In this document: positions 1 through 64,000 of the stretch, one piece after another
Numbering within the stretch: position 1 is the stretch's first letter
Layout of the letters: the number at the start of each line of letters is the position of its first letter
Source: Candidatus Bathyarchaeia archaeon
GTDB taxonomy: Archaea; Thermoproteota; Bathyarchaeia; Bathyarchaeales; Bathycorpusculaceae
Assembly (NCBI GenBank): GCA_038880555.1
Contig: JAVZRN010000002.1
Coordinates: 223,264-287,263 of the forward strand
Length of the DNA stretch: 64,000 nt
Direction: 5' to 3'
Notes under the pieces: model-generated
The model's database searches: none
The model's input: the letters and a program-made list of their open reading frames with translations, nothing else
Told to the model about the DNA's origin: nothing
Position numbers and translations under genes: made by a program

Positions 1-1
1 G

Positions 2-1153
2 GAGAAGGGCATAAAAGAGGCTGTGGAGCAAGCCGTCAAAATTGCAAAGGCTTCATCGCCTAACAAGGAGTTTAAGGGCCTTCCAGAACCAGAAGCCTGG
101 AAACCTGTTAAGGGCGCCTTTGACAGGGCTACGGCTGAGTGCACGCCGAAGTTTAGGGCTGAAAGGGTTAGGGAAGCCATAAACAAAGCCCATGCCAAGT
201 CGCCTAAAGTGGCTGCCGTCGCCGGATATCTTTCAACTGGCTCATTGGGCTATGCTGTTGTCAACTCGCTGGGGGTTTCAGCATGGGCTCAGCTTTCATT
301 GGCTTACATGAAAACAACAGTTATATCAAAAGATGGGGAATCCGAAGGCTTCGGGGCAGCCCAACAATATTCCAGAAGGGTTAAAGACATCCAGCCAACA
401 GCCTTGGCTGAAGACGCTGCAGACAAATCTGTGCGGAGCCTACACCCGGTGAAGGTTGAGCCCGGCGAGTATGAGGTTGTTTTGTCGCCTTTGGCTGTGG
501 CTGTTCTTTTGGACTATATGGGTTATGTTGGTTTTTCAGCCAAAGCTTACCAGGATGGAGAGTCCTTTGTAAAATACGTGGCAAACCAGCAGGTCTTCGA
601 CGGCAAGCTGAACGTTGTTGACGATGCTAGAAACCCGAAAACGCTGTATGCTGTGCCAGTAGACGGCGAAGGAGTTCCAAAGAAACCCCTAGAACTTGTA
701 ACCAACGGCGTGGTTTCTGAGAAGAGCATTTGCTACAACTCTTTCACGGCGGGCAGAGAGGGCAAGAAAAGCACTGGGCATGCACTTCCGCCACTGGGCG
801 ACTATTATGGCGAGATGCCCCTACCCTATAACATGATAATGAAGCCCGGAGACGCCACACTAGAAGAAGCGATTGCGGAAACAAAGCATGGCATATTCGT
901 AACAACCTTCCACTACGTAAACCCTGTTGAGCCCACAAAACTCGTATTGACCGGGCTGACTCGAGACGGAACCTTCCTAATAGAGAAGGGCGAGATAACA
1001 AAGCCCATTGTTAACTTGCGCTTCACAGACAGCATGCTCTCAGCCTTAAAGGAAATTCCAATGATTGGAAAAGAGCTTGTAACCCTCGAAACCTCAACGG
1101 TGCCAATGGTTAAGCTGAAAAAACTGCGCTTCGTAGGCATATCAGCCTACTAA
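2..1153 (+). CDS. TldD/PmbA-family metalloprotease paralog, C-terminal part (5' end outside window)
   Basis: The frame is open to the window edge. The C-terminal core (GHALPP, GIFVTTFHYVNP, GLTRDGTFLIEKGEI, NLRFTDS) is paralogous to the PmbA-like ORF at 38759..40108. Confidence 0.7.
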   Translation, partial: EKGIKEAVEQAVKIAKASSPNKEFKGLPEPEAWKPVKGAFDRATAECTPKFRAERVREAINKAHAKSPKVAAVAGYLSTGSLGYAVVNSLGVSAWAQLSLAYMKTTVISKDGESEGFGAAQQYSRRVKDIQPTALAEDAADKSVRSLHPVKVEPGEYEVVLSPLAVAVLLDYMGYVGFSAKAYQDGESFVKYVANQQVFDGKLNVVDDARNPKTLYAVPVDGEGVPKKPLELVTNGVVSEKSICYNSFTAGREGKKSTGHALPPLGDYYGEMPLPYNMIMKPGDATLEEAIAETKHGIFVTTFHYVNPVEPTKLVLTGLTRDGTFLIEKGEITKPIVNLRFTDSMLSALKEIPMIGKELVTLETSTVPMVKLKKLRFVGISAY

Positions 1154-1172
1154 CGCTTTTACCCCCTCTTTT

Positions 1173-1850
1173 CTAAACGCGGAGAACAACCTTTTCCACA
1201 TACTTCCTCAAAGTTTCGGCAAATCCGGCAATGGCATCCGGCGGGTATGGTTTTAGGTTTTTGTATTCTTCGCTTAAAGTGTCGCCGGGAATAAATTGTT
1301 GTAGTGCATAGGTTTTTGCGTCTTTCGCGGTTTCGCCCATGCGGATTACGTCTGCTTCTTCCACAATTTTTGGCACCACGGTGGTTCTGAACTCGTATTC
1401 TATTTTGCCGCTTTTTAGCATCTCAACAGTTTTTAGGAGCGCCGCCGTGTCCTTTGCCCCTAGAAGGTGGTATTTTTCCGGCGAAGTTTTAATGTCCAAA
1501 GCCACGTAATCCACGTAGGGGAGGCACTCTTCCAAAACTGTTGGGTTTAAGCCGTTAGTGTCAAGTTTTACGGCTAAGCCTCGCTCTTTCAGCTTTTTTA
1601 GGAAGCGGGGCAGCTCCTTATGAATAGTTGGTTCCCCACCGGTGACGACGACGGCGTCCACATATTTTCGGCGTTCATCCAGTATTTGTAGGGCTGTCTC
1701 CTCATTTAAGAATGGGGGTTTTGGGTCGACAACTATTCGCCAGTTATAACAGTAGGGACAGCGCATGTTACAGCCTGGAGTGAAAAGCACAGAGGCTATT
1801 TTTTCCGGGTAGTCTATTAGGCTTGTTTTTTGTATGCCGCTGAACTTCAT
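1173..1850 (-). CDS. nrdG: Anaerobic ribonucleotide reductase activating protein (radical SAM)
   Basis: It has the CxxxCxxC cluster CNMRCPYCYN near the N-terminus. I start it at the internal ATG (1850), 7 nt after the nrdD stop; the 32 extra codons in the ORF track overlap nrdD. Confidence 0.85.
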   Translation of the reverse strand: MKFSGIQKTSLIDYPEKIASVLFTPGCNMRCPYCYNWRIVVDPKPPFLNEETALQILDERRKYVDAVVVTGGEPTIHKELPRFLKKLKERGLAVKLDTNGLNPTVLEECLPYVDYVALDIKTSPEKYHLLGAKDTAALLKTVEMLKSGKIEYEFRTTVVPKIVEEADVIRMGETAKDAKTYALQQFIPGDTLSEEYKNLKPYPPDAIAGFAETLRKYVEKVVLRV

Positions 1851-1857
1851 GGGCGGA

Positions 1858-3990
1858 TCACGCGCTGCCTGCTGGCACTGTTGCTGGTGGCAAGACAGCG
1901 GCTTTTTCAAAGGTTTTGCGGATGGTGAATTCCGCCTGTTTTCCATCGTTCCACTGGTCTACTGGGCGCAAGTAGCCAACAACCCTTGAGTAAACTTCGC
2001 AGTTGGCTCCACATTTTGGACACTGCTTGTGCTCGCCGCTTAAGTAGCCGTGGGTTGGGCAGACGCTGAAGGTTGGCGTCAACGTGAAGTATGGTAGGCG
2101 GAAGTTCCAAGCCACCTTACGCACAAGCTCGGCTGCAGCCTTCCATGAGTAGAGCCTCTCGCCAAGGTAGATGTGGAAGACTGTTCCGCCAGTGTAGAGC
2201 GTCTGAAGCCTATCCTGATGCTCCAAAGCCTCGAACAAGTCTGCCTCGTTGTCTACTGGAAGCTGGGAAGAATTCGTATAAAAGGGCTCCGCGCCCTTAG
2301 CCAAATACCTTTCATTAGCCACCTTAATGTCTGGGTATTTGCGCTTATCTATGCGTGCTAGGCGGTAGCTGGCGCCTTCTGCGGGTGTTGCCTCCAAATT
2401 GTAGATGTTGCCCGTCTCCTCCTGAAAGTCTGCAAGTTTCTCCCTCATGAAGTTCAGCACTTTAACGGCGAACTCCAGCCCGTCTGGTGTTGCGATGCCA
2501 TAGCCAAACAGGTTCAGTATAGCCTCATTCATGCCCACCAAGCCTATGGTTGAGAAGTGGTTCTTCCAATACTTTCCAAAGGTTTCCTTAACACCCCTGA
2601 GATAGCGTCTAGAATATGGGTACAAGCCCTTTTCTGTGAACTGTTCCAGGGCTTTACGCTTTATTTCTAGGCTGTCTTTGGCTAGCTCCATAAGCGCTTC
2701 TAGGCGCTCGAAGAATTCGTCCTCGTTTTTGGCTAAGTAGCCAATCCTTGGAAGGTTTAGGGTTACAACGCCTATGCTGCCGGTCAGCGGATTAGCCCCA
2801 AAGAAGCCTCCGCCCCGCTTTCTGAGTTCGCGGTTATCTATGCGTAGGCGGCAGCACATGCTTCTGACATCTTCCGGCTTCATGTCACTGTTGACAAAGT
2901 TTGAGAAATATGGTGCCCCATACTTGGCTGCCACCTCAAAAATTTTCTGGGAAACCGGCGAATCCCAGTCAAAATCTTTCGTTATGCAGTAAGTCGATAT
3001 TGGAAAAGTGAAAACTCTTCCTTTGGCGTCGCCTTCGCCGAGAACCTTTGCAAAAGCAGTGTTGAACATCTCCATCTCCTTCTCCATGTCGCCGTAGGTG
3101 GCGTCCATAACTTTCCCGCCAATTATTACTGGCTCATCACGCATGAATTCTGGGACCTTCAAATCCAACGTGACATTTGTGAACGGTGTCTGGAAGCCTA
3201 CCCGCGTTGGCACGTTCATGTTGAAGAAGAACTCCTGAAGCGACTGCTCCACCTCTTTCTGGCTTAGCCCATCATAGCGTATAAAGGGCGCCAGGTATGT
3301 ATCAAAGTTTGAGAAGGCTTGTGCCCCGGCGGCTTCACCCTGCAGTGTATAGAAGAAGTTTACTACTTGTCCGAGGGCTGTTCTGAAGTGCTTTGCTGGG
3401 ACGCTTTCGATTTTTCCCGGAACGCCGCCGAAGCCTGTTAAAAGTAGGTCTTTGATGTCCCAGCCTACACAGTAGGGTCCGAGAACGCCTAGGTCGTGGA
3501 TGTGGAAGTCTCCTGAAAAGTGGGCGTCTGCGATGTTTGGCGGATAAATCCGCGTAATCCAGTATTTGGCGATAACGGTTGATGACAGATAGTTGTTTAA
3601 ACCTTGCAGCGAATAGCTCATGTTGGAGTTTTCCTTAACCCTCCAATCTTCCATGTCAAGATACTGGTCCACAAGGTCTGCTTGGCTTAGGAGTCCAGCC
3701 AACTCCCTTATGTCTTGGTGCTGTTTACGATAGAGGATGTAAGCCTTAGCTGTTCTTGCATGCCCATTCTCTATGAGAATTTTTTCCACAACGTCTTGGA
3801 TTTCCTCAACCGTTGGGACGCCGTCCTCGCCGAAGCGCCTTTTAAGCTCAGCCACAACCTGGTCGCTTAGCCGTTTTGCTAGTTCGCGGTCTTTTCCGCC
3901 TACGGCTTTGGCTGCCTTCCAAATGGCATTTGTTATCCTCTCTTGGTCGAAGGGTTCTAACCTACCATCCCGCTTCCTAACAAACTTCAT
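1858..3990 (-). CDS. nrdD: Class III (anaerobic) ribonucleoside-triphosphate reductase
   Basis: It has an N-terminal ATP-cone (KRDGRLEPFDQERI), a C-terminal Zn ribbon (CPTHG...CPKCG) and the glycyl-radical motif SRVVGYL. Confidence 0.95.
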   Translation of the reverse strand: MKFVRKRDGRLEPFDQERITNAIWKAAKAVGGKDRELAKRLSDQVVAELKRRFGEDGVPTVEEIQDVVEKILIENGHARTAKAYILYRKQHQDIRELAGLLSQADLVDQYLDMEDWRVKENSNMSYSLQGLNNYLSSTVIAKYWITRIYPPNIADAHFSGDFHIHDLGVLGPYCVGWDIKDLLLTGFGGVPGKIESVPAKHFRTALGQVVNFFYTLQGEAAGAQAFSNFDTYLAPFIRYDGLSQKEVEQSLQEFFFNMNVPTRVGFQTPFTNVTLDLKVPEFMRDEPVIIGGKVMDATYGDMEKEMEMFNTAFAKVLGEGDAKGRVFTFPISTYCITKDFDWDSPVSQKIFEVAAKYGAPYFSNFVNSDMKPEDVRSMCCRLRIDNRELRKRGGGFFGANPLTGSIGVVTLNLPRIGYLAKNEDEFFERLEALMELAKDSLEIKRKALEQFTEKGLYPYSRRYLRGVKETFGKYWKNHFSTIGLVGMNEAILNLFGYGIATPDGLEFAVKVLNFMREKLADFQEETGNIYNLEATPAEGASYRLARIDKRKYPDIKVANERYLAKGAEPFYTNSSQLPVDNEADLFEALEHQDRLQTLYTGGTVFHIYLGERLYSWKAAAELVRKVAWNFRLPYFTLTPTFSVCPTHGYLSGEHKQCPKCGANCEVYSRVVGYLRPVDQWNDGKQAEFTIRKTFEKAAVLPPATVPAGSA

Positions 3991-3995
3991 TTAGT

Positions 3996-4439
3996 TCACC
4001 TAACCTCTTGAAGCACGCGACGGAAGTCCTCCGGCTCCTCAAATCTGCGGTAAACAGACGCGAAACGAACGTAGGCTACTCGGTCAAGGCTTTTCAAGTG
4101 CCTCATCACCAAGTCGCCAATTTCTTGTGATGTGACTTCTTCCTTGCCCATAGCCATCAGTTCCTGCCTAACTTTTTCGGCTAAGGCGTGGATTTGCTCC
4201 ATTGAGACTGGTCTTTTTTCGCAAGCTTTTTGTAAGCCCCTAACGATTTTGTTTAGGTCGAAGCGTTCAAGTCTACCGTCGCGTTTCCGCACCATCAACT
4301 CTATGGTTTCAATGTATTCGTAGGTTGTGAAGCGCTTCCCACAGTTGACGCATTCCTTTCGCCTTCTTATGGTGTTGTCTGGCGAGTCGCGTGTTTCAAG
4401 GGTTTTTATGTTCTCCGAGCCGCAGTAGGGACACTTCAT
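3996..4439 (-). CDS. nrdR: NrdR-type transcriptional repressor (Zn ribbon + ATP-cone)
   Basis: CPYCG...CVNCG zinc ribbon followed by an ATP-cone (VRKRDGRLERFDLNKI, VAYVRFASVY). Its stop is 5 nt from the nrdD start, so this is an operon. Confidence 0.9.
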   Translation of the reverse strand: MKCPYCGSENIKTLETRDSPDNTIRRRKECVNCGKRFTTYEYIETIELMVRKRDGRLERFDLNKIVRGLQKACEKRPVSMEQIHALAEKVRQELMAMGKEEVTSQEIGDLVMRHLKSLDRVAYVRFASVYRRFEEPEDFRRVLQEVR

Positions 4440-4456
4440 AGCGCTTCCGTCACGTG

Positions 4457-4472
4457 CTTCAATATATAGTGT
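4457..4472 (-). promoter_or_regulatory. NrdR-box-like palindrome (proximal), overlapping a TATA-like element
   Basis: cttcaatatatagtgt matches the consensus acaCwAtATaTwGtgt at 13/16 positions. It lies 18-33 nt upstream of the nrdR ATG. Confidence 0.45.
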
Positions 4473-4489
4473 TTAATTTTTATTTCCAT

Positions 4490-4505
4490 GCACTAAATGT
4501 AGTGT
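4490..4505 (-). promoter_or_regulatory. NrdR-box-like palindrome (distal)
   Basis: gcactaaatgtagtgt (CACTA..TAGTG inverted repeat) matches the NrdR-box consensus at 13/16 positions. Its centre is 33 bp from the proximal box. Confidence 0.45.
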
Positions 4506-4804
4506 GGCTTTTTAAACTTTATGCAACAAAAATGTAAACACCCGCCCAAACCAGAGCCATCAAATAACAAAATTCAGTGCTAATTAAATAGGGGGACAGC
4601 CAAAATTTTCAAGCATTTTGGAGGCGTCGTCAACCGAATAGAAATCATATTTTTAAAAGACTTTATTTTAGGGGTGCTCCACCTTTAAAGGGGAGAATTT
4701 TTCCCGTTAAAGAGCGTAAAAGCTAAAAAATTTTAAATATAGAAAATCTATGCTGAGCCTTGGTAATGTTTATTTCTGGCTTTGCGTCTTGTCAAAAACC
4801 GGCT

Positions 4805-5707
4805 ATGGATTTGAAAATTGTGGCTTTCCTACGTGAAGACGCCGCTAGCCTAGTTAGGCTGCTTAATGAGGAGTATGCCAACTCCTACGAATTTATCCCA
4901 TACACTGTTGAGAAACTTCTAAAAGAGATTGAGGAGCGAAACCTAACGGTTCTTGTTGCAAAAAGGGACAGCGAAATCTTGGGTTGCATAGCCTTTCACG
5001 CGGGGCATCATGGCGAGCACATTGAGTGGCTGGCGTCTTCGAAAGGCGTTCACCAGCAAGTTGTTGAAGAAATGCTTGTAAGTGAAGTTGAAAAGCGGAT
5101 TGTTGGCTCAGACCTTTCAGTAAGAGTTGATGCCGACAGCCCTAAAATGAGGTTTTGGATTGAGCGCGGCTACAAAGCCGAGGATGGATTCTATCACATG
5201 GTTGCAAGATTGGACGGCGTAAAACCATTGCCACCAGTTCCAGAAGGCGCCGTCATCAGAAGCCTAAAACTCAACGAGGAAAGGGCGCTTATCGAAACTG
5301 TTAACACCGGATATGGCTGGGAAAGGCTTAGGGAAGGCTTCATAGCCCAATGGAAAGCCGAACACCCGCCCTTTGACGAAAGCTGGATTCACATAGCCGA
5401 AATAGGCGGCAAAATAGTCTCAGCCGTGGCTTCAAGACCAGACACAGAATACAACAAACATTTTAAAGCCAGAAGGGGCTACCTTGGACCAGCCGTAACA
5501 CTGCCAGAATACAGAGGGCGGAATTTGGCTTCGGCTCTAACCCGCCGCGCCATGAACTTCCTATACGAAAAGGGAATGGACTCTGTGGCACTCCACACAG
5601 CCGAGAAGAACACGCCATCCGTAACCCTTCTGAAAAATTTAGGCTTCGAGGTTAAGCACATTTGGAAGTTTATGCACAAAAATATAGTTAAAATAAACAC
5701 GTTTTGA
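4805..5707 (+). CDS. GNAT-family N-acetyltransferase (two GNAT-like halves)
   Basis: The C-terminal half has the acetyl-CoA motif region YRGRNLASALTRRAMNFLYEKG. I start it at ATG 4805 (MDLKIVAF) rather than at the ORF-track start. Confidence 0.7.
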   Translation: MDLKIVAFLREDAASLVRLLNEEYANSYEFIPYTVEKLLKEIEERNLTVLVAKRDSEILGCIAFHAGHHGEHIEWLASSKGVHQQVVEEMLVSEVEKRIVGSDLSVRVDADSPKMRFWIERGYKAEDGFYHMVARLDGVKPLPPVPEGAVIRSLKLNEERALIETVNTGYGWERLREGFIAQWKAEHPPFDESWIHIAEIGGKIVSAVASRPDTEYNKHFKARRGYLGPAVTLPEYRGRNLASALTRRAMNFLYEKGMDSVALHTAEKNTPSVTLLKNLGFEVKHIWKFMHKNIVKINTF

Positions 5708-5746
5708 AAGGGTAAGAATGAAAAATCTGGAAAATACTGGAAAATT

Positions 5747-6214
5747 TTATGGGTGCTTCTGGACTGTCTTCTCAGCCTCCAACTCCTTCACCCTTGTTTC
5801 AATGAACTCCGCAACCTTTTCTTGGCTGTAGCGCTTCTCCTCCTCATACTTTCTAAGCTGCTCCTTGATGGTGGCTAGAACCTTGTCCATGTCAAAGGGC
5901 TTTAGTATGTAGGCGTCTGCACCGCGGTTGACGGCTTCTATGGCATTCTGCAGTGTCGGATAACCAGTTATAATTATTTTCCTCATCTTTGGCACAGTGT
6001 CCTTCATCTTTGTTAGAAGTTCTATGCCCTCCATGTCCGGCAAACGGATGTCTATCAGGGCTAGGTTGTAGACTTTTCGCTTGGTCTTCTCTATGGCTTT
6101 CTTAGCGTTTTCAGCTTCGTCAACAGCGTAGCCCTCCTCCTCCAGTATGGTTGTTAACACTTTTCTTATGTTTTCGTCGTCGTCAACAACGAGGATTCTT
6201 GCGTTTTCAACCAT
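5747..6214 (-). CDS. CheY-like response-regulator receiver protein
   Basis: ILVVDDDENIRK ... ALIDIRLPDMEGIEL ... ITGY. It is a stand-alone receiver, and its start overlaps the kinase 3' end by 49 nt. Confidence 0.85.
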   Translation of the reverse strand: MVENARILVVDDDENIRKVLTTILEEEGYAVDEAENAKKAIEKTKRKVYNLALIDIRLPDMEGIELLTKMKDTVPKMRKIIITGYPTLQNAIEAVNRGADAYILKPFDMDKVLATIKEQLRKYEEEKRYSQEKVAEFIETRVKELEAEKTVQKHP

Positions 6215-9200
6215 ATTTTTTCACCTCCCTCTTCTTTTATTTCGGGTTCTATTGGAAGGATTACCGTGAAGGTTGAACCCTCCCCTAAGGCACTTTCAAC
6301 TTTTATGGTGCCCCCATGGGCTTCAACAAAGCGTTTGCATATGGATAAGCCGAAACCCATACCCTTCGCCTTCGTGGTGAACAGCGGAGTCCAAAGCTTC
6401 TTCATGGTTTCCTTTGATATGCCAACCCCCGTGTCCGCCACTACAAACTCGACGTTAGCGCCTCTCTTCCTACACTTTATTGTTAGGGTTCCACCCTTAG
6501 GCATGGCGTCAACAGCATTCCTAATTAAATTCACGAGGACGCGCTTAACCTTCTCAAAGTCAACCCTTATCCTAGGAGCTTTGCGGACAACCTTCACCAC
6601 ATGAATGTTGCTTGGAATTTCAACAGAAGCTAGAGCATCTTCCACCAAAGCTTTAGGAGTTGTCTCAGTTATGTCAAGCTTTATTTCCCTCGAATAGTCC
6701 AAAAGGTCATTTATTATCTTGTTGGAATAGCCAATATTCTTCTCTATAAGGTTGAGCATCTCCATAACCTTTCCATCTATTGTCTGGTTTAGCCTCCTTT
6801 TGAGATAGTATGTGGCGCCAGCTATGCTTGTCAAAGGATTGCGTAAGTCATGTCCCACCATTCCAGCCAACTCGCCTATGACGGCTAGCCTCTGAGCCCT
6901 AAGCAGCCTGTCCTGTATTTCCCTCAGCTCCTTTGTTCTCTCTTCCACTTTTTCTTCAAGCTGGTCAGCGTATACTTGAAGCTCCCTTCTGGCTTTCTCA
7001 AGGCTTTCCATAAGCTCGGCATTCTCAATGGTTATAGCCGCCTGATGGAGGAAAAGCTCCAGCGGCATTAGGGATTCCCTTGTTGGCTTGCGCCCATCAA
7101 CAGGGTCGTCCATGCTTAAAATTCCAACTATTTTGCCTTCGGGCGTGCGTAATGGAGCGTAAAGCATGTCCTGCGGGTGCCAGTCCACCATGTTCTCCTC
7201 TGAAAGGCGGCTCGGGACGGCTGTGGTTATGTGTTTTTCAGCCTCTTCTAGTGGGATTTCTGGTGGGATGTGGAAGAAGTGCTCCCTAATCCACGGGTCC
7301 CTCCAAGGTATGTAGAAGAACTCACCAATCTTGTACTTCTCAAACTTTGAACCTAGGCGTTCCTTCCAAACGTGCCCTGGAGCCCTTCTCTCTTTAAGGA
7401 GTTTTATCTCCTCTTTTGTTAGGCCTACTGTGATGAGTTCTTTTCTTTCTAGGTTTTCGTCCACACGTCCAATTACAACTCTTCTCCAGCCGAAGCGTTG
7501 TATCGTCCTTGCTATTTCCTTAAGCCTTTTACGGGCATCCTTAATAGTCATTATTTTTGTGGAGCTTCTCATCAAGTGTTCAAGCTTTTCAGAGAGTTTT
7601 TCAAGGCTTTCTCTTTTCTCAAGGTTGCTTAATGCTATTGCAACGTGGGAAGCCAAAATCTCAAGAAGTCTCCTATCCTCTTCGTCGAAGGCTGCCAACT
7701 TTTCGCTTTCAACGTTTAATACGCCTAAAACACGGTTACCAATCTTTATCGGCACTGCGAGTTCAGACAATATTCCTTTCATCCCGGCGTCAACGTAGGC
7801 CTTTTCCTTCCTAACGTCTGGAACATAAACCGTCTTGCCAGTTTTTGCCGCCATTACAGTTATGCCCTTATCCCCGTCCAATGGGAGTATCAATTTCGGC
7901 GTGAAGCTTAATCCCCTTGTTTTAACCAGCTTAAGCTTTTTGCCGACAACTAGCATGAAGTCAACATTTTTGAATCCCAGAATCCTTTGCATCGCGTCTA
8001 GAGTTTTTGAGCAAACTTCTTCCACGTTTCTTGCCCTGTTTAAACTGCGTCCATAAGCGTTCAGCGCCGAAAGTTTCTCCCTTCTTCTAAGGTTGCTTAA
8101 TGCTATTGCAACGTGGGAAGCCAATAATTCAAGAAGCTTCTTATCCTCCTCTTTGAAGGCTGCTGGCTTTCTGCTCTCAACATTTAATACGCCTAAAACT
8201 TTCCTTCCAATTTTCATGGGTGTTGCAAGTTCTGATAGGATTTCTTCGCCGCCCAGTACGTAGGCTTTCTCCCTTCTAACATCTGGAACAATTATCGATT
8301 TCCCAGTTTTAACCGCTTTGACAGTTATACCCTTTTTTCCGTCGAGGGGCAGTTTAAGAAAGAAGACCTTCGAGTACCCTCTGTAGGCCACCATTTTTAG
8401 AAAGTTTTCTTCCACCATTAAGATTGAGGCATATTCAAAGCCAAGGGTTTTCTCCATAGCGTCTAAAGCCAGTCGATAAATCTCTTTGATGGATTTTGCA
8501 TCATTAAGCCTCTTGGCATAAATGTTCAGCTCTGAAAGCCTCTTCTCGAAAAGCTTTCTTTCCATCTCCAGTTTTACGCGTTCAGTTATGTCAAGCACTT
8601 GGGCTATAGTGCGTATCCAACCTTTGGCATCCCTTAATGTTACGGCTCTAACCTCGATTTCCCTTTCCGCGCCATCCTTCCTAACAATTTTTAGCCTATA
8701 CTCCGAAAGAACCTTCTCCTGATCTTTGTGTCGCCTTGCCTGCATGCAAAGCTTCTTGTTCGTGAAGAATGCCTTATACTCTCTCGTTAGAAATTTTCTA
8801 AAATCCTGTCCGACTATCTCCTCTTTTGGGTATCCGAGAATATTAGAAAGCTCATTGTTAGCGTAGGTAATTTTATAGTCGTCACCTATTATTGCTATGC
8901 CGTCATGGGAGTTTTCGACAATTGAGCGGAAGAGCTCCTCCCTCTCCACAAGCTTCTCTTCAATAAGCTTGTGTTCTGTTATGTCTCTGCTTACGCCAAT
9001 TAAGCCGGCGACGTTTCCGTTTCTGTCTCGGATTGGAACCTTAATGGTGTCAAAAATTCTCCTATTTCCTTTCTCGTCAACTGTTTGCTCTTCCACGCGG
9101 ACGGCAATGCCTCTGCTGAGTACTTCCTCGTCGCTTTTTCGGCATTGGGCAGCCAGATCATGTGGGAAAAGCTCTTCGTCCCTTTTTCCGATAATATCCT

Positions 9201-10086
9201 CCTTTTTCAAGCCTACAAGCTTTTCGAAGGCGCTGTTCACAATTAGGTTTCGCCTTTCAGCGTCCTTGAAATAAACGATGTCTGGGATCGCCTGAATCAA
9301 AGTGTTAAGGGTTGTTGTTATTCTTTGAAGGTTGTCCTCGTAGGCTTTTCGGGTTGTCACGTCTCTGGCTATTCCGAGCTCGCCAACAATCTTTCCATCT
9401 TCAATTAAAGGTACGCTTATAAACTCGCCAACCAAATATTCGCCGGACCTTAAGCGGACACGAAGTTCCACCACTTCCGGCTTGCCAGCAAGAGTTTTCT
9501 GGAAGGATTCCACAGCCCTTTCAAGGTCTTCTGGATGCACAAGCTCGGTGAAGGGTTTTCCAATCCACTCTTCACATTTCCAACCGGTGATCTTCTCAAA
9601 GGCTGGATTAAGCGAAATAATTCTCCCATCCGATGAAACACTGTAAATGACGTCTGGAGCAGCCTCAACAAGAGTTCTGTAACGCCTTTCACTTTCAACC
9701 AAAGCGCTTTCTGCTTTCTTGTGTGCAGTTACATCAATGGCGATTTCAAATCGGACGTACTTGTTTCCGGGCCAGCTTATGGCTTTATCTATACACTTGT
9801 ACCATTGATTTCTCTTCTTGCAGTGGTACTCCCACGTGTAGGTTTTTCCGAGGTTTTCTCCGAAAATATACTTGTTAGTGCAGAAGGGGCACGGGCTTTT
9901 GGCGCCATGGATAACCTCGTAACATTTTCTGCCCTCGACCCCTCCGCCGAGAACCTCTTTAAACTTGTCATTTGCGAAGAGTATCTCGTAGGTTTCAGGG
10001 TCAGCCACATAGACAAGGTCTTCTAAGCCATCAAACAACGCGTGAAGCCTTTCCAGAACATGGGATGTGGAGTCGTTTCTTTCCAT
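6166..10086 (-). CDS. Multi-domain sensor histidine kinase (several PAS, tandem GAF, HisKA, HATPase)
   Basis: H-box MVGHDLRNPLTSI, N/G boxes (NLIRNAVDAM, DTGVGI, GMGFGLSI), repeated PAS cores (SRDITEHK, ARDVTTRK, ITERVKLE) and two near-duplicate GAF modules. Confidence 0.9.
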   Translation of the reverse strand: MERNDSTSHVLERLHALFDGLEDLVYVADPETYEILFANDKFKEVLGGGVEGRKCYEVIHGAKSPCPFCTNKYIFGENLGKTYTWEYHCKKRNQWYKCIDKAISWPGNKYVRFEIAIDVTAHKKAESALVESERRYRTLVEAAPDVIYSVSSDGRIISLNPAFEKITGWKCEEWIGKPFTELVHPEDLERAVESFQKTLAGKPEVVELRVRLRSGEYLVGEFISVPLIEDGKIVGELGIARDVTTRKAYEDNLQRITTTLNTLIQAIPDIVYFKDAERRNLIVNSAFEKLVGLKKEDIIGKRDEELFPHDLAAQCRKSDEEVLSRGIAVRVEEQTVDEKGNRRIFDTIKVPIRDRNGNVAGLIGVSRDITEHKLIEEKLVEREELFRSIVENSHDGIAIIGDDYKITYANNELSNILGYPKEEIVGQDFRKFLTREYKAFFTNKKLCMQARRHKDQEKVLSEYRLKIVRKDGAEREIEVRAVTLRDAKGWIRTIAQVLDITERVKLEMERKLFEKRLSELNIYAKRLNDAKSIKEIYRLALDAMEKTLGFEYASILMVEENFLKMVAYRGYSKVFFLKLPLDGKKGITVKAVKTGKSIIVPDVRREKAYVLGGEEILSELATPMKIGRKVLGVLNVESRKPAAFKEEDKKLLELLASHVAIALSNLRRREKLSALNAYGRSLNRARNVEEVCSKTLDAMQRILGFKNVDFMLVVGKKLKLVKTRGLSFTPKLILPLDGDKGITVMAAKTGKTVYVPDVRKEKAYVDAGMKGILSELAVPIKIGNRVLGVLNVESEKLAAFDEEDRRLLEILASHVAIALSNLEKRESLEKLSEKLEHLMRSSTKIMTIKDARKRLKEIARTIQRFGWRRVVIGRVDENLERKELITVGLTKEEIKLLKERRAPGHVWKERLGSKFEKYKIGEFFYIPWRDPWIREHFFHIPPEIPLEEAEKHITTAVPSRLSEENMVDWHPQDMLYAPLRTPEGKIVGILSMDDPVDGRKPTRESLMPLELFLHQAAITIENAELMESLEKARRELQVYADQLEEKVEERTKELREIQDRLLRAQRLAVIGELAGMVGHDLRNPLTSIAGATYYLKRRLNQTIDGKVMEMLNLIEKNIGYSNKIINDLLDYSREIKLDITETTPKALVEDALASVEIPSNIHVVKVVRKAPRIRVDFEKVKRVLVNLIRNAVDAMPKGGTLTIKCRKRGANVEFVVADTGVGISKETMKKLWTPLFTTKAKGMGFGLSICKRFVEAHGGTIKVESALGEGSTFTVILPIEPEIKEEGGEKIWLKTQESSLLTTTKT
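7621..7656. repeat. 36-bp perfect repeat, copy 1 (inside the tandem GAF duplication)
   Basis: aaggttgcttaatgctattgcaacgtgggaagccaa recurs exactly at 8089..8124 (468-bp period, 156 codons). Confidence 0.9.
8089..8124. repeat. 36-bp perfect repeat, copy 2
   Basis: Identical to 7621..7656. The flanks stay similar, and both copies encode LASHVAIALSNL. Confidence 0.9.
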
Positions 10087-10089
10087 GTT

Positions 10090-10416
10090 TTAGGCATCAC
10101 CCGAAAAAATCCGCCTTTTCAAGCTCTCCACACTATTTATTAGGCTTGGCTGCTGGTTTTCAGGCTCTTCAAATTCCAGTTGAAACTTGTCGTAAAGCTT
10201 TTTTAGAATAAGCTTTTCTAGGTATGATGCTCCCGGTCCGAAGATTTTTTCCAGAGCCTTTTGGAACTCTGTTAGGTTCTGCGGGATTTCCTCCCGCTTT
10301 ATTTTGAAGGTGTTTTCCAAGTGGAATAGGATGGCTTGTTTTGGTGTGTCGCCGAGGGTTGATAGTCCCTCTTCAACGGCTTCTAGGAAGGTTTTTTGGA
10401 AGTCTTTTGGGGGCAC
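10090..10416 (-). CDS. Small conserved hypothetical protein, paralog B (GTG start)
   Basis: It aligns along its whole length with the ORF at 10532..10864 (FLEAVEEGLSTLGDTPKQAILFHLE vs FLEAVDEALASLGESAKQSIYYHLE). Its stop is 3 nt from the kinase start. Confidence 0.55.
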   Translation of the reverse strand: MPPKDFQKTFLEAVEEGLSTLGDTPKQAILFHLENTFKIKREEIPQNLTEFQKALEKIFGPGASYLEKLILKKLYDKFQLEFEEPENQQPSLINSVESLKRRIFSGDA

Positions 10417-10531
10417 TTCTGTTCGCCTTTAATTCAGTATATTAAATCTTAAGATGCATTAAACCTTTTCGAAAAACAAAATTAAAATCCTTATGAATCC
10501 AAAATCAATAAAAACCCTAAAACAAAAGCCT

Positions 10532-10864
10532 TTAACGCTTAGCCTTAACTTTCTTGAAGCTCCGCCTAGCAGCCTCCACATAATTCACAAAAACAAGCTC
10601 TTTTCGTTCGTCCCATTCAAGGGGCTTACCGATACGGTCATAAAGCTTCCTCATTATCAGGATTTCGAGAAACCGCGCCCCTATGCCAAAAATTTTCTCT
10701 AGGCCTTCCGCAAAATCCCCTATGCGTTTTGGAATCTCATTTCTGGGTATTTTGAACTTTTCTTCAAGGTGATAATAAATTGATTGTTTTGCGGATTCGC
10801 CCAGCGAAGCTAAAGCCTCGTCAACAGCCTCAAGAAAGATTTCCTCGAAGCTTTTGCCCGTCAA
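10532..10864 (-). CDS. Small conserved hypothetical protein, paralog A (TTG start)
   Basis: Paralog of 10090..10416, on the same strand and directly upstream. Confidence 0.55.
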   Translation of the reverse strand: MTGKSFEEIFLEAVDEALASLGESAKQSIYYHLEEKFKIPRNEIPKRIGDFAEGLEKIFGIGARFLEILIMRKLYDRIGKPLEWDERKELVFVNYVEAARRSFKKVKAKR

Positions 10865-10987
10865 CTTTCGCTCCTCTTTCCTTATGCATCCACATCAAGA
10901 TTAGAGTAACGGTTTAACGTTTTCTCGTTATAAAATTTGTGCGGCGCTTCAATTTTATATTGTTGATTAAGCCGAATTCGAATGGAT

Positions 10988-11167
10988 TTAGGGTTTTGGG
11001 GCTTGTTTGCGGACGCGCTCCTTCATTAGGCTTAGCTCCTTTGCATAGTCCATTAAGGCCATTCTTAGGGTTTCGCTCTCGCTTGTGCCAAGCCTTTTTG
11101 ACAACTCCTCTAAAATCTCCTTTTGCTCAATGCTTAGGACAACTTTGACTATGCGTTTTCTAGGCAT
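10988..11167 (-). CDS. Ribbon-helix-helix (CopG/Arc-like) regulator
   Basis: MPRKRIVKVVLSIEQKEILEELSKRLGTSESETLRMALMDY shows the beta-strand plus two-helix RHH pattern. It is divergent from the provirus plus-strand genes. Confidence 0.6.
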   Translation of the reverse strand: MPRKRIVKVVLSIEQKEILEELSKRLGTSESETLRMALMDYAKELSLMKERVRKQAPKP

Positions 11168-11259
11168 TACTTTTGCCTTCGGTGTATTCTGTATATTTAG
11201 TATATCAGAAACACTTAAAAGACTTACTCCACAAAATATCAAAGGGGAGAAGCAATAAA

Positions 11260-11691
11260 ATGAAAACTTTACGCATATCAGACGACGTCCACCAGAAACT
11301 CACAGCCCTACTAGGCGAGCTTATGGCCCAAACCAGCAAGATGCAAACATACCAAGACGCCATTGAAGCCATGCTATACCAGTCGGTGATACTGCCACCT
11401 GAACTCCTAAGCGAGGTTGAGCGTTTTATCCAAACCCATAAGGGGAGGGGCTACACCACTAAAGAGGAGTTTATACGCCAAGCAGTGCGCTTCATGCTGA
11501 AATGGGAGTCTGGCGGATACGAGTATGTGGAGGTTCCGAGGGAAGATTATGAAAGGCTTAACAAAGCCTTAAAGGAGATGGACACGCCCTACACGAACGC
11601 TGAAGACTTCATTTACAAACAGATTCAAAAAGCCCTAGAACAATACGAGGAATGGCAGAAAATGAGAGAGGACGTGAGGAAACGACCATGA
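11260..11691 (+). CDS. RHH-like DNA-binding protein
   Basis: The ATG follows a GGGGAG site. The N-terminus MKTLRISDDVHQKLTALLGEL and the segment GYTTKEEFIRQAVRFML resemble RHH elements. Confidence 0.55.
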   Translation: MKTLRISDDVHQKLTALLGELMAQTSKMQTYQDAIEAMLYQSVILPPELLSEVERFIQTHKGRGYTTKEEFIRQAVRFMLKWESGGYEYVEVPREDYERLNKALKEMDTPYTNAEDFIYKQIQKALEQYEEWQKMREDVRKRP

Positions 11692-11933
11692 GCCGCGCAG
11701 TGCTATCCGCCATATTAGCCGAAATCGGCGTAATGCTAAATGAAACGGAAAAAGAGCTGCTTTACCATGAGCTTTTAGCCTATTTTGGGCTTGTCGGCGC
11801 GTTAAACGAGTGCCAAGCCCTAGAAAATGCTTGGCAAGACCCCTACAACAAACATGAAATAGAGGAGTTCATAAAAGCGTGGCTGAGGCGAAAACAGAGG
11901 TGGAGAGAAGAAATAATGACATGGGTGGTCTAA
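11688..11933 (+). CDS. Hypothetical protein
   Basis: ATGA start/stop overlap with the upstream gene. No recognisable motif. Confidence 0.4.
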   Translation: MSRAVLSAILAEIGVMLNETEKELLYHELLAYFGLVGALNECQALENAWQDPYNKHEIEEFIKAWLRRKQRWREEIMTWVV

Positions 11934-11939
11934 GGCAGG

Positions 11940-12269
11940 ATGGCTTTTGACATTTCATTTATCGCAAGCATCATCATAATCCTAGTGCTTGTGCTTTTTC
12001 TACTGGTCTTCGCCTTCGCAACGCTATCCTTTCTAAAATGGATGAAAGCCTCCGCCTATTATGAGAGGCCGCCAGCCATAAAAATTGAGGAGTACGCTTG
12101 CCCAAAATGCGGCTCAAAAGAACTGGAGCTTATTGGAAGACGCACATTAAGGTGTAAGAAATGCGGGACAATATTTACGATACGCGCTCATGCCGCTGAG
12201 GAGTATTGGGTTTTCTGGCCCTTCTTCTGGTTCTTCCCCATAATATGGTGGAAAACAATAAAGGACTAG
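11940..12269 (+). CDS. Membrane-anchored zinc-ribbon protein
   Basis: N-terminal TM helix, then CPKCG...x14...CKKCG, then a W/F-rich C-terminal TM. Confidence 0.5.
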   Translation: MAFDISFIASIIIILVLVLFLLVFAFATLSFLKWMKASAYYERPPAIKIEEYACPKCGSKELELIGRRTLRCKKCGTIFTIRAHAAEEYWVFWPFFWFFPIIWWKTIKD

Positions 12270-12398
12270 CCCCTTTTCCGATTCTGAAAATTTTTGCCTT
12301 GGGCCAACGGGTTGGGCTGTGTTTGGGCCAATAGATTGGCCCTTGTGTGGTACAATTCGACTTTTCATTTTCTTTGCTGTATTATTCTTTTGCTGAAA

Positions 12399-13631
12399 AT
12401 GCGTGTTAGGGGGCTGGTGTCTGGGGTGCCTTGGGAAGTAACCGCCAACTATATTCGTAGTGGCCACCGAAATTTGGACGATTTTGAGCCTGAAAGTCTC
12501 CGCACAATTGTGCTTTCTGATGCTGATGGGATTAAGGCCATTATTGGTAAGCCTAAGGGCGGTAAAGGCTCCACTGAGGTTGTTAGCTATCTTTTTGATG
12601 TTTCTAAGGGATGGACTTTGGAGAAGGCCAAAGAATGGTTTGAGAGGCATTCTAGGCGTAAAGAGCATTTCTTTGCTGTTTTGCCCTTCAAAGTGCTTGA
12701 GAAGGTTGTTGATAAGCCGCTGCGCATCCGTGGCATAGCATTAACTGCTGGCATGAGCCGAAACTTGAATGTTTACTTGCCAGAAGAGCTTGAAGCCTTT
12801 GCCAGTCGGCTTGTTTCCGCGCCTGTTTACGTGGAGCACGTGGCTGCCGCGAACGCTGTTGGAAAAGTGGTGGACGCCCACTGGGATGGGCAGAACCTCT
12901 GGTATGAGGCTGAAATCTACGATGACGAAGTTGCCGAAAAAATTCGTAAGGGGCTGATCCGCCATGTGAGCATAGGCGCCGACTACGAGCGTCTGGATTT
13001 TGTTGATGGCAAAATCCCCAAAGGCTTGCACAACGCCGAACTAAGCCTTGTGGCTGTTCCAGGCGTTCCGGAGGCGAACATCCAAATCTTGGAGAGGCTT
13101 CAGGAGCAGTGCTTCAGTCCAATAGCTTCAGGCGAGTACATTCTCGGATTCTACCAGGACGTGGAGGCTTTTCTGCCAGAGCATTTCGCCACTGTTTGGC
13201 TTGACCGTGAGAATGGCGTTTTAGCCATCATGGGGCGTCCCAGAGCGGAGCCGGACACCAGCCTTGTTCAGAGCATATTTTTTGCCAAGGAGAAGATGTG
13301 GGATGAGCGGAAAATTAGGGACTGGCTTAGCTTGCATCCAGCCTACATGGCGCCTGTTCCAACGGCTAAAACTTTGAAGGAGAGTGAGGCTGGTGGTGAC
13401 AGCGGCGGCGGTAAAGCTGGCTCTGGGGCTGAGGGCTTGTTTGTTAAAAGCGCCAAGCCAATGATTCCCATCGAGGATGTTGCGAGGATGATAAGGAATG
13501 TTTTGCCAAGCCCGATGGTGGAGCGTAGCTGGGGACTTGGTCCCCAAAGAATGTGCCAAGAGCTCCGCGGCGTGCTCCATAAACTAAGCAAGCTTGAAGG
13601 AGCTGTGAAACAGAATGTTTGTGGGCGTTGA
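12399..13631 (+). CDS. Prohead (HK97-type, S78-like) serine protease with an extra N-terminal domain and a long C-terminal tail
   Basis: The core IRGIALTAGMSRN...PVYVEHV...WYEAEIYD...IRHVSIGADYE fits the caudoviral prohead protease His/Ser pattern. It lies directly upstream of the capsid genes. Confidence 0.75.
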   Translation: MRVRGLVSGVPWEVTANYIRSGHRNLDDFEPESLRTIVLSDADGIKAIIGKPKGGKGSTEVVSYLFDVSKGWTLEKAKEWFERHSRRKEHFFAVLPFKVLEKVVDKPLRIRGIALTAGMSRNLNVYLPEELEAFASRLVSAPVYVEHVAAANAVGKVVDAHWDGQNLWYEAEIYDDEVAEKIRKGLIRHVSIGADYERLDFVDGKIPKGLHNAELSLVAVPGVPEANIQILERLQEQCFSPIASGEYILGFYQDVEAFLPEHFATVWLDRENGVLAIMGRPRAEPDTSLVQSIFFAKEKMWDERKIRDWLSLHPAYMAPVPTAKTLKESEAGGDSGGGKAGSGAEGLFVKSAKPMIPIEDVARMIRNVLPSPMVERSWGLGPQRMCQELRGVLHKLSKLEGAVKQNVCGR

Positions 13632-13727
13632 TGGCACTTTCGCGGTTGCCTATGCATGTTTGGGAGTAAGCCAGGATGAACTGGCTGAAACCGTAAAAAG
13701 CCTTTATGTATGGAGGGAGGGTGGCTT

Positions 13728-14159
13728 ATGGCTGACAACACTGGTAAGCCTTGGATGGGTATCGGCGAGACAGACGACCCTAAGGCTTTTATTGAAACCT
13801 TTGAGGCTGCAGCAGCCATAACAAAGGGCGACCCAGTCTATTTAAGTGCTGATGACAAGGTTAGCCCAGCAACTTCAGCGCAGGACTGTGTTGGCGTAGC
13901 CCTAAAGAGTGTGGCGGCAGGCGACCCCTGCCCAGTGCTGGTTCGTGGAAGAGTTAAGGTGAAGGTTGGAGGCGCTGTAACTCGTGGTAAAGCGGTTTAC
14001 GGTGCTGATTCCAGTAGGCGAGTACTGCAGTTGACAGACCAAGCCGTGAACGAGGGTGGGACGGCAACCTACACCATCTATTACAACCGCAAGCTTGGGT
14101 GGGCTTTGGAGTCTGCCTCTGCGGCTGAAGACCTCATCTTCATTTACGTGGAAAAGTAG
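13728..14159 (+). CDS. DUF2190-like small capsid-associated (decoration/scaffold-like) protein
   Basis: The ATG is preceded by GGAGGGAGGG. The sequence AITKGDPVYL...VGVALKSVAAGDPCPVLVRGRVKVKVGG and its position between protease and capsid are typical of this family. Confidence 0.6.
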   Translation: MADNTGKPWMGIGETDDPKAFIETFEAAAAITKGDPVYLSADDKVSPATSAQDCVGVALKSVAAGDPCPVLVRGRVKVKVGGAVTRGKAVYGADSSRRVLQLTDQAVNEGGTATYTIYYNRKLGWALESASAAEDLIFIYVEK

Positions 14160-14172
14160 GGAGGGTGCGCAC

Positions 14173-15126
14173 GTGAAACCGAGGCTTTTTGAGAGTTTGA
14201 TGGAGACGGACAGCGAGTTCCGCCAGCTCATGGAGAATCTGAGCCGAAGGGCTTCGACGCATCCCTTTTTGAGGCGTTACTGTGAGGTAGCCCTTAAAGA
14301 GAGGCTTTTCAGCGACACTGTTGGCGCCATTGGGCATATGCATGACACATTGGTTGAGGCTGCCTACCCGGAAATGATTGGAAGAGAAATCGTTATGGTG
14401 CGTCCCACAACTGAAGCCATGGAAAGATTCCCGTTAGATGAGAAGGCTGTGGCTTACCGTTATGCTGAGGGCGCCTACACGAGGCTTAGTGGCAAGAAGG
14501 TCAGCACCGTGGATGTTTACACAAACATTGTGGCTGAGGCTTCTGAAGTTTGGACTAGGGAGTTTTTGGAAGACGCCACGTGGAATGTTATGGAAACCAT
14601 GACTGAGAAGGTTGGAAGAGCCCTAGGCGAGGCTGAAACCAACAAGATTCTATCCATGTATGGGGCTATTGCCAATGCGGATTTGGCTGGCGGCGCCCCA
14701 ATAGACAATAATGGGCAAGCCCTAAACTGGTCTGGCGTTGTCAAGCTTCACAATGCTGTTAGGGGCGAAAACTGGCGTCCAACAGTGCTAGCCCTAAACG
14801 AGGTTCAACTCCACCAACTGCTTAACGACGACAAATTCATTCACGCACAGTACCTGCCATCAGAGCAAGTGGACCTGGAGCGGGGCGTTGTTGGCAACGT
14901 TTTAGGTATGAAGGTTTTGGCAAGCACCCTAGTGCCCAACGGCGTGGCTTACGCCATAGACACAAGAGTGGCAGCGGTCATGCTTCTCCGCAGAGACATA
15001 ACTGTGGAGGACTGGGAAGACCCTAGGACGGGTGAGTTCGGAGTTAGGGCAACAACCCGCTTTGGCTTAGGCGTACTACGCAGCAAGGCAGTAGCCAAAA
15101 TGGTGAACATTAGCACTTCGCTGTAG
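14173..15126 (+). CDS. Major capsid protein (HK97 fold predicted)
   Basis: About 317 aa, directly after the protease and DUF2190-like genes. The C-terminal pattern is VLGMKVLAS...AYAIDTRVAAVMLLRRDITVEDWEDPRTGEFGVRATTRFG. The start could be GTG 14173 or ATG 14200. Confidence 0.75.
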   Translation: MKPRLFESLMETDSEFRQLMENLSRRASTHPFLRRYCEVALKERLFSDTVGAIGHMHDTLVEAAYPEMIGREIVMVRPTTEAMERFPLDEKAVAYRYAEGAYTRLSGKKVSTVDVYTNIVAEASEVWTREFLEDATWNVMETMTEKVGRALGEAETNKILSMYGAIANADLAGGAPIDNNGQALNWSGVVKLHNAVRGENWRPTVLALNEVQLHQLLNDDKFIHAQYLPSEQVDLERGVVGNVLGMKVLASTLVPNGVAYAIDTRVAAVMLLRRDITVEDWEDPRTGEFGVRATTRFGLGVLRSKAVAKMVNISTSL

Positions 15127-15175
15127 CCAAACGCGTGAAAGGGCTGACTTGAAAAAGGGTGGCGGGTGCCTTTTG

Positions 15176-15433
15176 ATGGAAACCCTCGAAGCGAAATGTC
15201 CAAGATGCGGCGTAACCCACCAGTTGCGAAGCAAGCAAGACACTGTAATCTGCGACTGTTGGCGCATCTGCCCAATTTGCGGGGAGGAGATGACGCCCTA
15301 CACGCCTGACACTGCGCCGAAAACCTATGGGTTGGACGGTTTGAGGGAAATGCGAGTCCTAATGGTTTGCACCCGCCACCACCCCAATTTTTATGGCACG
15401 CAAAAGCCTGTGGAGGTTAGGGCTGATGCGTAA
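15176..15433 (+). CDS. Small zinc-finger protein
   Basis: CPRCG...CDC...CPICG cysteine pairs. Confidence 0.45.
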   Translation: METLEAKCPRCGVTHQLRSKQDTVICDCWRICPICGEEMTPYTPDTAPKTYGLDGLREMRVLMVCTRHHPNFYGTQKPVEVRADA

Positions 15434-15665
15434 GCTCGGCGACAGGCTCCACTTGGCGAAGATTGTGCTTTCAGAGCTTAAAAAACGCCCGCTGGGCAGG
15501 ACAGAGCTGGAGAAGAGGACAATCCGCCAGTTTGGAACCCACAGCGCCTTCGAGGGAATATTCCGCTATCTTGTTCAGGGCGGTTATGTGACGAAAAGCG
15601 AGAGCCGCCACAGAGCACCCTACACGATAACCGAGAAGGGACTGAAGCTTCTGGAGGGCTTATAG
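15426..15665 (+). CDS. Winged-helix DNA-binding protein
   Basis: LSELKKRPLGRTELEKR...FRYLVQGGYVTKSE...YTITEKGLKLLE resembles a PadR/MarR-like wHTH. Confidence 0.55.
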   Translation: MRKLGDRLHLAKIVLSELKKRPLGRTELEKRTIRQFGTHSAFEGIFRYLVQGGYVTKSESRHRAPYTITEKGLKLLEGL

Positions 15666-15669
15666 GCTT

Positions 15670-16893
15670 ATGGGCAGTGTTTTAAGGCGGCTTATTGAAG
15701 CCTTCACCTTGAAAAGGCGGAGCGGCTACGCATACGCAGAACCCCAAACAGTCTACGAGACTCCGAGCATTCCATTGGCTGATGTTATTAGGCTTTATGA
15801 GCGGGACCCGGCTTGTAAGGCGAGCGTAGACCTTTTGGCGGCTTCAGCCGTTGGGATGGGCTTCTACACAACAGTGAACGAAAGGTATGCGAAGGCTGGG
15901 GAAGCCAAACGCGTCATAGACCAGTTTAATGAAGAGGCTAATTTGGACATGCTTTTATGCGACATGGCAAGAGTGCTAATCGCTTGCGGAAACGATTTCT
16001 GGCTTAAAATAACCCCTGAAAAGCTTATCAGCCTTCATCGGCTGCCAGTGGACGCCGTAGAAAAAATAGAGTACAGCCTAATCCGTGAGGCGGGACTTAA
16101 AATCCCATACAAGGTTGAGGGCTACAAGCTTCGTTTGGCTTATGGTGGCGAAACCCTAAATTCGGAGGCGGTTATCCACTGGCGGATAAACTGTTTGGGC
16201 TCTTCTGGTTTTGGAACAGGCGTCTTGCAGGTTTTGCTGCATACGCTAGCCTTCTTTTCGGATCGGCGACCAGCCTATGCTTGGATGAAAGCCAAAATTG
16301 AGCGCATAATGCCAAAAATCTTTGAGAAGTATGCAGGACCAGACGTTTTGGCTCTTCTGGAGAGGGCTGACGCTGGCACCATCCAAAAGTTTGAGAAAGC
16401 CATTAAAAGCCGCCCGGAAGAGGGCGTATGGCTATTCTACAGCGGAAAGGGCGACATAAAACCGCTTACGATAGATCCCCGCGCAAGATTCGAATATTAC
16501 GTAGACTACCTCGTGAACCAGTTCTATCTTGGGTGTGAAACGCCGCTGCCAAGGCTTTTCAGCACTCCGGGCTTCACAGAAGCCAGTGCAAAAGCCGCCT
16601 TGGAACTGCAGGACATGCTCATAAAACCCATTCAACGCTATATTAAGCGGCAAGTGGAACACGCCATTTTCAAGCTTGTTCTTGTTCAGGCTGGGCTGGA
16701 CCCTGTTGAGGCTGGTGTTCGCCTAAACTGGGGTTCTCCAAAAACGCCTCAGATAAGCGTTTCAGACATGTTGAAAGCCGCTGAGTTGGGGCTTATCCGC
16801 CTAGAAGAGTTCCGCAAAAACGCCTTAAAGTGGGGTTGGGAGTTGTGGGAGCGCTCCGAAACCACTCCAGAAAGGCGGGAGGCAGAAGCCTAA
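15670..16893 (+). CDS. Portal protein candidate
   Basis: 407 aa, the only portal-sized ORF in the head module. The call rests on size and context only. Confidence 0.5.
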   Translation: MGSVLRRLIEAFTLKRRSGYAYAEPQTVYETPSIPLADVIRLYERDPACKASVDLLAASAVGMGFYTTVNERYAKAGEAKRVIDQFNEEANLDMLLCDMARVLIACGNDFWLKITPEKLISLHRLPVDAVEKIEYSLIREAGLKIPYKVEGYKLRLAYGGETLNSEAVIHWRINCLGSSGFGTGVLQVLLHTLAFFSDRRPAYAWMKAKIERIMPKIFEKYAGPDVLALLERADAGTIQKFEKAIKSRPEEGVWLFYSGKGDIKPLTIDPRARFEYYVDYLVNQFYLGCETPLPRLFSTPGFTEASAKAALELQDMLIKPIQRYIKRQVEHAIFKLVLVQAGLDPVEAGVRLNWGSPKTPQISVSDMLKAAELGLIRLEEFRKNALKWGWELWERSETTPERREAEA

Positions 16894-17010
16894 TGCTGTT
16901 TTTCCACGTGTTTTCTCCTTTCTCCCCTCGAAAAAGGGTGCACGCCTTCCCTCTTTCTGGGTGGCGGAACAGCCTTGGAAAAGGGCATTAAGCGTTAGGG
17001 AGGTGACTGG

Positions 17011-17250
17011 ATGAACCTTCTACATATCGGTTTGGGTGTTGGCGCCGCTTTAGCCTACGCCTTTCTAGGGTTTGCAGCCCAAGAAAAGCCCTTCAACTGG
17101 CGAAAGTTCCTCAGAACAGTGGCTATTGCCGCCTTCTCAGCGCTTGGCTTGGACTTGGCTGGCATGACCTTTGACGTTTACACAGCCCTTGTTGGACCAA
17201 CAGCCATAACGGTTTGGCTTCAAAAACTTGTGGACACTGCTAAACACTGA
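17011..17250 (+). CDS. Small membrane protein (holin-like size, 2-3 TM)
   Basis: Hydrophobic segments GLGVGAALAYAFLGFA and AIAAFSALGLDLAGM. Confidence 0.45.
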   Translation: MNLLHIGLGVGAALAYAFLGFAAQEKPFNWRKFLRTVAIAAFSALGLDLAGMTFDVYTALVGPTAITVWLQKLVDTAKH

Positions 17251-17276
17251 AAACAGGCGAGGGAGTGAGGCATAAA

Positions 17277-17510
17277 ATGAGCCGGGAAGTGCCCTATTGG
17301 CGTTATGAAGAGGCTTTTAAGGCTGTTCACAGTGCCCTAAGCGGGCTTATGGCTCCTCCAAGCGGTAAGAGGGTTACACGGCTGACGTTTACATGGAATG
17401 CCGACGGCACTATTAGCACTATTAAGGCGTTTATGGGCGAGGAGTTGCTTTTCACCCTCACCTTTTCTTGGAACGCGGATGGCACTATGCGGGAGGTGGC
17501 TCGAACATAG
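17277..17510 (+). CDS. Hypothetical protein with an internal TF(T/S)WNADGT repeat
   Basis: LTFTWNADGTI and LTFSWNADGTM lie 26 aa apart. Confidence 0.4.
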   Translation: MSREVPYWRYEEAFKAVHSALSGLMAPPSGKRVTRLTFTWNADGTISTIKAFMGEELLFTLTFSWNADGTMREVART

Positions 17511-17562
17511 GCTGGTTTAACAGTCTGTGCGGGAAACCAATAGAATGGAGGATTGATATAGG

Positions 17563-18048
17563 ATGGAGAAAAGTGTTGGAGCGTTAGTGCGATACCGTGT
17601 GATTAAGCGAAGGCTCAGCGAGCAAAAGCCCTACGCCATAGACGAAACAGAGCACAACTGCTTCCTCATCGAGGGCATGAATGAAATGTGGAATTTGATT
17701 TTGGGTTTGACGGCGACGCCTTTCAACAGTTCAAACGCGTATATAGGCGTTGGCGACGGCACAACCGCCGAAAGCGAAACTCAGACGGGATTGCAAGGCT
17801 CGAACAAGTATTATAAGGGCATGGCAAGCGGCTATCCACAAGGCCCTTCACAAGCAGGCGACAAGAAAGCTGTTTTCAGAGCTGTGTTTGGGGCTAACGA
17901 GGCGAACTTTGCATGGAATGAGGTTACTGTGGCTAATGGCAACAGCGACGCCGCTGTAAACATGCTACGCATAGTGGCTTCAAAAGGCACAAAGAGTAGC
18001 GGTGAAGAGTGGACGGCTGAAGTGGAAGTACAGTTCCAGAACCCGTAA
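17563..18048 (+). CDS. Hypothetical virion-module protein
   Basis: The ORF has clean coding character (IGVGDGTTAESETQTGLQG), but I cannot name a family. Confidence 0.5.
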   Translation: MEKSVGALVRYRVIKRRLSEQKPYAIDETEHNCFLIEGMNEMWNLILGLTATPFNSSNAYIGVGDGTTAESETQTGLQGSNKYYKGMASGYPQGPSQAGDKKAVFRAVFGANEANFAWNEVTVANGNSDAAVNMLRIVASKGTKSSGEEWTAEVEVQFQNP

Positions 18049-18065
18049 ACTAGAGGGGGCTAGTA

Positions 18066-18425
18066 ATGTCAGAGATTTCAAGGGATATGATTCTCGACAA
18101 GTTTAAGGCTGTTAAGAAAGATGTAGATGTTATCCTATTCAAACAGTTGGAAGGCGGCTGCTATGTAGGCATAACTGCCAAAGACTTTGCTGACATGTTG
18201 AATTGGATTTTGAGGGGCAAGGTTGTCGAGGAAACTGTGAAAGGCTATGCGGAAGACGGTGCGCCCATCATAGAGCGGAAAGAAAGAGACCCGACATTGG
18301 AAGAAATAAAGCGGCGATTTAAGGACAGCGGCTATGTTGAAATTCTTGAAGATATGCTTGCAAAAGGCGTGGTTAAGCTGAAGGATTTGCTTGAATTGTT
18401 TGGGGGTAAACTGCCATGGCGGTAG
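18066..18425 (+). CDS. Hypothetical protein
   Basis: The ATG follows AGAGGGGG. The protein is acidic/basic and mixed helical. Confidence 0.45.
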   Translation: MSEISRDMILDKFKAVKKDVDVILFKQLEGGCYVGITAKDFADMLNWILRGKVVEETVKGYAEDGAPIIERKERDPTLEEIKRRFKDSGYVEILEDMLAKGVVKLKDLLELFGGKLPWR

Positions 18426-18703
18426 GCGACGTTAAAAGCGACTTGCAAAGCATCGCGGCTGGAGCTTTCTTGGCTATTCAACCACCCAGCGGCGAAGAAT
18501 GGGTTATCCACAACATTTACCATGAACATGATGTTGAACTTCACTTTTATGATGGAACAAACAGCCTTGCCTTCGACACAGACGCTGGCGCCGGCGTTTA
18601 TGCTAAATATGCTTTTCATTGCACTAACAGCCGATACATTCGAGTGAAAAACACGAACACTTCAGCCCGCCTAATAGGCTTCTGTGGTGTGCAGACTAAA
18701 TGA
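18416..18703 (+). CDS. Hypothetical small beta-rich protein
   Basis: Overlaps both neighbouring genes by a few nt (translational coupling). Confidence 0.45.
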   Translation: MAVGDVKSDLQSIAAGAFLAIQPPSGEEWVIHNIYHEHDVELHFYDGTNSLAFDTDAGAGVYAKYAFHCTNSRYIRVKNTNTSARLIGFCGVQTK

Positions 18704-19458
18704 CAAGGCTAACGCCTCTGCTGACAAGCCTTAAAACGTTAAACATAACTTATCAAACTCCACAGGAGACGCTTTTAGGCACGCCTGAACCTCTGCCCAC
18801 AAGCGAACCCGCCACTCCGCAGATAGGCTACACGGTGCAAGATAGCGATTTGCCAGTTTTAAGCCTTAACTGCTATAAGAAAGTTTATGTTGCCATGGTG
18901 TTTGGAGCTGGAAAATTCACCACTGCTGGAACATTGTATTATCGTATGAAAAAGAACGGTGTAAGCGTCGCCACAAGCTCTAGTTCAGTTTCGGCAAACT
19001 ATTACTACACTGTTAATGCTTATTTCTACGATGTTAAGGTTAGCGACTTGCTTGAGCTTGCCTTATGGAGTAGCGTTTCAGACAGCAACTGGGATTACAA
19101 GGCGTTTCAAGTTCAAATTAGCAGACTAATCATCTTAAATAAGCCAAGACTAATGGCTCAATGCAATTTTGCTGTGGCACTCCATCCCGGTTTAACTTTA
19201 GGCAATCCAACTTGCACTAACCATTCTCTAAATCCATACCACGATGATAAACTTTTACCTGGTATTAACACAGCAACCTTATACACTTTTCTATATCCAA
19301 ACGATACTTATGGAATTTTTAGGATAAGCTATGGTGACTATAACTTCCCCAATACCGTAGCAATTCGTACATCTACTTCAAACCGCCCATTTTATTACCG
19401 CAACTATGTTCCAATACAAATAAAATTTCGAGGCGTCTACATTGACAGACATCAGTGA
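18700..19458 (+). CDS. Hypothetical protein (possible fibre/receptor-binding role by position)
   Basis: ATGA overlap with the upstream gene. It is S/T/N/Y-rich and has no recognisable motif. Confidence 0.5.
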   Translation: MTRLTPLLTSLKTLNITYQTPQETLLGTPEPLPTSEPATPQIGYTVQDSDLPVLSLNCYKKVYVAMVFGAGKFTTAGTLYYRMKKNGVSVATSSSSVSANYYYTVNAYFYDVKVSDLLELALWSSVSDSNWDYKAFQVQISRLIILNKPRLMAQCNFAVALHPGLTLGNPTCTNHSLNPYHDDKLLPGINTATLYTFLYPNDTYGIFRISYGDYNFPNTVAIRTSTSNRPFYYRNYVPIQIKFRGVYIDRHQ

Positions 19459-19984
19459 ATATGGCGACGTAATGCTTAACTCCTACATAGACGAGGGGGG
19501 AAGACGTCGAATAAACGGTTTATTGGAAGACGGCGTTAAAATATTAGCTGTATTTGGCGCGCCTATAATTAAAACATGGTCTAACTCGTTGGAGGCTATC
19601 GGCAATTTTAGGCGTTCCCACCGCGCCATAAAGTTAGCTCAAGCTTTGCAGACATTACACACATGGGCTGTTACCGTTCCAACGGCGATAATTAAACAGT
19701 GGTTTGCAGGCGTTGGGTTATCTCATGTTCTCAGCAGACCGGAAAGAAAAATTTCTTACAGACAAGCCTTAAAGCCCTCGCATGCCTTCAGAAGACCCCT
19801 AAGAGTTATGAAGGTTCCCATTTTCCTCAACATTATCCATACTTCAAGGCGACCTCAGCGTTTGATAAGGCTCCTTCAACAGTCTAGGCTCATCCACATG
19901 TATTATGTGTCAAAGCCGGGTGTTAAGAAAACAAGGCTTTTCCTAGTGGTAGGCGAGTTGGCTTTTCAGCTGTCAGGAGACTAA
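19442..19984 (+). CDS. Very basic hypothetical ORF with 19-aa periodic H-x-x-(S/R)-R-P-x-R repeats
   Basis: TTG start. The repeats are SHVLSRPERKI / SHAFRRPLRVM / IHTSRRPQRLI. Coding status is uncertain. Confidence 0.3.
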   Translation: MTDISEYGDVMLNSYIDEGGRRRINGLLEDGVKILAVFGAPIIKTWSNSLEAIGNFRRSHRAIKLAQALQTLHTWAVTVPTAIIKQWFAGVGLSHVLSRPERKISYRQALKPSHAFRRPLRVMKVPIFLNIIHTSRRPQRLIRLLQQSRLIHMYYVSKPGVKKTRLFLVVGELAFQLSGD

Positions 19985-20982
19985 AGCTTCATTTTGCACT
20001 GATACCTAACGTCTTCATCTATTATGTAAAAAGTATGCTCTTGGTTTTCAGCCAAATGCATTACTGGCTTTGCAAGAATTTCAGCAATCTTCGCCAGCTC
20101 TTTCAAATCCTTAACTGTTATGGTTGTCTGAGGCAAGGCTTTCGGGGCTTCCAAAGTTTCAATAACCAAATCCTTGTAAGGCGCTATAATCTTCTCTAAA
20201 GTTTTCCCTTTCGGTTTTGTCTTAACATGGAAGAGGGTTGAGAAGGCAAGCCCAGCCAAAGCCGCTGTCACCAAGACATAGGAGGCGTAACGTTGGCTGA
20301 TAACCTCTTGACGGGTTAATTTTTCAGTCTCTGTTAATGAGCCGGCCTTCGACTGGTGCAGTGGCTCGATTACTGTTATTTCACCCTTTTCTGTTCTCTG
20401 GAAAGAAACCGTTAGGGTTGGCGTGAACACTTGATATATCTTGCCGGCGGTGGTGTTGGCTCTGACAGTGAAGGCTGGCTTAATCTCTAAAGTGTATGTT
20501 GTAGTGCTCGCCCCTGTTTCAGCATCCATCCTAGCCTTTAACTGGTCCAACTTCGTCTTGTTTACTGTTGGAAGGGGGATTTGGATTTGTGTCTGGCTTG
20601 TGGTGCTCGGCTCAGTTCTGTCTATTTCATAGGCCCATGCTGACGCTTTGAGGGTCCGCGTTACAGTGTAGGTTATTTGGATATCTGCCAGCGGCCGGTC
20701 TGCTTTTAGCTCGTATATTAGGGTTAGGTTTATGTGGCGAATCATTTTTGTGTAAAGGGTTTCGTATTCTCTGCCTATCACACTTTTATTATCGTAAACA
20801 AGGTTTGGCACTTGAACCAAAGCCAAATAATCATAATCCGCCACGCTTTCGTAACTGCAGAGGGTTTCCGTTTTAACCTCCTCCACCGGAGTTTGATGCA
20901 CCACATAGAATGTTATAAGCGCAATTACTGTTAGAACTATGAATATTGCGAGGAGGGCCACTGTCTTTTGAATTTTCCTCAA
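19981..20982 (-). CDS. Bitopic membrane protein (TM near the N-terminus and near residue 240), antisense to the virion genes
   Basis: TM segments ALLAIFIVLTVIALITFYVV and YVLVTAALAGLAFSTLF flank a large external domain. It is the only minus-strand gene inside the morphogenesis block. Confidence 0.6.
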   Translation of the reverse strand: MRKIQKTVALLAIFIVLTVIALITFYVVHQTPVEEVKTETLCSYESVADYDYLALVQVPNLVYDNKSVIGREYETLYTKMIRHINLTLIYELKADRPLADIQITYTVTRTLKASAWAYEIDRTEPSTTSQTQIQIPLPTVNKTKLDQLKARMDAETGASTTTYTLEIKPAFTVRANTTAGKIYQVFTPTLTVSFQRTEKGEITVIEPLHQSKAGSLTETEKLTRQEVISQRYASYVLVTAALAGLAFSTLFHVKTKPKGKTLEKIIAPYKDLVIETLEAPKALPQTTITVKDLKELAKIAEILAKPVMHLAENQEHTFYIIDEDVRYQCKMKL

Positions 20983-21158
20983 GCTTTTACGCCGTCCTAA
21001 TGCCTATATTCTTAAACATGTCTCTTCAAAAATGTTTTGTTTCCATATTTGATAGGTGTTTCATAATTCGCTCCTTTTATCCGCCTGTTTAAAGGCTTAA
21101 TATAATCGTCCTTTTTGTTAAATGCTTTAATTTTAATGATTTTATTTAAATTAGGCTA

Positions 21159-21172
21159 AAATTTTGCCTTTT
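21159..21172. promoter_or_regulatory. 14-bp direct repeat aaattttgcctttt, copy 1
   Basis: Exact repeat in the AT-rich 250-bp gap upstream of the tail/connector genes. Copy 2 is at 21190..21203. Confidence 0.4.
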
Positions 21173-21189
21173 AAACGTGAAAATTGTTT

Positions 21190-21203
21190 AAATTTTGCCT
21201 TTT
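21190..21203. promoter_or_regulatory. 14-bp direct repeat aaattttgcctttt, copy 2
   Basis: Exact copy, 31 bp downstream of copy 1 and about 30 nt before the proposed TTG start at 21232. Confidence 0.4.
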
Positions 21204-21231
21204 TCCACCTTTAGGGTTGGAGGAACACTGC

Positions 21232-21585
21232 TTGGCAAACGTTTCCGTTGAGGATGTTCGGGATGTCTTAAACATAGGGGCTGCTGACATTCCAGACGAG
21301 AAAATTGTTAAGATGATTAAGAGGGCTGAAGTGGCTTTAGAGCTTGAGCTTGGAAAAGACATAGATTACGCGGACTGCACAGACGCTGAAAAAGAGGCTA
21401 TAACGCTTCTCGCAGCCATATATGCCATCTGCTATTTGACGGGCGGCTCGGCTGTTGGCTTAAACTTCACTCTAGGCGACGAAGGCATAAGCGTACTAAA
21501 CAATGCTCCGCCACTGAACGTTCTGCAAGGCGAGTTAGAGCGAATTTTAGCCGTTTTAAAGCAGCCCCATTTTGGGAGGGTTTAA
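21232..21585 (+). CDS. Head-tail connector (gp6-like) protein candidate
   Basis: The in-frame TTG lies 7 nt after GGAGGA. The sequence VSVEDVRDVLNIGAADIPDEKIVKMIKRAE...AEKEAITLLAAIYAICYL resembles phage DNA-packaging/connector proteins. Confidence 0.5.
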   Translation: MANVSVEDVRDVLNIGAADIPDEKIVKMIKRAEVALELELGKDIDYADCTDAEKEAITLLAAIYAICYLTGGSAVGLNFTLGDEGISVLNNAPPLNVLQGELERILAVLKQPHFGRV

Positions 21586-21590
21586 GCCTT

Positions 21591-22979
21591 TTGGGAAAAG
21601 TTCCAGAAGCCTATTACGCCTTTGTCATGGATTATGCACCCTACGTTTATGTTTTTCCGCCGGGCAATCCAGACCAGGAATGGGGGCGGGCAGCCTTTGC
21701 AGCAGCCTTCGCCATAGACTTCCTTTATGAGGCTTATTTCGCCAAACAGTTTAGCAACCGAAAAACAGTCATATACGAAAAGGTTGTTTCGCTGGCGGAT
21801 TGGATTTTAACCCAGCAGTGCACAGATCAGCAGAAAAAGGCTTATGGCGGATTTCAAAGTACAGAAAACAGCACTTATTATTATGCCATAGATGCTTGCC
21901 GTGTTATCCCATCGCTTCTTAAAGCCTATGAGTTGACTGGCAACGGCGACTACCTAAATGCTGCACGGTTGGCTGGAAACACTTTCCTTAGGGTTATGCA
22001 GGAAAAACAGCCTTATGGTGGTTTTGCAAGAGCCGTTGATATAAGCGATAATTGGCTTTTGCAGTTGGATGTTGAATGCCTTTATGGGCTTATTGGCTTA
22101 AAAATGTTGGCTGAAAAGTATGATGTGGCAAACGCTGGTCTATACCAAAACATGATGCACAAGGCTGCTGATTTCCTCCGCGAGGGCTTTGAAGGCTTAT
22201 GGCTTCACTATGACCCCTCTGATGGCAAGTGGCATCGTGTGGGCTTGGCGGAAAACGAGGTTTACGATGACTGTTTAGCCTATGGGCTTTTGGGCTTATA
22301 CGCCTATGAAGGCTGGAGCCCCTCATGCCAAAAAGTTTACAACTTTATTAACTCGATAGGGGCTTCTACGCAGTATCCAGCCTATAACTCGGCTATTTGT
22401 TGGGCTGGCTACATAGACGTTGTTTCGCGTTTTCCAGCATGCGACTACTATGATGGTGTTACCGCTGGTGTCTTGTGGAGCATCCGCAAGCACCATGACA
22501 AACCAAGCCTCGCCTACAGCGCTAAAATCATAGAAGGGCATGCTGAAAATTTCATGTTTTGGGGCGTTAAGCATGCGGATTACAGTCCAGTTGAAGAAAA
22601 GTGGGCTATGGCTACGGTTTGCTGGCTGGCGAGGCTGTTCCTTAACTATGAAGAGCCCTTAACACGTTTTACTCAGGTGCTTAGGGCTTATGGCAGATGG
22701 GTTACACTTTATCCGCTTGTGGCTGTTGGCGAATCGACAATCTACGGCGAGGGTATAGAAATCCAAGCCCTTATCAGTCCAGCTCGGGTTGACGAGGTTC
22801 TATTGGAGCCCGGCTACGTTATAAGCGACTATGTTACGGTTTGCACTTTTGCACCTATCCGTGTTCGGGATAAAATCCGAGTTGGGAGCGTTGACTACGA
22901 GGTTTTAAGTGTTCAAGCCTTCGATTGGCGGGGCGAAACCGCCTATTTTAGGGGCAGTTGTAGGAGGCTGAATGCATGA
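21591..22979 (+). CDS. Alpha/alpha-toroid-like repeat domain fused to a head-closure-like C-terminal domain
   Basis: There are repeated helix-hairpin units with QxxxxYGGF motifs (QQKKAYGGFQ, QEKQPYGGFA). The C-terminal roughly 90 aa (IRVRDKIRVGSVDYEVLSVQAFDWRGE) resemble head-tail joining proteins. Confidence 0.6.
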   Translation: MGKVPEAYYAFVMDYAPYVYVFPPGNPDQEWGRAAFAAAFAIDFLYEAYFAKQFSNRKTVIYEKVVSLADWILTQQCTDQQKKAYGGFQSTENSTYYYAIDACRVIPSLLKAYELTGNGDYLNAARLAGNTFLRVMQEKQPYGGFARAVDISDNWLLQLDVECLYGLIGLKMLAEKYDVANAGLYQNMMHKAADFLREGFEGLWLHYDPSDGKWHRVGLAENEVYDDCLAYGLLGLYAYEGWSPSCQKVYNFINSIGASTQYPAYNSAICWAGYIDVVSRFPACDYYDGVTAGVLWSIRKHHDKPSLAYSAKIIEGHAENFMFWGVKHADYSPVEEKWAMATVCWLARLFLNYEEPLTRFTQVLRAYGRWVTLYPLVAVGESTIYGEGIEIQALISPARVDEVLLEPGYVISDYVTVCTFAPIRVRDKIRVGSVDYEVLSVQAFDWRGETAYFRGSCRRLNA

Positions 22980-23416
22980 GTGATGCACAAAACCCCGTGG
23001 ACATTATCATTCAGTTGCTAGGCGAGAATATGCATGTGGCTAAAGAGGATGGAAGCCTAGCCAAAATCCAATTTAGCCGCGAATGGCTAAGCCAAGAGGC
23101 TTTACAAAGTGTTGATGGGCATGTGACCGTTGGCTTGGCAGAATGCCACGACACAAAACTTGAGTTAAGCGGCAAGCTCCGAAGACGCTTATACACGGTA
23201 CGCGTTAATGTTTGGAGCCGTGACAGGCTTATCCGCCAAAAAATGGTTGAAGAAGTCATGCGGGTTATCCGCGAAAACCGCAGCAATCCAGGAGGCTTTC
23301 TAGCCTATCTGGATGTGGTTAGTTACCGCGATTTGGACCGTGTGGATGTTAAGCCCTTCATCTACCGCACCGAGTTTGTCTTGAAGTCATGGGTATTCGA
23401 GGATATAGGAGTGTGA
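22976..23416 (+). CDS. Neck/tail-completion protein candidate
   Basis: ATGA overlap with the upstream gene, in the position between the connector and the tail tube. Confidence 0.45.
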   Translation: MSDAQNPVDIIIQLLGENMHVAKEDGSLAKIQFSREWLSQEALQSVDGHVTVGLAECHDTKLELSGKLRRRLYTVRVNVWSRDRLIRQKMVEEVMRVIRENRSNPGGFLAYLDVVSYRDLDRVDVKPFIYRTEFVLKSWVFEDIGV

Positions 23417-23423
23417 ATGCGGA

Positions 23424-24293
23424 ATGCCTGAAACCTATGGGGCGCATGAGTGCCGCGTCTACTATGTGCAGGAATCCACTTATGGGCAGACGCCAGCCAA
23501 CCCCTCAATGGTTGCCATTAACGCCGAAAACGTTGAGCCTTCGTTAAATCCAAGCCTCATTCAAGTGCGGGGTGTTGGCAGCAGAGATTTGGCGGCTCTG
23601 AAACGGGGAATGCTGAAACCAACTTTGAAGGTTAGCCACATACTGCCCAGCGACGCGCCTATAGGCTTTATTCAGCATGTGCAAACCCTAAACAGCCTAA
23701 GCATACAAGTGCTTTACTATAAGGGGTTGTTTGCCTCAGCCACAGACATCATAAGCCTATTATACAAGGGCATGCGGATAGACAAGCTTTCTGTGGAATG
23801 CGGCGTAGACGAGGTTGTTAAGGCAACTGTTGAGCTGATTGGACAAGACGTTACGGTTGGGACGGGCAAAATCACAGGCGCCACTTATGCGGACTATGCC
23901 GGAGCGGTTCCCTATCATCAAAGCTTTGTTCAACGTGGGACGGCAGACGGTTCAAACTTGTCGGCTGTTGAGCGGGTTACAGACTGGAAATTCGCTATTG
24001 AAAACAACCTTAAACCAGCGCCTGTCATCCGCACAACAAGCGGGCACCTGCTCAAATATCTACCAGCCCGCCACAGAGAATTAAGCGGCGAGTTAACCTT
24101 CGAGTTTGAAGACAAAGGCGAGTTTGAAGACGTTGTAAATGACAGCGAATTCAGCCTAAAATTCGGACTTGGCGGCTTAAACTATGCCCTTTTCAAATAC
24201 TGCAAATGGGAAAATGTTGCAACGCCAACACGCATAGAAGACTTAGTCAGCCTCAAAGCCCGCTTCATAGCAAGAGACGTGGTGATAACCTAA
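23424..24293 (+). CDS. Major tail (tube) protein candidate
   Basis: 289 aa, immediately upstream of the frameshifting chaperone gene pair, which is the canonical position. Confidence 0.6.
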   Translation: MPETYGAHECRVYYVQESTYGQTPANPSMVAINAENVEPSLNPSLIQVRGVGSRDLAALKRGMLKPTLKVSHILPSDAPIGFIQHVQTLNSLSIQVLYYKGLFASATDIISLLYKGMRIDKLSVECGVDEVVKATVELIGQDVTVGTGKITGATYADYAGAVPYHQSFVQRGTADGSNLSAVERVTDWKFAIENNLKPAPVIRTTSGHLLKYLPARHRELSGELTFEFEDKGEFEDVVNDSEFSLKFGLGGLNYALFKYCKWENVATPTRIEDLVSLKARFIARDVVIT

Positions 24294-24763
24294 TGCGAAC
24301 AGAAACAGTCACGATAGGCGAAGAATATGGCAAAGAGTATGCTGGCAAATACGTTTTTCAGGAGCTTACATGGGCGAAGCGCAGCCGAATAATCCAAAAA
24401 CACACAAAATATCATCCACTAACAGGGCATGTGGTTAGCAGCGACTACATAGCCATCCAAGCCGAAACAATAATGGCAAGTCTAAAAGAACAGCCGCAGC
24501 ACAAGCCCATAACCCTTGAAAAACTTTTAAGCGAAGACCCGGAGAGGGGCGTACCAATAGCCCTTGGCGAATTGTTCAGCCAAATCGTTAACCGCCTAAA
24601 CAATGTTGGCTTTGAAGAAGCTGCTTTTTTATCAGAGCCATCAGAAGCCAAAAGCCAAACCATGTGCTTACAGAGTTCCGCCTCTGCAAAGAGTTCGGCT
24701 GGACACCGCGGCAGCTCGCCCGACAACCAGCCAAAACCATCCAACAGTTCATCGTCATCCTAA
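24293..24763 (+). CDS. Tail assembly chaperone, 0-frame product (gpG-like)
   Basis: The start overlaps the tube gene stop (TAATG). After codon 113 the 0-frame becomes low-complexity S/P-rich sequence. Confidence 0.55.
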   Translation: MRTETVTIGEEYGKEYAGKYVFQELTWAKRSRIIQKHTKYHPLTGHVVSSDYIAIQAETIMASLKEQPQHKPITLEKLLSEDPERGVPIALGELFSQIVNRLNNVGFEEAAFLSEPSEAKSQTMCLQSSASAKSSAGHRGSSPDNQPKPSNSSSSS

Positions 24764-24834
24764 ACGAGCTGGACCGCCAAGCGGAAGAGGAAAAAGTCAA
24801 GATGGAGCGGGAAACCCATTGGCGGTTGAAGTAA
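24293..24834 (+). CDS. Tail assembly chaperone, -1 frameshift fusion product (gpGT-like; shift at 24625..24631)
   Basis: After T_TTT_TTA the -1 frame reads IRAIRSQKPNHVLTEFRLCKEFGWTPRQLARQPAKTIQQFIVILNELDRQAEEEKVKMERETHWRLK*. This is protein-like, unlike the 0-frame. Confidence 0.5.
24625..24631 (+). other. Slippery heptanucleotide T_TTT_TTA (candidate programmed -1 ribosomal frameshift site)
   Basis: It has the X_XXY_YYZ pattern in the 0-frame of the chaperone gene (gcT TTT TTA). Confidence 0.55.
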
Positions 24835-25184
24835 ACATCGAAGTGGATGCCGAAGAGGTCTTGCAAGCACTTCAAAGGTTGGATGAGGCTATGCTTAGGC
24901 AGGTTCGCGAACAGCTTGAGCGTTGGGCTACGGAGGTCCGCGAATACGCAAGAGCCCTAGCCCCAGCTAGGACGGGCTATTTGAGAGGCACAATTTACGC
25001 TAAAGTTCAGGGTTGGGTTGCCGAAATCGGCGCGGAAGCCTCCTACGCTATGTTCGTAGAGTTTGGCACCCACTACATGCAAGCTCGCCCCTACCTTAAC
25101 CCCGCCCTTCAAGAGTTTCTGCCAACCCTTGAACAAGTTATTCTTGAAGCCATTGACAAAGCCAAAGCGGAGGCTGAGCTATGA
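24819..25184 (+). CDS. HK97 gp10-like tail/neck component
   Basis: ARTGYLRGTIYAKV...ASYAMFVEFGTHYMQARPYLNPAL matches the hallmark of the HK97-gp10 family. I start it at the in-frame TTG 24819; the ORF-track N-terminus (24603) is out-of-frame read-through of the chaperone region. Confidence 0.65.
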   Translation: MAVEVNIEVDAEEVLQALQRLDEAMLRQVREQLERWATEVREYARALAPARTGYLRGTIYAKVQGWVAEIGAEASYAMFVEFGTHYMQARPYLNPALQEFLPTLEQVILEAIDKAKAEAEL

Positions 25185-25729
25185 GTTTCCGTGAAATAGC
25201 CATAACAGTTCGTGCCATAAACCGTGCAAGCCACGAGTTCGCCAGAATCCAGGCGGACACTGAAGCTTTAAGCGTGCGGATTAAAAGCCTCGGCGCCGCC
25301 ATGGCTGGTTTAGGCGCTGCCGGTTCAGCAGTTGTGCATTTAGCCCACCAATTCGGTTTGCTAAACAGTGAACAGACAAGAGCCCTGGCAAGCCTCACAT
25401 ACCTTGTCACCACAATTGGCATGTTTATGCGCTCTTCATGGGGCGTTGCCGTAGCCCAGAAAGTTTACGCTGCAGCCTGCTGGATAGCCAACGCCGCACA
25501 AAACGCCCTAAACATAAGCTTCGCCACATTCCTGGCTTTAACAGGAGTTGGAATAGCCGCCATTATTGGGGCTGCCGCGGCTGTTTCCTATTTCGCCAGT
25601 CAAATGCGCTCTGCAGCAGAATCCGTCAAAGAATACAACGAGGTTGCAGGTGGACTTTACTCCGGTTTTGCTGGGAGAAGCATCCGCCGTGCCGGCGAGG
25701 AGGAGCTTTACAGGCGAGGCGTAGAATAG
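25181..25729 (+). CDS. Short tape-measure-like protein (182 aa, hydrophobic core)
   Basis: ATGA overlap with the upstream gene. It has a coiled N-terminus followed by A/G-rich hydrophobic helices, and it sits after the chaperone and before the hub. Confidence 0.5.
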   Translation: MSFREIAITVRAINRASHEFARIQADTEALSVRIKSLGAAMAGLGAAGSAVVHLAHQFGLLNSEQTRALASLTYLVTTIGMFMRSSWGVAVAQKVYAAACWIANAAQNALNISFATFLALTGVGIAAIIGAAAAVSYFASQMRSAAESVKEYNEVAGGLYSGFAGRSIRRAGEEELYRRGVE

Positions 25730-25730
25730 C

Positions 25731-27350
25731 ATGAGCGTTGACAATCCAAAGATGGCGGTAGCCTTCGCGCAGTATGGCATACCCCAAGCCGACGTTATCG
25801 AGTGCCGCGTGCATTTGGGCTGCACAAAAGAGGTCAGCAGCTTCGAACTAACACTGCAGAACTGGGATGGCAAATACAGCCCAAACGGCTCTATCCCGCT
25901 GGCTGTCGGGATGGACGGCTCCATCTCCATTGGAAGAGGCTTTAACGTTCCACAGATAATCACCTGCCGCATTGAAAGCCTAAAATATGAATCCACGCCG
26001 GTGGAGCATTACCTGCGGGTTAGCGGGCGATGCTGGGGAGAACGCCTATTCAGACGCGTTTTTACAGGCACTTTTGAAAACATGAAAGGCGAAGACATAG
26101 TCAAGCATCTACTGGACTATTATGTGGGTTTAAGCCACACGCGGGACGGCACAGAGCTTGTTGAGGCAACGGACACAACCTATGTTAAGTTGAAATTTGA
26201 GAACACGCCAGTATTTGACATCATCCGCCAAATTGCGGATTCCGCTGACAAAAGCGGCGTTATAGGCTTTGATTTTCGCATAGCGCCAGACGGAAAGTTT
26301 GAGTTTTTCAGGCGGAACAGCAAAACTTCGCCAGTGAGCCTAACCGACCGCATTGAGTTTGCCGAGTACCGCCGAGACATCCACCGAATAAGAAACAAGA
26401 TTTACGTTTATGGAGCAGCTGAAAAGAAAACGCCCGCAGACGCCAACGAGGACAGCTGGACAGAAGCCACAAGCGGCTGGTATTCAAACGGCACAATAGC
26501 CACAGAATCAAACCATGTAAGCGAGGACGGACAGAAAAAGTACACCGACTCCCTTTGTGTTTACGCTTATGGCGATGGCACAACAAGCGAAATATGGCTT
26601 TACCGTGAAATTGGCGGATTAAAATTCAACGGTGCCAACGGCTTCAAGCAAATCAACACATGGCTTAACTGGACAAGATATGGCAGTGCACAGCCAACAT
26701 CAGCCAAATGCATCCTTTGGCAAACAGCCAACGACCGTTTTGAAATGGACATTAAGCCGCTATTACCGCCACAAGCCACTTGGGGCAAACTTGTGCTGCG
26801 CACGGACCAGCCTACGTGGGTGAATGTTGGCAACGCTGATTGGCAAAATCCAATAAACGCCATAGGCTTCTACATTATCCACGGTGAGGGCTGCATTCCC
26901 GTTCTCCGCTTAGACCACCTCCACTTTTCAGACTGCCGCTACAGTGCCATGCAAGAGGACGCCAACAGCCAGTCAGCCTACGGCCTAAGGGAGTTAACGA
27001 AAACGGATGAGGAGTTGAAAAGCGACAACGAGTGCCATTTAAGGGCTAAAGCATTGCTCAACTATTACAAGGATCCAGCTGAACACTTAACCATAAAAAG
27101 CACAGTCATAGACTATGGCAATACGCCAATTCTCCCCGGCGATAGAATCTACGTTTCTTTGCCCAACGAAGGCTTAAGCGGCTACTTCCGCATTGAAAGC
27201 GTGGAATACCACATGGACGCCAAAACGCAGACTTTAGAAATAACCCTTGAGCTTGGAAGGGAAACCCCGCTTTTAGCCGACTACCTATACGCTTTAAGAA
27301 GCAAAACAGACCATTTAAGCCGCTGTAAGGCGGGTGTTGCGAGGGTTTAA
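25731..27350 (+). CDS. Distal tail/baseplate hub protein candidate
   Basis: 539 aa, directly after the tape measure. The N-terminal part is reminiscent of gpD/gp27-type hub proteins (context-based call). Confidence 0.5.
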   Translation: MSVDNPKMAVAFAQYGIPQADVIECRVHLGCTKEVSSFELTLQNWDGKYSPNGSIPLAVGMDGSISIGRGFNVPQIITCRIESLKYESTPVEHYLRVSGRCWGERLFRRVFTGTFENMKGEDIVKHLLDYYVGLSHTRDGTELVEATDTTYVKLKFENTPVFDIIRQIADSADKSGVIGFDFRIAPDGKFEFFRRNSKTSPVSLTDRIEFAEYRRDIHRIRNKIYVYGAAEKKTPADANEDSWTEATSGWYSNGTIATESNHVSEDGQKKYTDSLCVYAYGDGTTSEIWLYREIGGLKFNGANGFKQINTWLNWTRYGSAQPTSAKCILWQTANDRFEMDIKPLLPPQATWGKLVLRTDQPTWVNVGNADWQNPINAIGFYIIHGEGCIPVLRLDHLHFSDCRYSAMQEDANSQSAYGLRELTKTDEELKSDNECHLRAKALLNYYKDPAEHLTIKSTVIDYGNTPILPGDRIYVSLPNEGLSGYFRIESVEYHMDAKTQTLEITLELGRETPLLADYLYALRSKTDHLSRCKAGVARV

Positions 27351-27353
27351 TGT

Positions 27354-27548
27354 TTGTCAAGGGATTTTAGGCGGACAGTTATAGAGGTTCGCGAGGACCT
27401 GCACCATGAAGTTCGGAAGCTGGCACTGCTTAACGATTTGCGCATCTATCAGCTTGCCAACGCCATTATTGAGGATTACCTTAAAGATGGTGAGCGGGTG
27501 AAAGCCCTAATAAAAAGGCTTAGGCTTCAGCTTCAGCCTCAGCCTTGA
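27354..27548 (+). CDS. Small RHH-like protein
   Basis: RRTVIEVREDLHHEVRKLALLNDLRIYQLANAIIEDYL shows the strand-helix-helix pattern. Its 3' end overlaps the convergent aldolase gene by 29 nt. Confidence 0.45.
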   Translation: MSRDFRRTVIEVREDLHHEVRKLALLNDLRIYQLANAIIEDYLKDGERVKALIKRLRLQLQPQP

Positions 27549-28428
27549 CAGCTTCCAAGAGTTTTCTAATTTCGGCTTTTTCAGCTTCATCCAAGGGTAA
27601 GGCTGGCAATCGCGGATAGCCTGCAGGCAATCCAAGCATTCGCATTGCCTCTTTTATGGCTGAAAGCTGGTTGAAGCGTTTGACCAGCACTTCGTTTATG
27701 CGGGTTATTTTCTTTTGAAGTTTTGCCGCTTTTTCAACGTCGCCTTCCATGTAGGCTTTGTATAGGCTTGCACAAAGCCTTGGATAAGCGTTGGCTACGG
27801 CTATGACGGCGCCTTTTCCACCCAACATAAGTGTCGGCAGCACAACATCGGCTGTTCCAGCCAAAACGGCTATTTTTTCACCCACTAGGCGTATGGTTTC
27901 TGTTATTGTGGCTATGTTTCCACCGCTGTCTTTTACGCCCACAACATGCGAGTATTCTTTGGCGAGCTCTGCAATTACGGCTGGTTCTAAAGCGTAGCCA
28001 GTAAACTTCGGGACACTGTAAAGGATTATGGGCAAGTCCACAGCCTCCAAAACGGCTTTGTAGTGGGCTGTTAACTCGCGGTTTGAAAGCCTAAAATAGT
28101 AGGGCGTAACCACCACCGCGGCGTCAACGCCCAAGTCTTCGGCGTCTCTTGTAAGCCTTATGGTTTCCCAAGTGCTTGGCGCGCCTGTTCCAGCCACAAC
28201 CGTCACGCCACTTTTAGCCTCTTCTAGGACTGCGGCGATTATTTTTTGGCGTTCCTCCCTAGCCAAATATGGGGCTTCGCCATTACTGCCACAAGGCATA
28301 AGCCCATCAACGCCGCCTTCAACCCAGAACCGCACACATTTGCGCAAGGCTTCAAAGTCTATTTCTCCCTTCTTCGTGAAAGGCGTAATATGCGGCACAA
28401 TTATGCCTTCAAGCCTTGTTTTCTTCAT
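27520..28428 (-). CDS. DapA/NAL-family class I aldolase (dihydrodipicolinate synthase-like)
   Basis: GLMPCGSNGE, TPYYF, YSVPKFTG and the Schiff-base lysine context GVKDSGG. Confidence 0.8.
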   Translation of the reverse strand: MKKTRLEGIIVPHITPFTKKGEIDFEALRKCVRFWVEGGVDGLMPCGSNGEAPYLAREERQKIIAAVLEEAKSGVTVVAGTGAPSTWETIRLTRDAEDLGVDAAVVVTPYYFRLSNRELTAHYKAVLEAVDLPIILYSVPKFTGYALEPAVIAELAKEYSHVVGVKDSGGNIATITETIRLVGEKIAVLAGTADVVLPTLMLGGKGAVIAVANAYPRLCASLYKAYMEGDVEKAAKLQKKITRINEVLVKRFNQLSAIKEAMRMLGLPAGYPRLPALPLDEAEKAEIRKLLEAVKAEAEAEA

Positions 28429-28603
28429 GTTTATGCTCCCTTCTCTTGGTGAAGGTTAGGATTTGTTTTCTGCGCTTATAAAATATGAGCATTTGCCGCT
28501 TGCTAAAAACAGATAAGCATGTTGAGGCTAACAGTTTTTGGTGGCTGTTTGGCGGTTTTGGGTTGGCGTAGGTTGAAGCCAGAGGGTGAATTTGGCTGTT
28601 GAC

Positions 28604-28882
28604 ATGAGCGATGAGGCGCTTATCGAACTTGTTAGAGAGCGCCTAATGTATGAGAAGAATTCGCGAAGGGAAGCTGTGAGGAAACGCATTGTTGAGGCGC
28701 CCAAAACATTGGAGGCTAATCCGGAAAAGGCTGGAAAACGCCTAAAGCCATCGGATTTCTGGAGCTTAAGGGTAAGCGATTACAGAGCCATATATGAAAT
28801 AGACAAAGCCAACACCAAAGTAATCGTCTTGTTTGTTGGGCATAGAAGCAAAGTCTACGAAGACCTAACAAAAATGCTTTAG
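28604..28882 (+). CDS. relE: RelE/ParE-superfamily toxin (no cognate antitoxin seen)
   Basis: The C-terminal signature is FWSLRVSDYRAIYEIDKANTKVIVLFVGHRSKVY. Confidence 0.65.
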   Translation: MSDEALIELVRERLMYEKNSRREAVRKRIVEAPKTLEANPEKAGKRLKPSDFWSLRVSDYRAIYEIDKANTKVIVLFVGHRSKVYEDLTKML

Positions 28883-29006
28883 ACATTTTCCTCTCTTAGC
28901 TTGTCGAGTAGACGCTTCATCTCTTTTGGGGCTGCGTGTTTCGCTCTTGAAACCGCCAAGTCTATGGTGGATTTTGGCTTAAGTTTCGCTTAGTGTCTTT
29001 TTTCCT

Positions 29007-29435
29007 TCATGGAGTTTCGCCTATCCATATGGTTTGGTTTAAGCCCTTAAAGTGTTGGTCTCCTGTTATGAGTTTTGCGTTTAGGGTTTTCGCTGTTGCT
29101 AGTATTATGGCGTCGAAGAGGCTTGGCGCTTTTAAGCCTTCTTTTTTGGCTTTTTCTGTTAGTTGGATGTAGCATTTGGCGGATTCTATGGCTGTTTGTG
29201 GGTTTATTGGGGTTATTTCTGTGGTTTCTTCTATGGTTTTCAGGCGTTGTTGGATGGTGTTTTCTTTTGCGCCTTCGCGCATGTATTTACGGGCTATTTC
29301 TGCTAGAACAATGTCTGGGGTGTAGGCATCCTCGGCTTCTCGGATGGTTTTCATGGCTTTTTCGCCTCGGCTGCTGCCTATGAAGATTTCAATCCAAGCG
29401 TAGGAGTCAACAACTACTGCCGCTGTTGCCGCCAT
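29007..29435 (-). CDS. vapC: PIN-domain toxin VapC
   Basis: VVVDSYAWIEIF (first acidic residue), DIVLAEI, LFDAIILATA, ITGDQHF. I start it at the internal ATG 29435. Confidence 0.8.
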   Translation of the reverse strand: MAATAAVVVDSYAWIEIFIGSSRGEKAMKTIREAEDAYTPDIVLAEIARKYMREGAKENTIQQRLKTIEETTEITPINPQTAIESAKCYIQLTEKAKKEGLKAPSLFDAIILATAKTLNAKLITGDQHFKGLNQTIWIGETP

Positions 29436-29634
29436 TTTCACCGCGGTCTTCCTCCGTGAAAGGCTTAATCTTGCCCTTGTCAATGCCGAAGACTTCGCTT
29501 AGGCGTTGTCTGCGTTGCTGGACGATGAAAAGCCTAATGGTTTCGTCTAGGGTTTGGACTCCAAGTTTTTGGCGTAGCTTCTCAAGCATCTTAAGTGTGG
29601 ACTTTGAAACCCTAATAGTTGTTGTTTCAACCAT
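29407..29634 (-). CDS. vapB: VapB-type antitoxin
   Basis: MVETTTIRVSKSTLKMLEKL is an N-terminal DNA-binding strand/helix. It overlaps the vapC start by 29 nt. Confidence 0.6.
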   Translation of the reverse strand: MVETTTIRVSKSTLKMLEKLRQKLGVQTLDETIRLFIVQQRRQRLSEVFGIDKGKIKPFTEEDRGENGGNSGSSC

Positions 29635-29959
29635 ACAGCTTCACATATACAAGTATACAATATACAAGCATATAAGCATACTGTAACAAATTTTGAAAAC
29701 GTCTTAAGCAACACATTTTAGGCTGGCGTTTCAGCTATGGCTTTTGGCCGGCGTTCCATATCTCTATGCCCATGATTTCGCCCTTTTCATCAAGTTCCAA
29801 ATGGATGTCTGGATCAGCCTCCATCACTTCGTGACTTGGTCCCTCTTTGTTGTACGTGCTTTCACTTTACCCTAAACCACTGCGCTCTTACCTTGCACTC
29901 TCATAATATCTTAACTTATAAATAACCTACACCAAATACAATTTAGAGTAGTGAAGTTG

Positions 29960-30814
29960 ATGAATGACCAGGAAGTTCAGGCAGCCATTAAGAAAAAGGA
30001 GAAGTTGAACGAGTTAGATGGGAAAACTTGGGAGAGATATTCTATTAGCATATGGGATATTGTAAAGTCAAGGGAAGAAGTTAAACTCAAACATCCAGCT
30101 ATGTTTCCTGTGGAATTATGTCGAAGACTGATTGAGATATATACTAAAAAAGGTGATGTGGTTTTAGACCCCTTTATGGGTAGTGGTAGTGCAATAGTTG
30201 CTGCTAGAGACTTGGAACGGAAGGGAATTGGTTTTGATATCAACCCAGATTTTGTGAAGCTTGCAAAAAAGAGGATATCTCAACAGAAGCTTATACGCCT
30301 TGGTGTTGAAGATCCTGATATTTATTGTGAGGACGCCAAAAACCTATTGATGTATGTAAAACCTAACTCTGTGGATTTAGTAATAACTTCTCCCCCCTAC
30401 TGGAACATTCATACAAGAAAGAGGACAGCAGACTATAAGGAACCAAGACCATATTCGTCTTTAGAAAGGGATCTCGGGAACATCTCAGATTTCAATAAGT
30501 TTATGGAGGAATTGAAGTCTATTTTTGAAAAAGTTTATGCTGTTTTAAAAAACGGTAAACGATGTATCGTTATTGTTATGGATATTCGTCAAGGTTCTCA
30601 GTTCATTCCGTTTCATATGTGCGTAGCAAATATGATGGCGGAGATAGGTTTTCTTCTTGAAGATATAATAATTTGGGATAGACGTAAAGAGTACAGTAAC
30701 TTGCGACCATTGGGCTATCCGTATGTTTTCATTGTGAATAAAGTTCATGAATACATCTTAATATTCAGGAAGAATAGGGTTGAAGAAATTGAAGTCGAAG
30801 AAGACCTCGCTTGA
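29960..30814 (+). CDS. N4-cytosine/N6-adenine DNA methyltransferase with permuted motif order (AdoMet motif I before motif IV)
   Basis: HPAMFPVEL...VLDPFMGSGS (motifs X/I) is at residues ~50-80 and VITSPPYW (motif IV, SPPY type) at ~residue 145. Confidence 0.85.
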   Translation: MNDQEVQAAIKKKEKLNELDGKTWERYSISIWDIVKSREEVKLKHPAMFPVELCRRLIEIYTKKGDVVLDPFMGSGSAIVAARDLERKGIGFDINPDFVKLAKKRISQQKLIRLGVEDPDIYCEDAKNLLMYVKPNSVDLVITSPPYWNIHTRKRTADYKEPRPYSSLERDLGNISDFNKFMEELKSIFEKVYAVLKNGKRCIVIVMDIRQGSQFIPFHMCVANMMAEIGFLLEDIIIWDRRKEYSNLRPLGYPYVFIVNKVHEYILIFRKNRVEEIEVEEDLA

Positions 30815-31760
30815 CTATATCGATGAAGATGTGGCTTATTTTATTGGATTAATAACCGCTAGGGGCGAAATATCTGATCAAGGAGGAGTAAAGCGAATTT
30901 CCATAGAATTTCCCTTTAGGAATTTAGAGGTTGAAGGCGTAAAGAAGAAGATAACACAAAAAGATAAGATATTGTTAAGCTTGGACAGAACCATAAATAG
31001 GGTTAATGAACTTGCAGATGTTAACGTTAGAAAAACCGAGAGCGAACATTCGGTCTATCTTGTACTCGAAACATTAAAAAATACCATGTTTTTGCGAAAT
31101 ATCAGAATGCTTATGAAAGGTAGAAGCTCTTACTACGAGTTCGAGATTCCCGACCAAATTTTTGAGTCAAGCGATTCTATTAAAAAGGAATTTATCCGTG
31201 GATTTGCCGATGTTGCTGGATCTGCCAGGTGGGCGAACAGAAATAGGTGGGGAAAATGTAGGGTTTATCTGGATGTCCTTAACAGTCCATCCAATTGGCG
31301 TTTGCCGGTTCAAATTTGTCATCTTTTGCAAGATCATTTGGGAATTCCTGTAGATGTTATTCAGTGGGGTCATCCTAATACTAGAGACCCAAGCTTAAGG
31401 GAATATAAGGCTGGACGGAAGGATGCTTGGGCGAGAGAGCACCAAATAAAAATTTTTGCAGATGATTTTGAGAAAATAGGTTTCTATATGTCCCATAAAC
31501 AAGAAATACTTGAAGAACTTGCAGAATACAATAAGACGAAGGGGTTTGCAAAGGCAAACTTTTGCAATCCGCCAAAAAGAAGAAAAACTAAACCGAAGCA
31601 TCCTGCTGAAAATTCTGAGAAACTACCTTTAGAAATTCGTGGAAAGCATTACGACTCTTATTGGCAGATTTGCGCGGATTTGGGTTGCGTAAGATACGCA
31701 AATTTCGTTAAAAGACATAAACGACTGACCAAATGGATAGAATCTAAAAAGAAGAAGTGA
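30780..31760 (+). CDS. Double-motif LAGLIDADG-fold protein with both catalytic acidic residues substituted
   Basis: Motif 1 is YFIGLITARGE (position 8 = R). Motif 2 is FIRGFADVAGS (position 8 = A), with the typical LLQDHLGIPV helix after it. The TTG start overlaps the methyltransferase by 35 nt. Confidence 0.6.
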   Translation: MKKLKSKKTSLDYIDEDVAYFIGLITARGEISDQGGVKRISIEFPFRNLEVEGVKKKITQKDKILLSLDRTINRVNELADVNVRKTESEHSVYLVLETLKNTMFLRNIRMLMKGRSSYYEFEIPDQIFESSDSIKKEFIRGFADVAGSARWANRNRWGKCRVYLDVLNSPSNWRLPVQICHLLQDHLGIPVDVIQWGHPNTRDPSLREYKAGRKDAWAREHQIKIFADDFEKIGFYMSHKQEILEELAEYNKTKGFAKANFCNPPKRRKTKPKHPAENSEKLPLEIRGKHYDSYWQICADLGCVRYANFVKRHKRLTKWIESKKKK

Positions 31761-31788
31761 AAAGGAATTGTATAAGAAAGAGAAAGAA

Positions 31789-32265
31789 ATGTATCCTGAT
31801 GTCTGTTTGTGGTTCAAGAAAACGTTGCAAAGTAAGTTTAAAAATGCTAGAATATGTGTCGAAGATACTTCTAAAAAGGTTCTCTCAAAATGGCTTCTTG
31901 AGAAAGGTTTTCATGTATACTTTCCTGATCACCAAACGTATGAGATTGAAGTTGATGTAACCGGGGTTATTGTAAAATCAGACAAAGAAGCGCATTTGGG
32001 ACTTATTGAATGTAAGCTCGGTAGAATAAACCTACGGGATTTTTCCCAATTGTTAGGATACAGCAAGGTTGCCTTACCATTGTATTCTATAATACTTTCA
32101 CCAAAAGGAGTCTCAAATTCAATAAATCTTCTTTTTAATGTTGCCAGAAGGAATGATATACTTTACTATTCGCGCGATAGGCATATCTTTATTGCTCAAT
32201 GGGACGAACGGAAAAAGGAAATAGATTTCTCAACTATAATTCCCAAAGGCGTTCGTATCCCTTAA
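31789..32265 (+). CDS. Small PD-(D/E)XK-fold nuclease candidate
   Basis: YEIEVDVTGVIV...x...LGLIECKLG gives D...ExK at the expected spacing. It begins 8-29 nt after the LAGLIDADG gene; the alternative start is TTG 31768. Confidence 0.55.
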   Translation: MYPDVCLWFKKTLQSKFKNARICVEDTSKKVLSKWLLEKGFHVYFPDHQTYEIEVDVTGVIVKSDKEAHLGLIECKLGRINLRDFSQLLGYSKVALPLYSIILSPKGVSNSINLLFNVARRNDILYYSRDRHIFIAQWDERKKEIDFSTIIPKGVRIP

Positions 32266-32344
32266 GTTTATGAATTGGTAAATTTCTGAATTTTGCCTCT
32301 CCTTATATTCAATCCTTGCCTTGTGTTTTGTTTGATGGTGGTGT

Positions 32345-32734
32345 ATGAGGGAGGTTGTTAGGCGGGTTAAGGAGTTAAGCCTTGGCGATTTGGTTCGTGT
32401 TGAGTGGTTTGACGCTAGTATTGGCAAGAGTCTTAGTGGCGGTTTGAATGGTATTGATGTTCCGGTGGTTAGTTGGGGCGTGTTCTTGGGTGTTTTGGGC
32501 TCTAAGAACCGGCATGTTATCTTGGCGCAGAACTGTTTTCGTTATGCTGATGGCTTCTATGACATTGATTATACGGCTGTGCCTTTGGCTTGGGCGTGCA
32601 ACGCCACGGTAATTGCCAAGGCGCATGTTCCGTCTGAAGAGGCTAAACAGCTCTTGAACAGTTTTCTTGTGGGCGGCAAACGCGCCTCAATAAAGGGCAA
32701 AAAACACCAACAGAGGGTTAAAAACCATGGATGA
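32345..32734 (+). CDS. Hypothetical protein (G+T-rich coding strand)
   Basis: The 129-aa ORF has plausible hydrophobic periodicity. However, the low A content here inflates chance ORFs. Confidence 0.4.
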   Translation: MREVVRRVKELSLGDLVRVEWFDASIGKSLSGGLNGIDVPVVSWGVFLGVLGSKNRHVILAQNCFRYADGFYDIDYTAVPLAWACNATVIAKAHVPSEEAKQLLNSFLVGGKRASIKGKKHQQRVKNHG

Positions 32735-32957
32735 CTGGATTAAGAAGGCTTTGACGAGGCGTGTTAGGCGTAAAGAAATCCCACCAGACCCAAGGCTAGT
32801 CATAGGCGTAAAATTCGCATTAGCCATGACCATAAGCCTATCCGCCCTAGAAGTCGCCCATCTGGCTTTCACTGGCAGGTGGAACAGCGAAATCTTCGCC
32901 GCCATAACAGGCTTGACAGGCACTGTAAGCGGCATTCTCATAGCACAAAAAACCTAG
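32727..32957 (+). CDS. Small membrane protein (2 TM)
   Basis: IGVKFALAMTISLSALEVA and IFAAITGLTGTVSGILIA. Confidence 0.4.
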   Translation: MDDWIKKALTRRVRRKEIPPDPRLVIGVKFALAMTISLSALEVAHLAFTGRWNSEIFAAITGLTGTVSGILIAQKT

Positions 32958-32972
32958 AGGGGGTATCCAATT

Positions 32973-33371
32973 TTGCAGTCCTTCGAGCCTAGCAAAATTG
33001 ACACCGCGAAGCCTTCCCGCACAGCCATGTTGAAGAGACGAGTGGCAGAACTAAAAGAGGAGGTGAAAACAGATACCCAGAAAATCAGACTGAAGACCAT
33101 GAAACAACTCGAAGAACTCTTCAACATGGCTTCAGAAATGGCGAAAGGAGAAATCCAATACCAAACAGAAAACGGCAAACCACAAAGAATAACCATCAGC
33201 CAAAGGCAAAGATGGGCACGCGTAGCCGCCTACATAGCCCAAATAATAAACGGCGTAGCCACCCACTTCGACGAACACCAAATAGATGAAGACCTAGCAA
33301 AACTCGAGAGGCTCATAGATGAAGCCAAGACAAAAACAAAAACTCCGCCAACTGGAACAAGCGCTGGCTGA
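32973..33371 (+). CDS. Coiled-coil hypothetical protein (small-terminase position)
   Basis: The TTG follows GAGGGGG. It is charged and helical and overlaps the terminase start by 53 nt. Position is the only argument. Confidence 0.4.
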   Translation: MQSFEPSKIDTAKPSRTAMLKRRVAELKEEVKTDTQKIRLKTMKQLEELFNMASEMAKGEIQYQTENGKPQRITISQRQRWARVAAYIAQIINGVATHFDEHQIDEDLAKLERLIDEAKTKTKTPPTGTSAG

Positions 33372-34683
33372 AGCCCTAACGCCGCCCATCCCCGCCGACC
33401 CAGTAGAGTTTTGCACTCAAATATTGGGCTTCCAGCCAACCCAGTACCAAACAGACCTAATCCGCAAGTTCCAAACCAGCCAATTCACAGCCGCCAGATG
33501 GTGCCGCCAAAGCGGAAAAACCCAAACAGTATCCGCCTTATTGCTACACTACGCACTAACAAACCCAAACACACGCATAGGCATAGTTGGACCAAGCTGG
33601 CGCCAAACAAAACACGTTATTAGACGGATAAACACGCTCCTAAAAAGGCTCCCAAAAGGCTTATACGAAAAACCCCAGCAGACGGCGGTACGCCTAAAAA
33701 ACGGAAGCATAATAGAGGCTTATCCGAACAATCCAGAAACAATCCGCGGACCAACATTGCATATCGTCTACGCAGACGAATTCAATTTTATACCAAACGA
33801 CAAAGACTTGTATGACGCCATACTATTCACGCTTAGCGCAACAAACGGAAAATTCATATGCACCAGCACACCATGGCACACAGACAGCATTTTCTGGCGG
33901 ATCTGGCACGACCCAGCCTACAACGACTACACCAAAAGCCACGTAACCCACCAACAAGCCACAGAACCCAACGGACCACTAAAACGCGAAATCCTACAAA
34001 AAATTAGGAGGCAACTGGAAAACGACCAGTGGCGATGGCAACGCGAAATGATGGCAGAATGGGCAGAAGACCAAAACACATGGCTAACCCAATCATTAAT
34101 AGTAGCCTGCATAGACCCAACCCTAGAATACACAGCCTACAACAAACCCGCCCAAGGACGATTCTACGCAGGACTAGACCTAGGCAAACACCAAGACCCC
34201 AGCGTATTGGCGGTACTAAACCAAGAACAAGACAACACCCTAAGGCTAGTGCACATGCACAGATTCCCACTAAAAACGCCATACGCCACAGTAATAGGCT
34301 ATACAAAAACCCTATGCGAAAAATGGCAAACAGTCCAAAAACTCCTAGTGGACATGACAGGAGTAGGCGAATACATAGTAGAAGACATGAAAAACACAGG
34401 CATGAACACCCAAATAGAAGGCGTAAAATTCACCCAAGAAACAAAAGAGCAACTTGCCAACAACCTAAAACAACTCATGACTGAAAAGCGCCTAAAAATC
34501 CCCTACGACCCAGAACTAATAGCAGAACTAAACACAGAACGCTACCAACTAACAAAAGAAGGCAAAATACGCCTAACCCGCCCAGAAGGCACCCACGACG
34601 ACCGCTTCTGGAGCCTAGCACTCGCGGCATACGCAGCAAAAACCCAACCGCCAACACCAGCCCTATGGATAGTGCCAAAATGA
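33319..34683 (+). CDS. Terminase large subunit (ATPase + RNase-H-like nuclease)
   Basis: Walker A CRQSGKTQ and Walker B LHIVYADEF. The nuclease acidic residues are in GLDLGKHQDPSVLAV, VDMTGVGEYIVED and THDDRFWSLALA. Confidence 0.8.
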   Translation: MKPRQKQKLRQLEQALAEALTPPIPADPVEFCTQILGFQPTQYQTDLIRKFQTSQFTAARWCRQSGKTQTVSALLLHYALTNPNTRIGIVGPSWRQTKHVIRRINTLLKRLPKGLYEKPQQTAVRLKNGSIIEAYPNNPETIRGPTLHIVYADEFNFIPNDKDLYDAILFTLSATNGKFICTSTPWHTDSIFWRIWHDPAYNDYTKSHVTHQQATEPNGPLKREILQKIRRQLENDQWRWQREMMAEWAEDQNTWLTQSLIVACIDPTLEYTAYNKPAQGRFYAGLDLGKHQDPSVLAVLNQEQDNTLRLVHMHRFPLKTPYATVIGYTKTLCEKWQTVQKLLVDMTGVGEYIVEDMKNTGMNTQIEGVKFTQETKEQLANNLKQLMTEKRLKIPYDPELIAELNTERYQLTKEGKIRLTRPEGTHDDRFWSLALAAYAAKTQPPTPALWIVPK

Positions 34684-36185
34684 AACGCCAAAGCGAAACC
34701 TTCCAAATCAAAAGCATAAAACGCCGCTACGACCACGCAACAGGCAAATTCATAATAAACATAGCCTACAAAACAGCCCCACCAAAACCAACAAAAAGAG
34801 TTTTAGGCGTAGCAGAAGCCTTTGGGCTCGGCTTAGACCAAACAACAAAATTCACAATATACGAAAACGCAGAAATAAAAATCGGCGTTGGCGACATCGT
34901 CTACATAACAGGCGAAAGCGGCTCAGGAAAAAGCATCCTCCTAAAAGCCCTAGAAAAAGACATCCGAAAATACACGCCCCACACATGCATAAACATTAAG
35001 CAAATAAAACCCCCGCCCAACAAGCCAATAATAGAAACGGTGGGCAAAACCTTCCAACAAGCCCTAGAACTCCTAAGCCTAGTAGGCTTAAACGATGCCT
35101 TCCTTTTCCTCCGCACCTATCGGCAACTCAGCGAAGGACAAAAATACCGATACAAAATCGCCAAACTAATAGAAAGCCAAGCCCAATTCTGGATACTAGA
35201 CGAATTCGCAGCAACCCTAGACCGTGACACAGCAAAAATAGTGGCATACAACCTCCAAAAAACCGCAAGACGCATGGGCAAAACAGTCATAGCCGCCACA
35301 ACTCACACAGACCTCCACGAAGACCTAAACCCCTCAATCCACATCCATAAACGCTACGGAAAAGAAATAACAGTCAAATATCACCCAAACACGCCAACCA
35401 AAGAATGCAGCCTAACACGAGAAATACGCATAGAACAAGGTACAAAAGCCGACTACAAAGCGTTAAGCCAATTCCACTATCGTTCAAGCCATCTGCCGCC
35501 GCCGAGAAAAACCTTCACCATGAAACGCGGAGAAGAAACATGCGGAGTAATCGTCTACAGCTACCCACCACCAACAATGTTCGGAAGAAGCCAAATCTGG
35601 AAAGGTAACCACCAACAACTCCAAAAAGAAATTAGCACAATAACCCGAGTAATAATCCAACCAAAATACCGCGCAATAGGCCTAGGAACAAAACTCGTAA
35701 AAGAAACACTTCCATTAGCCGGAACACCCTACGTGGAAACATTAGCCGTCATGGCAAAATACAACCCCTTCTTCGAAAAGGCCGGAATGCGAAAGATAGC
35801 CGAAAGCAAGCCCAGCCCCCACCTGCAAAAAGCCATGGAAAAGTTGGAAGCCCTAGGATTCAAGCCATACATGCTCCAAAGCCAAAAATACAACATAGAA
35901 AAGCTAAACGAGGTCGGCAAAACCGAAGTTATAAAAATACTAACCGAACTTTCAGAGAAAGGCGCCATCCCCAGAAAAAGAATCATATCCACAAGCGAAG
36001 CCTACCCAAGCCACAAAGAATTCAAAGAAAAAATAGAAAAGCTAAACAGTGAAGGGCTAGCAAAAGCGCTGAAAAAGCTAAGCTTCCTAACACAGACAAA
36101 AGTTTACCTTTTCTGGGCTAAAGACTGGCTTAACGCCGGGAAGCAGCCCAATCTTGGCGTAAAACCTTCTCCACATAAAACTTAG
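34680..36185 (+). CDS. ABC-type ATPase fused to a GNAT acetyltransferase-like domain
   Basis: Walker A GESGSGKS, signature LSEGQKYR, Walker B FWILDEF, H-loop ATTHTD, then a GNAT motif-A-like segment VIIQPKYRAIGLGTKLV. ATGA overlap with the terminase stop. Confidence 0.75.
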   Translation: MKRQSETFQIKSIKRRYDHATGKFIINIAYKTAPPKPTKRVLGVAEAFGLGLDQTTKFTIYENAEIKIGVGDIVYITGESGSGKSILLKALEKDIRKYTPHTCINIKQIKPPPNKPIIETVGKTFQQALELLSLVGLNDAFLFLRTYRQLSEGQKYRYKIAKLIESQAQFWILDEFAATLDRDTAKIVAYNLQKTARRMGKTVIAATTHTDLHEDLNPSIHIHKRYGKEITVKYHPNTPTKECSLTREIRIEQGTKADYKALSQFHYRSSHLPPPRKTFTMKRGEETCGVIVYSYPPPTMFGRSQIWKGNHQQLQKEISTITRVIIQPKYRAIGLGTKLVKETLPLAGTPYVETLAVMAKYNPFFEKAGMRKIAESKPSPHLQKAMEKLEALGFKPYMLQSQKYNIEKLNEVGKTEVIKILTELSEKGAIPRKRIISTSEAYPSHKEFKEKIEKLNSEGLAKALKKLSFLTQTKVYLFWAKDWLNAGKQPNLGVKPSPHKT

Positions 36186-37044
36186 ATATTAAATCAGCGT
36201 CAAGTCCCATGTCTTCCTCAATCTTCCGAAAAACCTCACGCCCCAAAACCTGCAAAGCCCGCAGCCGCCTCTCAAAATCCATCAGTGAAAGCTCACCAGT
36301 CCCTAGAGCCTCCCTAATCAGCCTACTATAATTTTTCGGCAGCCACTTTAGGCTGTATGAGTGGAAAAGCCTCCATTTTGGCGCCGGCCAAAACTCCTTG
36401 TTTAAAGCGAATATTAACCTAATCAATAACTCAACCCCATAGTTTAGACAGTAATGGGCACTTGTTAAATCACCCCTCTTAATCCAAACTTCAGCCACCG
36501 TGCTGGAACCCTTCCTAACAGGGCAGCAGTACCATTTTAAGTACTCAGCACAAACCACAACGCGTTTCTTCCAAAAATTTTCCGAAACTTTCAATTTCTC
36601 ATCCAAAACTTTTTTAGCTTCCCCTTCTGGGTCGAAAACTATTTTGGCTTTCAAGAACTCCCATCTATCCGCATCATCCCAACTATACGCCTTGAAATCC
36701 TCAATAAAATGAATTTCAAAGTCTATTTCAATGCGGTGGCGACGTTCTGCATCCCGCCAAATCCCGACCAGCTTCCTCTTCAAGTCTTCATCCCTATTTT
36801 TAAGAAGCACTAAGACATCTAAGTCTGAGAACTCGTCGGCAAAGCCCCTAGCCAAACCACCTAGAAAAAGGATGCCAGCCACACCTTTATGGGCTGCTAT
36901 TTGGGAGGCAAAATCAGCCGCAACCCTTCTAAAACGGGCTATGCGATTTATCCCCTTGAGTTTCACAACCATTTTCCGAAGCAACCAACTGTTAGTTTCT
37001 ATTTGAATTTTTGATTCATAAAGCCTTTTTGAAACCAGCTCCAT
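36130..37044 (-). CDS. Nucleotidyltransferase-domain protein (minimal NTase + helical C-terminal domain)
   Basis: It has the GGLARGFADEFSDLDVLVLL pattern (GG...x...DxD). It converges on and overlaps the ABC/GNAT gene by 56 nt. Confidence 0.7.
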   Translation of the reverse strand: MELVSKRLYESKIQIETNSWLLRKMVVKLKGINRIARFRRVAADFASQIAAHKGVAGILFLGGLARGFADEFSDLDVLVLLKNRDEDLKRKLVGIWRDAERRHRIEIDFEIHFIEDFKAYSWDDADRWEFLKAKIVFDPEGEAKKVLDEKLKVSENFWKKRVVVCAEYLKWYCCPVRKGSSTVAEVWIKRGDLTSAHYCLNYGVELLIRLIFALNKEFWPAPKWRLFHSYSLKWLPKNYSRLIREALGTGELSLMDFERRLRALQVLGREVFRKIEEDMGLDADLISKFYVEKVLRQDWAASRR

Positions 37045-37077
37045 TTTAGCCTTGAATGGCGACGCGGGGCATTCTAA

Positions 37078-37323
37078 TTGAAGGCGGAATCGGCAATAGT
37101 TGTAGCCGTTGCAGCCTGCATCTTCCTAACCTTCTACTTTTCATACTTGTCTCTTCAAGCCTTCAACGACGCCTTTAAAAAGCAGTTTATTTTACTTGCC
37201 TTATCATCCCTTCTAACTGGAGCAATAATGTTCGGCTGCCTCGTCATCTATCTTGGAATAAAGAAGATTTTCATAAAAGCAGAGCTAAGCGGGATCCAAA
37301 AAACACAAGAAAGCGAAGACTAA
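37078..37323 (+). CDS. Small 2-TM hypothetical protein
   Basis: TTG start and two hydrophobic helices. Weak call. Confidence 0.3.
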   Translation: MKAESAIVVAVAACIFLTFYFSYLSLQAFNDAFKKQFILLALSSLLTGAIMFGCLVIYLGIKKIFIKAELSGIQKTQESED

Positions 37324-37376
37324 CCGTTAAGCCTCTAATGCCAAATTTTTTATTCTAAAGCCTATGATTACGCTGA

Positions 37377-38762
37377 TTGGTGAAAATCGTGGCTGTGGAA
37401 GTTTTGAAGGAAAGCCTCAAAAAACATGTGGAAGGCTACGTGGAACTGCGATACCATAAAAGACAAGCCTTCAACATTTCCGTTAAAGATGGAAAAATTG
37501 ACACGCTGAACAGCGGAGCCGTTGAAGGCGCATGTGCAAGGGTTCTCATAGATGGAAGCTGGGGTTTCACCTCCTCAACAACGCTTGAGAAAGAGAAAAT
37601 TGCTAAAATGTTGAAAGATGCGTCTTCCCTCGCCAAGTCCTCAAAGCCCAAAAAGAAACGCGTCGTGAAACTTGCGAGCCTAAAACCATACGTGGACAAG
37701 TATGAAACTCCAATGAAGAAAGATCCTGGAAAAGTGGACAAAGAAGAACTTGTCAGCCTAGTCATAGACGTGGATAAAGCCGTTAGGGATTTCTCCAAAA
37801 CAATAGTTTCTGATACCGTAACCTTCAACATTGTCGACGATAACCTAACCTTCATAAGCTCAGAAGGCTCCGAAATTCATCAGCGGATAGTGCGGTGCTT
37901 TGGAAGCGTAATGGTTGTCGCCAAAGAAAAGGGAAACATTGCCTCCGCCTATGAGAGCATTGGTGAACAATCTGGATTAGAGGTTTTGGAGAAAACGCCG
38001 TTAATGAATGCTGGTTTAACAGCTGCTGAGAGGGCAAGCAAACTTGTTTCGGCAAAAGTGGCGCCCGCCGGATATCATCAAGTAATCCTTGAAAACCGCA
38101 TTGTTGGGTTATTAGCCCATGAAGCTGTTGGACACTGTGCAGAGGCAGACCTTGTTTTCGGCGGAAGCTTCCTAGCCAACAAGATAGGCGAGAAGGTTGC
38201 CTCTGAAAAGGTAACATTAGTCGATGATGGAATATTCCCAAACGGTTTTGGAACAATGAAGTATGACGATGAGGGTGTGCCAACGCAGAAAACAGTTATA
38301 ATAGAGAAAGGCGTCTGCAGAAGTTTTTTGCACTCCCGTGAAACAGCCCAACACTTTGGGGTCAACCCAACGGGAAACGCCCGTGCATGGACTTTTGAAT
38401 ACGACCCAATCATAAGGATGAGGAACACCTACATTGAAAAAGGCGATTACACATTAGAGGAGCTTGCAGAAGACATAAAAGAGGGCTTCTTCCTAAAGGG
38501 CGGACTTGCTGGGCAAGCCGACTTCAACGGAGAATTCATGTTCGGTACACAAGAAGCGGTGAGAATAAGGAATGGCGAATTCGCCGAATCTTTCCGAGGA
38601 GTTACAATAAGCGGAAACGCCTTCGAAGTCTTAAAAAACGTAGACGCCGTAGGCAAAGACTTTGCAATGCGCACCGGCTTATGTGGCAAAGAACAAGTAA
38701 ACTATGTTGGCATAGGCGGTCCGAGCCTAAGAACAAAAGTTTTGATGGGGGGAACCAAATGA
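37377..38762 (+). CDS. tldD: TldD metalloprotease
   Basis: HExxxH in LLAHEAVGHCAEAD, and a GGxxGQ...G-rich C-terminal core (FLKGGLAGQADFNGEF). Confidence 0.85.
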   Translation: MVKIVAVEVLKESLKKHVEGYVELRYHKRQAFNISVKDGKIDTLNSGAVEGACARVLIDGSWGFTSSTTLEKEKIAKMLKDASSLAKSSKPKKKRVVKLASLKPYVDKYETPMKKDPGKVDKEELVSLVIDVDKAVRDFSKTIVSDTVTFNIVDDNLTFISSEGSEIHQRIVRCFGSVMVVAKEKGNIASAYESIGEQSGLEVLEKTPLMNAGLTAAERASKLVSAKVAPAGYHQVILENRIVGLLAHEAVGHCAEADLVFGGSFLANKIGEKVASEKVTLVDDGIFPNGFGTMKYDDEGVPTQKTVIIEKGVCRSFLHSRETAQHFGVNPTGNARAWTFEYDPIIRMRNTYIEKGDYTLEELAEDIKEGFFLKGGLAGQADFNGEFMFGTQEAVRIRNGEFAESFRGVTISGNAFEVLKNVDAVGKDFAMRTGLCGKEQVNYVGIGGPSLRTKVLMGGTK

Positions 38763-40108
38763 GCCTTCTAGATTTTGCAGAATTAGCCGTTAAAACATGT
38801 CGGAAACTCGGGGCAGACGAGGCTGAAGCCTTCATTCAAAACCAGCAGATAGTGGAAGTTGTCTTGGAAAGGGCTGAAATCCAGAATGAACGCTTCAAAA
38901 CCCAAAGCGGCATAGGTATACGAGTAATAAAAGACAAGAGGCTTGGATTCGCCTTCGCATCGAAACTCTCAAAAGAAAGCATAGAGGAAACCTGCAAAAC
39001 CGCAGTAAGCTTGGCAAAGGTTTCTGTGCCAAACCCTGAATGGGTTTCACTTCCAACAAAGGAGAGGCTTCCAAAAACTCCAGAGGGCATATACGATCCA
39101 GAGATTGCCAACATAAGCGGGGAAAAAATGCTGAGCCTAGTCATTAACGCTTATGATGCAGCAAAAGGCTATGACAAACGCGTGGACATTGACGACGGAA
39201 AGTTCTCCGCAATCCTAAACGAAATAGCAGTCGCCAATTCCCACGGAGTTGAAGCTCAAGAAAAAACAACCCGTATAGAGGGATATTTAGTCTGCGTGGC
39301 GAAGGAACACGGCGAAACGTCAAGCATGGCATACGAATATGACGCCTCCACAATGCTGGGGGAATTTTCACCAGAAAAAGTTGGAAGAACAGCCGCAGAA
39401 AAGGCCCTATCCTCCCTCCATCCAAAGACAATTGAATCCTTCACCGGAAAAGTCATATTAGACTCAGATCCAGCCTCCTTCATACTGCTTTACCCAATTA
39501 TTAGCAGCGTGAACGCCGACAACGTGCAAAGGGGAAGAAGCCTATGGGCTGAAAAAATCGGCGAAAAAGTGGCGGCGCCAAAACTTACGGTTTTTGATGA
39601 CGGTTTGATGCCGAAGGGAATAGGCTCCCTAAACTTCGATTTTGAAGGTGTCCCAAGACAGAAAACGCCAATAATAACGCGTGGCAAACTTGAAAGCTTC
39701 ATACACAACTCCTACACAGCAAATAAGGAAGGAAGAAAATCAACCGGAAACGCTTATAGAGAAGGTTACACTATGCTTCCAACAGTGGCGCCTTCAAACC
39801 TCGTGGTCAAAGCCGGGAGAAAGAGGCTTGAAGAGCTCATAGCCGAAGTTGACAAGGGCATAATTGTCCGACGCTTTAGCGGCAACGTCCGACCGGACAG
39901 CGGAGAATTCTCAGGAATAGCCAAACAAGCAAGCTACATAGAAAAAGGACAAATCAAACATGCACTAGGAGAGACTATGATTTCGGGCAACGCTTTCCAA
40001 GCACTACACGACATAATCGAAATAGGATGCGAAATTCGCCCAACAGAAATACGCGCCTATACGCCGCCAATACTCGTGGGCAACATCCACATAATCTCAA
40101 AACAATAA
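38759..40108 (+). CDS. pmbA: PmbA/TldE partner of TldD
   Basis: ATGA overlap with tldD. It has the TldD/PmbA fold motifs but no HExxxH (MSLLDFAELAVKTCRKLGADEAEAF ...). Confidence 0.85.
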   Translation: MSLLDFAELAVKTCRKLGADEAEAFIQNQQIVEVVLERAEIQNERFKTQSGIGIRVIKDKRLGFAFASKLSKESIEETCKTAVSLAKVSVPNPEWVSLPTKERLPKTPEGIYDPEIANISGEKMLSLVINAYDAAKGYDKRVDIDDGKFSAILNEIAVANSHGVEAQEKTTRIEGYLVCVAKEHGETSSMAYEYDASTMLGEFSPEKVGRTAAEKALSSLHPKTIESFTGKVILDSDPASFILLYPIISSVNADNVQRGRSLWAEKIGEKVAAPKLTVFDDGLMPKGIGSLNFDFEGVPRQKTPIITRGKLESFIHNSYTANKEGRKSTGNAYREGYTMLPTVAPSNLVVKAGRKRLEELIAEVDKGIIVRRFSGNVRPDSGEFSGIAKQASYIEKGQIKHALGETMISGNAFQALHDIIEIGCEIRPTEIRAYTPPILVGNIHIISKQ

Positions 40109-40239
40109 CTCGCCTTTAGGCCATGTCCCAAATAAAATCTTCAATCTCGCCGAAGGACAGATACAGGAACTTTAAGCTTTGAAGAAACTCTTTGAAAACT
40201 TAGTTTCAGCCTCTGGGGCCGTTTCTTTGTGAAAAGACT

Positions 40240-40917
40240 CTAAAAAGACAAGAGCCAAGGCGCAAAAGCCTTCGCCAAAACAAGTATTATGAAGGAGGAA
40301 AGGGGCACAGTAACATTATCATCTATCGGATTTGACTCAAAATGCTCAATAAAAGAGGCTACGGCCCCAGCTATAACCCCAGCCCCGCCTAAAACGGCGC
40401 CTACCGGTATGGAGAAGGAAGCCATAGCCAAGTTTCCCCACCAAGACTTCGTCCTCCTCTTGTAAAGGATGTTCCGTACAATGCCAGTTATGGCATCCCC
40501 AACAGACATAAAAATAACTGGGAGCACCCCAAACCAAAAGCTTCCCTCGCCAGAAATAAGCCAGCCGAGGGTTATCACGACACCCCACATAATGCAGAAA
40601 GAAACTTCATAGGCATTCTCCTCCGTTTGGAACCAGTACATAAGCTTGCCACGCCTATGAGGCACGTAGAGGAAAACAGCCAGAAGCATAGCCATGGCAA
40701 ACGGAAAAAGTGGCGTCTTAAAAATGAAGGGCACAAGAAAAGCCACAACCCCGCCAGTTAAAATGTGAATAATCTTACGGTTATAATAAACCGCCACGTA
40801 ATGCTGCACACCCCGCCCGGTCAAAAAGCCATAAAGCCTCTTAGTCAAAAATTCAGCTACAAAGATAACCCAAACAAAAAGCATAACAGTGGCAATAGCC
40901 TCCCCAACAGATACCAT
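40240..40917 (-). CDS. Polytopic membrane protein, polyprenol (dolichol)/phytol kinase-like
   Basis: NRKIIHILTGG and SVGDAITGIVRN...K..WGNLAM resemble the CTP-dependent polyprenol kinase family. Confidence 0.45.
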   Translation of the reverse strand: MVSVGEAIATVMLFVWVIFVAEFLTKRLYGFLTGRGVQHYVAVYYNRKIIHILTGGVVAFLVPFIFKTPLFPFAMAMLLAVFLYVPHRRGKLMYWFQTEENAYEVSFCIMWGVVITLGWLISGEGSFWFGVLPVIFMSVGDAITGIVRNILYKRRTKSWWGNLAMASFSIPVGAVLGGAGVIAGAVASFIEHFESNPIDDNVTVPLSSFIILVLAKAFAPWLLSF

Positions 40918-41113
40918 ATAATAACATTTTCCTTAGGCAATATAAAAAATTGATGCTTAAAAACGTAAAAGATGGGCCGGGCCGGACTCATACCAAAACG
41001 GGTTCAAGTCTTTAGTCTTTAATTTTACAATAGTTGAGCAGGTTGCCTTATGCATTTTCCATTGATTTATCCATTGTTGTGATTTTAATGTTCTTGGGCA
41101 GAAATAGTTACTG

Positions 41114-42058
41114 GTGTTGTGTTTGGGGTGGTCAGATGATGTGAATTTAACAAGTTTTCTTTCGGTTTTGAAGACTAGCACCCGCAATGTTTATGGCCGA
41201 GGGTTAAAGCTTTTTGAACAGTTTTATGCTGACTATGGGTCTTTGAGAGTCTGGATCGAGTTGAGCGGGATAGGCTTTTGCCTAGACGCGAAAGGAGGCG
41301 CATAGCCACTGAAGTTTTGAATGGTTTTGTGGTTTGGCTTAGTGGTCGAGGCTATGCGCAAAAAACCATTAGGGTTTATGTTGGGGCTATCCAAAGCCTA
41401 GCCAAATACCATGACATACCCATTAGTTTGCGCTACGTGTGCCTTCCACCAGCCCATCCATAGGAAGCATCCATGGACTTTAGCGGAAATAGGTGAGTTC
41501 ATAGCCGCCATGGACAAGCCAATGTACAGGAGCATTGCAGCCTCCATCCTCCAAAGCGGATTAAGCCTATCCGACTTGCTAACCCTAACATACGGCGACA
41601 TCAAAGAAGAGCTTGAAGAGGAAGTTACGCCCTTATGCCTCGAGTTGACAAGGAAGAAAACTGGCGTTCAGTTCATGACATTTCTTGGGACCTGGGCTGT
41701 CAAGCTTCTTAAGGAACATTTGGCAAACCAAAAACCTGAAAACACATCACCAATCTACAACGTGACCGCCAGAACTGTGCACGCCTATTTCCGTAAGACC
41801 GCCCAGAAATACGCAGGTGCGTTTAAAGGCAGAAATCCCTACAGTCCCCACTCGTTGAGGGCGGCCTTCCGCACGTTCCTAAGCGACCATAAAGTGGATC
41901 CGCTATACATAGAATATTGGATGGGCCACAAACTACCCGAACAACTAAGCGCCTACATAAACAAGAGCAGAGAAAGCTGGAGACAAACATACCACGAACA
42001 AGCAGAACCATGGCTAACACCACCACAATACAAAACAATGTCGTTTATCTGCAACTAA
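41114..42058 (+). pseudogene. Tyrosine recombinase/integrase relic (two frameshifts; first catalytic Arg replaced)
   Basis: The N-terminal SAM-like domain is split over frames (41114..41305, 41233..41463). The catalytic domain is at 41411..42058 with HSLRAAFRT, WMGH and SAY. Box I reads GLSLSD instead of GLRxxE. Confidence 0.7.
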
Positions 42059-42314
42059 CGGAAAATTAGTAAGATGTTGGATGCACTCTTATGTATGAAG
42101 CTTTGAGAATTTCTGATAAAATTTAAATCTTGCCGTTCGTTTCCATGAGTGCAATAAAGAGCAGGTATAGCGTCCATGTTTCGCGCGTGCTACAAAGCGT
42201 ACATGTTGTCGTGGCACTTGGTTAAAGAAGGTGGTTAAAACGCAAGGGGTGAAGCATAATTATCGGGTTTAAGGAGGTAAGCATACGATTATTGAGCTGG
42301 CCGTTGCCTTTGTT

Positions 42315-42614
42315 TTGATTCTGGCTGTATCATCTATAATTTATTTGCTTGGACGTTTGTTGTCCGCTAAATCTATGCGTAGTGAAAATGGTAAATCTGC
42401 TTATGCTTGTGGTGAGAAGGTGAATTTTGATAAATTGAAAGTCAGCGTTTCTCATTATAGATATCTCATATACTTTGTGATTTTGGACTCGTCGGCGCTG
42501 TTGACGGCTTTTGCTGCATTGGCTATTCGCATGGCAAATGTTTTGTTCTTCGTAATTTACTTATTCATTGTCATTTTGTCTGGCTTGTTGCTTTTAGATG
42601 GAGGCGACCGTTAA
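42315..42614 (+). CDS. NuoA-like membrane subunit
   Basis: AYACGEKVNF...YLIYFVILDSSAL. The frame is open back to 42273 behind AAGGAGGT with only ATT/ACG codons, so the true start may be non-canonical (about 42288). Confidence 0.7.
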   Translation: MILAVSSIIYLLGRLLSAKSMRSENGKSAYACGEKVNFDKLKVSVSHYRYLIYFVILDSSALLTAFAALAIRMANVLFFVIYLFIVILSGLLLLDGGDR

Positions 42615-42637
42615 CGAGAAGAGCCAGCCTTTTAAAA

Positions 42638-43063
42638 TGGGCGAGGCTAAAATCACCTTGGGTTCTTCATTTTAATTCTGGAGCATGCAACGCTTGCGAT
42701 ATTGAGGTTGTCGCCCTTTTAACGCCTCGCTATGATGTTGAACGTTTTGGAATATTACTTGAACCTTCGCCAAGACATGCTGATGTTCTATTAACCACTG
42801 GTGTTGTCACCCGCCAATGTGCGGATAGATTGAGGCGTATTTATGAGCAGATGCCTGAGCCTAGATTTGTTGTTGCCATAGGTGCGTGTGCTTGTTCGGG
42901 CGGAGTGTTTGAAGGAAGTTACAATGTGATTGGCGGCGTTGATAAAGTCATTCCGGTCAATGTTTATATTCCGGGATGTCCACCAAAGCCAGAGGCGATA
43001 ATTGACGGTATTTTAAAATTGCTTGTTTCGCTCAAGGAGGCAAAGCATGTCGATAAACATTGA
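42638..43063 (+). CDS. [NiFe]-hydrogenase small subunit / NuoB-like (MbhJ-like)
   Basis: My own translation gives [38 protein letters not shown]...[12 protein letters not shown]...[10 protein letters not shown]...PGCPPKPEA. The ORF track lists only the last 77 codons (42830..), but the frame is open from ATG 42638. Confidence 0.85.
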   Translation, partial: [141 protein letters not shown]

Positions 43064-44636
43064 TGAGATTTTGAAAGCCTTAAGCGATGCGCTTAGGGAT
43101 AGGATACTCCAAACTAAATCTCTGCGTCCCGAAAAAACATGCATCCAAGTTGAGGCTGGAGCCCACAAAGACGCTGTAAAAGTTCTACTTAAACAGGATG
43201 GAAATGCAGGTATTTCCGCAATTACGGGCGTTGACCTCGGCGAAAAGATTGAGTTAATGTATCACATTCGCATCTGTGGCACAATAATTACCATCGGAAC
43301 CATTGTTTCAAAGGAAAATGCAAAGATTGAAAGCATAACGGACCTAATTCCTGGAGCGAATTTCCATGAAAGGGAAGTATCTGACCTTTTTGGCGTAACA
43401 TTCGAGGGACACCCAAACCCGAAGAGACTTATTCTTCCAGAAGACTGGCCGGAAAATGTTTTCCCGCTTAGAAAGGATGTCACAGCTGCAAATTTTCAGA
43501 GCAAAACACAGATTTCTGGGGCTTCAAAGGATCATGAGCGAGTTTCCAACGGTGAAAAGCTAGTAAACATTGTGTTAGGGCCTCAGCATCCTGCCTTGAT
43601 AGAGCCTGAAAAGTTTTCTTTGAAAGTTGACGGGGAAATTGTTAAGGAAGTTGCGCCTAGGATTGGCTATGTTCATAGAGGTATTGAGAAGGCTGCAGAA
43701 AGTCGCACTTACTTGCAGAATATTTACTTGGTTGAGAGAATATGTGGCATATGTAATGCTTGTCATGCTACCTGTTTTTGCCAGACGGTTGAGGCAATAA
43801 TGGGTGTGAACGTACCGCCTAGGGCTAGGTATTTGCGCACAATAATTTTGGAGTTGAATAGGATTCATAGTCACATGCTTCTTTTGGGTCATGCTGGCTT
43901 AGAAATTGGGTATGAAACCCTATTCCATTATATGTGGCGCGACAGAGAGCCAGTGTTAGACATTATGGAGGAGCTTACTGGCAATAGGGTTATCACATCA
44001 TTCATCACCATAGGAGGCGTTAGAAGAGACTTAAAAGAAGAGGCTATTTCAAAAATTAATGCGGGATTGGCAAGCTTAAAGAAGAAAATGAGTTTTTATA
44101 GGCAACTTTTTGAGAATGATTCAACATTAAAAATGCGAACAAGAGATGTTGGAGTCTTAAGCAAGCAAGACGCGTTAAAATTGTGTGTTGTTGGTCCTGT
44201 GGCGCGGGGGTCTGGTGTGGATATGGATGTTAGAAGGGATGAGCCATACGCAGCTTACAATGAAATACCTTTTAGGGTTATCACTTATGATGAAGGTGAC
44301 GCTTGGGCTAGGCTTATGGTTCGTTTAGGTGAGATTGTTGAAAGCATTAACATAATACAATATGCCCTAGAACATTTGCCAAGTGGCCCTTACAGAATCA
44401 AGGTGCCAAGGATTGTGCCAGCAGGTGAGGCTATTGGGCGTGTTGAAGCGCCTAGGGGGGAGTTGTTTTATTATGTGAAAAGTAATGGAACAGCGTATCC
44501 CGAACGTGTTAAGGTGCGCACTCCGACTTTCGCTAATATTCCAGCTTTCGTTAAGATTGCCGAGGGCGGTAATATTGCAGATGTGCCAGCAAGCTTTGTC
44601 AGTCTCGATCCATGTTTCTCATGCACAGATAGATAG
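43047..44636 (+). CDS. Fused NuoC-NuoD-like subunit = group-4 [NiFe]-hydrogenase large subunit with intact metal ligands
   Basis: The NuoC part is FHEREVSDLFGVTFEGHP...PLRKD. The large-subunit part has RICGICNACH (N-terminal CxxC) and DPCFSCTDR* (C-terminal CxxC, ending 3 residues later). The ATG 43047 follows AGGAGG. Confidence 0.9.
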   Translation: MSINIDEILKALSDALRDRILQTKSLRPEKTCIQVEAGAHKDAVKVLLKQDGNAGISAITGVDLGEKIELMYHIRICGTIITIGTIVSKENAKIESITDLIPGANFHEREVSDLFGVTFEGHPNPKRLILPEDWPENVFPLRKDVTAANFQSKTQISGASKDHERVSNGEKLVNIVLGPQHPALIEPEKFSLKVDGEIVKEVAPRIGYVHRGIEKAAESRTYLQNIYLVERICGICNACHATCFCQTVEAIMGVNVPPRARYLRTIILELNRIHSHMLLLGHAGLEIGYETLFHYMWRDREPVLDIMEELTGNRVITSFITIGGVRRDLKEEAISKINAGLASLKKKMSFYRQLFENDSTLKMRTRDVGVLSKQDALKLCVVGPVARGSGVDMDVRRDEPYAAYNEIPFRVITYDEGDAWARLMVRLGEIVESINIIQYALEHLPSGPYRIKVPRIVPAGEAIGRVEAPRGELFYYVKSNGTAYPERVKVRTPTFANIPAFVKIAEGGNIADVPASFVSLDPCFSCTDR

Positions 44637-44647
44637 GAGGATGCAGA

Positions 44648-45637
44648 ATGAGTTTTGATTTGGAGTTCCTGTTTCGTGTGTTGATTTTTCCAGGCTTCAC
44701 TTTCATTTTATTTTTCACGATGTTTTGCGATTGGGTTGAAAGAAAGATTGAGGCGCGGATGCAGAATAGGATGGGACCTACATATACTGGTCCATTTGGC
44801 GTTTTTCAACCATTTGCTGACTTTGTCAAGCTTTTGACTAAGGAGGACATTGTTCCATTTAATGTAAAAAATTTCGCTTTCAAATTCACTCCGATTTTCT
44901 CTTTCTCGATTTTTGTCTTCTCATTTGTCTTCTTGCCAATTGATGGGGCAAACATTATTTTTAATTCAAACTTTGAAGGTGACTTAATTATTGTTCTAAC
45001 ATTAGTTTCAATTGCCAATTTCTTTATTTTCCTTTCAGGGTGGTCTTCGATGAACCCTTACAGTGCAATAGGCGCTACAAGAGTTTTGACTCAGTTTTTG
45101 GGTTATGATATTCCTCTTTTCATTCTTGCATTGGCTCCAGCTTTTTTGGCTAAAAGTCTTAGCTTTTCAGTTATTGCTGCTAATCAGAATGTGCCATTTG
45201 TCTTCATGATTCCATGGGCTTTCGTGCTGTTTATTATTACGCTTCAAGCGGAGTTGGAGAAAGACCCATTTGATGTTCCGCACGCTGAGACGGAGATAGT
45301 TGGTGGATATGAAACTGAATATACAGGTAGAAGATTGGCTTTTCTTAAACTTGCTAAAGATGTGCAAATAGTGCTTGGAGCGGCCATAGTCGTTGAACTT
45401 TTCTTAGGCGGCCCTTACGGACCAACTTTTTATGGCCCATCTGCCTTTTGGTATACGTTGTGGTTTACGCTTAAACTGCTCGCGGTTGTGGCGCTTACAG
45501 AGTATTTGAAATGCGTTTTTGCGAGATTGCGTATCGATCAAGTGCTTGTTGTCAACTGGAAAGTGCTTCTGCCTTTGGCGTTTATTTCTCTTGCTGCGGC
45601 TGTTGGCGTGAGCTTGTGGTTTAACTTGTTGAGGTGA
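44648..45637 (+). CDS. NuoH/HycD-like membrane subunit
   Basis: ERKIEARMQNRMGPTYTGPFGVFQPFADFVKLLTKED. Confidence 0.85.
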   Translation: MSFDLEFLFRVLIFPGFTFILFFTMFCDWVERKIEARMQNRMGPTYTGPFGVFQPFADFVKLLTKEDIVPFNVKNFAFKFTPIFSFSIFVFSFVFLPIDGANIIFNSNFEGDLIIVLTLVSIANFFIFLSGWSSMNPYSAIGATRVLTQFLGYDIPLFILALAPAFLAKSLSFSVIAANQNVPFVFMIPWAFVLFIITLQAELEKDPFDVPHAETEIVGGYETEYTGRRLAFLKLAKDVQIVLGAAIVVELFLGGPYGPTFYGPSAFWYTLWFTLKLLAVVALTEYLKCVFARLRIDQVLVVNWKVLLPLAFISLAAAVGVSLWFNLLR

Positions 45638-45643
45638 AAGTGA

Positions 45644-46018
45644 ATGGCTAAGTTATCGCCAATTTTGAAGGAAGTGCTTGCTCACTTTTTCAAGAAGCCT
45701 GCAACTCGAAGATATCCAGAAGAGAAGCCTTATGTTCCCGTTGGTTTCCGGGGCAGGCAAATATTTGACATTAATTTGTGTATCAGTTGTGGGTTATGTG
45801 CTAGGGATTGTCCTGCAAAGGCTATTGAAATGGTTGAGGTTGATGGAAAGTTAAGGCCTCTTTTTCATCTGGACCGCTGTATATTCTGTTATCAGTGTGC
45901 TGAAAGTTGTCCCAGAAACGCTATTAAAAGTTCGGAAATTTTTGAGTTGGCCTCAACAAATAAATCCGATTTGGTTGTAAAGCCTAAAGCAAACAATGTG
46001 AGCGGAGGCTCTTTGTGA
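45644..46018 (+). CDS. NuoI-like 2x[4Fe-4S] ferredoxin subunit
   Basis: CISCGLCARDCP and CIFCYQCAESCP. Confidence 0.85.
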   Translation: MAKLSPILKEVLAHFFKKPATRRYPEEKPYVPVGFRGRQIFDINLCISCGLCARDCPAKAIEMVEVDGKLRPLFHLDRCIFCYQCAESCPRNAIKSSEIFELASTNKSDLVVKPKANNVSGGSL

Positions 46019-46019
46019 A

Positions 46020-46484
46020 ATGATTATTGAGCTGCTTGCTGTTGGATTGGTTGTTTCAGCTTGTTTGGCCATTTATCTTGATGAAGCAGTGTATTCTGTT
46101 GCTTCTTTGGCTTGCATGTTTGTTTTAATGGCTTTTTTGTATGCTTTAAATGATGCTTTGTTTGTAGCTGTTTTCCAGTTGGCTGTTGGTGCTGGAACTT
46201 TGGCTGTTCTCTTCTTGGCTGGCGAAATGTTAAGCGCGAAACCAGAAAAGGAGAAGCCCTTAAAGAAAATTTTTCCAGTTGCCTTGCTTGCAATTGTTTT
46301 ATCTCTTCCATCAATTTTCTTATCTGTTTCTGTTACGCCAGGTAATGTTTCTCCAAGTTTTTCTTTTGCTGATGCACTTTGGAATTTAAGAGCTATAGAC
46401 GTGATACTGCAGGGGTTGGTTATAATGACCGTTGCTCTGGGCATTGCAATAGTCCTACATGAGCGAAATGATGGTGAAAGCTAA
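46020..46484 (+). CDS. NuoJ/MbhD-E-like membrane subunit
   Basis: FVAVFQLAVGAGTLAVLFLAGEML plus a C-terminal MnhB-like helix (RAIDVILQGLVIMTVALG). Confidence 0.65.
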   Translation: MIIELLAVGLVVSACLAIYLDEAVYSVASLACMFVLMAFLYALNDALFVAVFQLAVGAGTLAVLFLAGEMLSAKPEKEKPLKKIFPVALLAIVLSLPSIFLSVSVTPGNVSPSFSFADALWNLRAIDVILQGLVIMTVALGIAIVLHERNDGES

Positions 46485-48064
46485 TGGATTACATAATTTT
46501 GTCGGTTGTTTTGCTTGCCGTTGGCATTTACGGCTTATTGACCAAGCGTCACCTTGTTAAAGTGTTAATTTCCATTGAAATTATTGCTGTGGCAGCGTCA
46601 ATGAATTTTGTGCTGTTAGCCTCTTCTTTGAATAGAACTTTAGGCGAAGCATTTCTGATACTTGCTTTTTCCACGGACACTTGCGTAACCGCCATAGTAT
46701 TAGCTTTGCTGGTTATAGTCGTCAAAAAGTATGGAACGTGCGACATTAGAAAGCTGGCAGAAATAGAGCAGAGTGTAGATAAGGAGCAGACAAAATTGAG
46801 GCTGAGCAGTGAAAGATTCTTTGAAGTAGCAAAATATTGGGTGTTGCCCTTAATTTTAGGCTCTATAATTGGCTTAGCCATATTCCTCCTTGTCTACATT
46901 TACAAACTGCTAAATTATGCGTCATTTATTATTGTAAACTGGAATTCTTCATTTCTTTTAGCCTCAACAATTGTTGCGCTCCTCGGAGGATATTTAACAA
47001 TAAGACTGTGGGCGGAAAATAAAGAGTGCGGTTGCGGAACAGAACTTGTAATTGAAAGATACCATTTCAAAAACGGCATTGTTAGCTTGAGAGATACCAT
47101 AAGCAGAACTTTGGCTTCTGCGATAACCATAGGTTTTGGTGGAAGCGCTGGATTAGAGGGACCAAGTCTTTTGTTAGGTGGAGGAATCTCTTCGTTTATT
47201 GCTAGAAGGCTAAAGTTGGATCAAAAAGATGTAAAAACACTGTTTCTGTGTGGAGCAGCAGCGGGATTTTCAGCGATCTTTAAGGCTCCATTGACGGGGA
47301 TATTATTTGCCCTTGAAATACCTTACAAGAGAGATGTTGAAACCGAGGTTTTTATTCCAGCGTCTATTGCTTCTGTTACCGCCTATTTTACGTCCGCCAT
47401 AACCCTTGGAACAGAAACCATTTTTCCAACTCCAACATTTATTATACCAACTCTTTCCACCCTTATGCATGCAATTTTTCTAGGAATCCTAGCGGCGTTA
47501 GTTGCGTTGGCATTCATGGAAACCCTTCAAAGAACAAACAGCATAAGCAAACGGCTTGCCAGCAGACTTCCAATGTGGCTTATGACCATATTTGCTGGAT
47601 TAATTCTCGGTGTCATAGGCTTGCTTTACCCTGAAGCGCTTGGGCTAGGTTACGATTTCATTCACAAAATCGCCATGACTGAATTAGGAGAATTAACTTT
47701 GACAAATTTGACCGCACTTTTAATTTTAAAAATTGTGGCCACAAGCGTAACACTGAATTTCGGTGGAAACGGGGGGCTATTCATTCCATCGCTTTATGTT
47801 GGCGGCGCACTTGGGCTCATTTACGCACAAACTTTGAACCTTGAGACGCCTGTTTTATATGTCATATTATCAATGGCTGCAGTGCTGGCTGCGACGAGCA
47901 AAAGCCTTTTGACAAGTATAACTCTGGTGGCTGAAACTATGGGTCCAAGCTTTATAGTCCCCACCGTTATTTCAGCTGTTGTCAGTTATTTTCTTACGGG
48001 AAGCAGATCACTATATAAAAGTCAACTTGTAAATAAATTGCAAGCAAGGCATGTGCAATGCTAA
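46484..48064 (+). CDS. In-frame fusion: NuoK/MnhC-like 3-TM module (about 100 aa) + ClC chloride channel/antiporter domain (about 420 aa)
   Basis: The N-terminus LLAVGIYGLLTKRHLVKVLISIEIIAVAASMNFV is NuoK-like. ClC motifs follow: GCGTE, GSAGLEGPS (gating Glu context), AAAGFSAIFKAPLTG and GGLFIPS. There is no stop between the two parts. Confidence 0.8.
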   Translation: MDYIILSVVLLAVGIYGLLTKRHLVKVLISIEIIAVAASMNFVLLASSLNRTLGEAFLILAFSTDTCVTAIVLALLVIVVKKYGTCDIRKLAEIEQSVDKEQTKLRLSSERFFEVAKYWVLPLILGSIIGLAIFLLVYIYKLLNYASFIIVNWNSSFLLASTIVALLGGYLTIRLWAENKECGCGTELVIERYHFKNGIVSLRDTISRTLASAITIGFGGSAGLEGPSLLLGGGISSFIARRLKLDQKDVKTLFLCGAAAGFSAIFKAPLTGILFALEIPYKRDVETEVFIPASIASVTAYFTSAITLGTETIFPTPTFIIPTLSTLMHAIFLGILAALVALAFMETLQRTNSISKRLASRLPMWLMTIFAGLILGVIGLLYPEALGLGYDFIHKIAMTELGELTLTNLTALLILKIVATSVTLNFGGNGGLFIPSLYVGGALGLIYAQTLNLETPVLYVILSMAAVLAATSKSLLTSITLVAETMGPSFIVPTVISAVVSYFLTGSRSLYKSQLVNKLQARHVQC

Positions 48065-49428
48065 AGTTGAATGTTCAAGTTTAAATTTATGAAAGTAAGT
48101 TCCATCCATAAGACTAGGGATGCTACGGTAACCTCGATAACTGATACGACTGATCCGACTTTCAAATAGTCTCTAAGCCTTATTGTAACGCCTTTTCGGC
48201 GCATTGTTTCAAGCCACATTAAAATTGCTAAAGATCCAAGAGGGAAAAAGTGTGGACCCAAGTTGTTTCCGATAATGTTTGAAAATATTAGGCCTGTGAG
48301 GCTCTGTGAGTTTAGGCTAACGTTGCTTACTGCCTGCCTTATCGATAAAAGGCCCAAGATGGTCATTGGCCAGTTGTTCATGGCGCTTGCGCCAATCGTT
48401 ACTATCATGCTTGGTGCAAGCACTGATAGAAACAGCGGCAATGAAAGAGTTTTTGTGAAGAGATATGCAAAGAATTCTACAGCGCCAGTATGTCTTAATC
48501 CTTGAACAACTAGGAATATGCCTATCATGAAGAGCAGAATGTCCCAGTTAATCTCCTTTGCTAGGCTTTTTACGCCTTTGCGCTCTTCTTTCAATATTGA
48601 AGGCTTGTTTAAAGTTATTATGTAAATTCCTAAAAGAAAAAGTGCACCAGAACATATGACAATTGAAACTGGAAGCCTGTTCAAAGAGGCTAAAACATAG
48701 CCAACGTCAATTACAATCAAGGTTACTATGCTTATCCTCAAGAGCGTGGAAGTTATCAATTGCTCTCCAGCGTTTAAAGCTTCCACAAGCTCCATCGAAT
48801 AAGATTTGGGAACACTTTTTCTAAAAAAGGCGTAAACCAGAAGGAGACTGCTAATTATAGTGGCTATGGCTACTGGTCCCATAAAAATAACGTGGTCGAT
48901 GAAGCTGTATTTGAAAAAGTCTGCGCTCACAATATTTATTGGATTGCTTGTGATTAGTGGCATTGCAGCGGTGTCAGCAATGAGCCCAGCGGAGAAAAGG
49001 TAGGCTAGTCTTCCTTTAGCATCTATTTTAAGCTGACTGATGATTTCAAGAACTATTGGCGTTAGTATAAGCACGGCGCTGTCGTTTGCAAAAAGTATGC
49101 TTACACAAGCAGTAAGCAAGGAAATGTAAAAGTAGAGTTTTAAGCCGCTTCCGCCTGCCAATTTAACCACTTTTATGGCTGCCCACTTGAAAAATCCCAT
49201 GGCGTCTAACGTCACTGATAAAGTTACAATTCCAATAAAGGCTAAAGCGGCGTCCCAAATGTCAACAAAAGCCACAGCCGCATCGCTTAACGTTACTGTG
49301 CCAAGCAAAAGCGAAACTGCAGCGCCTATTCCGGCAGCCAAACCCAGACTTACGCCATGCGGGCGTTTAATCATCAAGAAAAGCGTTATTATGAAAATTG
49401 CCAGTGTAGTCACTGAATGGTAGTCCAT
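48061..49428 (-). CDS. ArsB/NhaD-superfamily (CitMHS-like) anion/ion permease
   Basis: 455 aa, about 11-12 TM, with the typical internal two-fold organisation. It converges on the ClC fusion with a 4-nt overlap. Confidence 0.7.
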   Translation of the reverse strand: MDYHSVTTLAIFIITLFLMIKRPHGVSLGLAAGIGAAVSLLLGTVTLSDAAVAFVDIWDAALAFIGIVTLSVTLDAMGFFKWAAIKVVKLAGGSGLKLYFYISLLTACVSILFANDSAVLILTPIVLEIISQLKIDAKGRLAYLFSAGLIADTAAMPLITSNPINIVSADFFKYSFIDHVIFMGPVAIATIISSLLLVYAFFRKSVPKSYSMELVEALNAGEQLITSTLLRISIVTLIVIDVGYVLASLNRLPVSIVICSGALFLLGIYIITLNKPSILKEERKGVKSLAKEINWDILLFMIGIFLVVQGLRHTGAVEFFAYLFTKTLSLPLFLSVLAPSMIVTIGASAMNNWPMTILGLLSIRQAVSNVSLNSQSLTGLIFSNIIGNNLGPHFFPLGSLAILMWLETMRRKGVTIRLRDYLKVGSVVSVIEVTVASLVLWMELTFINLNLNIQL

Positions 49429-49644
49429 GGTTATCAGCGATGCAGACTTTATAGCTCATAATAAAACTGTTTCGTTATTAATTGTGCAATTTTATGAGTA
49501 AAACTGCTTAATCTCCGCCTTATGCCAGACAAAATTTAAATTGTTGACTTTTATATCTCAAAAGGCTGGTTTAAAATGGGTTAGGAAGGCGTAAAACACG
49601 AGAGGCATACAAACGAAACTGAACGTTGCATTTGAAAAAGTGGG

Positions 49645-51684
49645 ATGATGAGTTTGTTTCCATATGCGCCTTGGCTCGTTTGGGCATTTCCAATTGTTTC
49701 CAGTCTGCTGGTTCCATTAATTGCACGTTTCAGCAAGAGAGCTAAAGATTACTTCGCCGTAGCCGTGTGTTTAATCGCCTTAATATTCGCTTTTTCCATG
49801 GTTCCCGACGTTTACTTTAACGTTTTGGAAAGCTCTAATTTGACAGTGTATTGGATTCCATCTTTAAGCATTAGCGCAGGTGTATATATTGACCCATTAA
49901 GCGTTTTGCTTGCATGTCTGGTTACGTTCTTCGGTCTTGTGATAACAGTTTATTCTTTGGGTTACATGGCTGGCGAGGAAGGCTTAACACGATATTACTT
50001 TTTCATGCTTCTCTTTATAGGCTCGATGACAGGTTTGGTTATGTCGGACAATTTCCTTCAAATGTTCATATTCTGGGAGATGGTTGGACTCTGTTCCTAT
50101 TCGCTTATTTCCTTCTGGTATAAACGCCCCGAGACAGTTCGTTCAGCCACCAAAGTTTTCCTCATGACTCGTGTAGGAGACGCTTGCCTCTTAGCGGGAA
50201 TATGCATCCTCTACGTAAACTTGGGCTCATTCTCCTTCTCTTACATTATAAATAACATAGGAAATGTGCCAATGCGGCATTTAACAGCAGCAGCCTTTCT
50301 AATGCTCGCCGGAGCTGTCGCAAAATCGGCTCAGCTTCCGCTTCACACATGGCTTTACAGCGCCATGGAAGCACCTACATCCGTAAGTGCGCTTCTGCAC
50401 TCTGCGACGATGGTTAAAGCAGGAGTTTACTTGATTGCCAGATTAATGCTCTTGTTTGGCGCTTTAACGGCTTTAATTCCCATGTGGTTGCCATCAATCC
50501 TTTGGATTGGCGTAATAACAGCGTTTATCGGCGCTACTTTGGCTTTATCTGCAACAGACATTAAGGGTGTGGCTGCTTACTCCACAATAAGCCAAATAGG
50601 TTTTATGTTTGCAGCTTTAGGCACAGCATCTTTCGTTCCATCGGCTGGCTGGTTTGCAAGCTTACTTCATCTAGTAAGTCATGCGCTCTTTCAAGGTCTT
50701 GACTTTCTCTTGATAGGCGGAATCATCCATGCAACAAAAACACGCGATATGCGATTGATTGGAGGATTAAGAAAGGCAATGCCTATAACATTTGCATTCG
50801 GCATTATTGTATTGTTAGCTCGCGCTGGAATACCTCCATTCATAAGCTTTTTCAGCAAAGAACTAATCTTCCAAAGCGTTCTATCGTCAGGAAACTTGCA
50901 TGCCGCGCTCATACTTTATGTTTCCACAGCAATTACGTTTGCCTACACGCTACGGGTTGTCACACTTGTATATTTGAGGGAGAAATCAGAGTATTTGAGT
51001 CAGATTCACGTGCATGAAGCGCCAAAAATAATGCTTTTCTCATCTGGAGTTCTCGCAGTTTTCTGCGTTATATTTGTCTTGTTTGGAAATGAAATTTCAC
51101 AATTCATGCATGCTAATGTGGAAATAGGCTTAGGTGAAGTGTTTAACCCGTCAACTTTGATTTTTCTCTTCACACTTCTGATGGGAGGATTTCCGGTGTA
51201 CCTTACATACTATAGGAAACTCTCGTTGCCAGAACAAATAAGGCCGTTGCGAGGTTCCATAAACAAAGTTTTGGAGAACGGTTACTTCTTTGACGCTCTA
51301 TATGAAAAGGTGATTCCTCGTGGGGTCTGGCTGCTTTCATCAAGTCTTAAGCGTGCGGAATCATCCTTTTTTGGACGGTTACCCCAATTTATCGCCAATG
51401 GTATTATACGATTTTTCAGAATTTTTTATGAGCATGTTGAAAAATCCTTCTTTAATCGTCTGCCTTATCTTTTTGCAAATGGAGTTATGAATGTGGCTCA
51501 TGGAACCCGGAAGTATTTAGACATTCTTGCCGACGAACTTTTATATATTGCAACTAACAAGACTCTGGCTTCAGCATCTAAAATAAGAAGAGTGCGGTCT
51601 GGCTCCTTAGAACATTATGTGGCAGCAGCCCTAATCGGCTTTTTAATAATCCTTATACTCATGATAGTTACAATGCTAAGATAA
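49645..51684 (+). CDS. NuoL-like antiporter subunit with a C-terminal lateral-helix region and terminal TM
   Basis: WEMVGLCSYSLISFW, GAVAKSAQLPLHTWL and a long amphipathic C-terminal segment followed by the last TM (AALIGFLIILILMIV). Confidence 0.85.
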   Translation: MMSLFPYAPWLVWAFPIVSSLLVPLIARFSKRAKDYFAVAVCLIALIFAFSMVPDVYFNVLESSNLTVYWIPSLSISAGVYIDPLSVLLACLVTFFGLVITVYSLGYMAGEEGLTRYYFFMLLFIGSMTGLVMSDNFLQMFIFWEMVGLCSYSLISFWYKRPETVRSATKVFLMTRVGDACLLAGICILYVNLGSFSFSYIINNIGNVPMRHLTAAAFLMLAGAVAKSAQLPLHTWLYSAMEAPTSVSALLHSATMVKAGVYLIARLMLLFGALTALIPMWLPSILWIGVITAFIGATLALSATDIKGVAAYSTISQIGFMFAALGTASFVPSAGWFASLLHLVSHALFQGLDFLLIGGIIHATKTRDMRLIGGLRKAMPITFAFGIIVLLARAGIPPFISFFSKELIFQSVLSSGNLHAALILYVSTAITFAYTLRVVTLVYLREKSEYLSQIHVHEAPKIMLFSSGVLAVFCVIFVLFGNEISQFMHANVEIGLGEVFNPSTLIFLFTLLMGGFPVYLTYYRKLSLPEQIRPLRGSINKVLENGYFFDALYEKVIPRGVWLLSSSLKRAESSFFGRLPQFIANGIIRFFRIFYEHVEKSFFNRLPYLFANGVMNVAHGTRKYLDILADELLYIATNKTLASASKIRRVRSGSLEHYVAAALIGFLIILILMIVTMLR

Positions 51685-51695
51685 GAGGCGAAAAA

Positions 51696-53174
51696 ATGCA
51701 AAACACACTTTTATTAACAATAATTTTGCCCGCATTGGCTGTTCCATTCGTTTATTTTTTAGGCAAAAAATCTCCTAAAAGTGCAGCCTTCCTAATAGCC
51801 TTACTATGCCTAATCAACATCGCAATTTTCTCTACAACTGTACCGACAATCCTAAACGGCGCAAACCACAAGTATATCGAATCTTACTACTGGATTCCGG
51901 TTCTCCACGCTTCACTCACACTTTTTGTTGATGGAATAAGCCTCTCAATGGCAATCATAACTCTAATACTCATTTTGACAGCGGCGCTCTTCTCAATAAA
52001 TTACATGCAAGAGAAGAAGGGACTAGCTGAATACTACACTCTCTTGACAATGCTCTCAATAGGACTCGTCGGCGTCTTCATAACATCAAACCTCATGCTA
52101 TTTTACTTCTGCTGGGAACTAATGCTTCTACCATCATACTTCATAATAGGCGGATGGGGCTACAGAGAACCATACAAAGCAGCCTTCAAATTCTTCATAT
52201 TCACCCACGCGGGTGCAGTCTTCGTCTTATTGGGCATAGGCGCAATATTCATGGTCACAGGCGACTTGGACATGTTCCAGGCGCAAACTGCGCTAATGAC
52301 AGCTAATCCAGAACTCGCCAAATGGATATTGCTATCTTTAACAGTTGGTTTCGCAGTTAAGATGGCTGCGGTTCCAGTTCACATGTGGTTGCCCGACGCA
52401 CATTCCGAGGCACCTGCACCCATGTCTGCATTATTAAGCGGCGTAATAATCAGCGCTGGTGCTTACGCAATACTACGTGTATCTCTAGGGACAGTTTTTC
52501 CAGCAGTTATGGCAACAGGTTTTGGAAACATGTTCCTACATGGATTAACTACTTTTGGAATAATATCAGCCTTTTTCGGCTCCTTAATCGCCTTGGTGGA
52601 AACTGACATAAAACGGATAATCGCCTATTCTAGCATAGCCCACATGGGCTATGTTCTCTTTGGGCTTTCACTCTTTCCATTCCAAGAACCCGTCACAGGT
52701 ACAGTCTTACACCTTGTGAATCATGCTGTAAGTAAAGGCTTATTCTTTTTGTCGGCGGGCGCTGTTATGAAACAGCTTGAGGTTCGCGATATACGTGAAA
52801 TGGGCGGGCTTGCGGGAAAAATGCCAATTACAGCTACGGTTTCTACAATAGCAGCGTTAAGTATTGCGGGAATACCACCATTTGCATGTTTTATGAGCGA
52901 ATTTTTGATATTTGTTGGAGCATTTCAAACAATCAAAATTGACAACTTTTATCTCATTCCAACAGCACTGATGCTTGTAGCCACAGTTTTGTCTCTAGCC
53001 TACGCTTTAAGATTTTTAAGCCACGTCTTCCTTGGCGAAACAAAACACGAAAAAATTTCCGATGCTCCCCTCTATATGAAGTTAGCCATGATTATTCTAG
53101 CTGTGCTCACAGTTATCCTTGGAGTATGGCCCACGTTCTTCATACAACTAATCTCAAGCGTAAGCTTTGTCTAG
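51696..53174 (+). CDS. NuoM-like antiporter subunit
   Basis: FYFCWELMLLPSYFIIG, FAVKMAAVPVHMWLPDAHSEAP. Confidence 0.85.
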   Translation: MQNTLLLTIILPALAVPFVYFLGKKSPKSAAFLIALLCLINIAIFSTTVPTILNGANHKYIESYYWIPVLHASLTLFVDGISLSMAIITLILILTAALFSINYMQEKKGLAEYYTLLTMLSIGLVGVFITSNLMLFYFCWELMLLPSYFIIGGWGYREPYKAAFKFFIFTHAGAVFVLLGIGAIFMVTGDLDMFQAQTALMTANPELAKWILLSLTVGFAVKMAAVPVHMWLPDAHSEAPAPMSALLSGVIISAGAYAILRVSLGTVFPAVMATGFGNMFLHGLTTFGIISAFFGSLIALVETDIKRIIAYSSIAHMGYVLFGLSLFPFQEPVTGTVLHLVNHAVSKGLFFLSAGAVMKQLEVRDIREMGGLAGKMPITATVSTIAALSIAGIPPFACFMSEFLIFVGAFQTIKIDNFYLIPTALMLVATVLSLAYALRFLSHVFLGETKHEKISDAPLYMKLAMIILAVLTVILGVWPTFFIQLISSVSFV

Positions 53175-53186
53175 TGAGGAACGCAG

Positions 53187-54683
53187 ATGATAGAGCTTTT
53201 GGATGCATCTTTACCAATAATCGCCTTCGTTTTGTTTTCTCTTTTAACGATTCCGGTTGTTAAAATTACTCGTAAAAAAGGAAGCGCGAAAAATGTTTTG
53301 ATTCTTTGTTGGTTCTTAACAATTTTCGTTATTGCCGGTCTGACTGTGGCGAACCTTGCACTGAAATATTATGCTGAACCATCCCCTCAGCCTTTTATAA
53401 ACCTGTCACTAATTGAAGGTTCTTCAACTATTTTCTCCAGCATGTTTTTGGTGGATGCGGTGTCAGTTTACATGGCGATAATTTTCACGGGCGTAGGCGC
53501 AGTTGTTACCGTATACAGCCTCTTTTTCATAGATTCTGATGAGGGGTTTTCAGAACGCTATTACGCTGTTATGTTGATGATTATTGGCTGCGTTATAGGA
53601 ACAGCCCTTGCTGGTGATTTATTAACGCTCTTCATTTTTTGGGAAGCAGCAGCCGCCGGCTCAAGCTTCTTAATGCTATACCAAAAAACAACAAAGTCAC
53701 TGCATGCCACGCTAAAGTATCTGACCATGATAATAATAGCTTCAGCTTTCATAATTTATGGACTTTCAGTGATTTACGCCCTTACAGGTTCGCTTAATTT
53801 TTGGGAGGTAAAACATGCATTGGCTTCTCTTGCGGATAAGCACTTAATCGAGATAGCATTTATTTTTATTGCAGCAGGCTACTCGATAGAAGCAGCTGTT
53901 GTGCCATTCCACATGTGGCTTCCAGACGCTTACACGGCAGCCCCAGCCCCTTCCTCAGCGTTTCTATCGGCGCTTGTTGATCAAGCAAGCTACTATGTAC
54001 TGCTTAGGGTGCTAATTTACATTTTAACGCCTCCAACAGTTCTGCCATGGACGTTTATGTTTGCAGTTCTCTCAGCATTAACTATGATTGTGGGCAACTT
54101 GCTTGCACTGACGGAAAAAAACGTTAAACGTTTAATAGCGTATATTTGCATTGCAGACGTAGGCTACAATCTTGTGGCAATAACAAGCGTGACATCACTC
54201 GGCATAATGGGGAACCTCTACTTTTTCCTTGCTGGTGGAATAACAACAGCCCTTGCATTTATGATCGTTGGAATCTTCAACAGCATGGGATTTAAAAACT
54301 TAGAGGATTTTTCTGGAGTAGGTAAAAGAATGCCGCTTACGAGTTTAGCCCTAATTTTAGCTGCTTTCTCATTCGCCGGAGTCCCGGTGTTTGCTGGTTT
54401 TATAGCAAAATACTTAGTGTTCACATCTGCCATAGGGGCAAACATGAGTTGGCTAGCCGTCATAGGTGTCTTGACCAGCGTAATCCAAGCTGCTTACTTG
54501 TTAAGGCTAATTAATTACATGTATGCTAAAAAACCAAAAGAGGAAAGCAAGGTCAAAGAACCAAAAAAGCTGCTTATACCAATTTTCATTCTTGCCGTTT
54601 CAATAGTTGTTTTAGGCATTTACCCAAATATAGTTTTAAATCTTATAGAGCCGGTCATAAAGCAATTACAGTTTATGCCCTAA
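53187..54683 (+). CDS. NuoN-like antiporter subunit
   Basis: LFIFWEAAAAGSSFLM, AGYSIEAAVVPFHMWLPDAYTAAP. Confidence 0.8.
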   Translation: MIELLDASLPIIAFVLFSLLTIPVVKITRKKGSAKNVLILCWFLTIFVIAGLTVANLALKYYAEPSPQPFINLSLIEGSSTIFSSMFLVDAVSVYMAIIFTGVGAVVTVYSLFFIDSDEGFSERYYAVMLMIIGCVIGTALAGDLLTLFIFWEAAAAGSSFLMLYQKTTKSLHATLKYLTMIIIASAFIIYGLSVIYALTGSLNFWEVKHALASLADKHLIEIAFIFIAAGYSIEAAVVPFHMWLPDAYTAAPAPSSAFLSALVDQASYYVLLRVLIYILTPPTVLPWTFMFAVLSALTMIVGNLLALTEKNVKRLIAYICIADVGYNLVAITSVTSLGIMGNLYFFLAGGITTALAFMIVGIFNSMGFKNLEDFSGVGKRMPLTSLALILAAFSFAGVPVFAGFIAKYLVFTSAIGANMSWLAVIGVLTSVIQAAYLLRLINYMYAKKPKEESKVKEPKKLLIPIFILAVSIVVLGIYPNIVLNLIEPVIKQLQFMP

Positions 54684-54739
54684 AATTTAGATTCGTATTT
54701 AAGCAAAGATTTCCTAATACAATTATGAAGGGTTAGGCC

Positions 54740-56269
54740 GTGCAGCCAAAGAACCATAAACTCATAGCGTTTAACGATTTGGAACGCATGATAATACAGC
54801 AGGGTTTTTGCACAGTATGCGGCGCATGCGAAGCTGCATGCCCTATCCATGCAATAAAAGTGGAACACGAAAAACCCCAGAGACTTTACGATTGCTCTGA
54901 ACATATAGATACATGCCCAATTTGCTACGACATTTGCCCCCATACTGACGCACTTATCTATGAAGCATTAAGGTTTGTTGCTGACGCACCGAAAAGAAGA
55001 GAAAACTTGGGTTACTACAGAGAAATTCTGCTTGCGCAGGCCGCTAATCCAAGCATAAGAGCTGCAACAAAAAGTGGAGGAGTCGTAAACGCGCTTCTTA
55101 ATTTTGCCATCAGTGAAAAGATAATTGATGGCGCCATAACTTCAAAAGCATCACCTGCAACATCCTTAAAGGCTAAGCCTTCCATAAGTCTTGCGCCGGA
55201 CGATATGCTCTCCGCTGTCGGCTCTAAAATTGTGCCTTCAGCCGTTGCACAAGCTTATGGACGTGCGGTTTTTGAACATGGCAAAACACATATAGCCTTC
55301 GTGGGCATACCATGCCACGTTCTCGGACTTCGAAAACTTGAAGCATGGCAACATAAAATTATAGATGGTTTAGAGATAATTATAGGGCTTTTTTGTCTAT
55401 GGGGTTTTTCATTAAGCACAGTGCTGGAATTTCTCTTAGATGAGTACCATATTGCTGTTAATGAAATTCAAAGTGTCGATTTGTCTGCAGATGCATACAT
55501 TGTAAACATGGAAAATCGTCAAATTCGAGTCCCCATCTCCAAAGTTAAATCTCATATCCTAAACCGTTGCAAAACATGTGTAGACTTCACCTCAGAATAC
55601 GCTGATTTAAGCATTGGCGGGGCAAGCCCATTAAAAGAATGGTCAATTGTAATTATCAGAACTAGAAAAGGTGAAGAGTTCTTTAACAAAGCTTTAACCA
55701 GCGGCATCATAATAACTAAGAATGTAGAAGAGGAACCACAAGCATTAGCTCACCTAATTCAATTGGCAGCACACAAAAGAAAAAGCGCGTTGCAAGAAAT
55801 GAAAACTATGAGAGAAAGAGGAGTATACGTTCCAGCAACCGCGGAACTCTTTGTTAGACCCAGACCAAGCGAATTCAGCCTCTTAGAAAGGGTTAACGTG
55901 GAACAAATTATGACAAAAAACGTGGTAACGTTGCCTCCAACCCTAACTATCAGCCAGTTTTTCAAAAAAATAGCTGAACATCACCATATAGGTTTTCCGG
56001 TAATAAACGAATCAGGCAAAATCATAGGAATAGTCACACTGCAAGATGCAATGAAAATTCCAGAAGAAAAGCGAAACAACGTTTCTATAGGTGAAATCTA
56101 CACAAAGAAACTGATAACAATTTACCCCGACAACTCTGTAGCCGAAGCCCTCGAAAAAATGGATAAACATAACGTTGGCAGACTTCTAGTGTTTGACAAA
56201 AATGACAAATTAGTAGGAATATTAACGAGAAGTGACATAATGCACTTAATAAGGAAAACCTTATATTAA
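54740..56269 (+). CDS. FrhB/FpoF-family (F420-hydrogenase beta-like) iron-sulfur flavoprotein fused to a C-terminal CBS pair
   Basis: CTVCGACEAACP...CPICYDICP ferredoxin motifs, an FrhB-like core (VGIPCHVLGLRKL, CKTCVDFTSEYADLSIGG), and two CBS units (IMTKNVVTLPP..., ITIYPDNSVAEALEKM...). Confidence 0.75.
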   Translation: MQPKNHKLIAFNDLERMIIQQGFCTVCGACEAACPIHAIKVEHEKPQRLYDCSEHIDTCPICYDICPHTDALIYEALRFVADAPKRRENLGYYREILLAQAANPSIRAATKSGGVVNALLNFAISEKIIDGAITSKASPATSLKAKPSISLAPDDMLSAVGSKIVPSAVAQAYGRAVFEHGKTHIAFVGIPCHVLGLRKLEAWQHKIIDGLEIIIGLFCLWGFSLSTVLEFLLDEYHIAVNEIQSVDLSADAYIVNMENRQIRVPISKVKSHILNRCKTCVDFTSEYADLSIGGASPLKEWSIVIIRTRKGEEFFNKALTSGIIITKNVEEEPQALAHLIQLAAHKRKSALQEMKTMRERGVYVPATAELFVRPRPSEFSLLERVNVEQIMTKNVVTLPPTLTISQFFKKIAEHHHIGFPVINESGKIIGIVTLQDAMKIPEEKRNNVSIGEIYTKKLITIYPDNSVAEALEKMDKHNVGRLLVFDKNDKLVGILTRSDIMHLIRKTLY

Positions 56270-56666
56270 GGCATTTCTAACTGGCTTATAAAAGGAATGC
56301 CAAATGAATATAGCCTTACTCGCCTACACTTGCACATCAACTTTCATCTATATAGCTTTGCTGATCTGGTGGCTTTATAGGTATAACCGCACTAGTCGCG
56401 ATATTAATATGGTTCGGGAAGAAATAGAACAGACATTGAAGACTATTAAATTAGCAACAGTCAACAAGAAGACATAAACTGTAAGAATAATACCAGCTAA
56501 ACATAATTTAAAAACCAGCTGGCCATGACATTTTACTAAGCAGGAAGGTATCCTTTAGTTCTCTTACATTTCTAATGTTTGGCGGGCTCTTAAGATTCCA
56601 TATACTTTTAATTCTCTTAAAAGTTTCTTTTTATGCCAATTTCTCTAATATTTCTGTTAACAGCGA

Positions 56667-57321
56667 CTAACGGAAACATTTGCTTCGAAAGTTATGCTTT
56701 TTTCTACCTAAGCGTTGATATCGTTGTAAAAAACGAGTTTTGGCTAGGGAAGTAGCGAGATCACTGGCAATCACCCGAGATCTCTTTTCCGAATAATATA
56801 CTTTGATTAACGGAAAAGGTAACAACATGCCAATTAGTAAAGAAAGTGGAGAGGGCTTGGGAAAAATCGTATTTTGCACGATTAAAGTTGCTGCGGAGAA
56901 ATAAATTGATACGACCCCTACTTCTTCTAGCATTTTGAATAAGACCTTCCTTTTCGGAGGCTCCAGCCAGCACCAGTGGCAGTTTAACATTTTCGAAAGC
57001 TGTTAATCTGGGCAGCAAGTTGAAAAACTGAAAAACAAAACCTATCTTTTTGAGGCGAAGGTCGGCTAATTCGTCATCACTTAGTTTAAGGACGTTTCTC
57101 CCCTCAATTATAATTTCTCCCTCATCAGGCCGATCCAAACATCCAATAAGATGCAAAAGAGTAGATTTCCCACTGCCAGAAGGACCTAAAACGGCCAGAA
57201 ACTCACCCTCCTCAACACAGAAACTGACGCCTCTCAAAGCTTGAACGGTAACCTTACCAATGCGATAACTCTTTTTAACCTCACATACATCAAGAATCAC
57301 CGCCAAACAAACCCCTTCCAA
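56667..57321 (-). pseudogene. Decayed MacB/LolD-type ABC ATPase
   Basis: The N-terminal half is intact ([20 protein letters not shown]). After ASEKEG the homology continues in another frame, with the signature degraded (FSAAT for LSGGQ) and no DEPT Walker B. Confidence 0.6.
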
Positions 57322-57418
57322 GAATAATCCATAAAAGAAACATAATCACTATTAAAAATTGCTGCTGCATATGCAGCTCATTCAACTAAAGAAGATATGG
57401 AGATGCCTTGGTGATTGT

Positions 57419-58048
57419 ATGGACCTTACAGGTTTCTATGGGCTTGTAAGCTCATTGGGCTTTATTGGAATATTTGTGTTCACGTTTGTTGTTAGTTTAG
57501 TCCCATTTGCTTCGCCGTCAAATGCTCTAGAGGCAATGCTCATTGCCATAAGTTTTCCAGAGATGGATAGGTTGGCTATAGGATTAGCTGTTGCAATCGG
57601 TGCAACATCAGCTAAAACAGTGCACTTCGTAGCCTCTTACGGCTTAGGCAGAATCGTTGATAGAAAAAGACGCGTGAAAAGAAACATAGGAAAGTATGGC
57701 AGGTTAGCCATGTATGTTATGAACATTGTTGCGGCTGCAACGCCAATACCTGACGAATGGGTTGTTATACCTATGGGGTTAAGCGGAGCAAACGTCGTAT
57801 GGTTCGCCATAACTTACTTTATAGGTAAACTGGTGATAACTGTGCCCTCAGCATTCATAGGCTATGCGATAGCCCCCTTCGCCGCGGAGGCTTTTGGGAG
57901 AAACACGTGGATATTTTCAGCGACTGTAGGCATTGTTGTAACGGCAATCTTCATACTGGTGGATGTTGAAAAGGCAACATTGAAAATGCTTAGAAAACTG
58001 GGGATAATTCATGAAGAACAATTAAAGCAGCGAGAAAACAAGAGCTAA
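57419..58048 (+). CDS. Polytopic membrane protein (DedA/VTT-like)
   Basis: 5-6 TM. The PIPDEWVVIPMGL loop resembles DedA-family re-entrant motifs. Confidence 0.4.
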   Translation: MDLTGFYGLVSSLGFIGIFVFTFVVSLVPFASPSNALEAMLIAISFPEMDRLAIGLAVAIGATSAKTVHFVASYGLGRIVDRKRRVKRNIGKYGRLAMYVMNIVAAATPIPDEWVVIPMGLSGANVVWFAITYFIGKLVITVPSAFIGYAIAPFAAEAFGRNTWIFSATVGIVVTAIFILVDVEKATLKMLRKLGIIHEEQLKQRENKS

Positions 58049-58150
58049 CGGTAAAACGACGGCTCTTACAGAAAAGAATTTTGCGATAGGCTTATTATTG
58101 GGTAAGATTGATCCTATCATTAGTCTTGCTTAATCCGCCTAACCTAGGAA

Positions 58151-58907
58151 GTGGTTTATTTGGTTTCCAACATTTTAAATTTGGTTTTCTGGGCTGCAGT
58201 CACCTTTGTGACGCCTCTTACGATAGCGCTACTTCCATTATTTAAGGTCCAGATAAATGAGCGTGTACTGCATCTGATGTTGGGATTCAGCGCTGGCATA
58301 CTGGGGGCTGTTACGTTCGTAGACATACTTCCTGAAGCGTTTGATGCTGCGAGGGAAATGTCGTTGCCCTCGGCTTCTTCATCCTACTTTTTGTTGAGAG
58401 ATATCTTTTGGCCACGGAGGAGATTCATGGTGGCCACTTTCACATACACGGCAAACCGATTGATCCAAACATGGCCTCATGGGTGTGAGCGCTCTAACGT
58501 TTCACGGTTTTATGGATGGTTTCGTAATTCCAGTGAGCTTCTCAGCAGGGATCGAGGTCGGAACTATCATCACGTTTGCAATTGCGATACATCAGATTCC
58601 AGATTCTTTCGCCGCCCTCTCACTAGCCCTGAGTTCAATGGAAAGCAAGAAGCAAGCGATTCTTTCTGTTCTTGCTACGGCAGTCGACACGCCACTTGGA
58701 ATCTTTGCGAGTCTCTTTTTAATAAATTTGGGCAACATCCTGATCCCGCTAGGTTTAGGACTCAGCGCCGGAACTTTCATCTATGTTTCAGCCGTTGATC
58801 TTGTCCCTGAACTTCAACATAAGTCTAGAAGCCTACTAGTCGTCGCGTCCATGATCATGGGATTCCTACTCGTTGTAGCTCTTTCATTGCTTCTGCCTCA
58901 CATATAG
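58151..58907 (+). pseudogene. ZIP-family (ZupT-like) metal transporter with two frameshifts
   Basis: Homology runs in frame 2 (LGFSAGILGAVTFVDILPEAF), then frame 1 from about 58360 (ALGFFILLFVERYL...HGGHFHIHG), then frame 0 from about 58479 (LTFHGFMDGF...IAIHQIPDSFA...). Confidence 0.7.
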
Positions 58908-58962
58908 AACGGTAGTTTCTGCAATTCTAAACTTTTCTGAAAAAGAAGTGAAAACGGGGGTG

Positions 58963-60108
58963 TTAAGGCAAAGTTGCTGTAACAGTGTAGGATTGGAATC
59001 CTTCACCCATTAATCTTATCGTGTATTCGTTGCCAATTATTGGAGTTATGGTAAACAGTGGATATTTATCATGCTTCCAGCATGTGTAGAGTGCAATAAC
59101 GCCTGTGAAATTCAACTTGACAGTTTCTCCGGGTTCTATGGTTAATGACGAAAACCGCTTGAAATGTTTACCTTTCCCTAGGAAGTTTCCGTAAAGCGGA
59201 ATTAGTGATGTATCGTTCACTTTGAAAGGAATGGTTTGAGGGAAAACCCCTGTCTTGCACCTACACTGACAACTATGCCCAAAACCATTGAAGCACCATT
59301 TCATCGTTGTGTTAAATATGCCATGTAAAGTAAGCCCGAAAACTCTGAAGGCAATATTTCCTTCATTCTTTAATGTTACCGAAAGACTCGTAACGTTACC
59401 GTCCACTGTGAGCGAAGCCGAAACAATTGTGAGGTTTCTTGAAAAGTCCTCTGTGACACGCACAAGTCGTACTTTATTGTTTTCGCCAATCTCGATAATA
59501 GTTCCAACTTTAAGATGGGCTGCAGTTAACTCATGTACAATGATAGCCTTTGCGCTTGGTACGAGCACATAATAGTACACTGTTGTATCGTTTTCGTCTA
59601 ACGCTTGTATCTGAACAAGTGTCGGGTTAAAGTCAATTAGCACTCCTAAAAGAGTTTGGTTGATTTCACCATTCAAGATCTTGACGGCAAAAGTGTCGGA
59701 TAGCGAAGTGACATTGTAAGTTTGTTCGTTGATTACTGCCTTGACATTCTCGATATTAAATTTAACTTTGTCCACTGTTGAATTTACTGGTATAGTTATG
59801 GTGGCAAGGGTCTGCGTCATGTTGACGAGCGAAAACAGGTTCACTGTGCCTGAAGCGCCAACCGGAACCCATTCGTCACTGCCATTAGGATAGATAACGT
59901 GGAGCGAGACATCTGTGTAGGTCAAATTGAGTTGAGTTGTTCCCGCAGGAACCGTCGGCGGATCAGTCAGTAAAACAGCAAGTGTAGCTCCTTCGACTTT
60001 TGGAATATAAGGCATGTTGGGCAAGTTTGCAGACAAAGACAAAGCAATAACGCTAACAGCAGCTATTATTGCGGCTGAACCATACTTAAAAGTCCATCTT
60101 CGATGCAT
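58963..60108 (-). CDS. Membrane-anchored secreted protein, DUF4382-like, rich in N-x-S/T sequons
   Basis: N-terminal anchor, then LAVLLTDPPTVP...VSLHV...WVPV...GTVNLFSL, which is typical of DUF4382. Confidence 0.55.
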   Translation of the reverse strand: MHRRWTFKYGSAAIIAAVSVIALSLSANLPNMPYIPKVEGATLAVLLTDPPTVPAGTTQLNLTYTDVSLHVIYPNGSDEWVPVGASGTVNLFSLVNMTQTLATITIPVNSTVDKVKFNIENVKAVINEQTYNVTSLSDTFAVKILNGEINQTLLGVLIDFNPTLVQIQALDENDTTVYYYVLVPSAKAIIVHELTAAHLKVGTIIEIGENNKVRLVRVTEDFSRNLTIVSASLTVDGNVTSLSVTLKNEGNIAFRVFGLTLHGIFNTTMKWCFNGFGHSCQCRCKTGVFPQTIPFKVNDTSLIPLYGNFLGKGKHFKRFSSLTIEPGETVKLNFTGVIALYTCWKHDKYPLFTITPIIGNEYTIRLMGEGFQSYTVTATLP

Positions 60109-60237
60109 ACGCCTTCTTTCCTCCGCATGAGAATAAAATATGGCAAATTTAAAACCTACATTTTTTAAAGTTTTTTAAAAACGTTTGAAAGCTATGTTAA
60201 AAGATCTTGAAACATAGAAGTATGCAAAAGTAACTTG

Positions 60238-60657
60238 TTAAACCGTCAGCCGCCGCCAAAGCCTAATTGTCTCAAACCACAAAACAGCAACCATCGCAAA
60301 GCTTACGCCAATCAAGTAAGGAACAAAATTTAACCCGCTCCAAGTTGCAGCCGAGAAGAAAACGACAAGAATGGTGAAGAATAAAGAGAAGAAAAACAGC
60401 TGCGGCACTACAGCAGGTCCAATTTTCGAGTAGCCTTCAAGAATCCTTTCAGACGCCTCCTTAATCGCATAATACCTCCCATACTCATCTTGACCAGCTA
60501 ACCCAAATTCCAAAAGTTTACCTAAATGATATGAAGCAAGCGACGCTGAAGAAAAGTCAAGCCCACGCTGAACATCTCTAAGTTCACATGGCCCATGCTT
60601 AAGCAAATACAAGTAAACCTTCAACGTTTTGCCTCTAATTTCCCTATTAGCTGACAT
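60238..60657 (-). CDS. Winged-helix domain fused to two C-terminal TM helices
   Basis: KVYLYLLKHGPCELRDVQRGLDFSSASLASYHLGKL followed by hydrophobic helices. The ATG at 60681 is an alternative start. Confidence 0.5.
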   Translation of the reverse strand: MSANREIRGKTLKVYLYLLKHGPCELRDVQRGLDFSSASLASYHLGKLLEFGLAGQDEYGRYYAIKEASERILEGYSKIGPAVVPQLFFFSLFFTILVVFFSAATWSGLNFVPYLIGVSFAMVAVLWFETIRLWRRLTV

Positions 60658-60963
60658 TTCAAAGAACAAAAGTGCAATCATATTACTTAATTTTACGATT
60701 CAACCAAAAACTACCGCCTCGAAAACAAAAATCACAATATTTCGCTCACTAAATTTCTATAAAACTTTCCCTTTGTGATAGCATTAAACCCTACTATATC
60801 AAAGAAAAAGTGGCTGATTAAAATCTTAAAGCTTAGGTTGTCATGCAAGAGAAGTAAATTCACAAATCACGCTGGGCTCTTTATTCTGGGAACCACAGAC
60901 TCATAGACCCTAACGGAAATAATTATCGAGAAGCTCGATAGGGTGTATCAAAGCATTTTAGGG

Positions 60964-61419
60964 TTAGTATTTAATGCTTAAGTATAGTAGGATGATTAAG
61001 GCTGCGAAGGTGAATAGGTCTGGCATTAATGCGAAGGGTCCCAAGCCGAATAGTCTGAAGCCGAAAGCCCTTATTACTATTGGATTTGAGGTCAACGCGT
61101 AAAGAAGAAGTATAACTGAAAAAATTATCAGGCCTATTGTGAATTCTGAGCGGGTTTTTCTGTATATGTCGATATACACAAATACTAGAAAGATTAGGAT
61201 GATCACGTTTATTGTGGAGATGACTGTTTTGGCTATATAGAAAAATTCTATGTCCCATGGAATTTCGTATGGAGGGAATTCCGGCGGTTGCCATGGGCGT
61301 CTTGGATACCAGAATGTTGAAGTTGCCCATATGGCGGCTAATATAGCGGCAACTAACAAAATTGGTAAAAGTGTCAGCAGTAGCCAAGTTCTCGGGTTTC
61401 GGTTCATTTCACGTTCCAT
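60964..61419 (-). CDS. Four-TM membrane protein
   Basis: Hydrophobic pattern only. It lies 19 nt downstream of the ArsR-like gene. Confidence 0.45.
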   Translation of the reverse strand: MEREMNRNPRTWLLLTLLPILLVAAILAAIWATSTFWYPRRPWQPPEFPPYEIPWDIEFFYIAKTVISTINVIILIFLVFVYIDIYRKTRSEFTIGLIIFSVILLLYALTSNPIVIRAFGFRLFGLGPFALMPDLFTFAALIILLYLSIKY

Positions 61420-61438
61420 TTTTGCTTCGCCTCCTTTT

Positions 61439-61741
61439 CTACTTTTTCCAAATTTTCTTCACAATTTCCTCAAACAAGGCGTAGTTTTCCTCCATGATTG
61501 GGGATAGGAAATAGGTTTTCCCATATTCTTCACCAGCAGATACTATTATCCTGTTTTTCTCGAGAACTTCAAGATGATGCCTTATAGTTCTGTAATCCAT
61601 TTTAAGCATATTTGCCAACTGATTCGCATTCTGCGGAGTCTCCCTCAAGGCTTGGATTATCTTTGCCCGCGTTAAGCCCCCTCTAGTTCCAGCTATCAAC
61701 CAGCCAAGCAAATATTTGAGGGGGCGAGTGCTAGCAGACAT
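61439..61741 (-). CDS. ArsR/SmtB-family wHTH regulator
   Basis: RAKIIQALRETPQNANQLANMLKMDYRTIRHHLEVLEKNRII. Confidence 0.75.
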   Translation of the reverse strand: MSASTRPLKYLLGWLIAGTRGGLTRAKIIQALRETPQNANQLANMLKMDYRTIRHHLEVLEKNRIIVSAGEEYGKTYFLSPIMEENYALFEEIVKKIWKK

Positions 61742-61866
61742 TTGAGCAACTCCTAAACGACTACCTTGTTTCCATTCGATTTAATGGGTTATAGGTGTTT
61801 TGTTAGCCATTTAAAAGATAAAGATTGAGATGTGATCGCTAGAAAACCTTGGAAACTTCATGTGCC

Positions 61867-61904
61867 AATTAGGGCGAGATTTTGGTTTAATTCTGAAAAA
61901 TCCT
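61867..61904 (+). promoter_or_regulatory. Conserved 38-bp upstream element, copy A
   Basis: aattagggcgagattttggtttaattctgaaaaatcct is identical at 33/38 positions to 62553..62590. An ATG lies exactly 10 nt downstream. Confidence 0.6.
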
Positions 61905-61996
61905 TTAATAAACTATGGATGAGCGTTCTGTTGGTGCGCGCACCACAATGAAATGGAGGTGATTGGAAAATAGACAAGAGGAAAGCCGTAATTGCG

Positions 61997-62491
61997 TTGT
62001 TGGTTGTGGTTGCAGTCGCGGTTATTGGCGGCATGGTTTTAAATGCATACTCAGCCAATGCGTGTCAACCCGTTAATAGCGGAAAAATGCAGGGCTGGTT
62101 CAGCTGGAATGGCTTCGGCTTTGCAGGGTGGGCTAACGGCGACATAACTGCGGAAAAGCCCATAACGCCTCGAGGATGGATGCGTGGGCTAGGCTGCTTT
62201 AACTGTGAATTCATCGAAGTCAGCGAAGAATATAAAGAAAATGTGATTAACATAGTCAAAAACGACACCGACGTACAAAATCTTCTGAACGATGGATATA
62301 ATATTACAGGCGTCAAGCCAATAATCAAAACTGCTGTTGAAGGAGACGGCACAGTCGTGACAAAGGCTATAACCGCCATTGTAACGCTCGTGAAGGATAC
62401 AACTGGACGGGCAATGGTTTGGGTGGACTTGGAGCAAGGGAAAGTTACGAAAATAGCCATCCTAACATTGACAATAATTGAAAAGCCTTAA
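61997..62491 (+). CDS. Secreted/anchored hypothetical protein
   Basis: There is an N-terminal hydrophobic anchor. The frame is open from 61951 (..KIDKRKAVIALLVVV) behind GGAGGTGA but has no canonical start before TTG 61997. Confidence 0.45.
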   Translation: MLVVVAVAVIGGMVLNAYSANACQPVNSGKMQGWFSWNGFGFAGWANGDITAEKPITPRGWMRGLGCFNCEFIEVSEEYKENVINIVKNDTDVQNLLNDGYNITGVKPIIKTAVEGDGTVVTKAITAIVTLVKDTTGRAMVWVDLEQGKVTKIAILTLTIIEKP

Positions 62492-62552
62492 CGAGCATGG
62501 AAACAAGCCACATCCCTCCCTTTTTATTTCAAGCCAAACACCCTTGCACTAA

Positions 62553-62590
62553 AATTGGGGCGACATTTTGGTATAATTTTGGAAAATCCT
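62553..62590 (+). promoter_or_regulatory. Conserved 38-bp upstream element, copy B
   Basis: aattggggcgacattttggtataattttggaaaatcct. An ATG (62601) lies exactly 10 nt downstream, and the permease GTG is 48 nt downstream. Confidence 0.6.
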
Positions 62591-62637
62591 CATATTAGAG
62601 ATGACTTTCGCTTTACCAAAGGCCCATAGGCTGAACG

Positions 62638-64000
62638 GTGAAGGCTTTGGGTGCGCTGTCAAGGGCTTTGAAAAACATTTCAAGAAGAAAAGTTCGAGCG
62701 CTCCTGGTTGTTGTGGCTTTAGGATTCTCCATTGCAATTATGGTTTCTATACCGGCTGGAATTATTGCAAATCAAGAGTTGATGCAAAGGGCTGCTCAAA
62801 ACTTCGCCAACACAATCACTGCAATGCAGGAGGAGATCAACAAAACATCAACTCTTATTGAATGCAGCACCACTCCAAACAGGGGAATGCAAATGTTCAG
62901 GCCCGGCGGCTTTTTTGGCGGATTTAACCAAACATATGTAAATGAAACAGTAGTGGACGAAATATATTCTATCGACGGGGTGAAAGCTATAATCCCTATC
63001 CTTGAAACATCTTCAAACGAAACAATCCAAGAAAACATAAACACTCCTTTCGGAATCCGAACAATCTATCGACCAGCATACACGATAATAGGTGTGTATC
63101 TCAACGCGTCCCTGCTTGCCGAGTATTCAGTGTTACCAACGAACATTATTGCAGGAGAAAGTCTTTCTGAAGGTGACAGCGGCTACATCCTCATAAGTTC
63201 AAACTTAACCAGCTATTTTGGAGCTGGAGTCGGCGGTACCGTGGAGATAAACGGCGAACATTTCATAGTTAAAGGCATTTTTGAGTCAACAAGCCAAGCT
63301 AGAACTGTTTACTTGGAGCTTTCAGACGCTCAAAGAGTTACCGGCCTCTATGGGAAGATAAGCAGATTATATGTGTACGTGAGCGATGTTTCTCTTTCAA
63401 CTCAAGTGGCTGATGCGATTAAGGCGATGTATCCTGAACTTTATGTGACAAGCTATCAGGACCGTTTGGCAAACCTTCAGCGTATGCAAGAAATGTACAC
63501 GCAGACATTAAGCAATGCTGAGTCATCCATAGCCCAAGCACAGTCAACCGCAACTCAGCTAATCATAATTGCGGTTGCAGCCACAAGCCTAATCGTATTC
63601 TTTGTAATGCTTTACTCGGTTCGTGAAAGGGCAAGGGAAATAGGCATATTGAAGGCTCTAGGCTTCAGCAACTGGGACGTCATGAGCCAATTCATGATTG
63701 AAGGCATGCTGATAGGCGTAATAGGAGGAGTTGTTGGAGTCGTGATAGGAAGCATAGCTGCACCATTCATATCGTCATTACTACTTCCACAGCTAAACTT
63801 GTTCGGCTCACAGCGTTCTATACGTCCGTTCCAAACACAGTATCCAGGTGTTGTGGGAACACAAAGCTATAGCGTCGCTGTATTAAGTCCACGGCTAATT
63901 TTGTTGGCAATTTGTGTAGCCGCGATTTTAGGTATTCTGGGAAGCCTATATCCCGCATGGAGGGCTTCAAGAATATCGCCTGTGGAGGCGTTGAGGTATG
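62638..64000 (+). CDS. FtsX/MacB-type ABC transporter permease (3' end outside window)
   Basis: This ORF is not in the ORF track because it has no stop inside the window. My own translation from GTG 62638 gives MKALGALSRALKNISRRKVRALLVVVALGFSIAIMV..., a large extracytoplasmic domain, then ...RAREIGILKALGFSNWDVMSQFMIEGMLIG...GSLYPAWRASRISPVEALRY. Confidence 0.8.
   Translation, partial: MKALGALSRALKNISRRKVRALLVVVALGFSIAIMVSIPAGIIANQELMQRAAQNFANTITAMQEEINKTSTLIECSTTPNRGMQMFRPGGFFGGFNQTYVNETVVDEIYSIDGVKAIIPILETSSNETIQENINTPFGIRTIYRPAYTIIGVYLNASLLAEYSVLPTNIIAGESLSEGDSGYILISSNLTSYFGAGVGGTVEINGEHFIVKGIFESTSQARTVYLELSDAQRVTGLYGKISRLYVYVSDVSLSTQVADAIKAMYPELYVTSYQDRLANLQRMQEMYTQTLSNAESSIAQAQSTATQLIIIAVAATSLIVFFVMLYSVRERAREIGILKALGFSNWDVMSQFMIEGMLIGVIGGVVGVVIGSIAAPFISSLLLPQLNLFGSQRSIRPFQTQYPGVVGTQSYSVAVLSPRLILLAICVAAILGILGSLYPAWRASRISPVEALRY

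Follow-up and report, generated by a model that had tools for sequence, protein, structure and literature searches.

A 64,000-nt stretch of a Candidatus Bathyarchaeia contig (JAVZRN010000002.1, positions 223,264–287,263; the window) carries three closely packed genes encoding a DNA methyltransferase (g1), a protein with LAGLIDADG-like motifs (g2) and a small putative nuclease (g3). The question raised by this locus is whether a homing-endonuclease scaffold without its catalytic acids may act as the specificity module of a restriction system, with the small protein cutting and the methyltransferase protecting, a division of labour proposed in an initial annotation made from the DNA letters. The answer preferred here, with a probability of about 0.6, is that the locus is a horizontally mobile, Type IIT-like restriction–modification (R-M) cassette of a previously unannotated family in which the LAGLIDADG scaffold would read the DNA and a separate nuclease would cut it.

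A low-GC cassette of three genes

The three genes lie on the same (+) strand between positions 29951 and 32265, inside a larger unit delimited by a GC minimum and by homology borders.

29913..32276, + strand, whole mobile cassette, promoter region and three genes
29916..29924, + strand, TTATAAATA, element resembling an archaeal TATA box, ~30 nt upstream of the g1 start, putative promoter
29951..30814, + strand, g1, DNA amino-methyltransferase, 287 aa (assigned by Pfam and PADLOC; the ATG at 29960 is the start first annotated)
30780..31760, + strand, g2, double-domain LAGLIDADG-fold protein, 326 aa, without both canonical acids (AlphaFold2 and Foldseek)
31768..32265, + strand, g3, PD-(D/E)XK nuclease, 165 aa, or 158 aa from the ATG at 31789 (AlphaFold2 and Foldseek)

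The tight coupling described initially holds for the 35-nt overlap of g1 and g2, but the gap between g2 and g3, given as 8–29 nt, was off by one and measures 7 nt if g3 begins at its TTG or 28 nt if it begins at the ATG at 31789, the position from which many g3 homologues start. The GC content of the cassette (29913–32276) is 0.368 vs 0.486 and 0.459 in the 5 kb to its left and right, respectively, and 0.449 in the whole window. At the 2.36 kb scale the cassette is the GC minimum of the window, and 0.02% of 2364-nt segments are equally low. The AT-richness had first been noticed from hand counts of 22/60 and 27/60 G+C, which are exactly reproduced and fall well short of the true contrast.

Nucleotide similarity to cassettes on contigs of Caldarchaeum, Nitrososphaerales and other Bathyarchaeia (loci L003–L006 and L009) begins at about 29913–30008 and stops at about 32249–32276, the flanks being unlike. 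The element TTATAAATA falls inside this conserved block and may be the promoter of the cassette. Transposon-like borders were considered and rejected; no terminal repeats flank the cassette, and the region 29600–32500 holds short chance repeats only. The surroundings consist of a provirus-like region with adjoining toxin-antitoxin genes.

A permuted amino-methyltransferase

g1 matches the Pfam family PF01555 (N6_N4_Mtase; E 5.8e-41) in two stretches and PADLOC MTase_II models, including collinear ones (E 5e-53). Its residues 5–107 align to the C-terminal half of PF01555, a permutation with respect to the profile, and motif I (FMGSG, residue 75) lies ahead of motif IV (SPPY, residues 147–150). 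The enzyme had been recognized from the outset as a permuted SPPY amino-methyltransferase, and it combines the three features of this class, namely the PF01555 match, the AdoMet motif (FxGxG) and the (S/D)PPY motif. SPPY is present in 49/49 g1-type homologues; on established motif knowledge we take it to indicate N4-methylcytosine formation, and g1 is probably N4-cytosine-specific.

g2: a LAGLIDADG fold without the canonical acids

The AlphaFold2 model of g2 (pLDDT 91.7) comprises two domains with secondary structure (DSSP) in the order helix 16–28, two strands, helix 61–78, two strands and helix 103–111 for domain 1, and helix 132–146, two strands, helix 175–186, a strand and, further on, strand 221–226 and helix 238–253 for domain 2. 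The best 50 Foldseek matches in the PDB are all LAGLIDADG homing endonucleases or WhiA (E 1e-6 to 9e-4), led by the TliVMA intein endonuclease (1e-6) and followed by I-DmoI, I-SceI, I-AniI, PI-SceI and WhiA, which agrees with the fold predicted from the motifs; structural matches in BFVD are intein or free-standing LAGLIDADG enzymes. No match to g2 was found in Pfam (E<=0.1), NCBIfam, PADLOC or PHROG, hence none to LAGLIDADG_1/2/3, Hom_end or HTH families. PDB sequence searches with g2 and g3, run with single sequences and with profiles, gave noise only (DOCK10, topoisomerase I, internalin), and the fold assignments of both proteins therefore rest on structure prediction. The 776 homologues of g2, every one of them named hypothetical in the databases, form 387 clusters at 50% identity; residue conservation was read from an alignment of 72 homologues reaching down to ~30% identity.

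30825..30863, + strand, g2 LAGLIDADG helix 1, residues 16–28, ending in R28 and then G29 (model helix, strand from residue 29)
31173..31217, + strand, g2 LAGLIDADG helix 2, residues 132–146, ending in A146 (model helix)

In LAGLIDADG enzymes the canonical metal-binding Asp/Glu sits at the C-terminal end of each of these helices. The two motifs singled out earlier, YFIGLITARG (residues 20–29) and FIRGFADVAG (residues 138–147), were said to carry Arg and Ala in place of the acid, and this is confirmed for R28 and A146. Neither position holds D or E in any of the 72 homologues: R (40), N (22) or K (10) occurs at position 28, followed by G29 in 72/72, and T (45), A (22) or S (5) at position 146, with D144 (motif position 6) retained in 72/72. 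This general absence of the acids parallels WhiA and was counted in favor of an inactive DNA-reading scaffold. No homologue proved to be an ordinary homing endonuclease with its acids among the 72 sequences and the 80 loci considered below.

g3: a small PD-(D/E)XK nuclease

g3 is modeled (AlphaFold2, pLDDT 92.1) with an alpha-beta-beta-beta-alpha-beta core, composed of helix 5–23, strands 28–33, 64–69 (with D63) and 75–82 (with E81 and K83), helix 89–102 and strand 106–111. Foldseek E-values are weak (5e-3 at best), the first match being NucS (2vld, 5e-3, probability 0.99) followed by MspJI, EcoRI, AF1548, BamHI, EndoMS and PaqCI, and the sole hint from sequence profiles is a weak match to the NCBIfam NucS model (E 0.015, 14 bits vs a 216-bit cut-off). 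Homologues number 146 with a single query and 561 with a profile; a search from the g3 alignment left the top 120 proteins unchanged and added no diversity.

31954..32016, + strand, g3 catalytic motif D63 ... E81-C-K83 (conservation)
32047..32061, + strand, g3 Q94-L-L-G-Y98, RecB/NucS-type QxxxY (conservation)

The minimal D...ExK signature originally seen in EVDVTG (residues 61–66) and IECK (residues 80–83) is thus placed in a PD-(D/E)XK model and is conserved. Free copies of g3 retain D63 in 76/76, E81 in 67/76 and K83 in 67/76, the ExK exceptions being second, degenerate paralogues, and the copies fused to g2 retain all three in 8/8. In the archaeal set Q94 and Y98 never vary (67/76 and 76/76, respectively, in the wide set), and they are presumed, from what is established for RecB-like nucleases, to form a QxxxY motif.

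Gene linkage, methyltransferase partners and mobility

A neighborhood census covered 80 loci on one-genome-per-species contigs from archaea and >15 bacterial phyla. g3 lies directly downstream of g2 in 76/80 loci, most of the others stopping at a contig edge, and of the 76 loci with room for a DNA methyltransferase 73 have one as a neighbor. As jackhmmer labels of methyltransferases bleed between Rossmann families, they were used for presence/absence only and family names were taken from Pfam scans. The three-gene arrangement is more than a chance association, because each protein has many homologues and the gene order is kept in other genomes.

The methyltransferase family varies by lineage and often two enzymes are present: SPPY-type alone, Dam-like D12 plus SPPY-type (separate or fused), C5 plus N6 (Eco57I-like), or EcoRI-like plus C5 (separate or fused). 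The window system and its close archaeal relatives have one methyltransferase and most bacterial members two, a pairing commonly seen where an enzyme recognizes an asymmetric site (PMC4081073). The conservation of the triad, named as a check in the initial annotation, is therefore strong for the g2–g3 linkage and for the adjacency of a methyltransferase, but does not extend to the family of the latter, which is swapped. The conserved core is g2 plus g3 and the methyltransferase partner is exchangeable; such a combination of a constant nuclease and a changing methyltransferase is what marks an R-M system.

Several loci depart from the simple triad. In eight of them one protein joins g2 to a g3-like domain in which D...ExK is kept, a Rosetta-stone fusion that counts in favor of the preferred reading. 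Others encode proteins of ~1000 aa with a C-terminal g2 module and no g3 nearby, among them L042, which still has a methyltransferase; the N-terminal 700–1000 residues of these proteins gave nothing in a Pfam scan and no g3-like domain with the g3 profile. These variants bear on an improbable reading of the locus, according to which g3 is by itself the restriction endonuclease, g2 being a WhiA-like or C-protein-like regulator of the cassette. WhiA is indeed an acid-free LAGLIDADG fold turned regulator and a controller gene is carried by many R-M systems; however, g2 (326 aa) is far larger and more conserved than controller proteins and has no HTH match in Pfam, it forms in-frame fusions with a g3-like nuclease domain that is active by its motif and, in the ~1000-aa proteins, it occurs apart from g3 and, at L042, with a methyltransferase. 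In addition, g3, at 165 aa, has little beyond the nuclease core for sequence reading.

The cassette is horizontally mobile, as seen from its low GC content, from sharp homology borders common to different archaeal orders and from its occurrence on plasmids and phages: the triad is found on 6.5–8.8 kb Lactiplantibacillus plasmids, adjoining rep and a toxin-antitoxin pair, and beside an excisionase in a temperate gut phage. The family is thus patchy, horizontally transferred and associated with mobile elements, a pattern by which R-M systems are recognized. The least probable of the explanations weighed here takes g2 and g3 for a homing or mobility nuclease, or for another kind of defense (modification-dependent or abortive) that travels with methyltransferases. 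The absence of any intron, intein or target-gene insertion context of g2 in the 80 loci, the lack of terminal repeats at the cassette and the empty PADLOC results for g2 and g3 argue against it, and the frequent adjacency (73/76) and swapping of methyltransferases fit cognate protection; on its side are the LAGLIDADG ancestry, the mobility of the cassette with precise borders and its position in a provirus-like region beside toxin-antitoxin genes.

The conserved second domain of g2

31365..31457, + strand, g2 residues 196–226, WGHPNxRD ... WA[RK]EHQxK, the most conserved stretch of the family (alignment, n=72)
31563..31688, + strand, g2 C-terminal extension with C262/H274/C298/C303, putative zinc site (alignment)

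Conservation is unevenly distributed between the two domains of g2. No part of the protein varies more than the beta sheet of domain 1, which would suit a specificity surface, and domain 2 is conserved; mean column entropy is 1.75–2.82 bits in that sheet vs 0.87–1.28 bits in residues 196–226, which cover the long beta3'-beta4' loop and a strand of domain 2. Within this stretch G197, H198, P199, N200, R202, E220 and H221 occur in 72/72 homologues and Q222 in 71/72, and the segment is a candidate for a non-canonical active site or a g3-docking surface. An HNH or PD-(D/E)XK identity of GHPNxRD...EHQxK was rejected, since the local strand–long loop–strand of the model fits neither the beta-beta-alpha-Me nor the PD-(D/E)XK core. 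The polar/His cluster reported as invariant (D144, R161, H198, N200, R202, E220, H221, Q222, K240, H274, E277 and H290) is kept across differing methyltransferases and, to judge from the alignment, would suit catalysis or a constant contact between proteins better than the reading of a sequence, a point against the preferred reading. In the C-terminal extension every member of the archaeal-type set has C262, H274, C298 and C303; in the wide set (n=72) the same positions hold C38/Y31, H71, C40/A29 and C40/Y31, so that the set is found in about half of the family, and it may bind zinc. H274, E277 and H290 are near-invariant.

The description of g2 as catalytically dead consequently stands in part: the canonical acids are absent, but domain 2 carries an invariant polar cluster which may be a different active site, and judged by its residues the protein is established as dead for the canonical site only. 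A tentative alternative, which we consider rather unlikely, keeps the R-M system and makes g2 active, with a new non-canonical site (candidate residues H198, N200, E220, H221, Q222, H274, E277 and H290, from domain 2 and the C-terminal extension) cutting one strand and g3 the other, which would make it a true Type IIT enzyme, two unrelated catalytic centers acting on an asymmetric target. This would account for a cluster that is invariant in 72 homologues with differing methyltransferases, hence presumably differing specificities, and for a domain 2 far more conserved than domain 1. It also has a precedent in BtsI, BsrDI and BspD6I, whose large subunit nicks one strand while the small subunit cuts the other. 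In systems with two g3 paralogues, moreover, one lacks ExK, which would follow if another site cut the other strand; a single PD-(D/E)XK site then seems enough, and cleavage of the second strand is left unexplained if g2 is inert. On the other hand, the cluster matches no known nuclease motif or fold and has no Pfam, NCBIfam or PDB sequence match, and it could equally be a surface for g3 docking. Many loci also add a protein with a NOV_C domain (PF13020), which, if this is a nuclease domain, could supply the second active site instead.

Proposed mechanism

In the preferred reading, that of a LAGLIDADG reader with a separate nuclease, g1 would methylate the host DNA, probably to N4-methylcytosine, and g2 and g3 would jointly supply the restriction activity against unmethylated DNA. 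g2, as a monomer, would bind its target, probably an asymmetric one, through the beta-sheet saddle, the variable domain 1 carrying much of the specificity, and would position g3. The latter, a NucS/RecB-like nuclease and probably a dimer on g2, would hydrolyze the DNA. Specificity would accordingly reside in g2, cleavage in g3 and protection in g1, as suggested initially. The four results that would have overturned this suggestion were each looked for, and none was observed.

Significance

The g1–g2–g3 set recurs in archaea and bacteria and on plasmids and phages, which suggests a type of restriction enzyme not described so far. The reviews and classifications consulted list PD-(D/E)XK, HNH, GIY-YIG, PLD and half-pipe as the folds of restriction enzymes, and LAGLIDADG, already held in the initial annotation not to be an established restriction fold, is absent from the 2008 structural classification and from the 2014 review of Type II enzymes. 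If the preferred reading is correct, LAGLIDADG would be a sixth restriction-enzyme scaffold, and recruitment of a homing-endonuclease fold to host restriction would be its second domestication beside WhiA. It would also provide a natural case of a LAGLIDADG protein that reads DNA without catalysis of its own and works with a nuclease that can be detached, an architecture that protein engineers have built artificially. The mirror image of this case would be I-Ssp6803I, a homing endonuclease with the PD-(D/E)XK fold of restriction enzymes. The family is compact, diverse and, in its archaeal members, thermostable, and could yield new specificities and nicking enzymes; a function would moreover be assigned to hundreds of hypothetical proteins of gut Firmicutes, Bacteroidota, plasmids of food lactobacilli and phages.

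Comparison with known systems

Monomeric LAGLIDADG homing endonucleases (I-DmoI, I-SceI, I-AniI, PI-SceI/TliVMA) are the best structural matches of g2. In contrast to them, the g2 family lacks the catalytic acids and any Pfam LAGLIDADG match, is encoded in an operon with g3 (76/80) and methyltransferases without intron or intein (80 loci), and has an extra long conserved loop (196–220) and a His/Cys-rich C-terminal extension.

WhiA/DUF199 (Foldseek matches 3hyj and 8dy9) likewise represents an acid-free LAGLIDADG scaffold kept by the host. In Thermotoga WhiA the acid positions are Arg and Gly, compared with Arg and Ala in g2, and the protein does not cut DNA; DNA reading by WhiA may not lie mainly in its LAGLIDADG domain (PMC3384342), which tells against the g2 saddle as the DNA-binding surface. 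Unlike WhiA, which is inherited vertically in Gram-positives, g2 is patchy and horizontally transferred, has no match to a C-terminal HTH, belongs to an R-M cassette instead of a whi operon and is fused to a nuclease in some lineages.

The C-terminal domain of NucS/EndoMS is the best structural match of g3 and has D...ExK...QxxxY in common with it, whereas g3 is a stand-alone protein without the N-terminal DNA-binding domain, scores below the family thresholds and occurs in an R-M and not a mismatch-repair context. BslI, a two-subunit, thermostable enzyme with zinc motifs, was also considered, by description only, and set aside: the alpha subunit of its alpha2beta2 assembly bears Cys4 zinc motifs like those of the glucocorticoid receptor (PMC4081073), which are absent from g2 with its single C/H/C/C set.

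The heteromeric Type IIT or class III Type IIS restriction endonucleases (BtsI, BsrDI, BspD6I/BstNBI) resemble the system in overall plan. Membership in the BtsI/BsrDI group, raised by near-equal subunit sizes, was rejected: the large subunits of these enzymes are PD-(D/E)XK nucleases whose recognition domains resemble those of FokI or BsmI and g2 is a LAGLIDADG protein, BsmI structures, which are in the PDB library, are not among the best 50 matches of g2, and the g2 and g3 profiles found no BsmI-family sequence at E<=10. The likeness lies in the organization. Both consist of a large and a small subunit encoded by adjacent genes, and the masses of the BtsI pair (37.6 and 18.6 kDa) nearly coincide with what g2 (326 aa) and g3 (165 aa) should have. 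In BtsI-type enzymes the small subunit is a PD-(D/E)XK nuclease active only in complex, and two methyltransferases, separate or fused, usually serve the asymmetric site; two are likewise present in most bacterial members of the g2/g3 family, and one in the window system and its close archaeal relatives.

Locus Organization and Methyltransferase

The cassette at positions 29913–32276 of the window is well supported as a restriction-modification (R-M) module, with a probability of roughly 0.85, and comprises the following elements:

29916–29924: TTATAAATA element preceding the start of g1 by about 30 nt, a candidate archaeal TATA box that could plausibly serve g1
29951–30814, + strand: g1, SPPY DNA methyltransferase gene (287 aa ORF; in-frame alternative start ATG at 29960, chosen in the initial annotation)
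30780–31760, + strand: g2, LAGLIDADG-fold protein gene (326 aa ORF)
31768–32265, + strand: g3, PD-(D/E)XK nuclease gene (165 aa ORF; many homologues start from the ATG at 31789)

The overlap between g1 and g2 is 35 nt and the gap between g2 and g3 is 7 or 28 nt. Recomputed ORF coordinates agree with the placement of the three genes in the initial annotation, all the peptide motifs it quoted were found and both of its hand GC counts were reproduced exactly. The true compositional signal is stronger: the GC content is 0.368 in the cassette, which is the 2.36-kb stretch with the lowest GC anywhere in the 64-kb window, and 0.486 and 0.459 over 5 kb on its two sides.

The product of g1 is a DNA amino-methyltransferase. 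It matches Pfam PF01555 (E 5.8e-41) in two pieces and, since residues 5–107 correspond to the C-terminal half of PF01555, the motif order is permuted with respect to the beta-class model; PADLOC Type II methyltransferase models also match (best E 5e-53), in part collinearly, which places the permutation in a known class. Motif I is FMGSG (residue 75) and motif IV is SPPY (residue 147). The latter motif is present in 49/49 g1-type homologues of the genome census and, by established motif knowledge, presumably denotes N4-cytosine methylation.

Gene Neighborhoods and Methyltransferase Partners

In a census limited to a single genome per species, g2 was located at 80 loci. The archaeal carriers include Bathyarchaeia, Caldarchaeum, Nitrososphaerales, Asgard archaea, Nanoarchaeota, Woesearchaeota, Thermococci, and Methanosarcinales, and the bacterial ones belong to many phyla (Omnitrophota, Planctomycetota, Bacteroidota, Bacillota, Chloroflexota, Armatimonadota, Patescibacteria, and others). 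In 76 of these 80 loci g3 follows g2 directly and in the same orientation, and the majority of the others stop at a contig edge. Of the 76 loci that leave room for one, 73 have an adjoining DNA methyltransferase; g2 is fragmented in two of the three exceptions (L047, L058). The proposal that these genes occur together in other genomes is thus borne out.

According to Pfam scans the methyltransferase family differs by lineage. The g1-type SPPY enzyme is the sole methyltransferase in the clade of archaeal thermophiles to which the window belongs; Dam-like D12 and SPPY methyltransferases, separate or fused (~613 aa), are found in Flavobacteriia; C5 and N6 (Eco57I-like) enzymes, separate or fused (~907 aa), in Lachnospiraceae and Bacteroidales; and EcoRI-like and C5 enzymes also occur separately or fused (~700 aa). 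Such exchange of methyltransferases around a conserved nuclease core is as expected for a restriction-modification family. Enzymes with asymmetric sites usually come with paired methyltransferases (PMC4081073), which suits an asymmetric monomeric LAGLIDADG reader. In many loci a NOV_C-domain (PF13020) protein, absent from the window cassette, is encoded between the methyltransferase genes and g2 (L056 2837–3877; L059 4926–5999; small version, e.g., L026 4942–5391) and could be a further subunit.

The LAGLIDADG-Fold Protein and Its Proposed Nuclease Partner

No match to g2 was found in Pfam, NCBIfam, PADLOC, PHROGs or the PDB sequence library; its homologues number 776, and an AlphaFold2 model built from a 55-sequence alignment is confident (pLDDT 91.7, pTM 0.89). 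The best 50 Foldseek matches of this model in the PDB are exclusively LAGLIDADG proteins, headed by the TliVMA intein endonuclease (1e-6) and followed by I-DmoI, I-SceI, I-AniI, PI-SceI, E-DreI, and WhiA, and those in BFVD are LAGLIDADG enzymes, both intein-borne and free-standing. The fold initially assigned to this protein is therefore upheld.

The interface helices of g2 end in R28-G29 and A146-G147, where active LAGLIDADG enzymes have a metal-binding Asp/Glu (D21 and E117 in I-DmoI; PMC3384342) and then Gly. In an alignment of 72 full-length homologues from the census, down to ~30% identity, position 28 is Arg (40), Asn (22) or Lys (10) and position 146 is Thr (45), Ala (22) or Ser (5). 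Catalytic acids, whose retention among homologues would speak against the initial interpretation, occur at these positions in 0/72 sequences, so that the whole g2 family, like WhiA, lacks the canonical two-acid site.

The AlphaFold2 model of g3 (pLDDT 92.1) shows an alpha-beta-beta-beta-alpha-beta core. Its Foldseek matches (NucS, MspJI, EcoRI, AF1548, BamHI, EndoMS, EcoT38I, PaqCI, and MUS81) are weak (best 5e-3) and nearly all of them are PD-(D/E)XK nucleases. The catalytic residues fall into place in the model, with D63 starting beta2 and E81-x-K83 within beta3; Q94xxxY98 is conserved in the helix after beta3, and a sub-threshold NCBIfam NucS match covers the same region. The nuclease fold proposed for g3 is in agreement with this confident PD-(D/E)XK-type model. 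The initial interpretation has thus held on all four points on which it could fail, namely the two folds, the acids of g2 and the co-occurrence of the genes.

Our preferred reading, which we consider probable, is an R-M system with a heteromeric nuclease formed by a domesticated LAGLIDADG scaffold, dead at its canonical site, and a small PD-(D/E)XK nuclease; the exact division of labor between g2 and g3 is one that we infer. Conservation within g2 bears on this point. Residues at least 95% identical in the 72 homologues are Y20, G23, G29, F138, G141, D144, R161, N172, W173, I194, G197, H198, P199, N200, R202, E220, H221, Q222, K240, H274, E277, P283, and H290. D144 (motif position 6) has probably a structural role; the others map to domain 2, in its long beta3'-beta4' loop and strand, and to the C-terminal extension. 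Column entropy is asymmetric, the domain-1 sheet being the most variable part (1.75–2.82 bits) and the domain-2 sheet with its loop the most conserved (0.87–1.77 bits). The variable domain-1 saddle may be read as the specificity surface and the conserved domain 2 as either the docking site of g3 or a non-canonical active site. The second option corresponds to the main live alternative, that g2 carries a new active site, which we consider unlikely. A C/H/C/C set (window 31563–31688, g2 residues 262–303), invariant in archaeal-type proteins, looks like a putative zinc site; about half of the wider family has Y/H/A/Y in its place, and H274, E277, and H290 stay nearly invariant.

Fusions and Possible Single-Chain Variants

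A fusion of g2 with a g3-like domain (~540 aa) occurs in eight loci, where a free g3 follows it and the methyltransferases are on the opposite strand (L038 3052–5174, with the fusion at 3052–4677; L044, L045, L053, L055, L066, L075, L080). By the Rosetta-stone argument, these fusions suggest joint action of g2 and g3. D...ExK is retained in the fused domain and lost from the free copy (N-R-S or similar residues), suggesting that g3 may work as a dimer in which one active site is sufficient; this favors either cuts made one after the other or a second active site, which could lie in g2 or in the NOV_C protein.

Two free g3 genes, one of them degenerate, occur in L032 (5491–7362, Terriglobia). 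There the order is g3-g2-g3, the catalytically degenerate copy is the upstream one, and alongside no methyltransferase was recognized; a 389-aa upstream ORF has no Pfam match.

Proteins of ~1000–1300 aa carry a C-terminal g2 module (L042 763–4131; proteins P0284, P0285, P0286, P0288, and P0326), and Pfam finds nothing in their shared N-terminal 700–1000 aa. In L042 an SPPY-type methyltransferase follows the long gene and g3 is lacking; such proteins may be a single-chain form of the system.

Mobility and Genomic Setting

The surroundings of the cassette in the window include:

14056–15126: major head protein
23424–24293: minor tail protein
25731–27350: tail protein
27520–28428, − strand: dihydrodipicolinate synthase family gene (Pfam E 2e-83)
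28586–28882, + strand: ParE-family toxin, just upstream of the cassette
29007–29483, − strand: PIN-domain protein, toxin gene just upstream of the cassette
29407–29634, − strand: small ORF overlapping the PIN gene, upstream of it
33319–34683: large terminase
34665–36185: 506-aa protein with an ABC-type ATPase and a weak, below-cutoff GNAT acetyltransferase signal

Given the tailed-virus genes around it (12000–27350, 33319–34683), the cassette appears to ride in a Bathyarchaeia provirus or virus. Locus L002 is syntenic apart from lacking the toxin-antitoxin block (28586–29634). The dihydrodipicolinate synthase gene, on the opposite strand between the tail and toxin genes, is oddly placed for a metabolic gene. 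Unlike the rest of the window, 33001–36000 has a very strong AT skew of +0.46 to +0.51, with negative GC skew over the terminase and the next gene.

Nucleotide similarity to loci of other archaeal lineages (L003–L006, L009) extends from ~29913–30008 to ~32249–32276, with unrelated flanks; no terminal repeats were found flanking the cassette. The triad of methyltransferase, g2, and g3 also occurs in two gut Caudoviricetes genomes, adjoining an excisionase in one, and a g2 homologue is present on 6.5- and 8.8-kb Lactiplantibacillus plantarum plasmids (L081, NZ_CP060181.1, 6495 bp; NZ_CP141333.1). Both plasmids are small, non-mobilizable and derived from fermented foods; the annotated 6.5-kb plasmid has, besides rep, the full set of g2, g3, and a fused EcoRI-like/C5 methyltransferase, together with a YafQ toxin pair. 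These plasmids represent a convenient cultured system for experiments. Other cultured carriers are Bizionia sediminis KCTC 42587, Calidifontibacillus oryziterrae ZYK, and Butyrivibrio sp. X503, and L. plantarum P9 is a plasmid host.

Comparison with Known Systems

An exhaustive profile search of 1.84 billion representatives recovered 387 clusters (50% identity), and all names of g2 and g3 homologues in NCBI, UniRef, IMG, PGAP-annotated plasmids and phage records are "hypothetical protein." Neither the 2008 classification of Type II enzyme folds nor the 2014 Type II review (PMC4081073) mentions LAGLIDADG, and full-text literature searches returned nothing tying a LAGLIDADG protein to an R-M operon.

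In function, the nearest analogues are BtsI, BsrDI, and BspD6I, heterodimeric enzymes of class III that consist of a large recognition-and-nicking subunit and a small PD-(D/E)XK subunit and usually have two methyltransferases (PMC4081073). The large subunit of BtsI belongs to the BsmI PD-(D/E)XK family whereas g2 is a LAGLIDADG protein that matches the BsmI family in neither fold nor sequence. The BtsI subunits, of 37.6 and 18.6 kDa, are strikingly near the sizes expected for g2 and g3.

What the first reader, a model, noticed from the sequence alone, without database searches (positions are those of the whole stretch)
42273..56269. Complex-I gene order (A-B-CD-H-I-J-K / L-M-N) combined with an intact [NiFe] active-site signature and an FrhB-type module
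The D-like subunit keeps both cysteine pairs of [NiFe]-hydrogenase large subunits: RICGICNACH and DPCFSCTDR. It ends three residues after the second pair, so no C-terminal extension needs an endopeptidase. The B-like subunit is MbhJ-like.

The operon nevertheless contains NuoA- and NuoJ-like subunits and three separate antiporter-like subunits, with a NuoL-type lateral helix, in the order typical of respiratory complex I/Fpo. It terminates in an FrhB/FpoF-family protein. This is the gene content expected for an intermediate between membrane-bound hydrogenases and Fpo/Nuo-type complexes. No hyp maturation genes are visible in the window.
Basis: partly seen in the sequence, partly recalled or inferred. 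Interest (0 to 1): 0.65.

Follow-up and report, generated by a model that had tools for sequence, protein, structure and literature searches.

The report
Bathyarchaeial complex-I-like hydrogenase with F420 module
This is the gene cluster for "Hfo", a complex-I-shaped membrane [NiFe] hydrogenase of Bathyarchaeia already described in 2021; what the Bathyarchaeia papers I could read did not report is an F420-type flavoprotein gene, fused to a CBS sensor, that sits beside the cluster in several lineages.

Summary
Window 42273-56269 encodes NuoA-, B-, CD-, H-, I-, J-, K-like and L-, M-, N-like subunits, then an FrhB-family protein. The D part carries RICGICNACH and ends DPCFSCTDR-stop. All assessable relatives (about 60 loci) do the same.

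Loh, Hervé & Brune 2021 (PMC7886697) described this cluster as "Hfo", an Fpo-like hydrogenase of subgroup 4g, with the same gene order, an hfoCD fusion and the same evolutionary reading. Two of their MAGs carry orthologues with D 65-66% identical.

New relative to the Bathyarchaeia papers I read:
- The FrhB protein (two-cluster ferredoxin domain, F420-reductase domain, CBS pair) lies next to Hfo in about 30 of 32 assessable metagenome loci, in two different placements. Those papers state that FpoF is absent.
- A 2025 paper proposed an FrhB-flanked group-4 hydrogenase in another archaeal class.

Best reading: an ion-translocating hydrogenase wired to F420 through FrhB-CBS. This is inferred, not shown.

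ClC and ArsB-like transporter genes split the cluster between K and L. K and ClC are fused by a 1-nt deletion. hfoB has no canonical start codon; its start position is ACG. No hyp genes are in the window.

The parts
42285..42614 (+). hfoA (NuoA-like). The probable start is ACG at 42285, which lies 6 nt after GGAGGT. The first canonical start is TTG at 42315.
   Evidence: Pfam Oxidored_q4, E 9e-8. The start position aligns with ATG in L015 and GTG in L001.
42614..43063 (+). hfoB (NuoB/MbhJ-like small subunit). It has four Cys for the proximal [4Fe-4S] cluster: CxxC at 42680-42700, GACACSGG and PGCPP. The start is ACG at 42614, overlapping the TAA stop of hfoA.
   Evidence: Pfam Oxidored_q6, E 6e-34. 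There is no ATG/GTG/TTG in frame before 42830. ACG in the context TAACG occurs in 14 of 74 distinct loci.
43047..44636 (+). hfoCD, a fused NuoC-like and [NiFe] large-subunit/NuoD-like protein of 529 aa.
   Evidence: Pfam Complex1_30kDa, NiFeSe_Hases and Complex1_49kDa. It is 100% identical to P0001. The best PDB relatives are MbhL 6CFW_L (294 bits) and HycE 7Z0S_E (292 bits), then Nqo4 (247 bits).
43737..43766 (+). L1 [NiFe] motif, RICGICNACH.
   Evidence: It is conserved as RxCGICxxxH in all assessable relatives.
44607..44636 (+). L2 [NiFe] motif, DPCFSCTDR, followed directly by the stop codon.
   Evidence: The tail length is zero in all Hfo relatives.
44648..45637 (+). hfoH (NuoH-like).
   Evidence: Pfam NADHdh, E 7e-86.
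45644..46018 (+). hfoI (NuoI-like, 2x[4Fe-4S]).
   Evidence: Pfam Fer4 families and TIGR01971. The motifs are CISCGLCARDCP and CIFCYQCAESCP.
46020..46484 (+). hfoJ (NuoJ-like).
   Evidence: Pfam Oxidored_q3, E 5e-11.
46484..46795 (+). hfoK (NuoK-like). In this window it reads in frame into the ClC gene.
   Evidence: Pfam Oxidored_q2, E 2e-17. In L001, L002, L125 and L126, K is a separate 109-aa protein with its own stop. The window lacks one T in the run AAAATTT.
46796..48064 (+). ClC-type chloride channel/antiporter gene inserted after hfoK, starting at TTG 46796. It is restricted to the window's clade.
   Evidence: Pfam Voltage_CLC, E 1e-76. Its distribution is shown.
48061..49428 (-). ArsB/CitMHS-family permease gene on the opposite strand. 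It splits the cluster into hfoA-K(-clc) and hfoL-N-frhB.
   Evidence: Pfam ArsB, E 3e-76. It is present only in the window's clade.
49645..51684 (+). hfoL (NuoL-like antiporter subunit with a lateral helix and a C-terminal TM). The lateral helix carries an extra 28-aa repeat: 51361-51402 is repeated at 51442-51483.
   Evidence: TIGR01974 at 432 bits, above its cutoff. Alignment to NdhF covers residues 3-565. Length is 679 aa here against 651 aa in the strain of L125, whose DNA is 99% identical up to window position 51372.
51696..53174 (+). hfoM (NuoM-like, with the NuoM-type Glu on TM12).
   Evidence: TIGR01972 at 337 bits, above its cutoff. Alignment to E. coli NuoM. Residue conservation across loci.
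53187..54683 (+). hfoN (NuoN-like; the closest solved relative is the Mbs antiporter-like subunit).
   Evidence: Pfam Proton_antipo_M. 6U8Y_H at 177 bits. Glu and Gln occupy the canonical TM7 and TM8 Lys positions in 73 of 78 loci.
54740..56269 (+). frhB-CBS. It has an N-terminal 2x[4Fe-4S] ferredoxin domain, an FrhB-type F420-reductase domain (FAD plus [4Fe-4S]) and a C-terminal CBS pair. It starts 56 bp after hfoN.
   Evidence: Pfam FrhB_FdhB_N/C, Fer4 and CBS x2. PDB 8RIU_B at E 7e-43 over residues 12-381, and FrhB 3ZFS_C over residues 90-365. Adjacency to Hfo is conserved.

Best explanation
**What it is.** The window carries the Hfo (Fpo-like, subgroup 4g) membrane-bound [NiFe] hydrogenase cluster of an uncultured Bathyarchaeia archaeon. 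Its closest relatives are MAGs whose isolate names (DRTY, JZ, KM/Kamch) I read, from my own knowledge, as hot-spring sites.

**Inferred anatomy.** This is by homology to complex I, Mbh and FHL.
- HfoCD holds the [NiFe] site.
- HfoB holds the proximal [4Fe-4S] cluster and HfoI two more.
- HfoH, A, J and K form the coupling channel.
- HfoL, M and N are three antiporter-like ion-translocating modules, tied together by the HfoL lateral helix.

**The extra gene.** In this and several other Bathyarchaeia lineages a twelfth gene, frhB-CBS, belongs to the unit. I propose that its ferredoxin domain docks on the Fe-S arm. Its FAD/F420 domain would then exchange hydride with coenzyme F420. The enzyme would couple H2/H+ and F420/F420H2 to ion translocation:
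- driving F420 reduction by H2 at low H2 pressure at the expense of the ion gradient, or
- conserving energy from F420H2-dependent H2 evolution.

The CBS pair would tune this according to adenine-nucleotide status.

**Shown versus inferred.** Shown: gene content, motifs, orthology to the published Hfo, and conserved adjacency of frhB-CBS. Inferred: [NiFe] insertion, ion pumping, physical docking of FrhB-CBS, use of F420, direction of electron flow, and the CBS ligand.

**Sub-confidences.** Hfo orthologue 0.9; functional ion-translocating hydrogenase 0.7; F420 coupling through FrhB-CBS 0.45.
For: **Subunit identities.**

**[NiFe] site.** The four cysteines and the ...CxDR-stop ending are invariant across loci whose L subunits are only 46-92% identical.

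**B subunit.** It has the CxxC-type cluster motif.

**Closest solved relatives of D.** MbhL and HycE score 294 and 292 bits, above Nqo4 at 247 bits.

**Orthology to published Hfo.** The gene order is the same and D is 65-66% identical in L064 and L077. Both are MAGs of Loh et al..

**Pump residues.** Glu-TM5, Lys-TM7 and Lys/Glu-TM12 are conserved in L and M, and Glu-TM5 and Lys-TM12 in N.

**FrhB-CBS adjacency.**
- Genome loci: it lies 38-209 bp downstream of hfoN, or 0.6-1.8 kb upstream of hfoA, usually on the same strand.
- Metagenome loci found with FrhB-CBS as query: about 30 of 32 assessable loci have it adjacent to Hfo.
- The two placements argue for selection on linkage.

**Closest solved relative of FrhB-CBS.** It is the zeta subunit of the F420-reducing CODH (8RIU). 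That subunit has the same layout of ferredoxin domain plus F420-reductase domain, and it plugs an Fe-S enzyme into F420.

**Literature context.**
- Loh et al. note that the source of F420H2 for Mer is unknown in these organisms.
- An FrhB-flanked, expressed group-4 hydrogenase was proposed to oxidise F420H2 in Methanonezhaarchaeia.
Against: - There is no biochemical evidence for any 4g hydrogenase.
- hyp genes are absent from the window and from all 124 related loci. Maturation capacity in this genome is therefore untested.
- F420 biosynthesis genes were not examined.
- The large soil and termite (Bathy-6-like) clade has no frhB-CBS within 5-7 kb of the cluster. The module is therefore not universal, and Hfo can presumably work without it.
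- FrhB-family proteins can also act as soluble Fd:F420 oxidoreductases.
- In L007 and L111, FrhB-CBS also neighbours a second, compact group-4 hydrogenase cluster.
- The small H2/F420 potential gap sits oddly with three antiporter modules.
- In this window the cluster is split by a minus-strand gene, K is fused to ClC, and hfoA/B lack canonical start codons.
Confidence: 0.55

Rival explanations
1. Ferredoxin-only Hfo, as originally proposed. The 11-subunit core couples Fd(red)/H2 to the ion gradient. FrhB-CBS is a soluble partner that is merely co-regulated with it. It could be a Fd:F420 oxidoreductase like free FpoF/FqoF, or a subunit working with Hdr.
For: - Loh et al. propose Fd as the partner and suggest that FrhB may work with HdrABC.
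- Many Hfo clusters lack a nearby frhB-CBS.
- In the 'upstream' arrangement the gene is separated from hfoA by a DUF1622 membrane protein gene and 0.6-1.8 kb.
- FrhB-CBS also neighbours another group-4 cluster in L007 and L111.
Against: - Seen from the FrhB-CBS side, about 30 of 32 assessable loci are adjacent to Hfo.
- Two independent placements keep the linkage.
- The N-terminal two-cluster ferredoxin domain is the part that anchors the homologous zeta subunit to its partner enzyme in 8RIU.
Confidence: 0.3
2. A respiratory Fpo-like complex. F420H2 would enter through FrhB-CBS and electrons would leave to a membrane or unknown acceptor at the D/H/B pocket. The conserved cysteines would not bind a working [NiFe] centre.
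For: - Gene order and subunit set are those of Fpo/Nuo, and an FpoF-like module is present.
- NCBIfam NuoD (PRK06075) scores above its cutoff, at 381 against 360 bits.
- No hyp genes are nearby.
Against: - All four Ni-Fe cysteines plus the flanking R, H, D-P and R residues are invariant across deep divergence. FpoD and NuoD have lost them.
- B has CxxC, not the CC pair of NuoB.
- The FpoD model scores 336 bits against a cutoff of 600.
- D is nearer to MbhL and HycE than to Nqo4.
- Loh et al. found no methanophenazine pathway, and no quinone pathway was found in Bathyarchaeia.
Confidence: 0.07
3. In this particular strain the cluster is decaying or inactive. It is split by transporter genes, K is fused to ClC, hfoA/B lack canonical start codons, and other genes in the window are frameshifted.
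For: - The K-ClC fusion comes from a 1-nt deletion.
- The ZIP gene is frameshifted.
- hfoB has no ATG/GTG/TTG start.
- A minus-strand ArsB-like gene lies between K and L.
Against: - All catalytic and pump residues are intact.
- The ACG start recurs in 14 distinct loci from independent assemblies, always in the context TAACG.
- The ClC/ArsB insertion is shared by a clade whose hfo genes remain intact.
- Strains with 99% identical DNA have separate K and ClC genes, so the fusion may be an assembly error.
Confidence: 0.05

Closest known systems
Hfo, the 'Fpo-like 11-subunit [NiFe] hydrogenase' of Bathy-6 Bathyarchaeia (Loh, Hervé & Brune 2021, PMC7886697); HydDB subgroup 4g
   Same: - Same class of organism.
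- Same subunit homologues in the order A-B-CD-H-I-J-K-L-M-N.
- Same hfoCD fusion and the same L1/L2 motifs.
- Orthologues in two MAGs of that study have D 65-66% identical.
   Different: - A conserved frhB-CBS gene is attached here, whereas the paper states that the F420 module is absent.
- ClC and ArsB-like genes are inserted between K and L.
- It belongs to a different lineage: its closest relatives are MAGs with DRTY, JZ and KM/Kamch isolate names, which I take to be hot-spring sites.
- The start codons of hfoA and hfoB are ACG.
Fpo, the F420H2:methanophenazine oxidoreductase of Methanosarcinales (FpoABCDHIJKLMN plus FpoF and FpoO)
   Same: Same gene order for the 11 core subunits. There is also a peripheral FrhB-family flavoprotein with an N-terminal two-cluster ferredoxin domain, as in FpoF.
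   Different: - FpoD lacks the Ni-Fe cysteines, whereas here they are intact.
- The FpoD, FpoF, FpoH and FpoL NCBIfam models all score far below their cutoffs.
- The FrhB protein here carries a CBS pair.
- No FpoO was seen.
Mbh (group 4d) of Pyrococcus furiosus, PDB 6CFW, and FHL (group 4a) of E. coli, PDB 7Z0S
   Same: These are the closest solved relatives of the catalytic subunit (294 and 292 bits). They share the CxxC-type small subunit, and the large subunit aligns to the C-terminus of the deposited MbhL chain.
   Different: - Mbh has one antiporter-like subunit plus an Mrp-type Na+ module, and has no NuoA, NuoJ or NuoL-type lateral helix.
- Here there are three antiporter-like subunits in complex-I order and no Mrp small subunits.
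FrhB-flanked group-4 [NiFe] hydrogenase 'Ehi' of Methanonezhaarchaeia strain YNP3N (Sci Adv 2025, PMC12700198)
   Same: It is a membrane-bound group-4 hydrogenase with an adjacent frhB gene, proposed to link F420H2 to H2.
   Different: - It is in a different class of Thermoproteota.
- I could not see its subunit composition or its sequence relationship to Hfo.
- No CBS fusion is mentioned.
Zeta subunit of the F420-reducing CODH/ACDS and the F420-reductase subunit of Fwd in Ca. Ethanoperedens (PDB 8RIU and 8RJA; PMC11493965)
   Same: These are the best solved matches to the FrhB part (E 7e-43). They have the same layout of ferredoxin domain (2x[4Fe-4S]) plus F420-reductase domain (FAD plus [4Fe-4S]). 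They set a precedent for an FrhB module that rewires an Fe-S enzyme from ferredoxin to F420.
   Different: The partner enzyme differs: CODH or Fwd there, a membrane hydrogenase here. The C-terminus there is a dimerisation extension, whereas here it is a CBS pair.

Membership tests
Group 4 membrane-bound [NiFe] hydrogenase | Large subunit with an L1 motif (RxCGxCxxxH) and an L2 motif (DPCxxCxxR/H), giving four Ni-Fe cysteines. | tested here: met
   RICGICNACH at 43737-43766 and DPCFSCTDR at 44607-44633. The Pfam NiFeSe_Hases N-terminal region matches at E 6e-12.
Group 4 membrane-bound [NiFe] hydrogenase | Small subunit with a four-Cys proximal [4Fe-4S] site of the CxxC type, not the CC pair of NuoB. 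| tested here: met
   [15 protein letters not shown] and PGCPP in HfoB. The motif distinction itself is from established knowledge.
Group 4 membrane-bound [NiFe] hydrogenase | Hyp maturation machinery is present in the genome. | not testable with these tools
   No hyp genes are in the window or in 124 related loci. Whole genomes could not be scanned.
Group 4 membrane-bound [NiFe] hydrogenase | H2 evolution or uptake activity. | not testable with these tools
   This needs an experiment. No 4g enzyme has been characterised.
Hfo (Fpo-like hydrogenase, subgroup 4g) of Bathyarchaeia | Homologues of the 11 Fpo/Nuo core subunits in the order A-B-C-D-H-I-J-K-L-M-N, with C and D fused. | tested here: met
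   In this clade the order is kept but is interrupted by ClC and ArsB-like genes between K and L.
Hfo (Fpo-like hydrogenase, subgroup 4g) of Bathyarchaeia | Orthology to the clusters in the MAGs in which Hfo was defined. | tested here: met
   L064 (WRJX, Nt197P4_bin22) and L077 (WRGM, Nc150P4_bin1) have the same order, with D 65-66% and L 53% identical.
Hfo (Fpo-like hydrogenase, subgroup 4g) of Bathyarchaeia | HydDB or phylogenetic placement of the large subunit in subgroup 4g. | not testable with these tools
   Neither HydDB nor reference sets for 4e-4i are available here. Only proxy evidence exists: PDB bit scores and orthology to published members.
Hfo (Fpo-like hydrogenase, subgroup 4g) of Bathyarchaeia | The F420 input module (FpoF/FpoO) is absent, as the family was described. 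| tested here: not met
   An FrhB/FpoF-family gene follows hfoN by 56 bp and is conserved in this clade.
Fpo (F420H2:methanophenazine oxidoreductase) | FpoD without Ni-Fe cysteines, and subunits that reach the NCBIfam Fpo cutoffs. | tested here: not met
   The cysteines are present. Scores against cutoffs are FpoD 336/600, FpoH 212/475, FpoL 304/1050 and FpoF 104/475 bits.
Respiratory complex I (Nuo/Nqo) | A NuoEFG NADH module, a CC motif in NuoB, and a quinone pocket in NuoD. | tested here: not met
   None of the ORFs scanned in the window has NuoE/F/G domains. B has CxxC. D keeps the Ni-Fe ligands.
Mbh (group 4d, Mrp-linked) | Mrp-type small subunits (MbhA-G) and a single antiporter-like subunit. 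| tested here: not met
   There are three antiporter-like subunits plus NuoA, J and K, and no Mrp small-subunit domains.
FrhB/FpoF family of F420-reactive flavoproteins | FrhB_FdhB_N and _C domains, with the cluster cysteines and the FAD/F420 region aligned end to end. | tested here: met
   Pfam E 7e-13 and 4e-33. Residues 90-365 align to 3-280 of the 281-residue M. marburgensis FrhB. F420 binding itself was not tested.

The most novel reading that the evidence does not exclude
In several Bathyarchaeia lineages Hfo is a twelve-subunit enzyme whose physiological partner is coenzyme F420, not only ferredoxin. It would be a complex-I-shaped, ion-translocating H2:F420 oxidoreductase. At environmental H2 pressures it would use the membrane potential to make F420H2 for the archaeal Wood-Ljungdahl pathway; in the reverse direction it would conserve energy while venting F420H2 as H2. 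A CBS pair would set its activity according to cellular adenylate status. This would supply the 'missing' F420H2 source noted for these organisms. It would also be a living example of the hydrogenase-to-Fpo transition with the F module already in place.
Probability: 0.35. Interest if true: 0.7.

Novelty: new variant of a known kind. Interest (0 to 1): 0.4.

Why it matters
The core finding is not new. It is a hydrogenase active site inside a full complex-I/Fpo gene set, and it already serves in the literature as a candidate link between energy-converting hydrogenases and respiratory complex I.

The added value is the evidence that an FpoF-like, F420-type module with a CBS sensor is a conserved partner of this complex in several Bathyarchaeia clades. 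The Bathyarchaeia genomics papers I could read state that the module is missing.

If the module docks on the complex, three things follow:
- The predicted electron carrier and energetics of a very abundant sediment and hot-spring archaeal group would change.
- There would be an answer to where their F420H2 comes from.
- The Fpo architecture (F module plus 11 core subunits) would have existed with a [NiFe] site still in place, which bears on the order of events in complex I evolution.

The recurrent ACG at the hfoB start position is a separate small lead on translation initiation in these archaea.

Tried and rejected
1. **A +1 frameshift in hfoB.** I first read hfoB as frameshifted in the AAAA run near 42650. 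I rejected this because the conserved WARLKSPW N-terminus lies in the main frame in all loci, and the aligned start position is ACG.
2. **RNA families.** An Rfam scan of the window found nothing.
3. **hyp genes.**
   - Motif scans for HypB/C/D/E/F-like signatures in the window and in 1.9 Mb of related loci gave only generic P-loop hits.
   - I tried to read hyp/Hfo co-occurrence from Supplementary Table 2 of Loh et al. The stored text is cut before the Hfo-positive MAGs.
4. **Repeat in hfoL.** Tandem Repeats Finder found nothing at DNA level for the 28-aa repeat. The repeat is visible only at protein level.
5. **A failed alignment.** One align_proteins call failed on wrong coordinates and was replaced by a script.
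6. **Literature.** Searches found no paper describing an FrhB/FpoF gene next to Hfo in Bathyarchaeia, and none on ACG start codons in archaea. The library holds open-access papers only.
7. **Steps not run.** Structure prediction and fold search were not run, because no multimer prediction is available and the sequence-level PDB matches were already unambiguous.

Full report
**Observation**

The region 42273-56269 holds, on the + strand, ORFs with clear matches to the core subunits of complex I and the energy-converting hydrogenases:
- NuoA-like (Oxidored_q4).
- NuoB-like (Oxidored_q6, E 6e-34).
- A fused C-D protein of 529 aa (Complex1_30kDa, NiFeSe_Hases, Complex1_49kDa).
- NuoH-, NuoI- (two 4Fe-4S motifs), NuoJ- and NuoK-like subunits.
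- Three antiporter-like subunits. They best match NuoL (TIGR01974, 432 bits, above cutoff), NuoM (TIGR01972, 337 bits, above cutoff) and NuoN.
- A 509-aa protein with FrhB_FdhB_N/C domains.

The D part contains RICGICNACH (43737-43766). It ends DPCFSCTDR (44607-44633), directly followed by the stop codon.

The B subunit has the CxxC-type cluster motif of hydrogenase small subunits (GACNACD), plus GACACSGG and PGCPP.

The L subunit aligns to cyanobacterial NdhF through the YFFDxLYE start of the lateral helix. It ends with a C-terminal transmembrane helix.

These are HMM matches at E 1e-8 to 1e-86, so chance is not an issue.

1. The FrhB protein has an N-terminal two-cluster ferredoxin domain and a C-terminal pair of CBS domains.
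2. Two unrelated genes lie between K and L:
   - a ClC chloride channel/antiporter gene (46796-48064);
   - an ArsB/CitMHS-type permease gene on the minus strand (48061-49428).
   Together they split the cluster into hfoA-K(-clc) and hfoL-M-N-frhB.
3. In this window K reads in frame into ClC.
   - Relatives with 90-100% identical HfoCD have a separate 109-aa K with its own stop, overlapping the TTG start of ClC.
   - The window lacks one T in the run AAAATTT.
   - The fusion is a 1-nt deletion or an assembly error.
4. hfoB has no ATG/GTG/TTG before codon 73.

**Whose genome, and how common**

The HfoCD protein is 100% identical to an NCBI protein from a "Candidatus Bathyarchaeia archaeon" MAG. 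It has thousands of relatives at 70-91% identity, nearly all labelled Bathyarchaeia.

A scan of one genome per species returned 80 loci with the cluster, almost all Bathyarchaeia/Bathyarchaeota MAGs. The closest carry isolate names such as DRTY, JZ and KM/Kamch, which I read as hot-spring sites.

tblastn mapping shows the order A-B-CD-H-I-J-K-L-M-N in essentially all loci. Every D subunit that is covered and intact keeps both cysteine pairs and ends at the arginine of L2.

**Already described**

[quoted passage not shown] They did the following:
- named it Hfo;
- classified it with HydDB;
- showed the L1/L2 motifs;
- noted sister clusters in Ca. Methanomethylicus and Pyrodictium delaneyi;
- argued that it "closes the evolutionary gap" between hydrogenases and complex I.

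Their supplement already lists "hfoCD". Loci L064 and L077 belong to MAGs of that study (WGS prefixes WRJX and WRGM). They carry the same cluster, with D 65-66% identical to the window's.

**Position relative to solved enzymes**

The CD protein scores highest against P. furiosus MbhL (6CFW_L, 294 bits) and E. coli HycE (7Z0S_E, 292 bits). T. thermophilus Nqo4 scores 247 bits and MbsL 204 bits. NCBIfam's generic NuoD model passes its cutoff, but all the Fpo models fall far short.

The pump residues, from alignments to solved structures and conservation across loci:
- **HfoL** keeps Glu-TM5, Lys-TM7, His/Lys-TM8 and Lys-TM12 in 80 of 80 sequences.
- **HfoM** has Glu-TM5 and Lys-TM7 and, in most sequences, the NuoM-type Glu on TM12 (75 of 95) and a Lys on TM11 (75 of 95). 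The set includes duplicated M copies.
- **HfoN** has Glu and Gln at the canonical TM7 and TM8 lysine positions in 73 of 78 loci. The Glu is shared with its best solved match, the Mbs subunit 6U8Y_H.

**The FrhB-CBS gene is a conserved partner**

*Genome loci.* The gene lies 38-209 bp downstream of hfoN in the window's clade and a few others. In other clades it lies 0.6-1.8 kb upstream of hfoA, usually on the same strand. In the upstream loci I examined (L096, L120) a DUF1622 membrane-protein gene sits between them.

*Metagenome contigs.* I searched them with FrhB-CBS as the query.
- 42 loci were returned, at 44-88% identity.
- About 30 of the 32 with enough flanking DNA have the Hfo cluster beside the gene.
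- One (L111) has the gene after a different, compact group-4 cluster.

*Where it is absent.* The large soil and termite clade, which includes the MAGs of Loh et al., has no such gene within 5-7 kb.

*The family.* It has about 470 members at E ≤ 1e-20. Those listed are about 510 aa with the CBS pair and, where named, are Bathyarchaeia.

*Closest solved relative.* It is the zeta subunit of the F420-reducing CODH of Ca. Ethanoperedens (8RIU_B; E 7e-43 over residues 12-381).
- That subunit has the same plan of ferredoxin domain plus F420-reductase domain.
- It anchors through its ferredoxin domain.
- The F420-reductase part of the window's protein aligns end to end with M. marburgensis FrhB.

*Literature.*
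- Two Bathyarchaeia papers state that FpoF/FpoFO are absent.
- Loh et al. note orphan FrhB genes and an unknown source of F420H2.
- A 2025 paper on Methanonezhaarchaeia describes an expressed group-4 hydrogenase "flanked by frhB" and proposes that it oxidises F420H2.

The idea therefore has a precedent in another class, but I found none for Hfo or Bathyarchaeia.

**Mechanism**

*Shown.* Gene content, motifs, orthology and linkage.

*Inferred by homology.*
- A peripheral arm with [NiFe] (CD), a proximal cluster (B) and two clusters (I).
- A membrane arm with H/A/J/K and three antiporter-like modules clamped by the HfoL helix.

*Proposed.* FrhB-CBS docks by its ferredoxin domain on the Fe-S arm, as FpoF does on Fpo and zeta does on CODH. 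It would connect F420/F420H2 to the [NiFe] site.

*Energetics (from my own knowledge).* At the low H2 pressures of sediments and springs, the H+/H2 couple is more positive than F420.
- A gradient-driven enzyme could therefore make F420H2 from H2.
- In the opposite direction it could conserve a little energy.

*CBS pair.* It would give nucleotide-dependent control.

Confidence is about 0.9 for the Hfo orthologue, 0.7 for a working ion-translocating hydrogenase, and 0.45 for F420 coupling through FrhB-CBS.

*Main rival (0.3).* Ferredoxin is the partner of the core enzyme, and FrhB-CBS is a co-regulated soluble Fd:F420 oxidoreductase or works with another enzyme.

*Minor rivals.* A respiratory Fpo-like function is unlikely, given the invariant Ni-Fe ligands and the CxxC small subunit. 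Decay of the cluster in this strain is also unlikely, because all functional residues are intact.

**Limits**

- hyp genes are not in the window or in any of the 124 related loci. I could not scan whole genomes.
- HydDB and reference sets for 4e-4i were not available.
- No multimer modelling was possible.
- The literature library covers open-access papers only.

**Side observations**

*ACG at the hfoB and hfoA start positions.*
- In 14 of 74 distinct hfoB upstream sequences, the codon aligned with the ATG of the other loci is ACG.
- It is always in the context TAACG, where TAA is the hfoA stop. Most of the other loci have TAATG.
- Sister loci differ only by ATG versus ACG.
- ACG makes up only 20% of Thr codons in hfoB.
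- The hfoA start position in the window is also ACG, where close relatives have ATG or GTG.
- This points to ACG-initiated or coupled re-initiation.

*HfoL length polymorphism.* The lateral helix of HfoL carries an extra 28-aa repeat in the window, L003 and L007. The repeat is absent from L125, whose DNA is 99% identical up to window position 51372. Identity to that strain drops from 99.3% to 93% at about the repeat.

*Provirus and variable upstream region.*
- The window also holds a head-tail provirus at about 11-35 kb.
- An integrase gene lies just upstream of hfoA.
- The region upstream of hfoA differs among near-identical strains.

**Verdict**

The conserved FrhB-CBS partner makes this a variant of a known kind, of moderate interest.

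Noticed in passing
window 42614-42616 (hfoB) and 42285-42287 (hfoA); loci L001, L003, L005, L007, L009, L011, L015, L016, L019, L035, L048, L058, L100, L125: The hfoB start position is ACG, in the context TAACG overlapping the hfoA stop, in 14 of 74 distinct loci. It is never another Thr codon, although ACG is only 20% of Thr codons in hfoB. Sister loci have ATG at the same position. The window's hfoA start position is also ACG where relatives have ATG or GTG. This suggests ACG-initiated or coupled re-initiation in Bathyarchaeia.
   Followed up: partly
window 46484-48064: NuoK-like and ClC reading frames are fused by loss of one T in the run AAAATTT at about 46796. Four close relatives (L001, L002, L125, L126) have separate, overlapping genes. 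This is either an assembly error or a very recent mutation.
   Followed up: yes
window 46796-49428; L003, L005, L006, L015, L084-L091, L115, L123: The K/L junction of the cluster is an insertion site for transporter genes in the window's clade only. The content varies: ClC plus ArsB-like, ClC alone (fragmented in L005), or ArsB-like alone. ClC overlaps the hfoK stop, so it is probably co-translated with the hfoA-K unit.
   Followed up: partly
window 51361-51483 (HfoL residues 573-613): There is a 28-aa repeat (SFFGRLPQFIANG... / SFFNRLPYLFANG...) inside the lateral helix. It gives 677-679 aa in the window, L003 and L007, against 651 aa in L125 and L011. Nucleotide identity to L125 drops from 99.3% to 93% near this point (about 51372-51444), which suggests a recombination breakpoint.
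   Followed up: partly
window 53187-54683 (HfoN), residues E235 and Q266: The N-like antiporter subunit has Glu and Gln where NuoN has the TM7 and TM8 lysines. This holds in 73 of 78 loci. The Glu is shared with the Mbs subunit 6U8Y_H, which is its best solved match.
   Followed up: partly
L007 11986-16941; L111 1-3141: FrhB-CBS also neighbours a second, compact Ech-like group-4 hydrogenase cluster. That cluster has a small subunit, a large subunit with Ni-Fe motifs and a 26-aa C-terminal extension, NuoH-like and NuoI-like genes, and one antiporter-like gene on the opposite strand.
   Followed up: partly
L096 9643-10116; L120 9611-10078: In these two loci with the 'upstream' arrangement, a conserved DUF1622 membrane-protein gene of about 155 aa sits between frhB-CBS and hfoA on the same strand. 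It could be an extra subunit.
   Followed up: partly
window about 11000-35000 and 41411-42058: There is a head-tail (HK97-type) provirus of an archaeon: capsid 14056-15126, portal 15670-16893, tail tube 23424-24293, gp10-like 24603-25184, tail protein 25731-27350 and terminase 33319-34683. GC content is higher (0.50-0.53) at 12-18 kb. A short integrase gene lies just upstream of hfoA. The DNA upstream of hfoA differs completely among strains with identical HfoCD; L126 and L001 carry integrase genes there, so it looks like an integration hotspot.
   Followed up: partly
window 58151-58907 and 56761-57321: A ZIP metal transporter gene is split across two frames. An ABC ATPase ORF ends in out-of-frame sequence. 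Together with the K-ClC fusion, this suggests indel errors or pseudogenes in this assembly.
   Followed up: partly
window 23-1153, 37377-40108, 1858-4439, 6166-10086, 28586-29483: Other content: three TldD/PmbA-type peptidase genes, anaerobic ribonucleotide reductase NrdD with NrdR, a 1306-aa PAS/GAF histidine kinase with a response regulator, and a ParE toxin and a PIN-domain gene. No tRNA or other Rfam family occurs anywhere in the 64 kb.
   Followed up: no

Follow-up and report, generated by a model that had tools for sequence, protein, structure and literature searches.

The locus, from a thermophilic Bathyarchaeia lineage, is a complex-I-like (Nuo/Fpo-like) operon that encodes 11 subunits and lies within a stretch of 64,000 nucleotides that was analysed as a whole (hereafter the window; all coordinates are counted from its first nucleotide). 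The following features are found, with the basis of each assignment given in brackets:

42315..46484, plus strand: upstream half of the operon, with nuoA, nuoB, nuoCD, nuoH, nuoI and nuoJ (ORFs, Pfam, NCBIfam)
46484..48064, plus strand: fused NuoK and CLC ORF (ORF listing, Pfam, NCBI MEM3875178.1)
46484..46777, plus strand: NuoK/FpoK module, aa 1-98 (Pfam, hydropathy, PDB alignment to ND4L/NuoK)
46778..46798, plus strand: junction, the former nuoK/CLC overlap (alignments of the junction)
46796..48064, plus strand: CLC module, 422 aa from TTG, without CBS domains (Pfam, AF2 pLDDT >90)
48061..49428, minus strand: ArsB-family permease of the ion-transporter superfamily, 455 aa, convergent (ORF listing, Pfam, NCBIfam)
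49429..49644, no strand: ArsB/nuoL spacer, a divergent intergenic region of 216 bp with conserved blocks (spacer alignment)
49645..56269, plus strand: downstream half of the operon, with nuoL, nuoM, nuoN and an FrhB/FpoF-like gene with two CBS domains (ORFs, Pfam)

The ORF at 46484..48064 opens 1 nt past the end of nuoJ and is single and unbroken over 526 aa (ORF listing of the window). The nuoK gene follows nuoJ as expected but does not encode a separate polypeptide, there being no stop codon before CLC. The in-frame joining of a NuoK-like subunit to a ClC channel, proposed in a preliminary description made from the sequence alone, is confirmed by the presence of both the Oxidored_q2/NuoK and the Voltage_CLC domain in this one ORF. 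NCBI labels the protein (MEM3875178.1) only 'chloride channel protein [Ca. Bathyarchaeia]', and the operon is consequently left without an annotated NuoK. The nuoB gene has no canonical start codon; apart from nuoK, the nuo genes of the window are all intact (ORF listing). The stop codons of CLC and ArsB overlap by 4 nt, nuoL starts at 49645, and the distance from nuoK to nuoL is 2.85 kb.

The Pfam Oxidored_q2/NuoK match extends over aa 3-93 and over positions 2-92 of the 95 in the profile (E 2.3e-17, 62.9 bits versus a cutoff of 26.1), and the NCBIfam NuoK and FpoK models match the module below their equivalog cutoffs. The module is 97% identical to the 109-aa stand-alone NuoK of the closest operon, L020. 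Hydropathy delineates hydrophobic segments at aa 1-22, 24-49 and 55-86, and the AF2 model has helices at 2-19, 24-48 and 51-84. Loop 1 has a charge of +3/0 and the tail is rich in K and R; by the positive-inside rule and published complex I structures, the orientation is N-out/C-in. In the PDB alignment, Glu32 of TM2 coincides with the Glu conserved in ND4L/NuoK, and Val occupies the position of the canonical TM3 Glu, with Asp64 three residues before it; all close stand-alone NuoKs show this pattern. The native NuoK of this clade ends in a free cytoplasmic tail of 20-35 aa.

The CLC module matches Voltage_CLC (Pfam PF00654) over aa 167-505 and profile positions 4-345 of 346 (E 1.2e-76, 258.6 bits), matches StClC and ClC-ec1 in a PDB search (E 1e-20), and is predicted by AF2 to adopt a confident CLC fold, with pLDDT >90 across the domain. 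The motifs GCGTE, GLEGPS and GGLFIPS, which had been quoted earlier, all occur in the translation. The filter is non-canonical: GCGTE, invariant in the clade, has Cys in place of the central Ser, and GCG together with an ALEIPYK block does not vary among the clade's CLCs. The external gating Glu is kept (GLEGP) and GLFIP is present; the position of the internal proton-transfer Glu (E203) is Ile, and the central Tyr (Y445) is not conserved. One of the four canonical Cl-/H+ exchanger residues, the external Glu, is thus present. The CLC-F signature is absent: against 6D0J, GCGTE aligns to GMNLV and GGLFIP to GGEVTP. A link between the CBS pair of the FpoF-like protein and the CBS domains absent from CLC was rejected, as the two share no more than a generic similarity (24% identity) and uninterrupted operons also encode the FpoF-CBS protein.

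The convergent 455-aa permease reported in the preliminary description is real: the minus-strand gene has a full-length match to ArsB (Pfam PF02040, E 2.5e-76, 258 bits versus a cutoff of 22) and also matches CitMHS. The scores against the NCBIfam equivalog models fall below the cutoffs (359 versus 457 for PRK15445, 333 versus 415 for TIGR00935) and are too low for a substrate to be assigned. The flanking ORFs scanned (40000-56269) contain neither arsR nor arsC, and neither gene is found between nuoK and nuoL. The spacer before nuoL, earlier called promoter-like, is conserved, its alignment being near-invariant as far as the relative L022, whose CLC is only 59% identical (2 substitutions). It contains CAAAATTTAAATTG at 49530-49543, ~100 nt ahead of the start codon (ATG) of nuoL, which resembles an archaeal BRE/TATA element, and other conserved A/T-rich blocks closer to ArsB. 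We infer promoter function from this conservation, by which the spacer was judged; a sigma-70 promoter/terminator scan was set aside because the organism is archaeal.

The window lacks one T of the run AAAATTTG, which brings nuoK into the CLC frame. At the deletion site the window has A4 at 46792-95 followed by TT at 46796-97, where the ancestral sequence is the full run, and the ancestral junction reads ATGAGGAGC.GACAAAATTTGAGG. ATA at 46779-81 is the mutated ancestral ATG of CLC, AAGGAG at 46781-86 is Shine-Dalgarno-like, and TTG at 46796-98 is the conserved CLC start codon, which is retained with an upstream GGAG-type motif in nearly all loci. Two linked substitutions, GCA to GTA and ATG to ATA, accompany the missing T; the loss of the T and the ATG to ATA change are shared by the window, L017 and L105. 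L017, a sister copy of the fused allele, reads TAG in place of CAG at 46787-89 and is re-separated by this stop codon. A second fused allele, found in L003 and L014, lacks one base at a different alignment position and is probably independent of the allele in the window. In unfused loci nuoK and CLC are spaced by 26-60 nt, overlap by 4 nt, or overlap by 35-41 nt out of frame, and the junctions thus form a series: 1) spacer, 2) 4-nt overlap, 3) 35-41-nt overlap and 4) fusion. Programmed +1 frameshifting at A AAA TTT G was considered and rejected, the run being confined to the youngest sublineage; relatives at 82% nucleotide identity read CCAACCCTTGCGG at this site.

Full-length nuoK lies immediately upstream of CLC in 38 loci, four of which are fused and represent two allele types. 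Adjacency of nuoK and CLC is seen in 34 operon-context loci from JGI, ENA, Logan and NCBI data, 33 of them unfused, and the window is the only fused case within a complete operon. The fusion is not unique to this assembly, the same allele recurring in L105, an operon fragment in another genome. The closest operon (L020, 98.9% nucleotide identity) is unfused. The window is a mosaic, near-identical to L020 over 43200-46400 and L105/L017-like over ~46500-46900, and in an NJ tree the two fused alleles fall on separate branches with unfused copies in between. All fused copies other than the window are transplanted fragments in foreign contexts, with no nuoL, M or N and with partial upstream nuo genes (a degenerate nuoI' in L003/L014; L105 begins inside nuoH), and consequently there is no complex to couple to in these fragments.

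A CLC domain is present in none of the 120 nearest NuoK relatives, and a fusion-sized protein in none of the 150 nearest 50%-identity NuoK cluster representatives (none >239 aa). One protein with both Pfam domains (P0066, 342 aa), encoded on a Logan contig of 1.09 kb, has them in reversed order, with NuoK after a truncated CLC; it was taken as a chimera or rearrangement and not counted as support. The fused ORFs are intact over ~8% nucleotide divergence (window versus L003; omega 0.21 for CLC and 0.23 for the NuoK part). On at least two occasions the fusion arose or was retained, which could mean that the fused form has some advantage. As far as these sequences indicate, NuoK+CLC is not a conserved multidomain architecture, being represented by single alleles rather than clade-wide.

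The conserved feature is a CLC gene that is separate from its neighbour nuoK and lies, in most cases together with ArsB, between it and nuoL. The order nuoA..K-CLC-ArsB (convergent)-nuoL-M-N is kept in L008-L011 and L015 at 82% nucleotide identity over 42272..56274, and the same synteny is found in L022; the downstream-half gene order is the same in all of these and in L023. In the sister operon without the insert (L023/L024), the nuoK stop abuts the nuoL start. Between the window and L008 or L015, dS is 0.65-0.72 for CLC (omega 0.13-0.17), 0.66-0.70 for ArsB (omega 0.10-0.12) and 0.58-0.88 for the flanking nuoJ, K and L. By these codon-substitution estimates, CLC and ArsB are under purifying selection and co-diverge with the operon. 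ArsB is kept in most related operons and lost in L052, L076 and L027, where CLC is retained. A recent landing of a mobile CLC-ArsB cassette, suggested by CLC copies at 85-94% identity in unrelated contexts, was rejected, as the insert is also present in the colinear operons at 82% nucleotide identity, with matching dS, and where the CLC is 59% identical in amino acids. The same CLC stands alone in many genomes (L021, L048, L050 and others) and has spread, at 85-95% nucleotide identity, to MAGs labelled Thermofilum, Methanomethylicia, Nezhaarchaeales, Brockarchaeota and Archaeoglobaceae, where the copies often adjoin tRNA genes. These foreign copies are escapes from the operon: they fall within the diversity of the operon-borne copies and carry nuoK', nuoL', nuoI' or nuoA-B' stubs. 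The conserved adjacency fits co-expression, perhaps as an anion shunt or resistance cassette, and does not demonstrate physical coupling. The preliminary description knew of no account of such a link, and we likewise found no paper describing NuoK with ClC or a Bathyarchaeia complex I with a chloride channel; non-fpo genes inside Bathyarchaeia fpo-like operons have been mentioned, with only hdrB2 named (Qi et al. 2021, PMC8407382).

Our preferred reading, with a probability of roughly 0.8, is that the insert is long resident, that separate genes are the normal state, and that the fusion is a young, sporadic and tolerated allele created by the loss of one T. The ~2.85-kb insert, consisting of CLC, the convergent ArsB-family gene and the putative promoter-bearing spacer, has resided between nuoK and nuoL for a long time. 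Two proteins would normally be made, with nuoK ending just before the CLC gene or at most 41 nt inside it, and with CLC translated from the conserved TTG by means of its own Shine-Dalgarno-like motif. The layout of the CLC start and overlap suggests that CLC shares a transcript with nuoA-K and that its translation is probably coupled to that of nuoK. In the window, loss of the T removed the frame difference and hence the nuoK stop, such that the cytoplasmic C-terminal tail of NuoK passes straight into the N-terminal helix of CLC, which is likewise cytoplasmic. Two products are predicted: a NuoK-CLC polypeptide of 526 aa and, since TTG and AAGGAG are retained, probably free CLC as well. The fused allele would recombine among co-occurring hot-spring populations and would be tolerated rather than a selected architecture. 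Anion/H+ exchange could serve as an electrical shunt or in pH/halide homeostasis beside the proton pump, and ArsB could export arsenite or another anion. We infer co-transcription, internal initiation at TTG and any physiological role from sequence; adjacency and probable co-translation allow a functional association without demonstrating one.

Among the alternatives, a serious one, to which we give somewhat less than even odds, is that CLC-ArsB is an ion or toxic-anion resistance cassette without functional tie to the complex, which landed after nuoK, brought the nuoL-N promoter and has been inherited since its removal is not selected. The stand-alone copies of CLC, its spread into other archaea, often beside tRNA genes, the repeated loss of ArsB and the sister operons that work without the insert all agree with such a passenger. 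It accounts less well for the nuoK-CLC junction, which is kept tight and tightens from spacer to overlap, for a placement that persists, under purifying selection, in operons whose CLC is only 59% identical, and for the retention of CLC even where ArsB is gone.

It is also conceivable, although unlikely, that the fusion is a damaging lesion: each NuoK would bear a 46-kDa transporter, assembly would be impaired, and the transient, mildly deleterious variant would mark a strain heading toward operon loss or repair. Within operons the allele is of very recent origin, L020 differing by ~1% and the fused patch looking recombinant; its only sister copy regained separation by a nonsense mutation, and no complete operon other than the window has the fusion. 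On the other hand, the other nuo genes of the window are all intact, and, given the free tail of the native NuoK, a C-terminal extension may be tolerable. Fused ORFs have also lasted in other genomes, which is a weak point as NuoK function is irrelevant there.

We regard it as decidedly unlikely that CLC is a true accessory partner of the Fpo/Nuo-like complex, an anion/proton shunt beside the membrane arm that is co-translated with NuoK. Recurrent fusions would then be tolerated as both proteins are already membrane neighbours, and the complex would be the first relative of respiratory complex I to have an anion transporter module of its own.

The preliminary description suggested that the covalent link couples anion flux physically to the membrane arm, for charge compensation or ion-gradient interconversion; such docking of an anion channel or Cl-/H+ exchanger we consider improbable. 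Intact fused ORFs do occur in at least four loci and two allele types, deeply diverged loci keep the two genes adjacent with stop and start overlapping, and fusion of neighbouring genes is often read as a hint of protein interaction. The topology of the two halves is also compatible, with NuoK N-out/C-in (positive-inside rule, three hydrophobic segments) and the CLC N-terminus cytoplasmic. What speaks against the link as a functional principle is its rarity (4/38 loci), the unfused state of 33 of 34 operon-context loci including L020, the absence of a complex around the remaining fused copies, and the TAG that splits the parts again in L017. CLCs are homodimers and complex I has one NuoK. The modules show no packing in AF2, where the NuoK part of the fusion is unplaced and has no confident contact with CLC; with a pLDDT of 40-55 for NuoK, the model is uninformative beyond this absence. 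Finally, a 1-nt homopolymer sequencing or assembly error masking a true frameshift is hardly credible: the critical site does differ from the closest relative by a single base in an A4T3 run, but an independent assembly, L105, has the complete junction allele in identical form, L017 carries it with one further change, and short-read assemblies are not known to be prone to errors in runs of 3-4 nt.

The locus is mainly of interest as a clean case in which a one-base deletion in overlapping genes yields a 'Rosetta-stone' fusion that is by itself no sign of interaction, and for the horizontal spread of a CLC with a non-canonical filter (GCGTE) through hot-spring archaea. If the embedding of CLC is functional, it would suggest that thermophilic archaea handle anion/proton exchange jointly with proton pumping, a coupling known for V-ATPase/ClC pairs and not for complex I relatives, and the fused loci would offer a natural construct for testing proximity.

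Compared with NuoK/ND4L/FpoK proteins (PF00420), the NuoK module has the same full-length match to solved ND4L/NuoK chains, the same three hydrophobic helices and TM2 glutamate, and the same slot after nuoJ and before nuoL, but it lacks a stop and its C-terminal tail runs on into a 420-aa transporter; the replacement of the TM3 Glu by Val is a clade trait and not an effect of the fusion. ClC-ec1 and StClC (PDB 1OTS and 1KPL) share with the CLC module the whole-profile Pfam match, the GLEGP Glu, the GxFxP motif, the predicted CLC fold (AF2) and the cytoplasmic N-terminus, whereas the module has Cys for Ser, Ile for the internal Glu, a non-conserved Tyr and no CBS domains. It differs from the CLC-F fluoride/H+ antiporters in having neither Met/Asn at the central Ser nor GxExTP. 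The ArsB-family gene, unlike ArsB efflux permeases, is convergent to CLC in a respiratory operon and not part of an ars operon. The NuoCD fusion of E. coli, also found in the window, likewise merges neighbouring operon genes into one ORF; NuoCD, however, joins two subunits of one complex and is fixed across clades, whereas the fusion described here joins a subunit to an unrelated secondary transporter in a rare allele. Counter-ion shunts are known from ClC-ec1 in extreme acid resistance of E. coli and from ClC-5 and ClC-7 alongside the V-ATPase. By analogy, a CLC that is co-expressed with a proton-translocating machine, as is presumed here, could dissipate potential or swap Cl-/H+; to our knowledge, known CLC shunts are neither encoded in the operon of the pump nor fused to it.

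A single open reading frame of 526 aa occupies the nuoK position of the complex-I-like operon, and Pfam matches Oxidored_q2 (NuoK) at aa 3–93 (E 2.3e-17) and Voltage_CLC, the domain of the chloride channel/exchanger (CLC) family, at aa 167–505 (E 1.2e-76). The anatomy given in the preliminary description, i.e., a NuoK–ClC fusion, an antisense ArsB gene and a 216-bp gap before nuoL, is accurate according to the ORF listing and Pfam:

5' of the fused ORF: nuoA, B, CD, H, I, J (Pfam/NCBIfam)
46484..48064, + strand: fused NuoK-CLC ORF, 526 aa, single ORF
48061..49428, - strand: ArsB-family gene, convergent to CLC, 455 aa (Pfam ArsB and CitMHS)
216 bp up to the nuoL start at 49645: ArsB/nuoL gap
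3' of the insert: nuoL, M, N and an FrhB/FpoF-like protein with two CBS domains (Pfam/NCBIfam)

NCBIfam ArsB models match the 455-aa ORF with scores under the model cutoffs. NCBI lists the exact 526-aa protein, encoded on a contig of 300 kb, as MEM3875178.1, 'chloride channel protein [Candidatus Bathyarchaeia archaeon]'. The CLC part of the protein ends in …KLQARHVQC and overlaps the convergent ArsB gene by 4 nt; some CLC copies (related loci L001/L002 7268..7347; homologous proteins P0242 and P0253) have another C-terminus, ~25 aa longer (…KLSKQGMCNAKVECSSLNLRKQFQTIKPRMLQ), which overlaps the ArsB 3' end by ~80 nt.

The placement of CLC between nuoK and nuoL is conserved. Four metagenome contigs (L008–L011) and one contig from a MAG (L015) match 42272..56274 of the window colinearly at ~82% nucleotide identity, with the gene order nuoA-B-CD-H-I-J-K, CLC, convergent ArsB, nuoL-M-N, FrhB/CBS, and L022 has the arrangement of the window even though its CLC identity is just 59%. 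After a metagenome scan, which contributed 80 further loci, full-length nuoK is found directly 5' of CLC in a total of 38 loci, 34 of them in operon context. The constant element of the insert is CLC; ArsB is absent in L052 and L076 and a remnant in L027. In the sister operon (L023/L024, NuoK 88% identical) nuoK abuts nuoL and the insert is absent. Between the window and L008/L015, dS of CLC and ArsB (0.65–0.72) is the same as that of the flanking nuoJ, K and L (0.58–0.88), and omega of 0.10–0.17 for CLC and ArsB indicates purifying selection; consequently, the insert is old and vertically inherited in a Bathyarchaeia clade rather than newly arrived. On the best-supported reading, CLC has long been kept by selection in the complex-I-like operon, in most cases together with ArsB, as a passenger or partner that is probably co-transcribed with the operon and translationally coupled to it. 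Our literature search found no description of this conserved nuoK-CLC adjacency, which we consider a more interesting fact than the fusion.

The nuoK/CLC boundary differs between lineages, and its forms can be ordered from a spacer through overlaps to the in-frame fusion:

Type 1: the 105-aa NuoK has an acidic tail, and a 26–60-nt spacer follows
Type 2: 4-nt overlap
Type 3: 35–41-nt overlap, with the CLC ATG within the nuoK tail in a different frame
Type 4: in-frame fusion

A TTG matching 46796-98 is found in nearly all loci with a GGAG-type motif 8–14 nt 5' of it, and is on this basis the predicted conserved CLC initiation codon. According to nucleotide alignments, the ancestral junction is CAG ATG AGG AGC.GA CAA AAT TTG AGG and the window junction is GTAGATAAGGAGCAGACAAAA-TTGAGG, in which the AAAATTTG run is short of one T. 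The one-T deletion abolishes the frame difference, so that nuoK misses its own TGA and continues through the entire CLC. The former ATG at 46779-81 is ATA in the window, and the TTG and AAGGAG (46781-86) are retained. Every NuoK in the window would carry CLC; free CLC is probably still made, because the TTG and the Shine-Dalgarno-like motif are intact.

Fused alleles occur in 4 of the 38 nuoK-CLC loci, in a complete operon only in the window. The proposed fusion is found elsewhere (L105, L003, L014) but not in the closest operon, L020, which is 98.9% identical over 42045..47155 at the nucleotide level and retains the TTT and the ATG; the NuoK of L020 has 109 aa, and its gene overlaps CLC. L105 (P0250, 524 aa) carries the window allele unaltered at the junction, within a 3-kb piece (45083..48134: nuoH'-I-J-K::CLC) amid unrelated genes in a MAG labelled Methanomethylicaceae. 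The syntenic L017 shares the deletion, and its CAG at 46787-89 is changed to TAG, so that NuoK stops at 101 aa and CLC would be initiated on its own. In mismatch profiles the window is L020-like at 43200-46400 and L105/L017-like at ~46500-46900, and the latter segment is, on these profiles, a recombination patch holding the junction. In a second fused allele (L003, L014, P0255) one base is missing at another alignment position and CTG replaces TTG; this allele, too, lies in a fragment, where nuoK::CLC is preceded by nuoJ and a nuoI' whose Cys ligands are degenerate, and followed by 420 nt of ArsB. An NJ tree built from the CLC region places unfused copies between the two fused alleles, so two independent deletions are most parsimonious.

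Searches with the whole protein return very close CLCs (85–94% aa identity), almost all CLC-only with 421–448 aa. With the NuoK part as query, the best 120 relatives are all stand-alone NuoK of 94–117 aa, and the best 150 representative clusters (50% identity) are all 50–239 aa long. The 342-aa predicted protein P0066 (Logan contig, 1090 nt) has the opposite order: a related CLC contributes its N-terminal 240 aa, and NuoK sequence follows directly. P0066 is probably an assembly chimera or rearrangement. L105 also contains a second adjacent-gene fusion within the one transplanted piece, with nuoI and nuoJ called as a single 279-aa ORF (9162..10001; Fer4 and Oxidored_q3). The fusion in the window is best explained as a recent 1-nt-deletion allele that recombines among co-occurring populations and is tolerated rather than a selected design.

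The covalent link had been taken to suggest physical coupling of anion flux to the membrane arm. The two halves are compatible in topology, as had been asked: the NuoK part has three hydrophobic segments (aa 1–22, 24–49 and 55–86 by hydropathy), positive charge in loop 1 and a K/R-rich tail, and, given the known orientations, namely N-out/C-in for NuoK and a cytoplasmic N-terminus for ClC-ec1, the join is topologically allowed. The alignment with ND4L/NuoK chains from solved complex I structures spans the entire NuoK module and shows conservation of the TM2 Glu; the canonical TM3 Glu position is preceded, at a distance of three residues, by an Asp. The tether, ~aa 81–117, consists of the NuoK tail and CLC helix A. 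An AF2 model (custom alignment) is confident for CLC (pLDDT >90 from ~aa 115) and leaves the NuoK part unplaced at low confidence (pLDDT 40–55), with no sign of NuoK and CLC folding together. Physical coupling, though conceivable, gains no specific support from the fusion, since most fused copies sit where the complex is absent, one has been re-split, and the closest operons are unfused.

CLC-centred operon pieces of 85–97% nucleotide identity are found in non-nuo contexts (L001/L002, L003/L014, L004/L005/L016, L006, L007, L012, L013, L017/L105, L018, L019). Their contents vary (nuoK' stub, nuoI'-J-K, nuoA-B' joined straight to CLC, nuoL' stubs, ArsB 3' remnants), and 46777, 46642 and 45797 are recurrent left boundaries. 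Several copies adjoin tRNA genes (L001 tRNA-Ala, L006 tRNA-Leu/Thr, L013 tRNA-Arg), and an integrase-N-terminus-like remnant lies beside CLC copies. The host MAGs, labelled Bathyarchaeia, Nitrososphaeria, Thermofilum, Methanomethylicia, Nezhaarchaeales, Brockarchaeota and Archaeoglobaceae, are mostly from Tengchong DRTY/JZ springs. These sequences point to recent horizontal spread of CLC, part of which may be mis-binning, because L004 ('Thermofilum') and L016 ('Archaeoglobaceae') are 99.8% identical over 5.7 kb. In the 64-kb window no tRNA genes were found; a tyrosine-recombinase (Phage_integrase) gene directly 5' of nuoA (41114..42058) is split into at least three frames, with a Pfam match for the last 215-aa piece only.

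The 216-bp ArsB/nuoL spacer contains blocks conserved as far as L022, and CAAAATTTAAATTG at 49530-43, ~100 nt 5' of the nuoL ATG, resembles an archaeal BRE/TATA element. The suggested split into two transcription units thus gains conserved promoter-like blocks, and we infer as plausible the units nuoA-K-CLC and nuoL-N, with ArsB transcribed divergently from nuoL. Within the first, nuoB (42563..43063) has an open frame, full-length compared to the 148–151-aa NuoB of relatives, and lacks ATG, GTG or TTG 5' of the conserved N-terminus (LLKWARLKSPW), so that ORF and gene callers report only 71–77 aa; L008, an 82% relative, equally lacks a canonical start (5803..6285), and nuoB may therefore use a non-canonical start or be coupled to nuoA. 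The operon-terminal FrhB/FpoF-like protein (54740..56269; Fer4 and FrhB_FdhB_N/C) is joined to a C-terminal CBS pair with only generic similarity (24%) to the CBS domains in CLC-CBS relatives; it is kept in interrupted and uninterrupted operons (L008, L010, L023) and in some relatives is two pieces (88-aa Fer4 and 368 aa).

Across the CLC clade, neither GCG nor the ALEIPYK block varies. Compared to known channels and exchangers, the CLC-F signature is absent; in an alignment with StClC, the external gating Glu is retained (GLEGP) and GLFIP is present, whereas GCGTE has Cys in place of the central Ser, Ile stands at the internal Glu position, and the central Tyr is not conserved.
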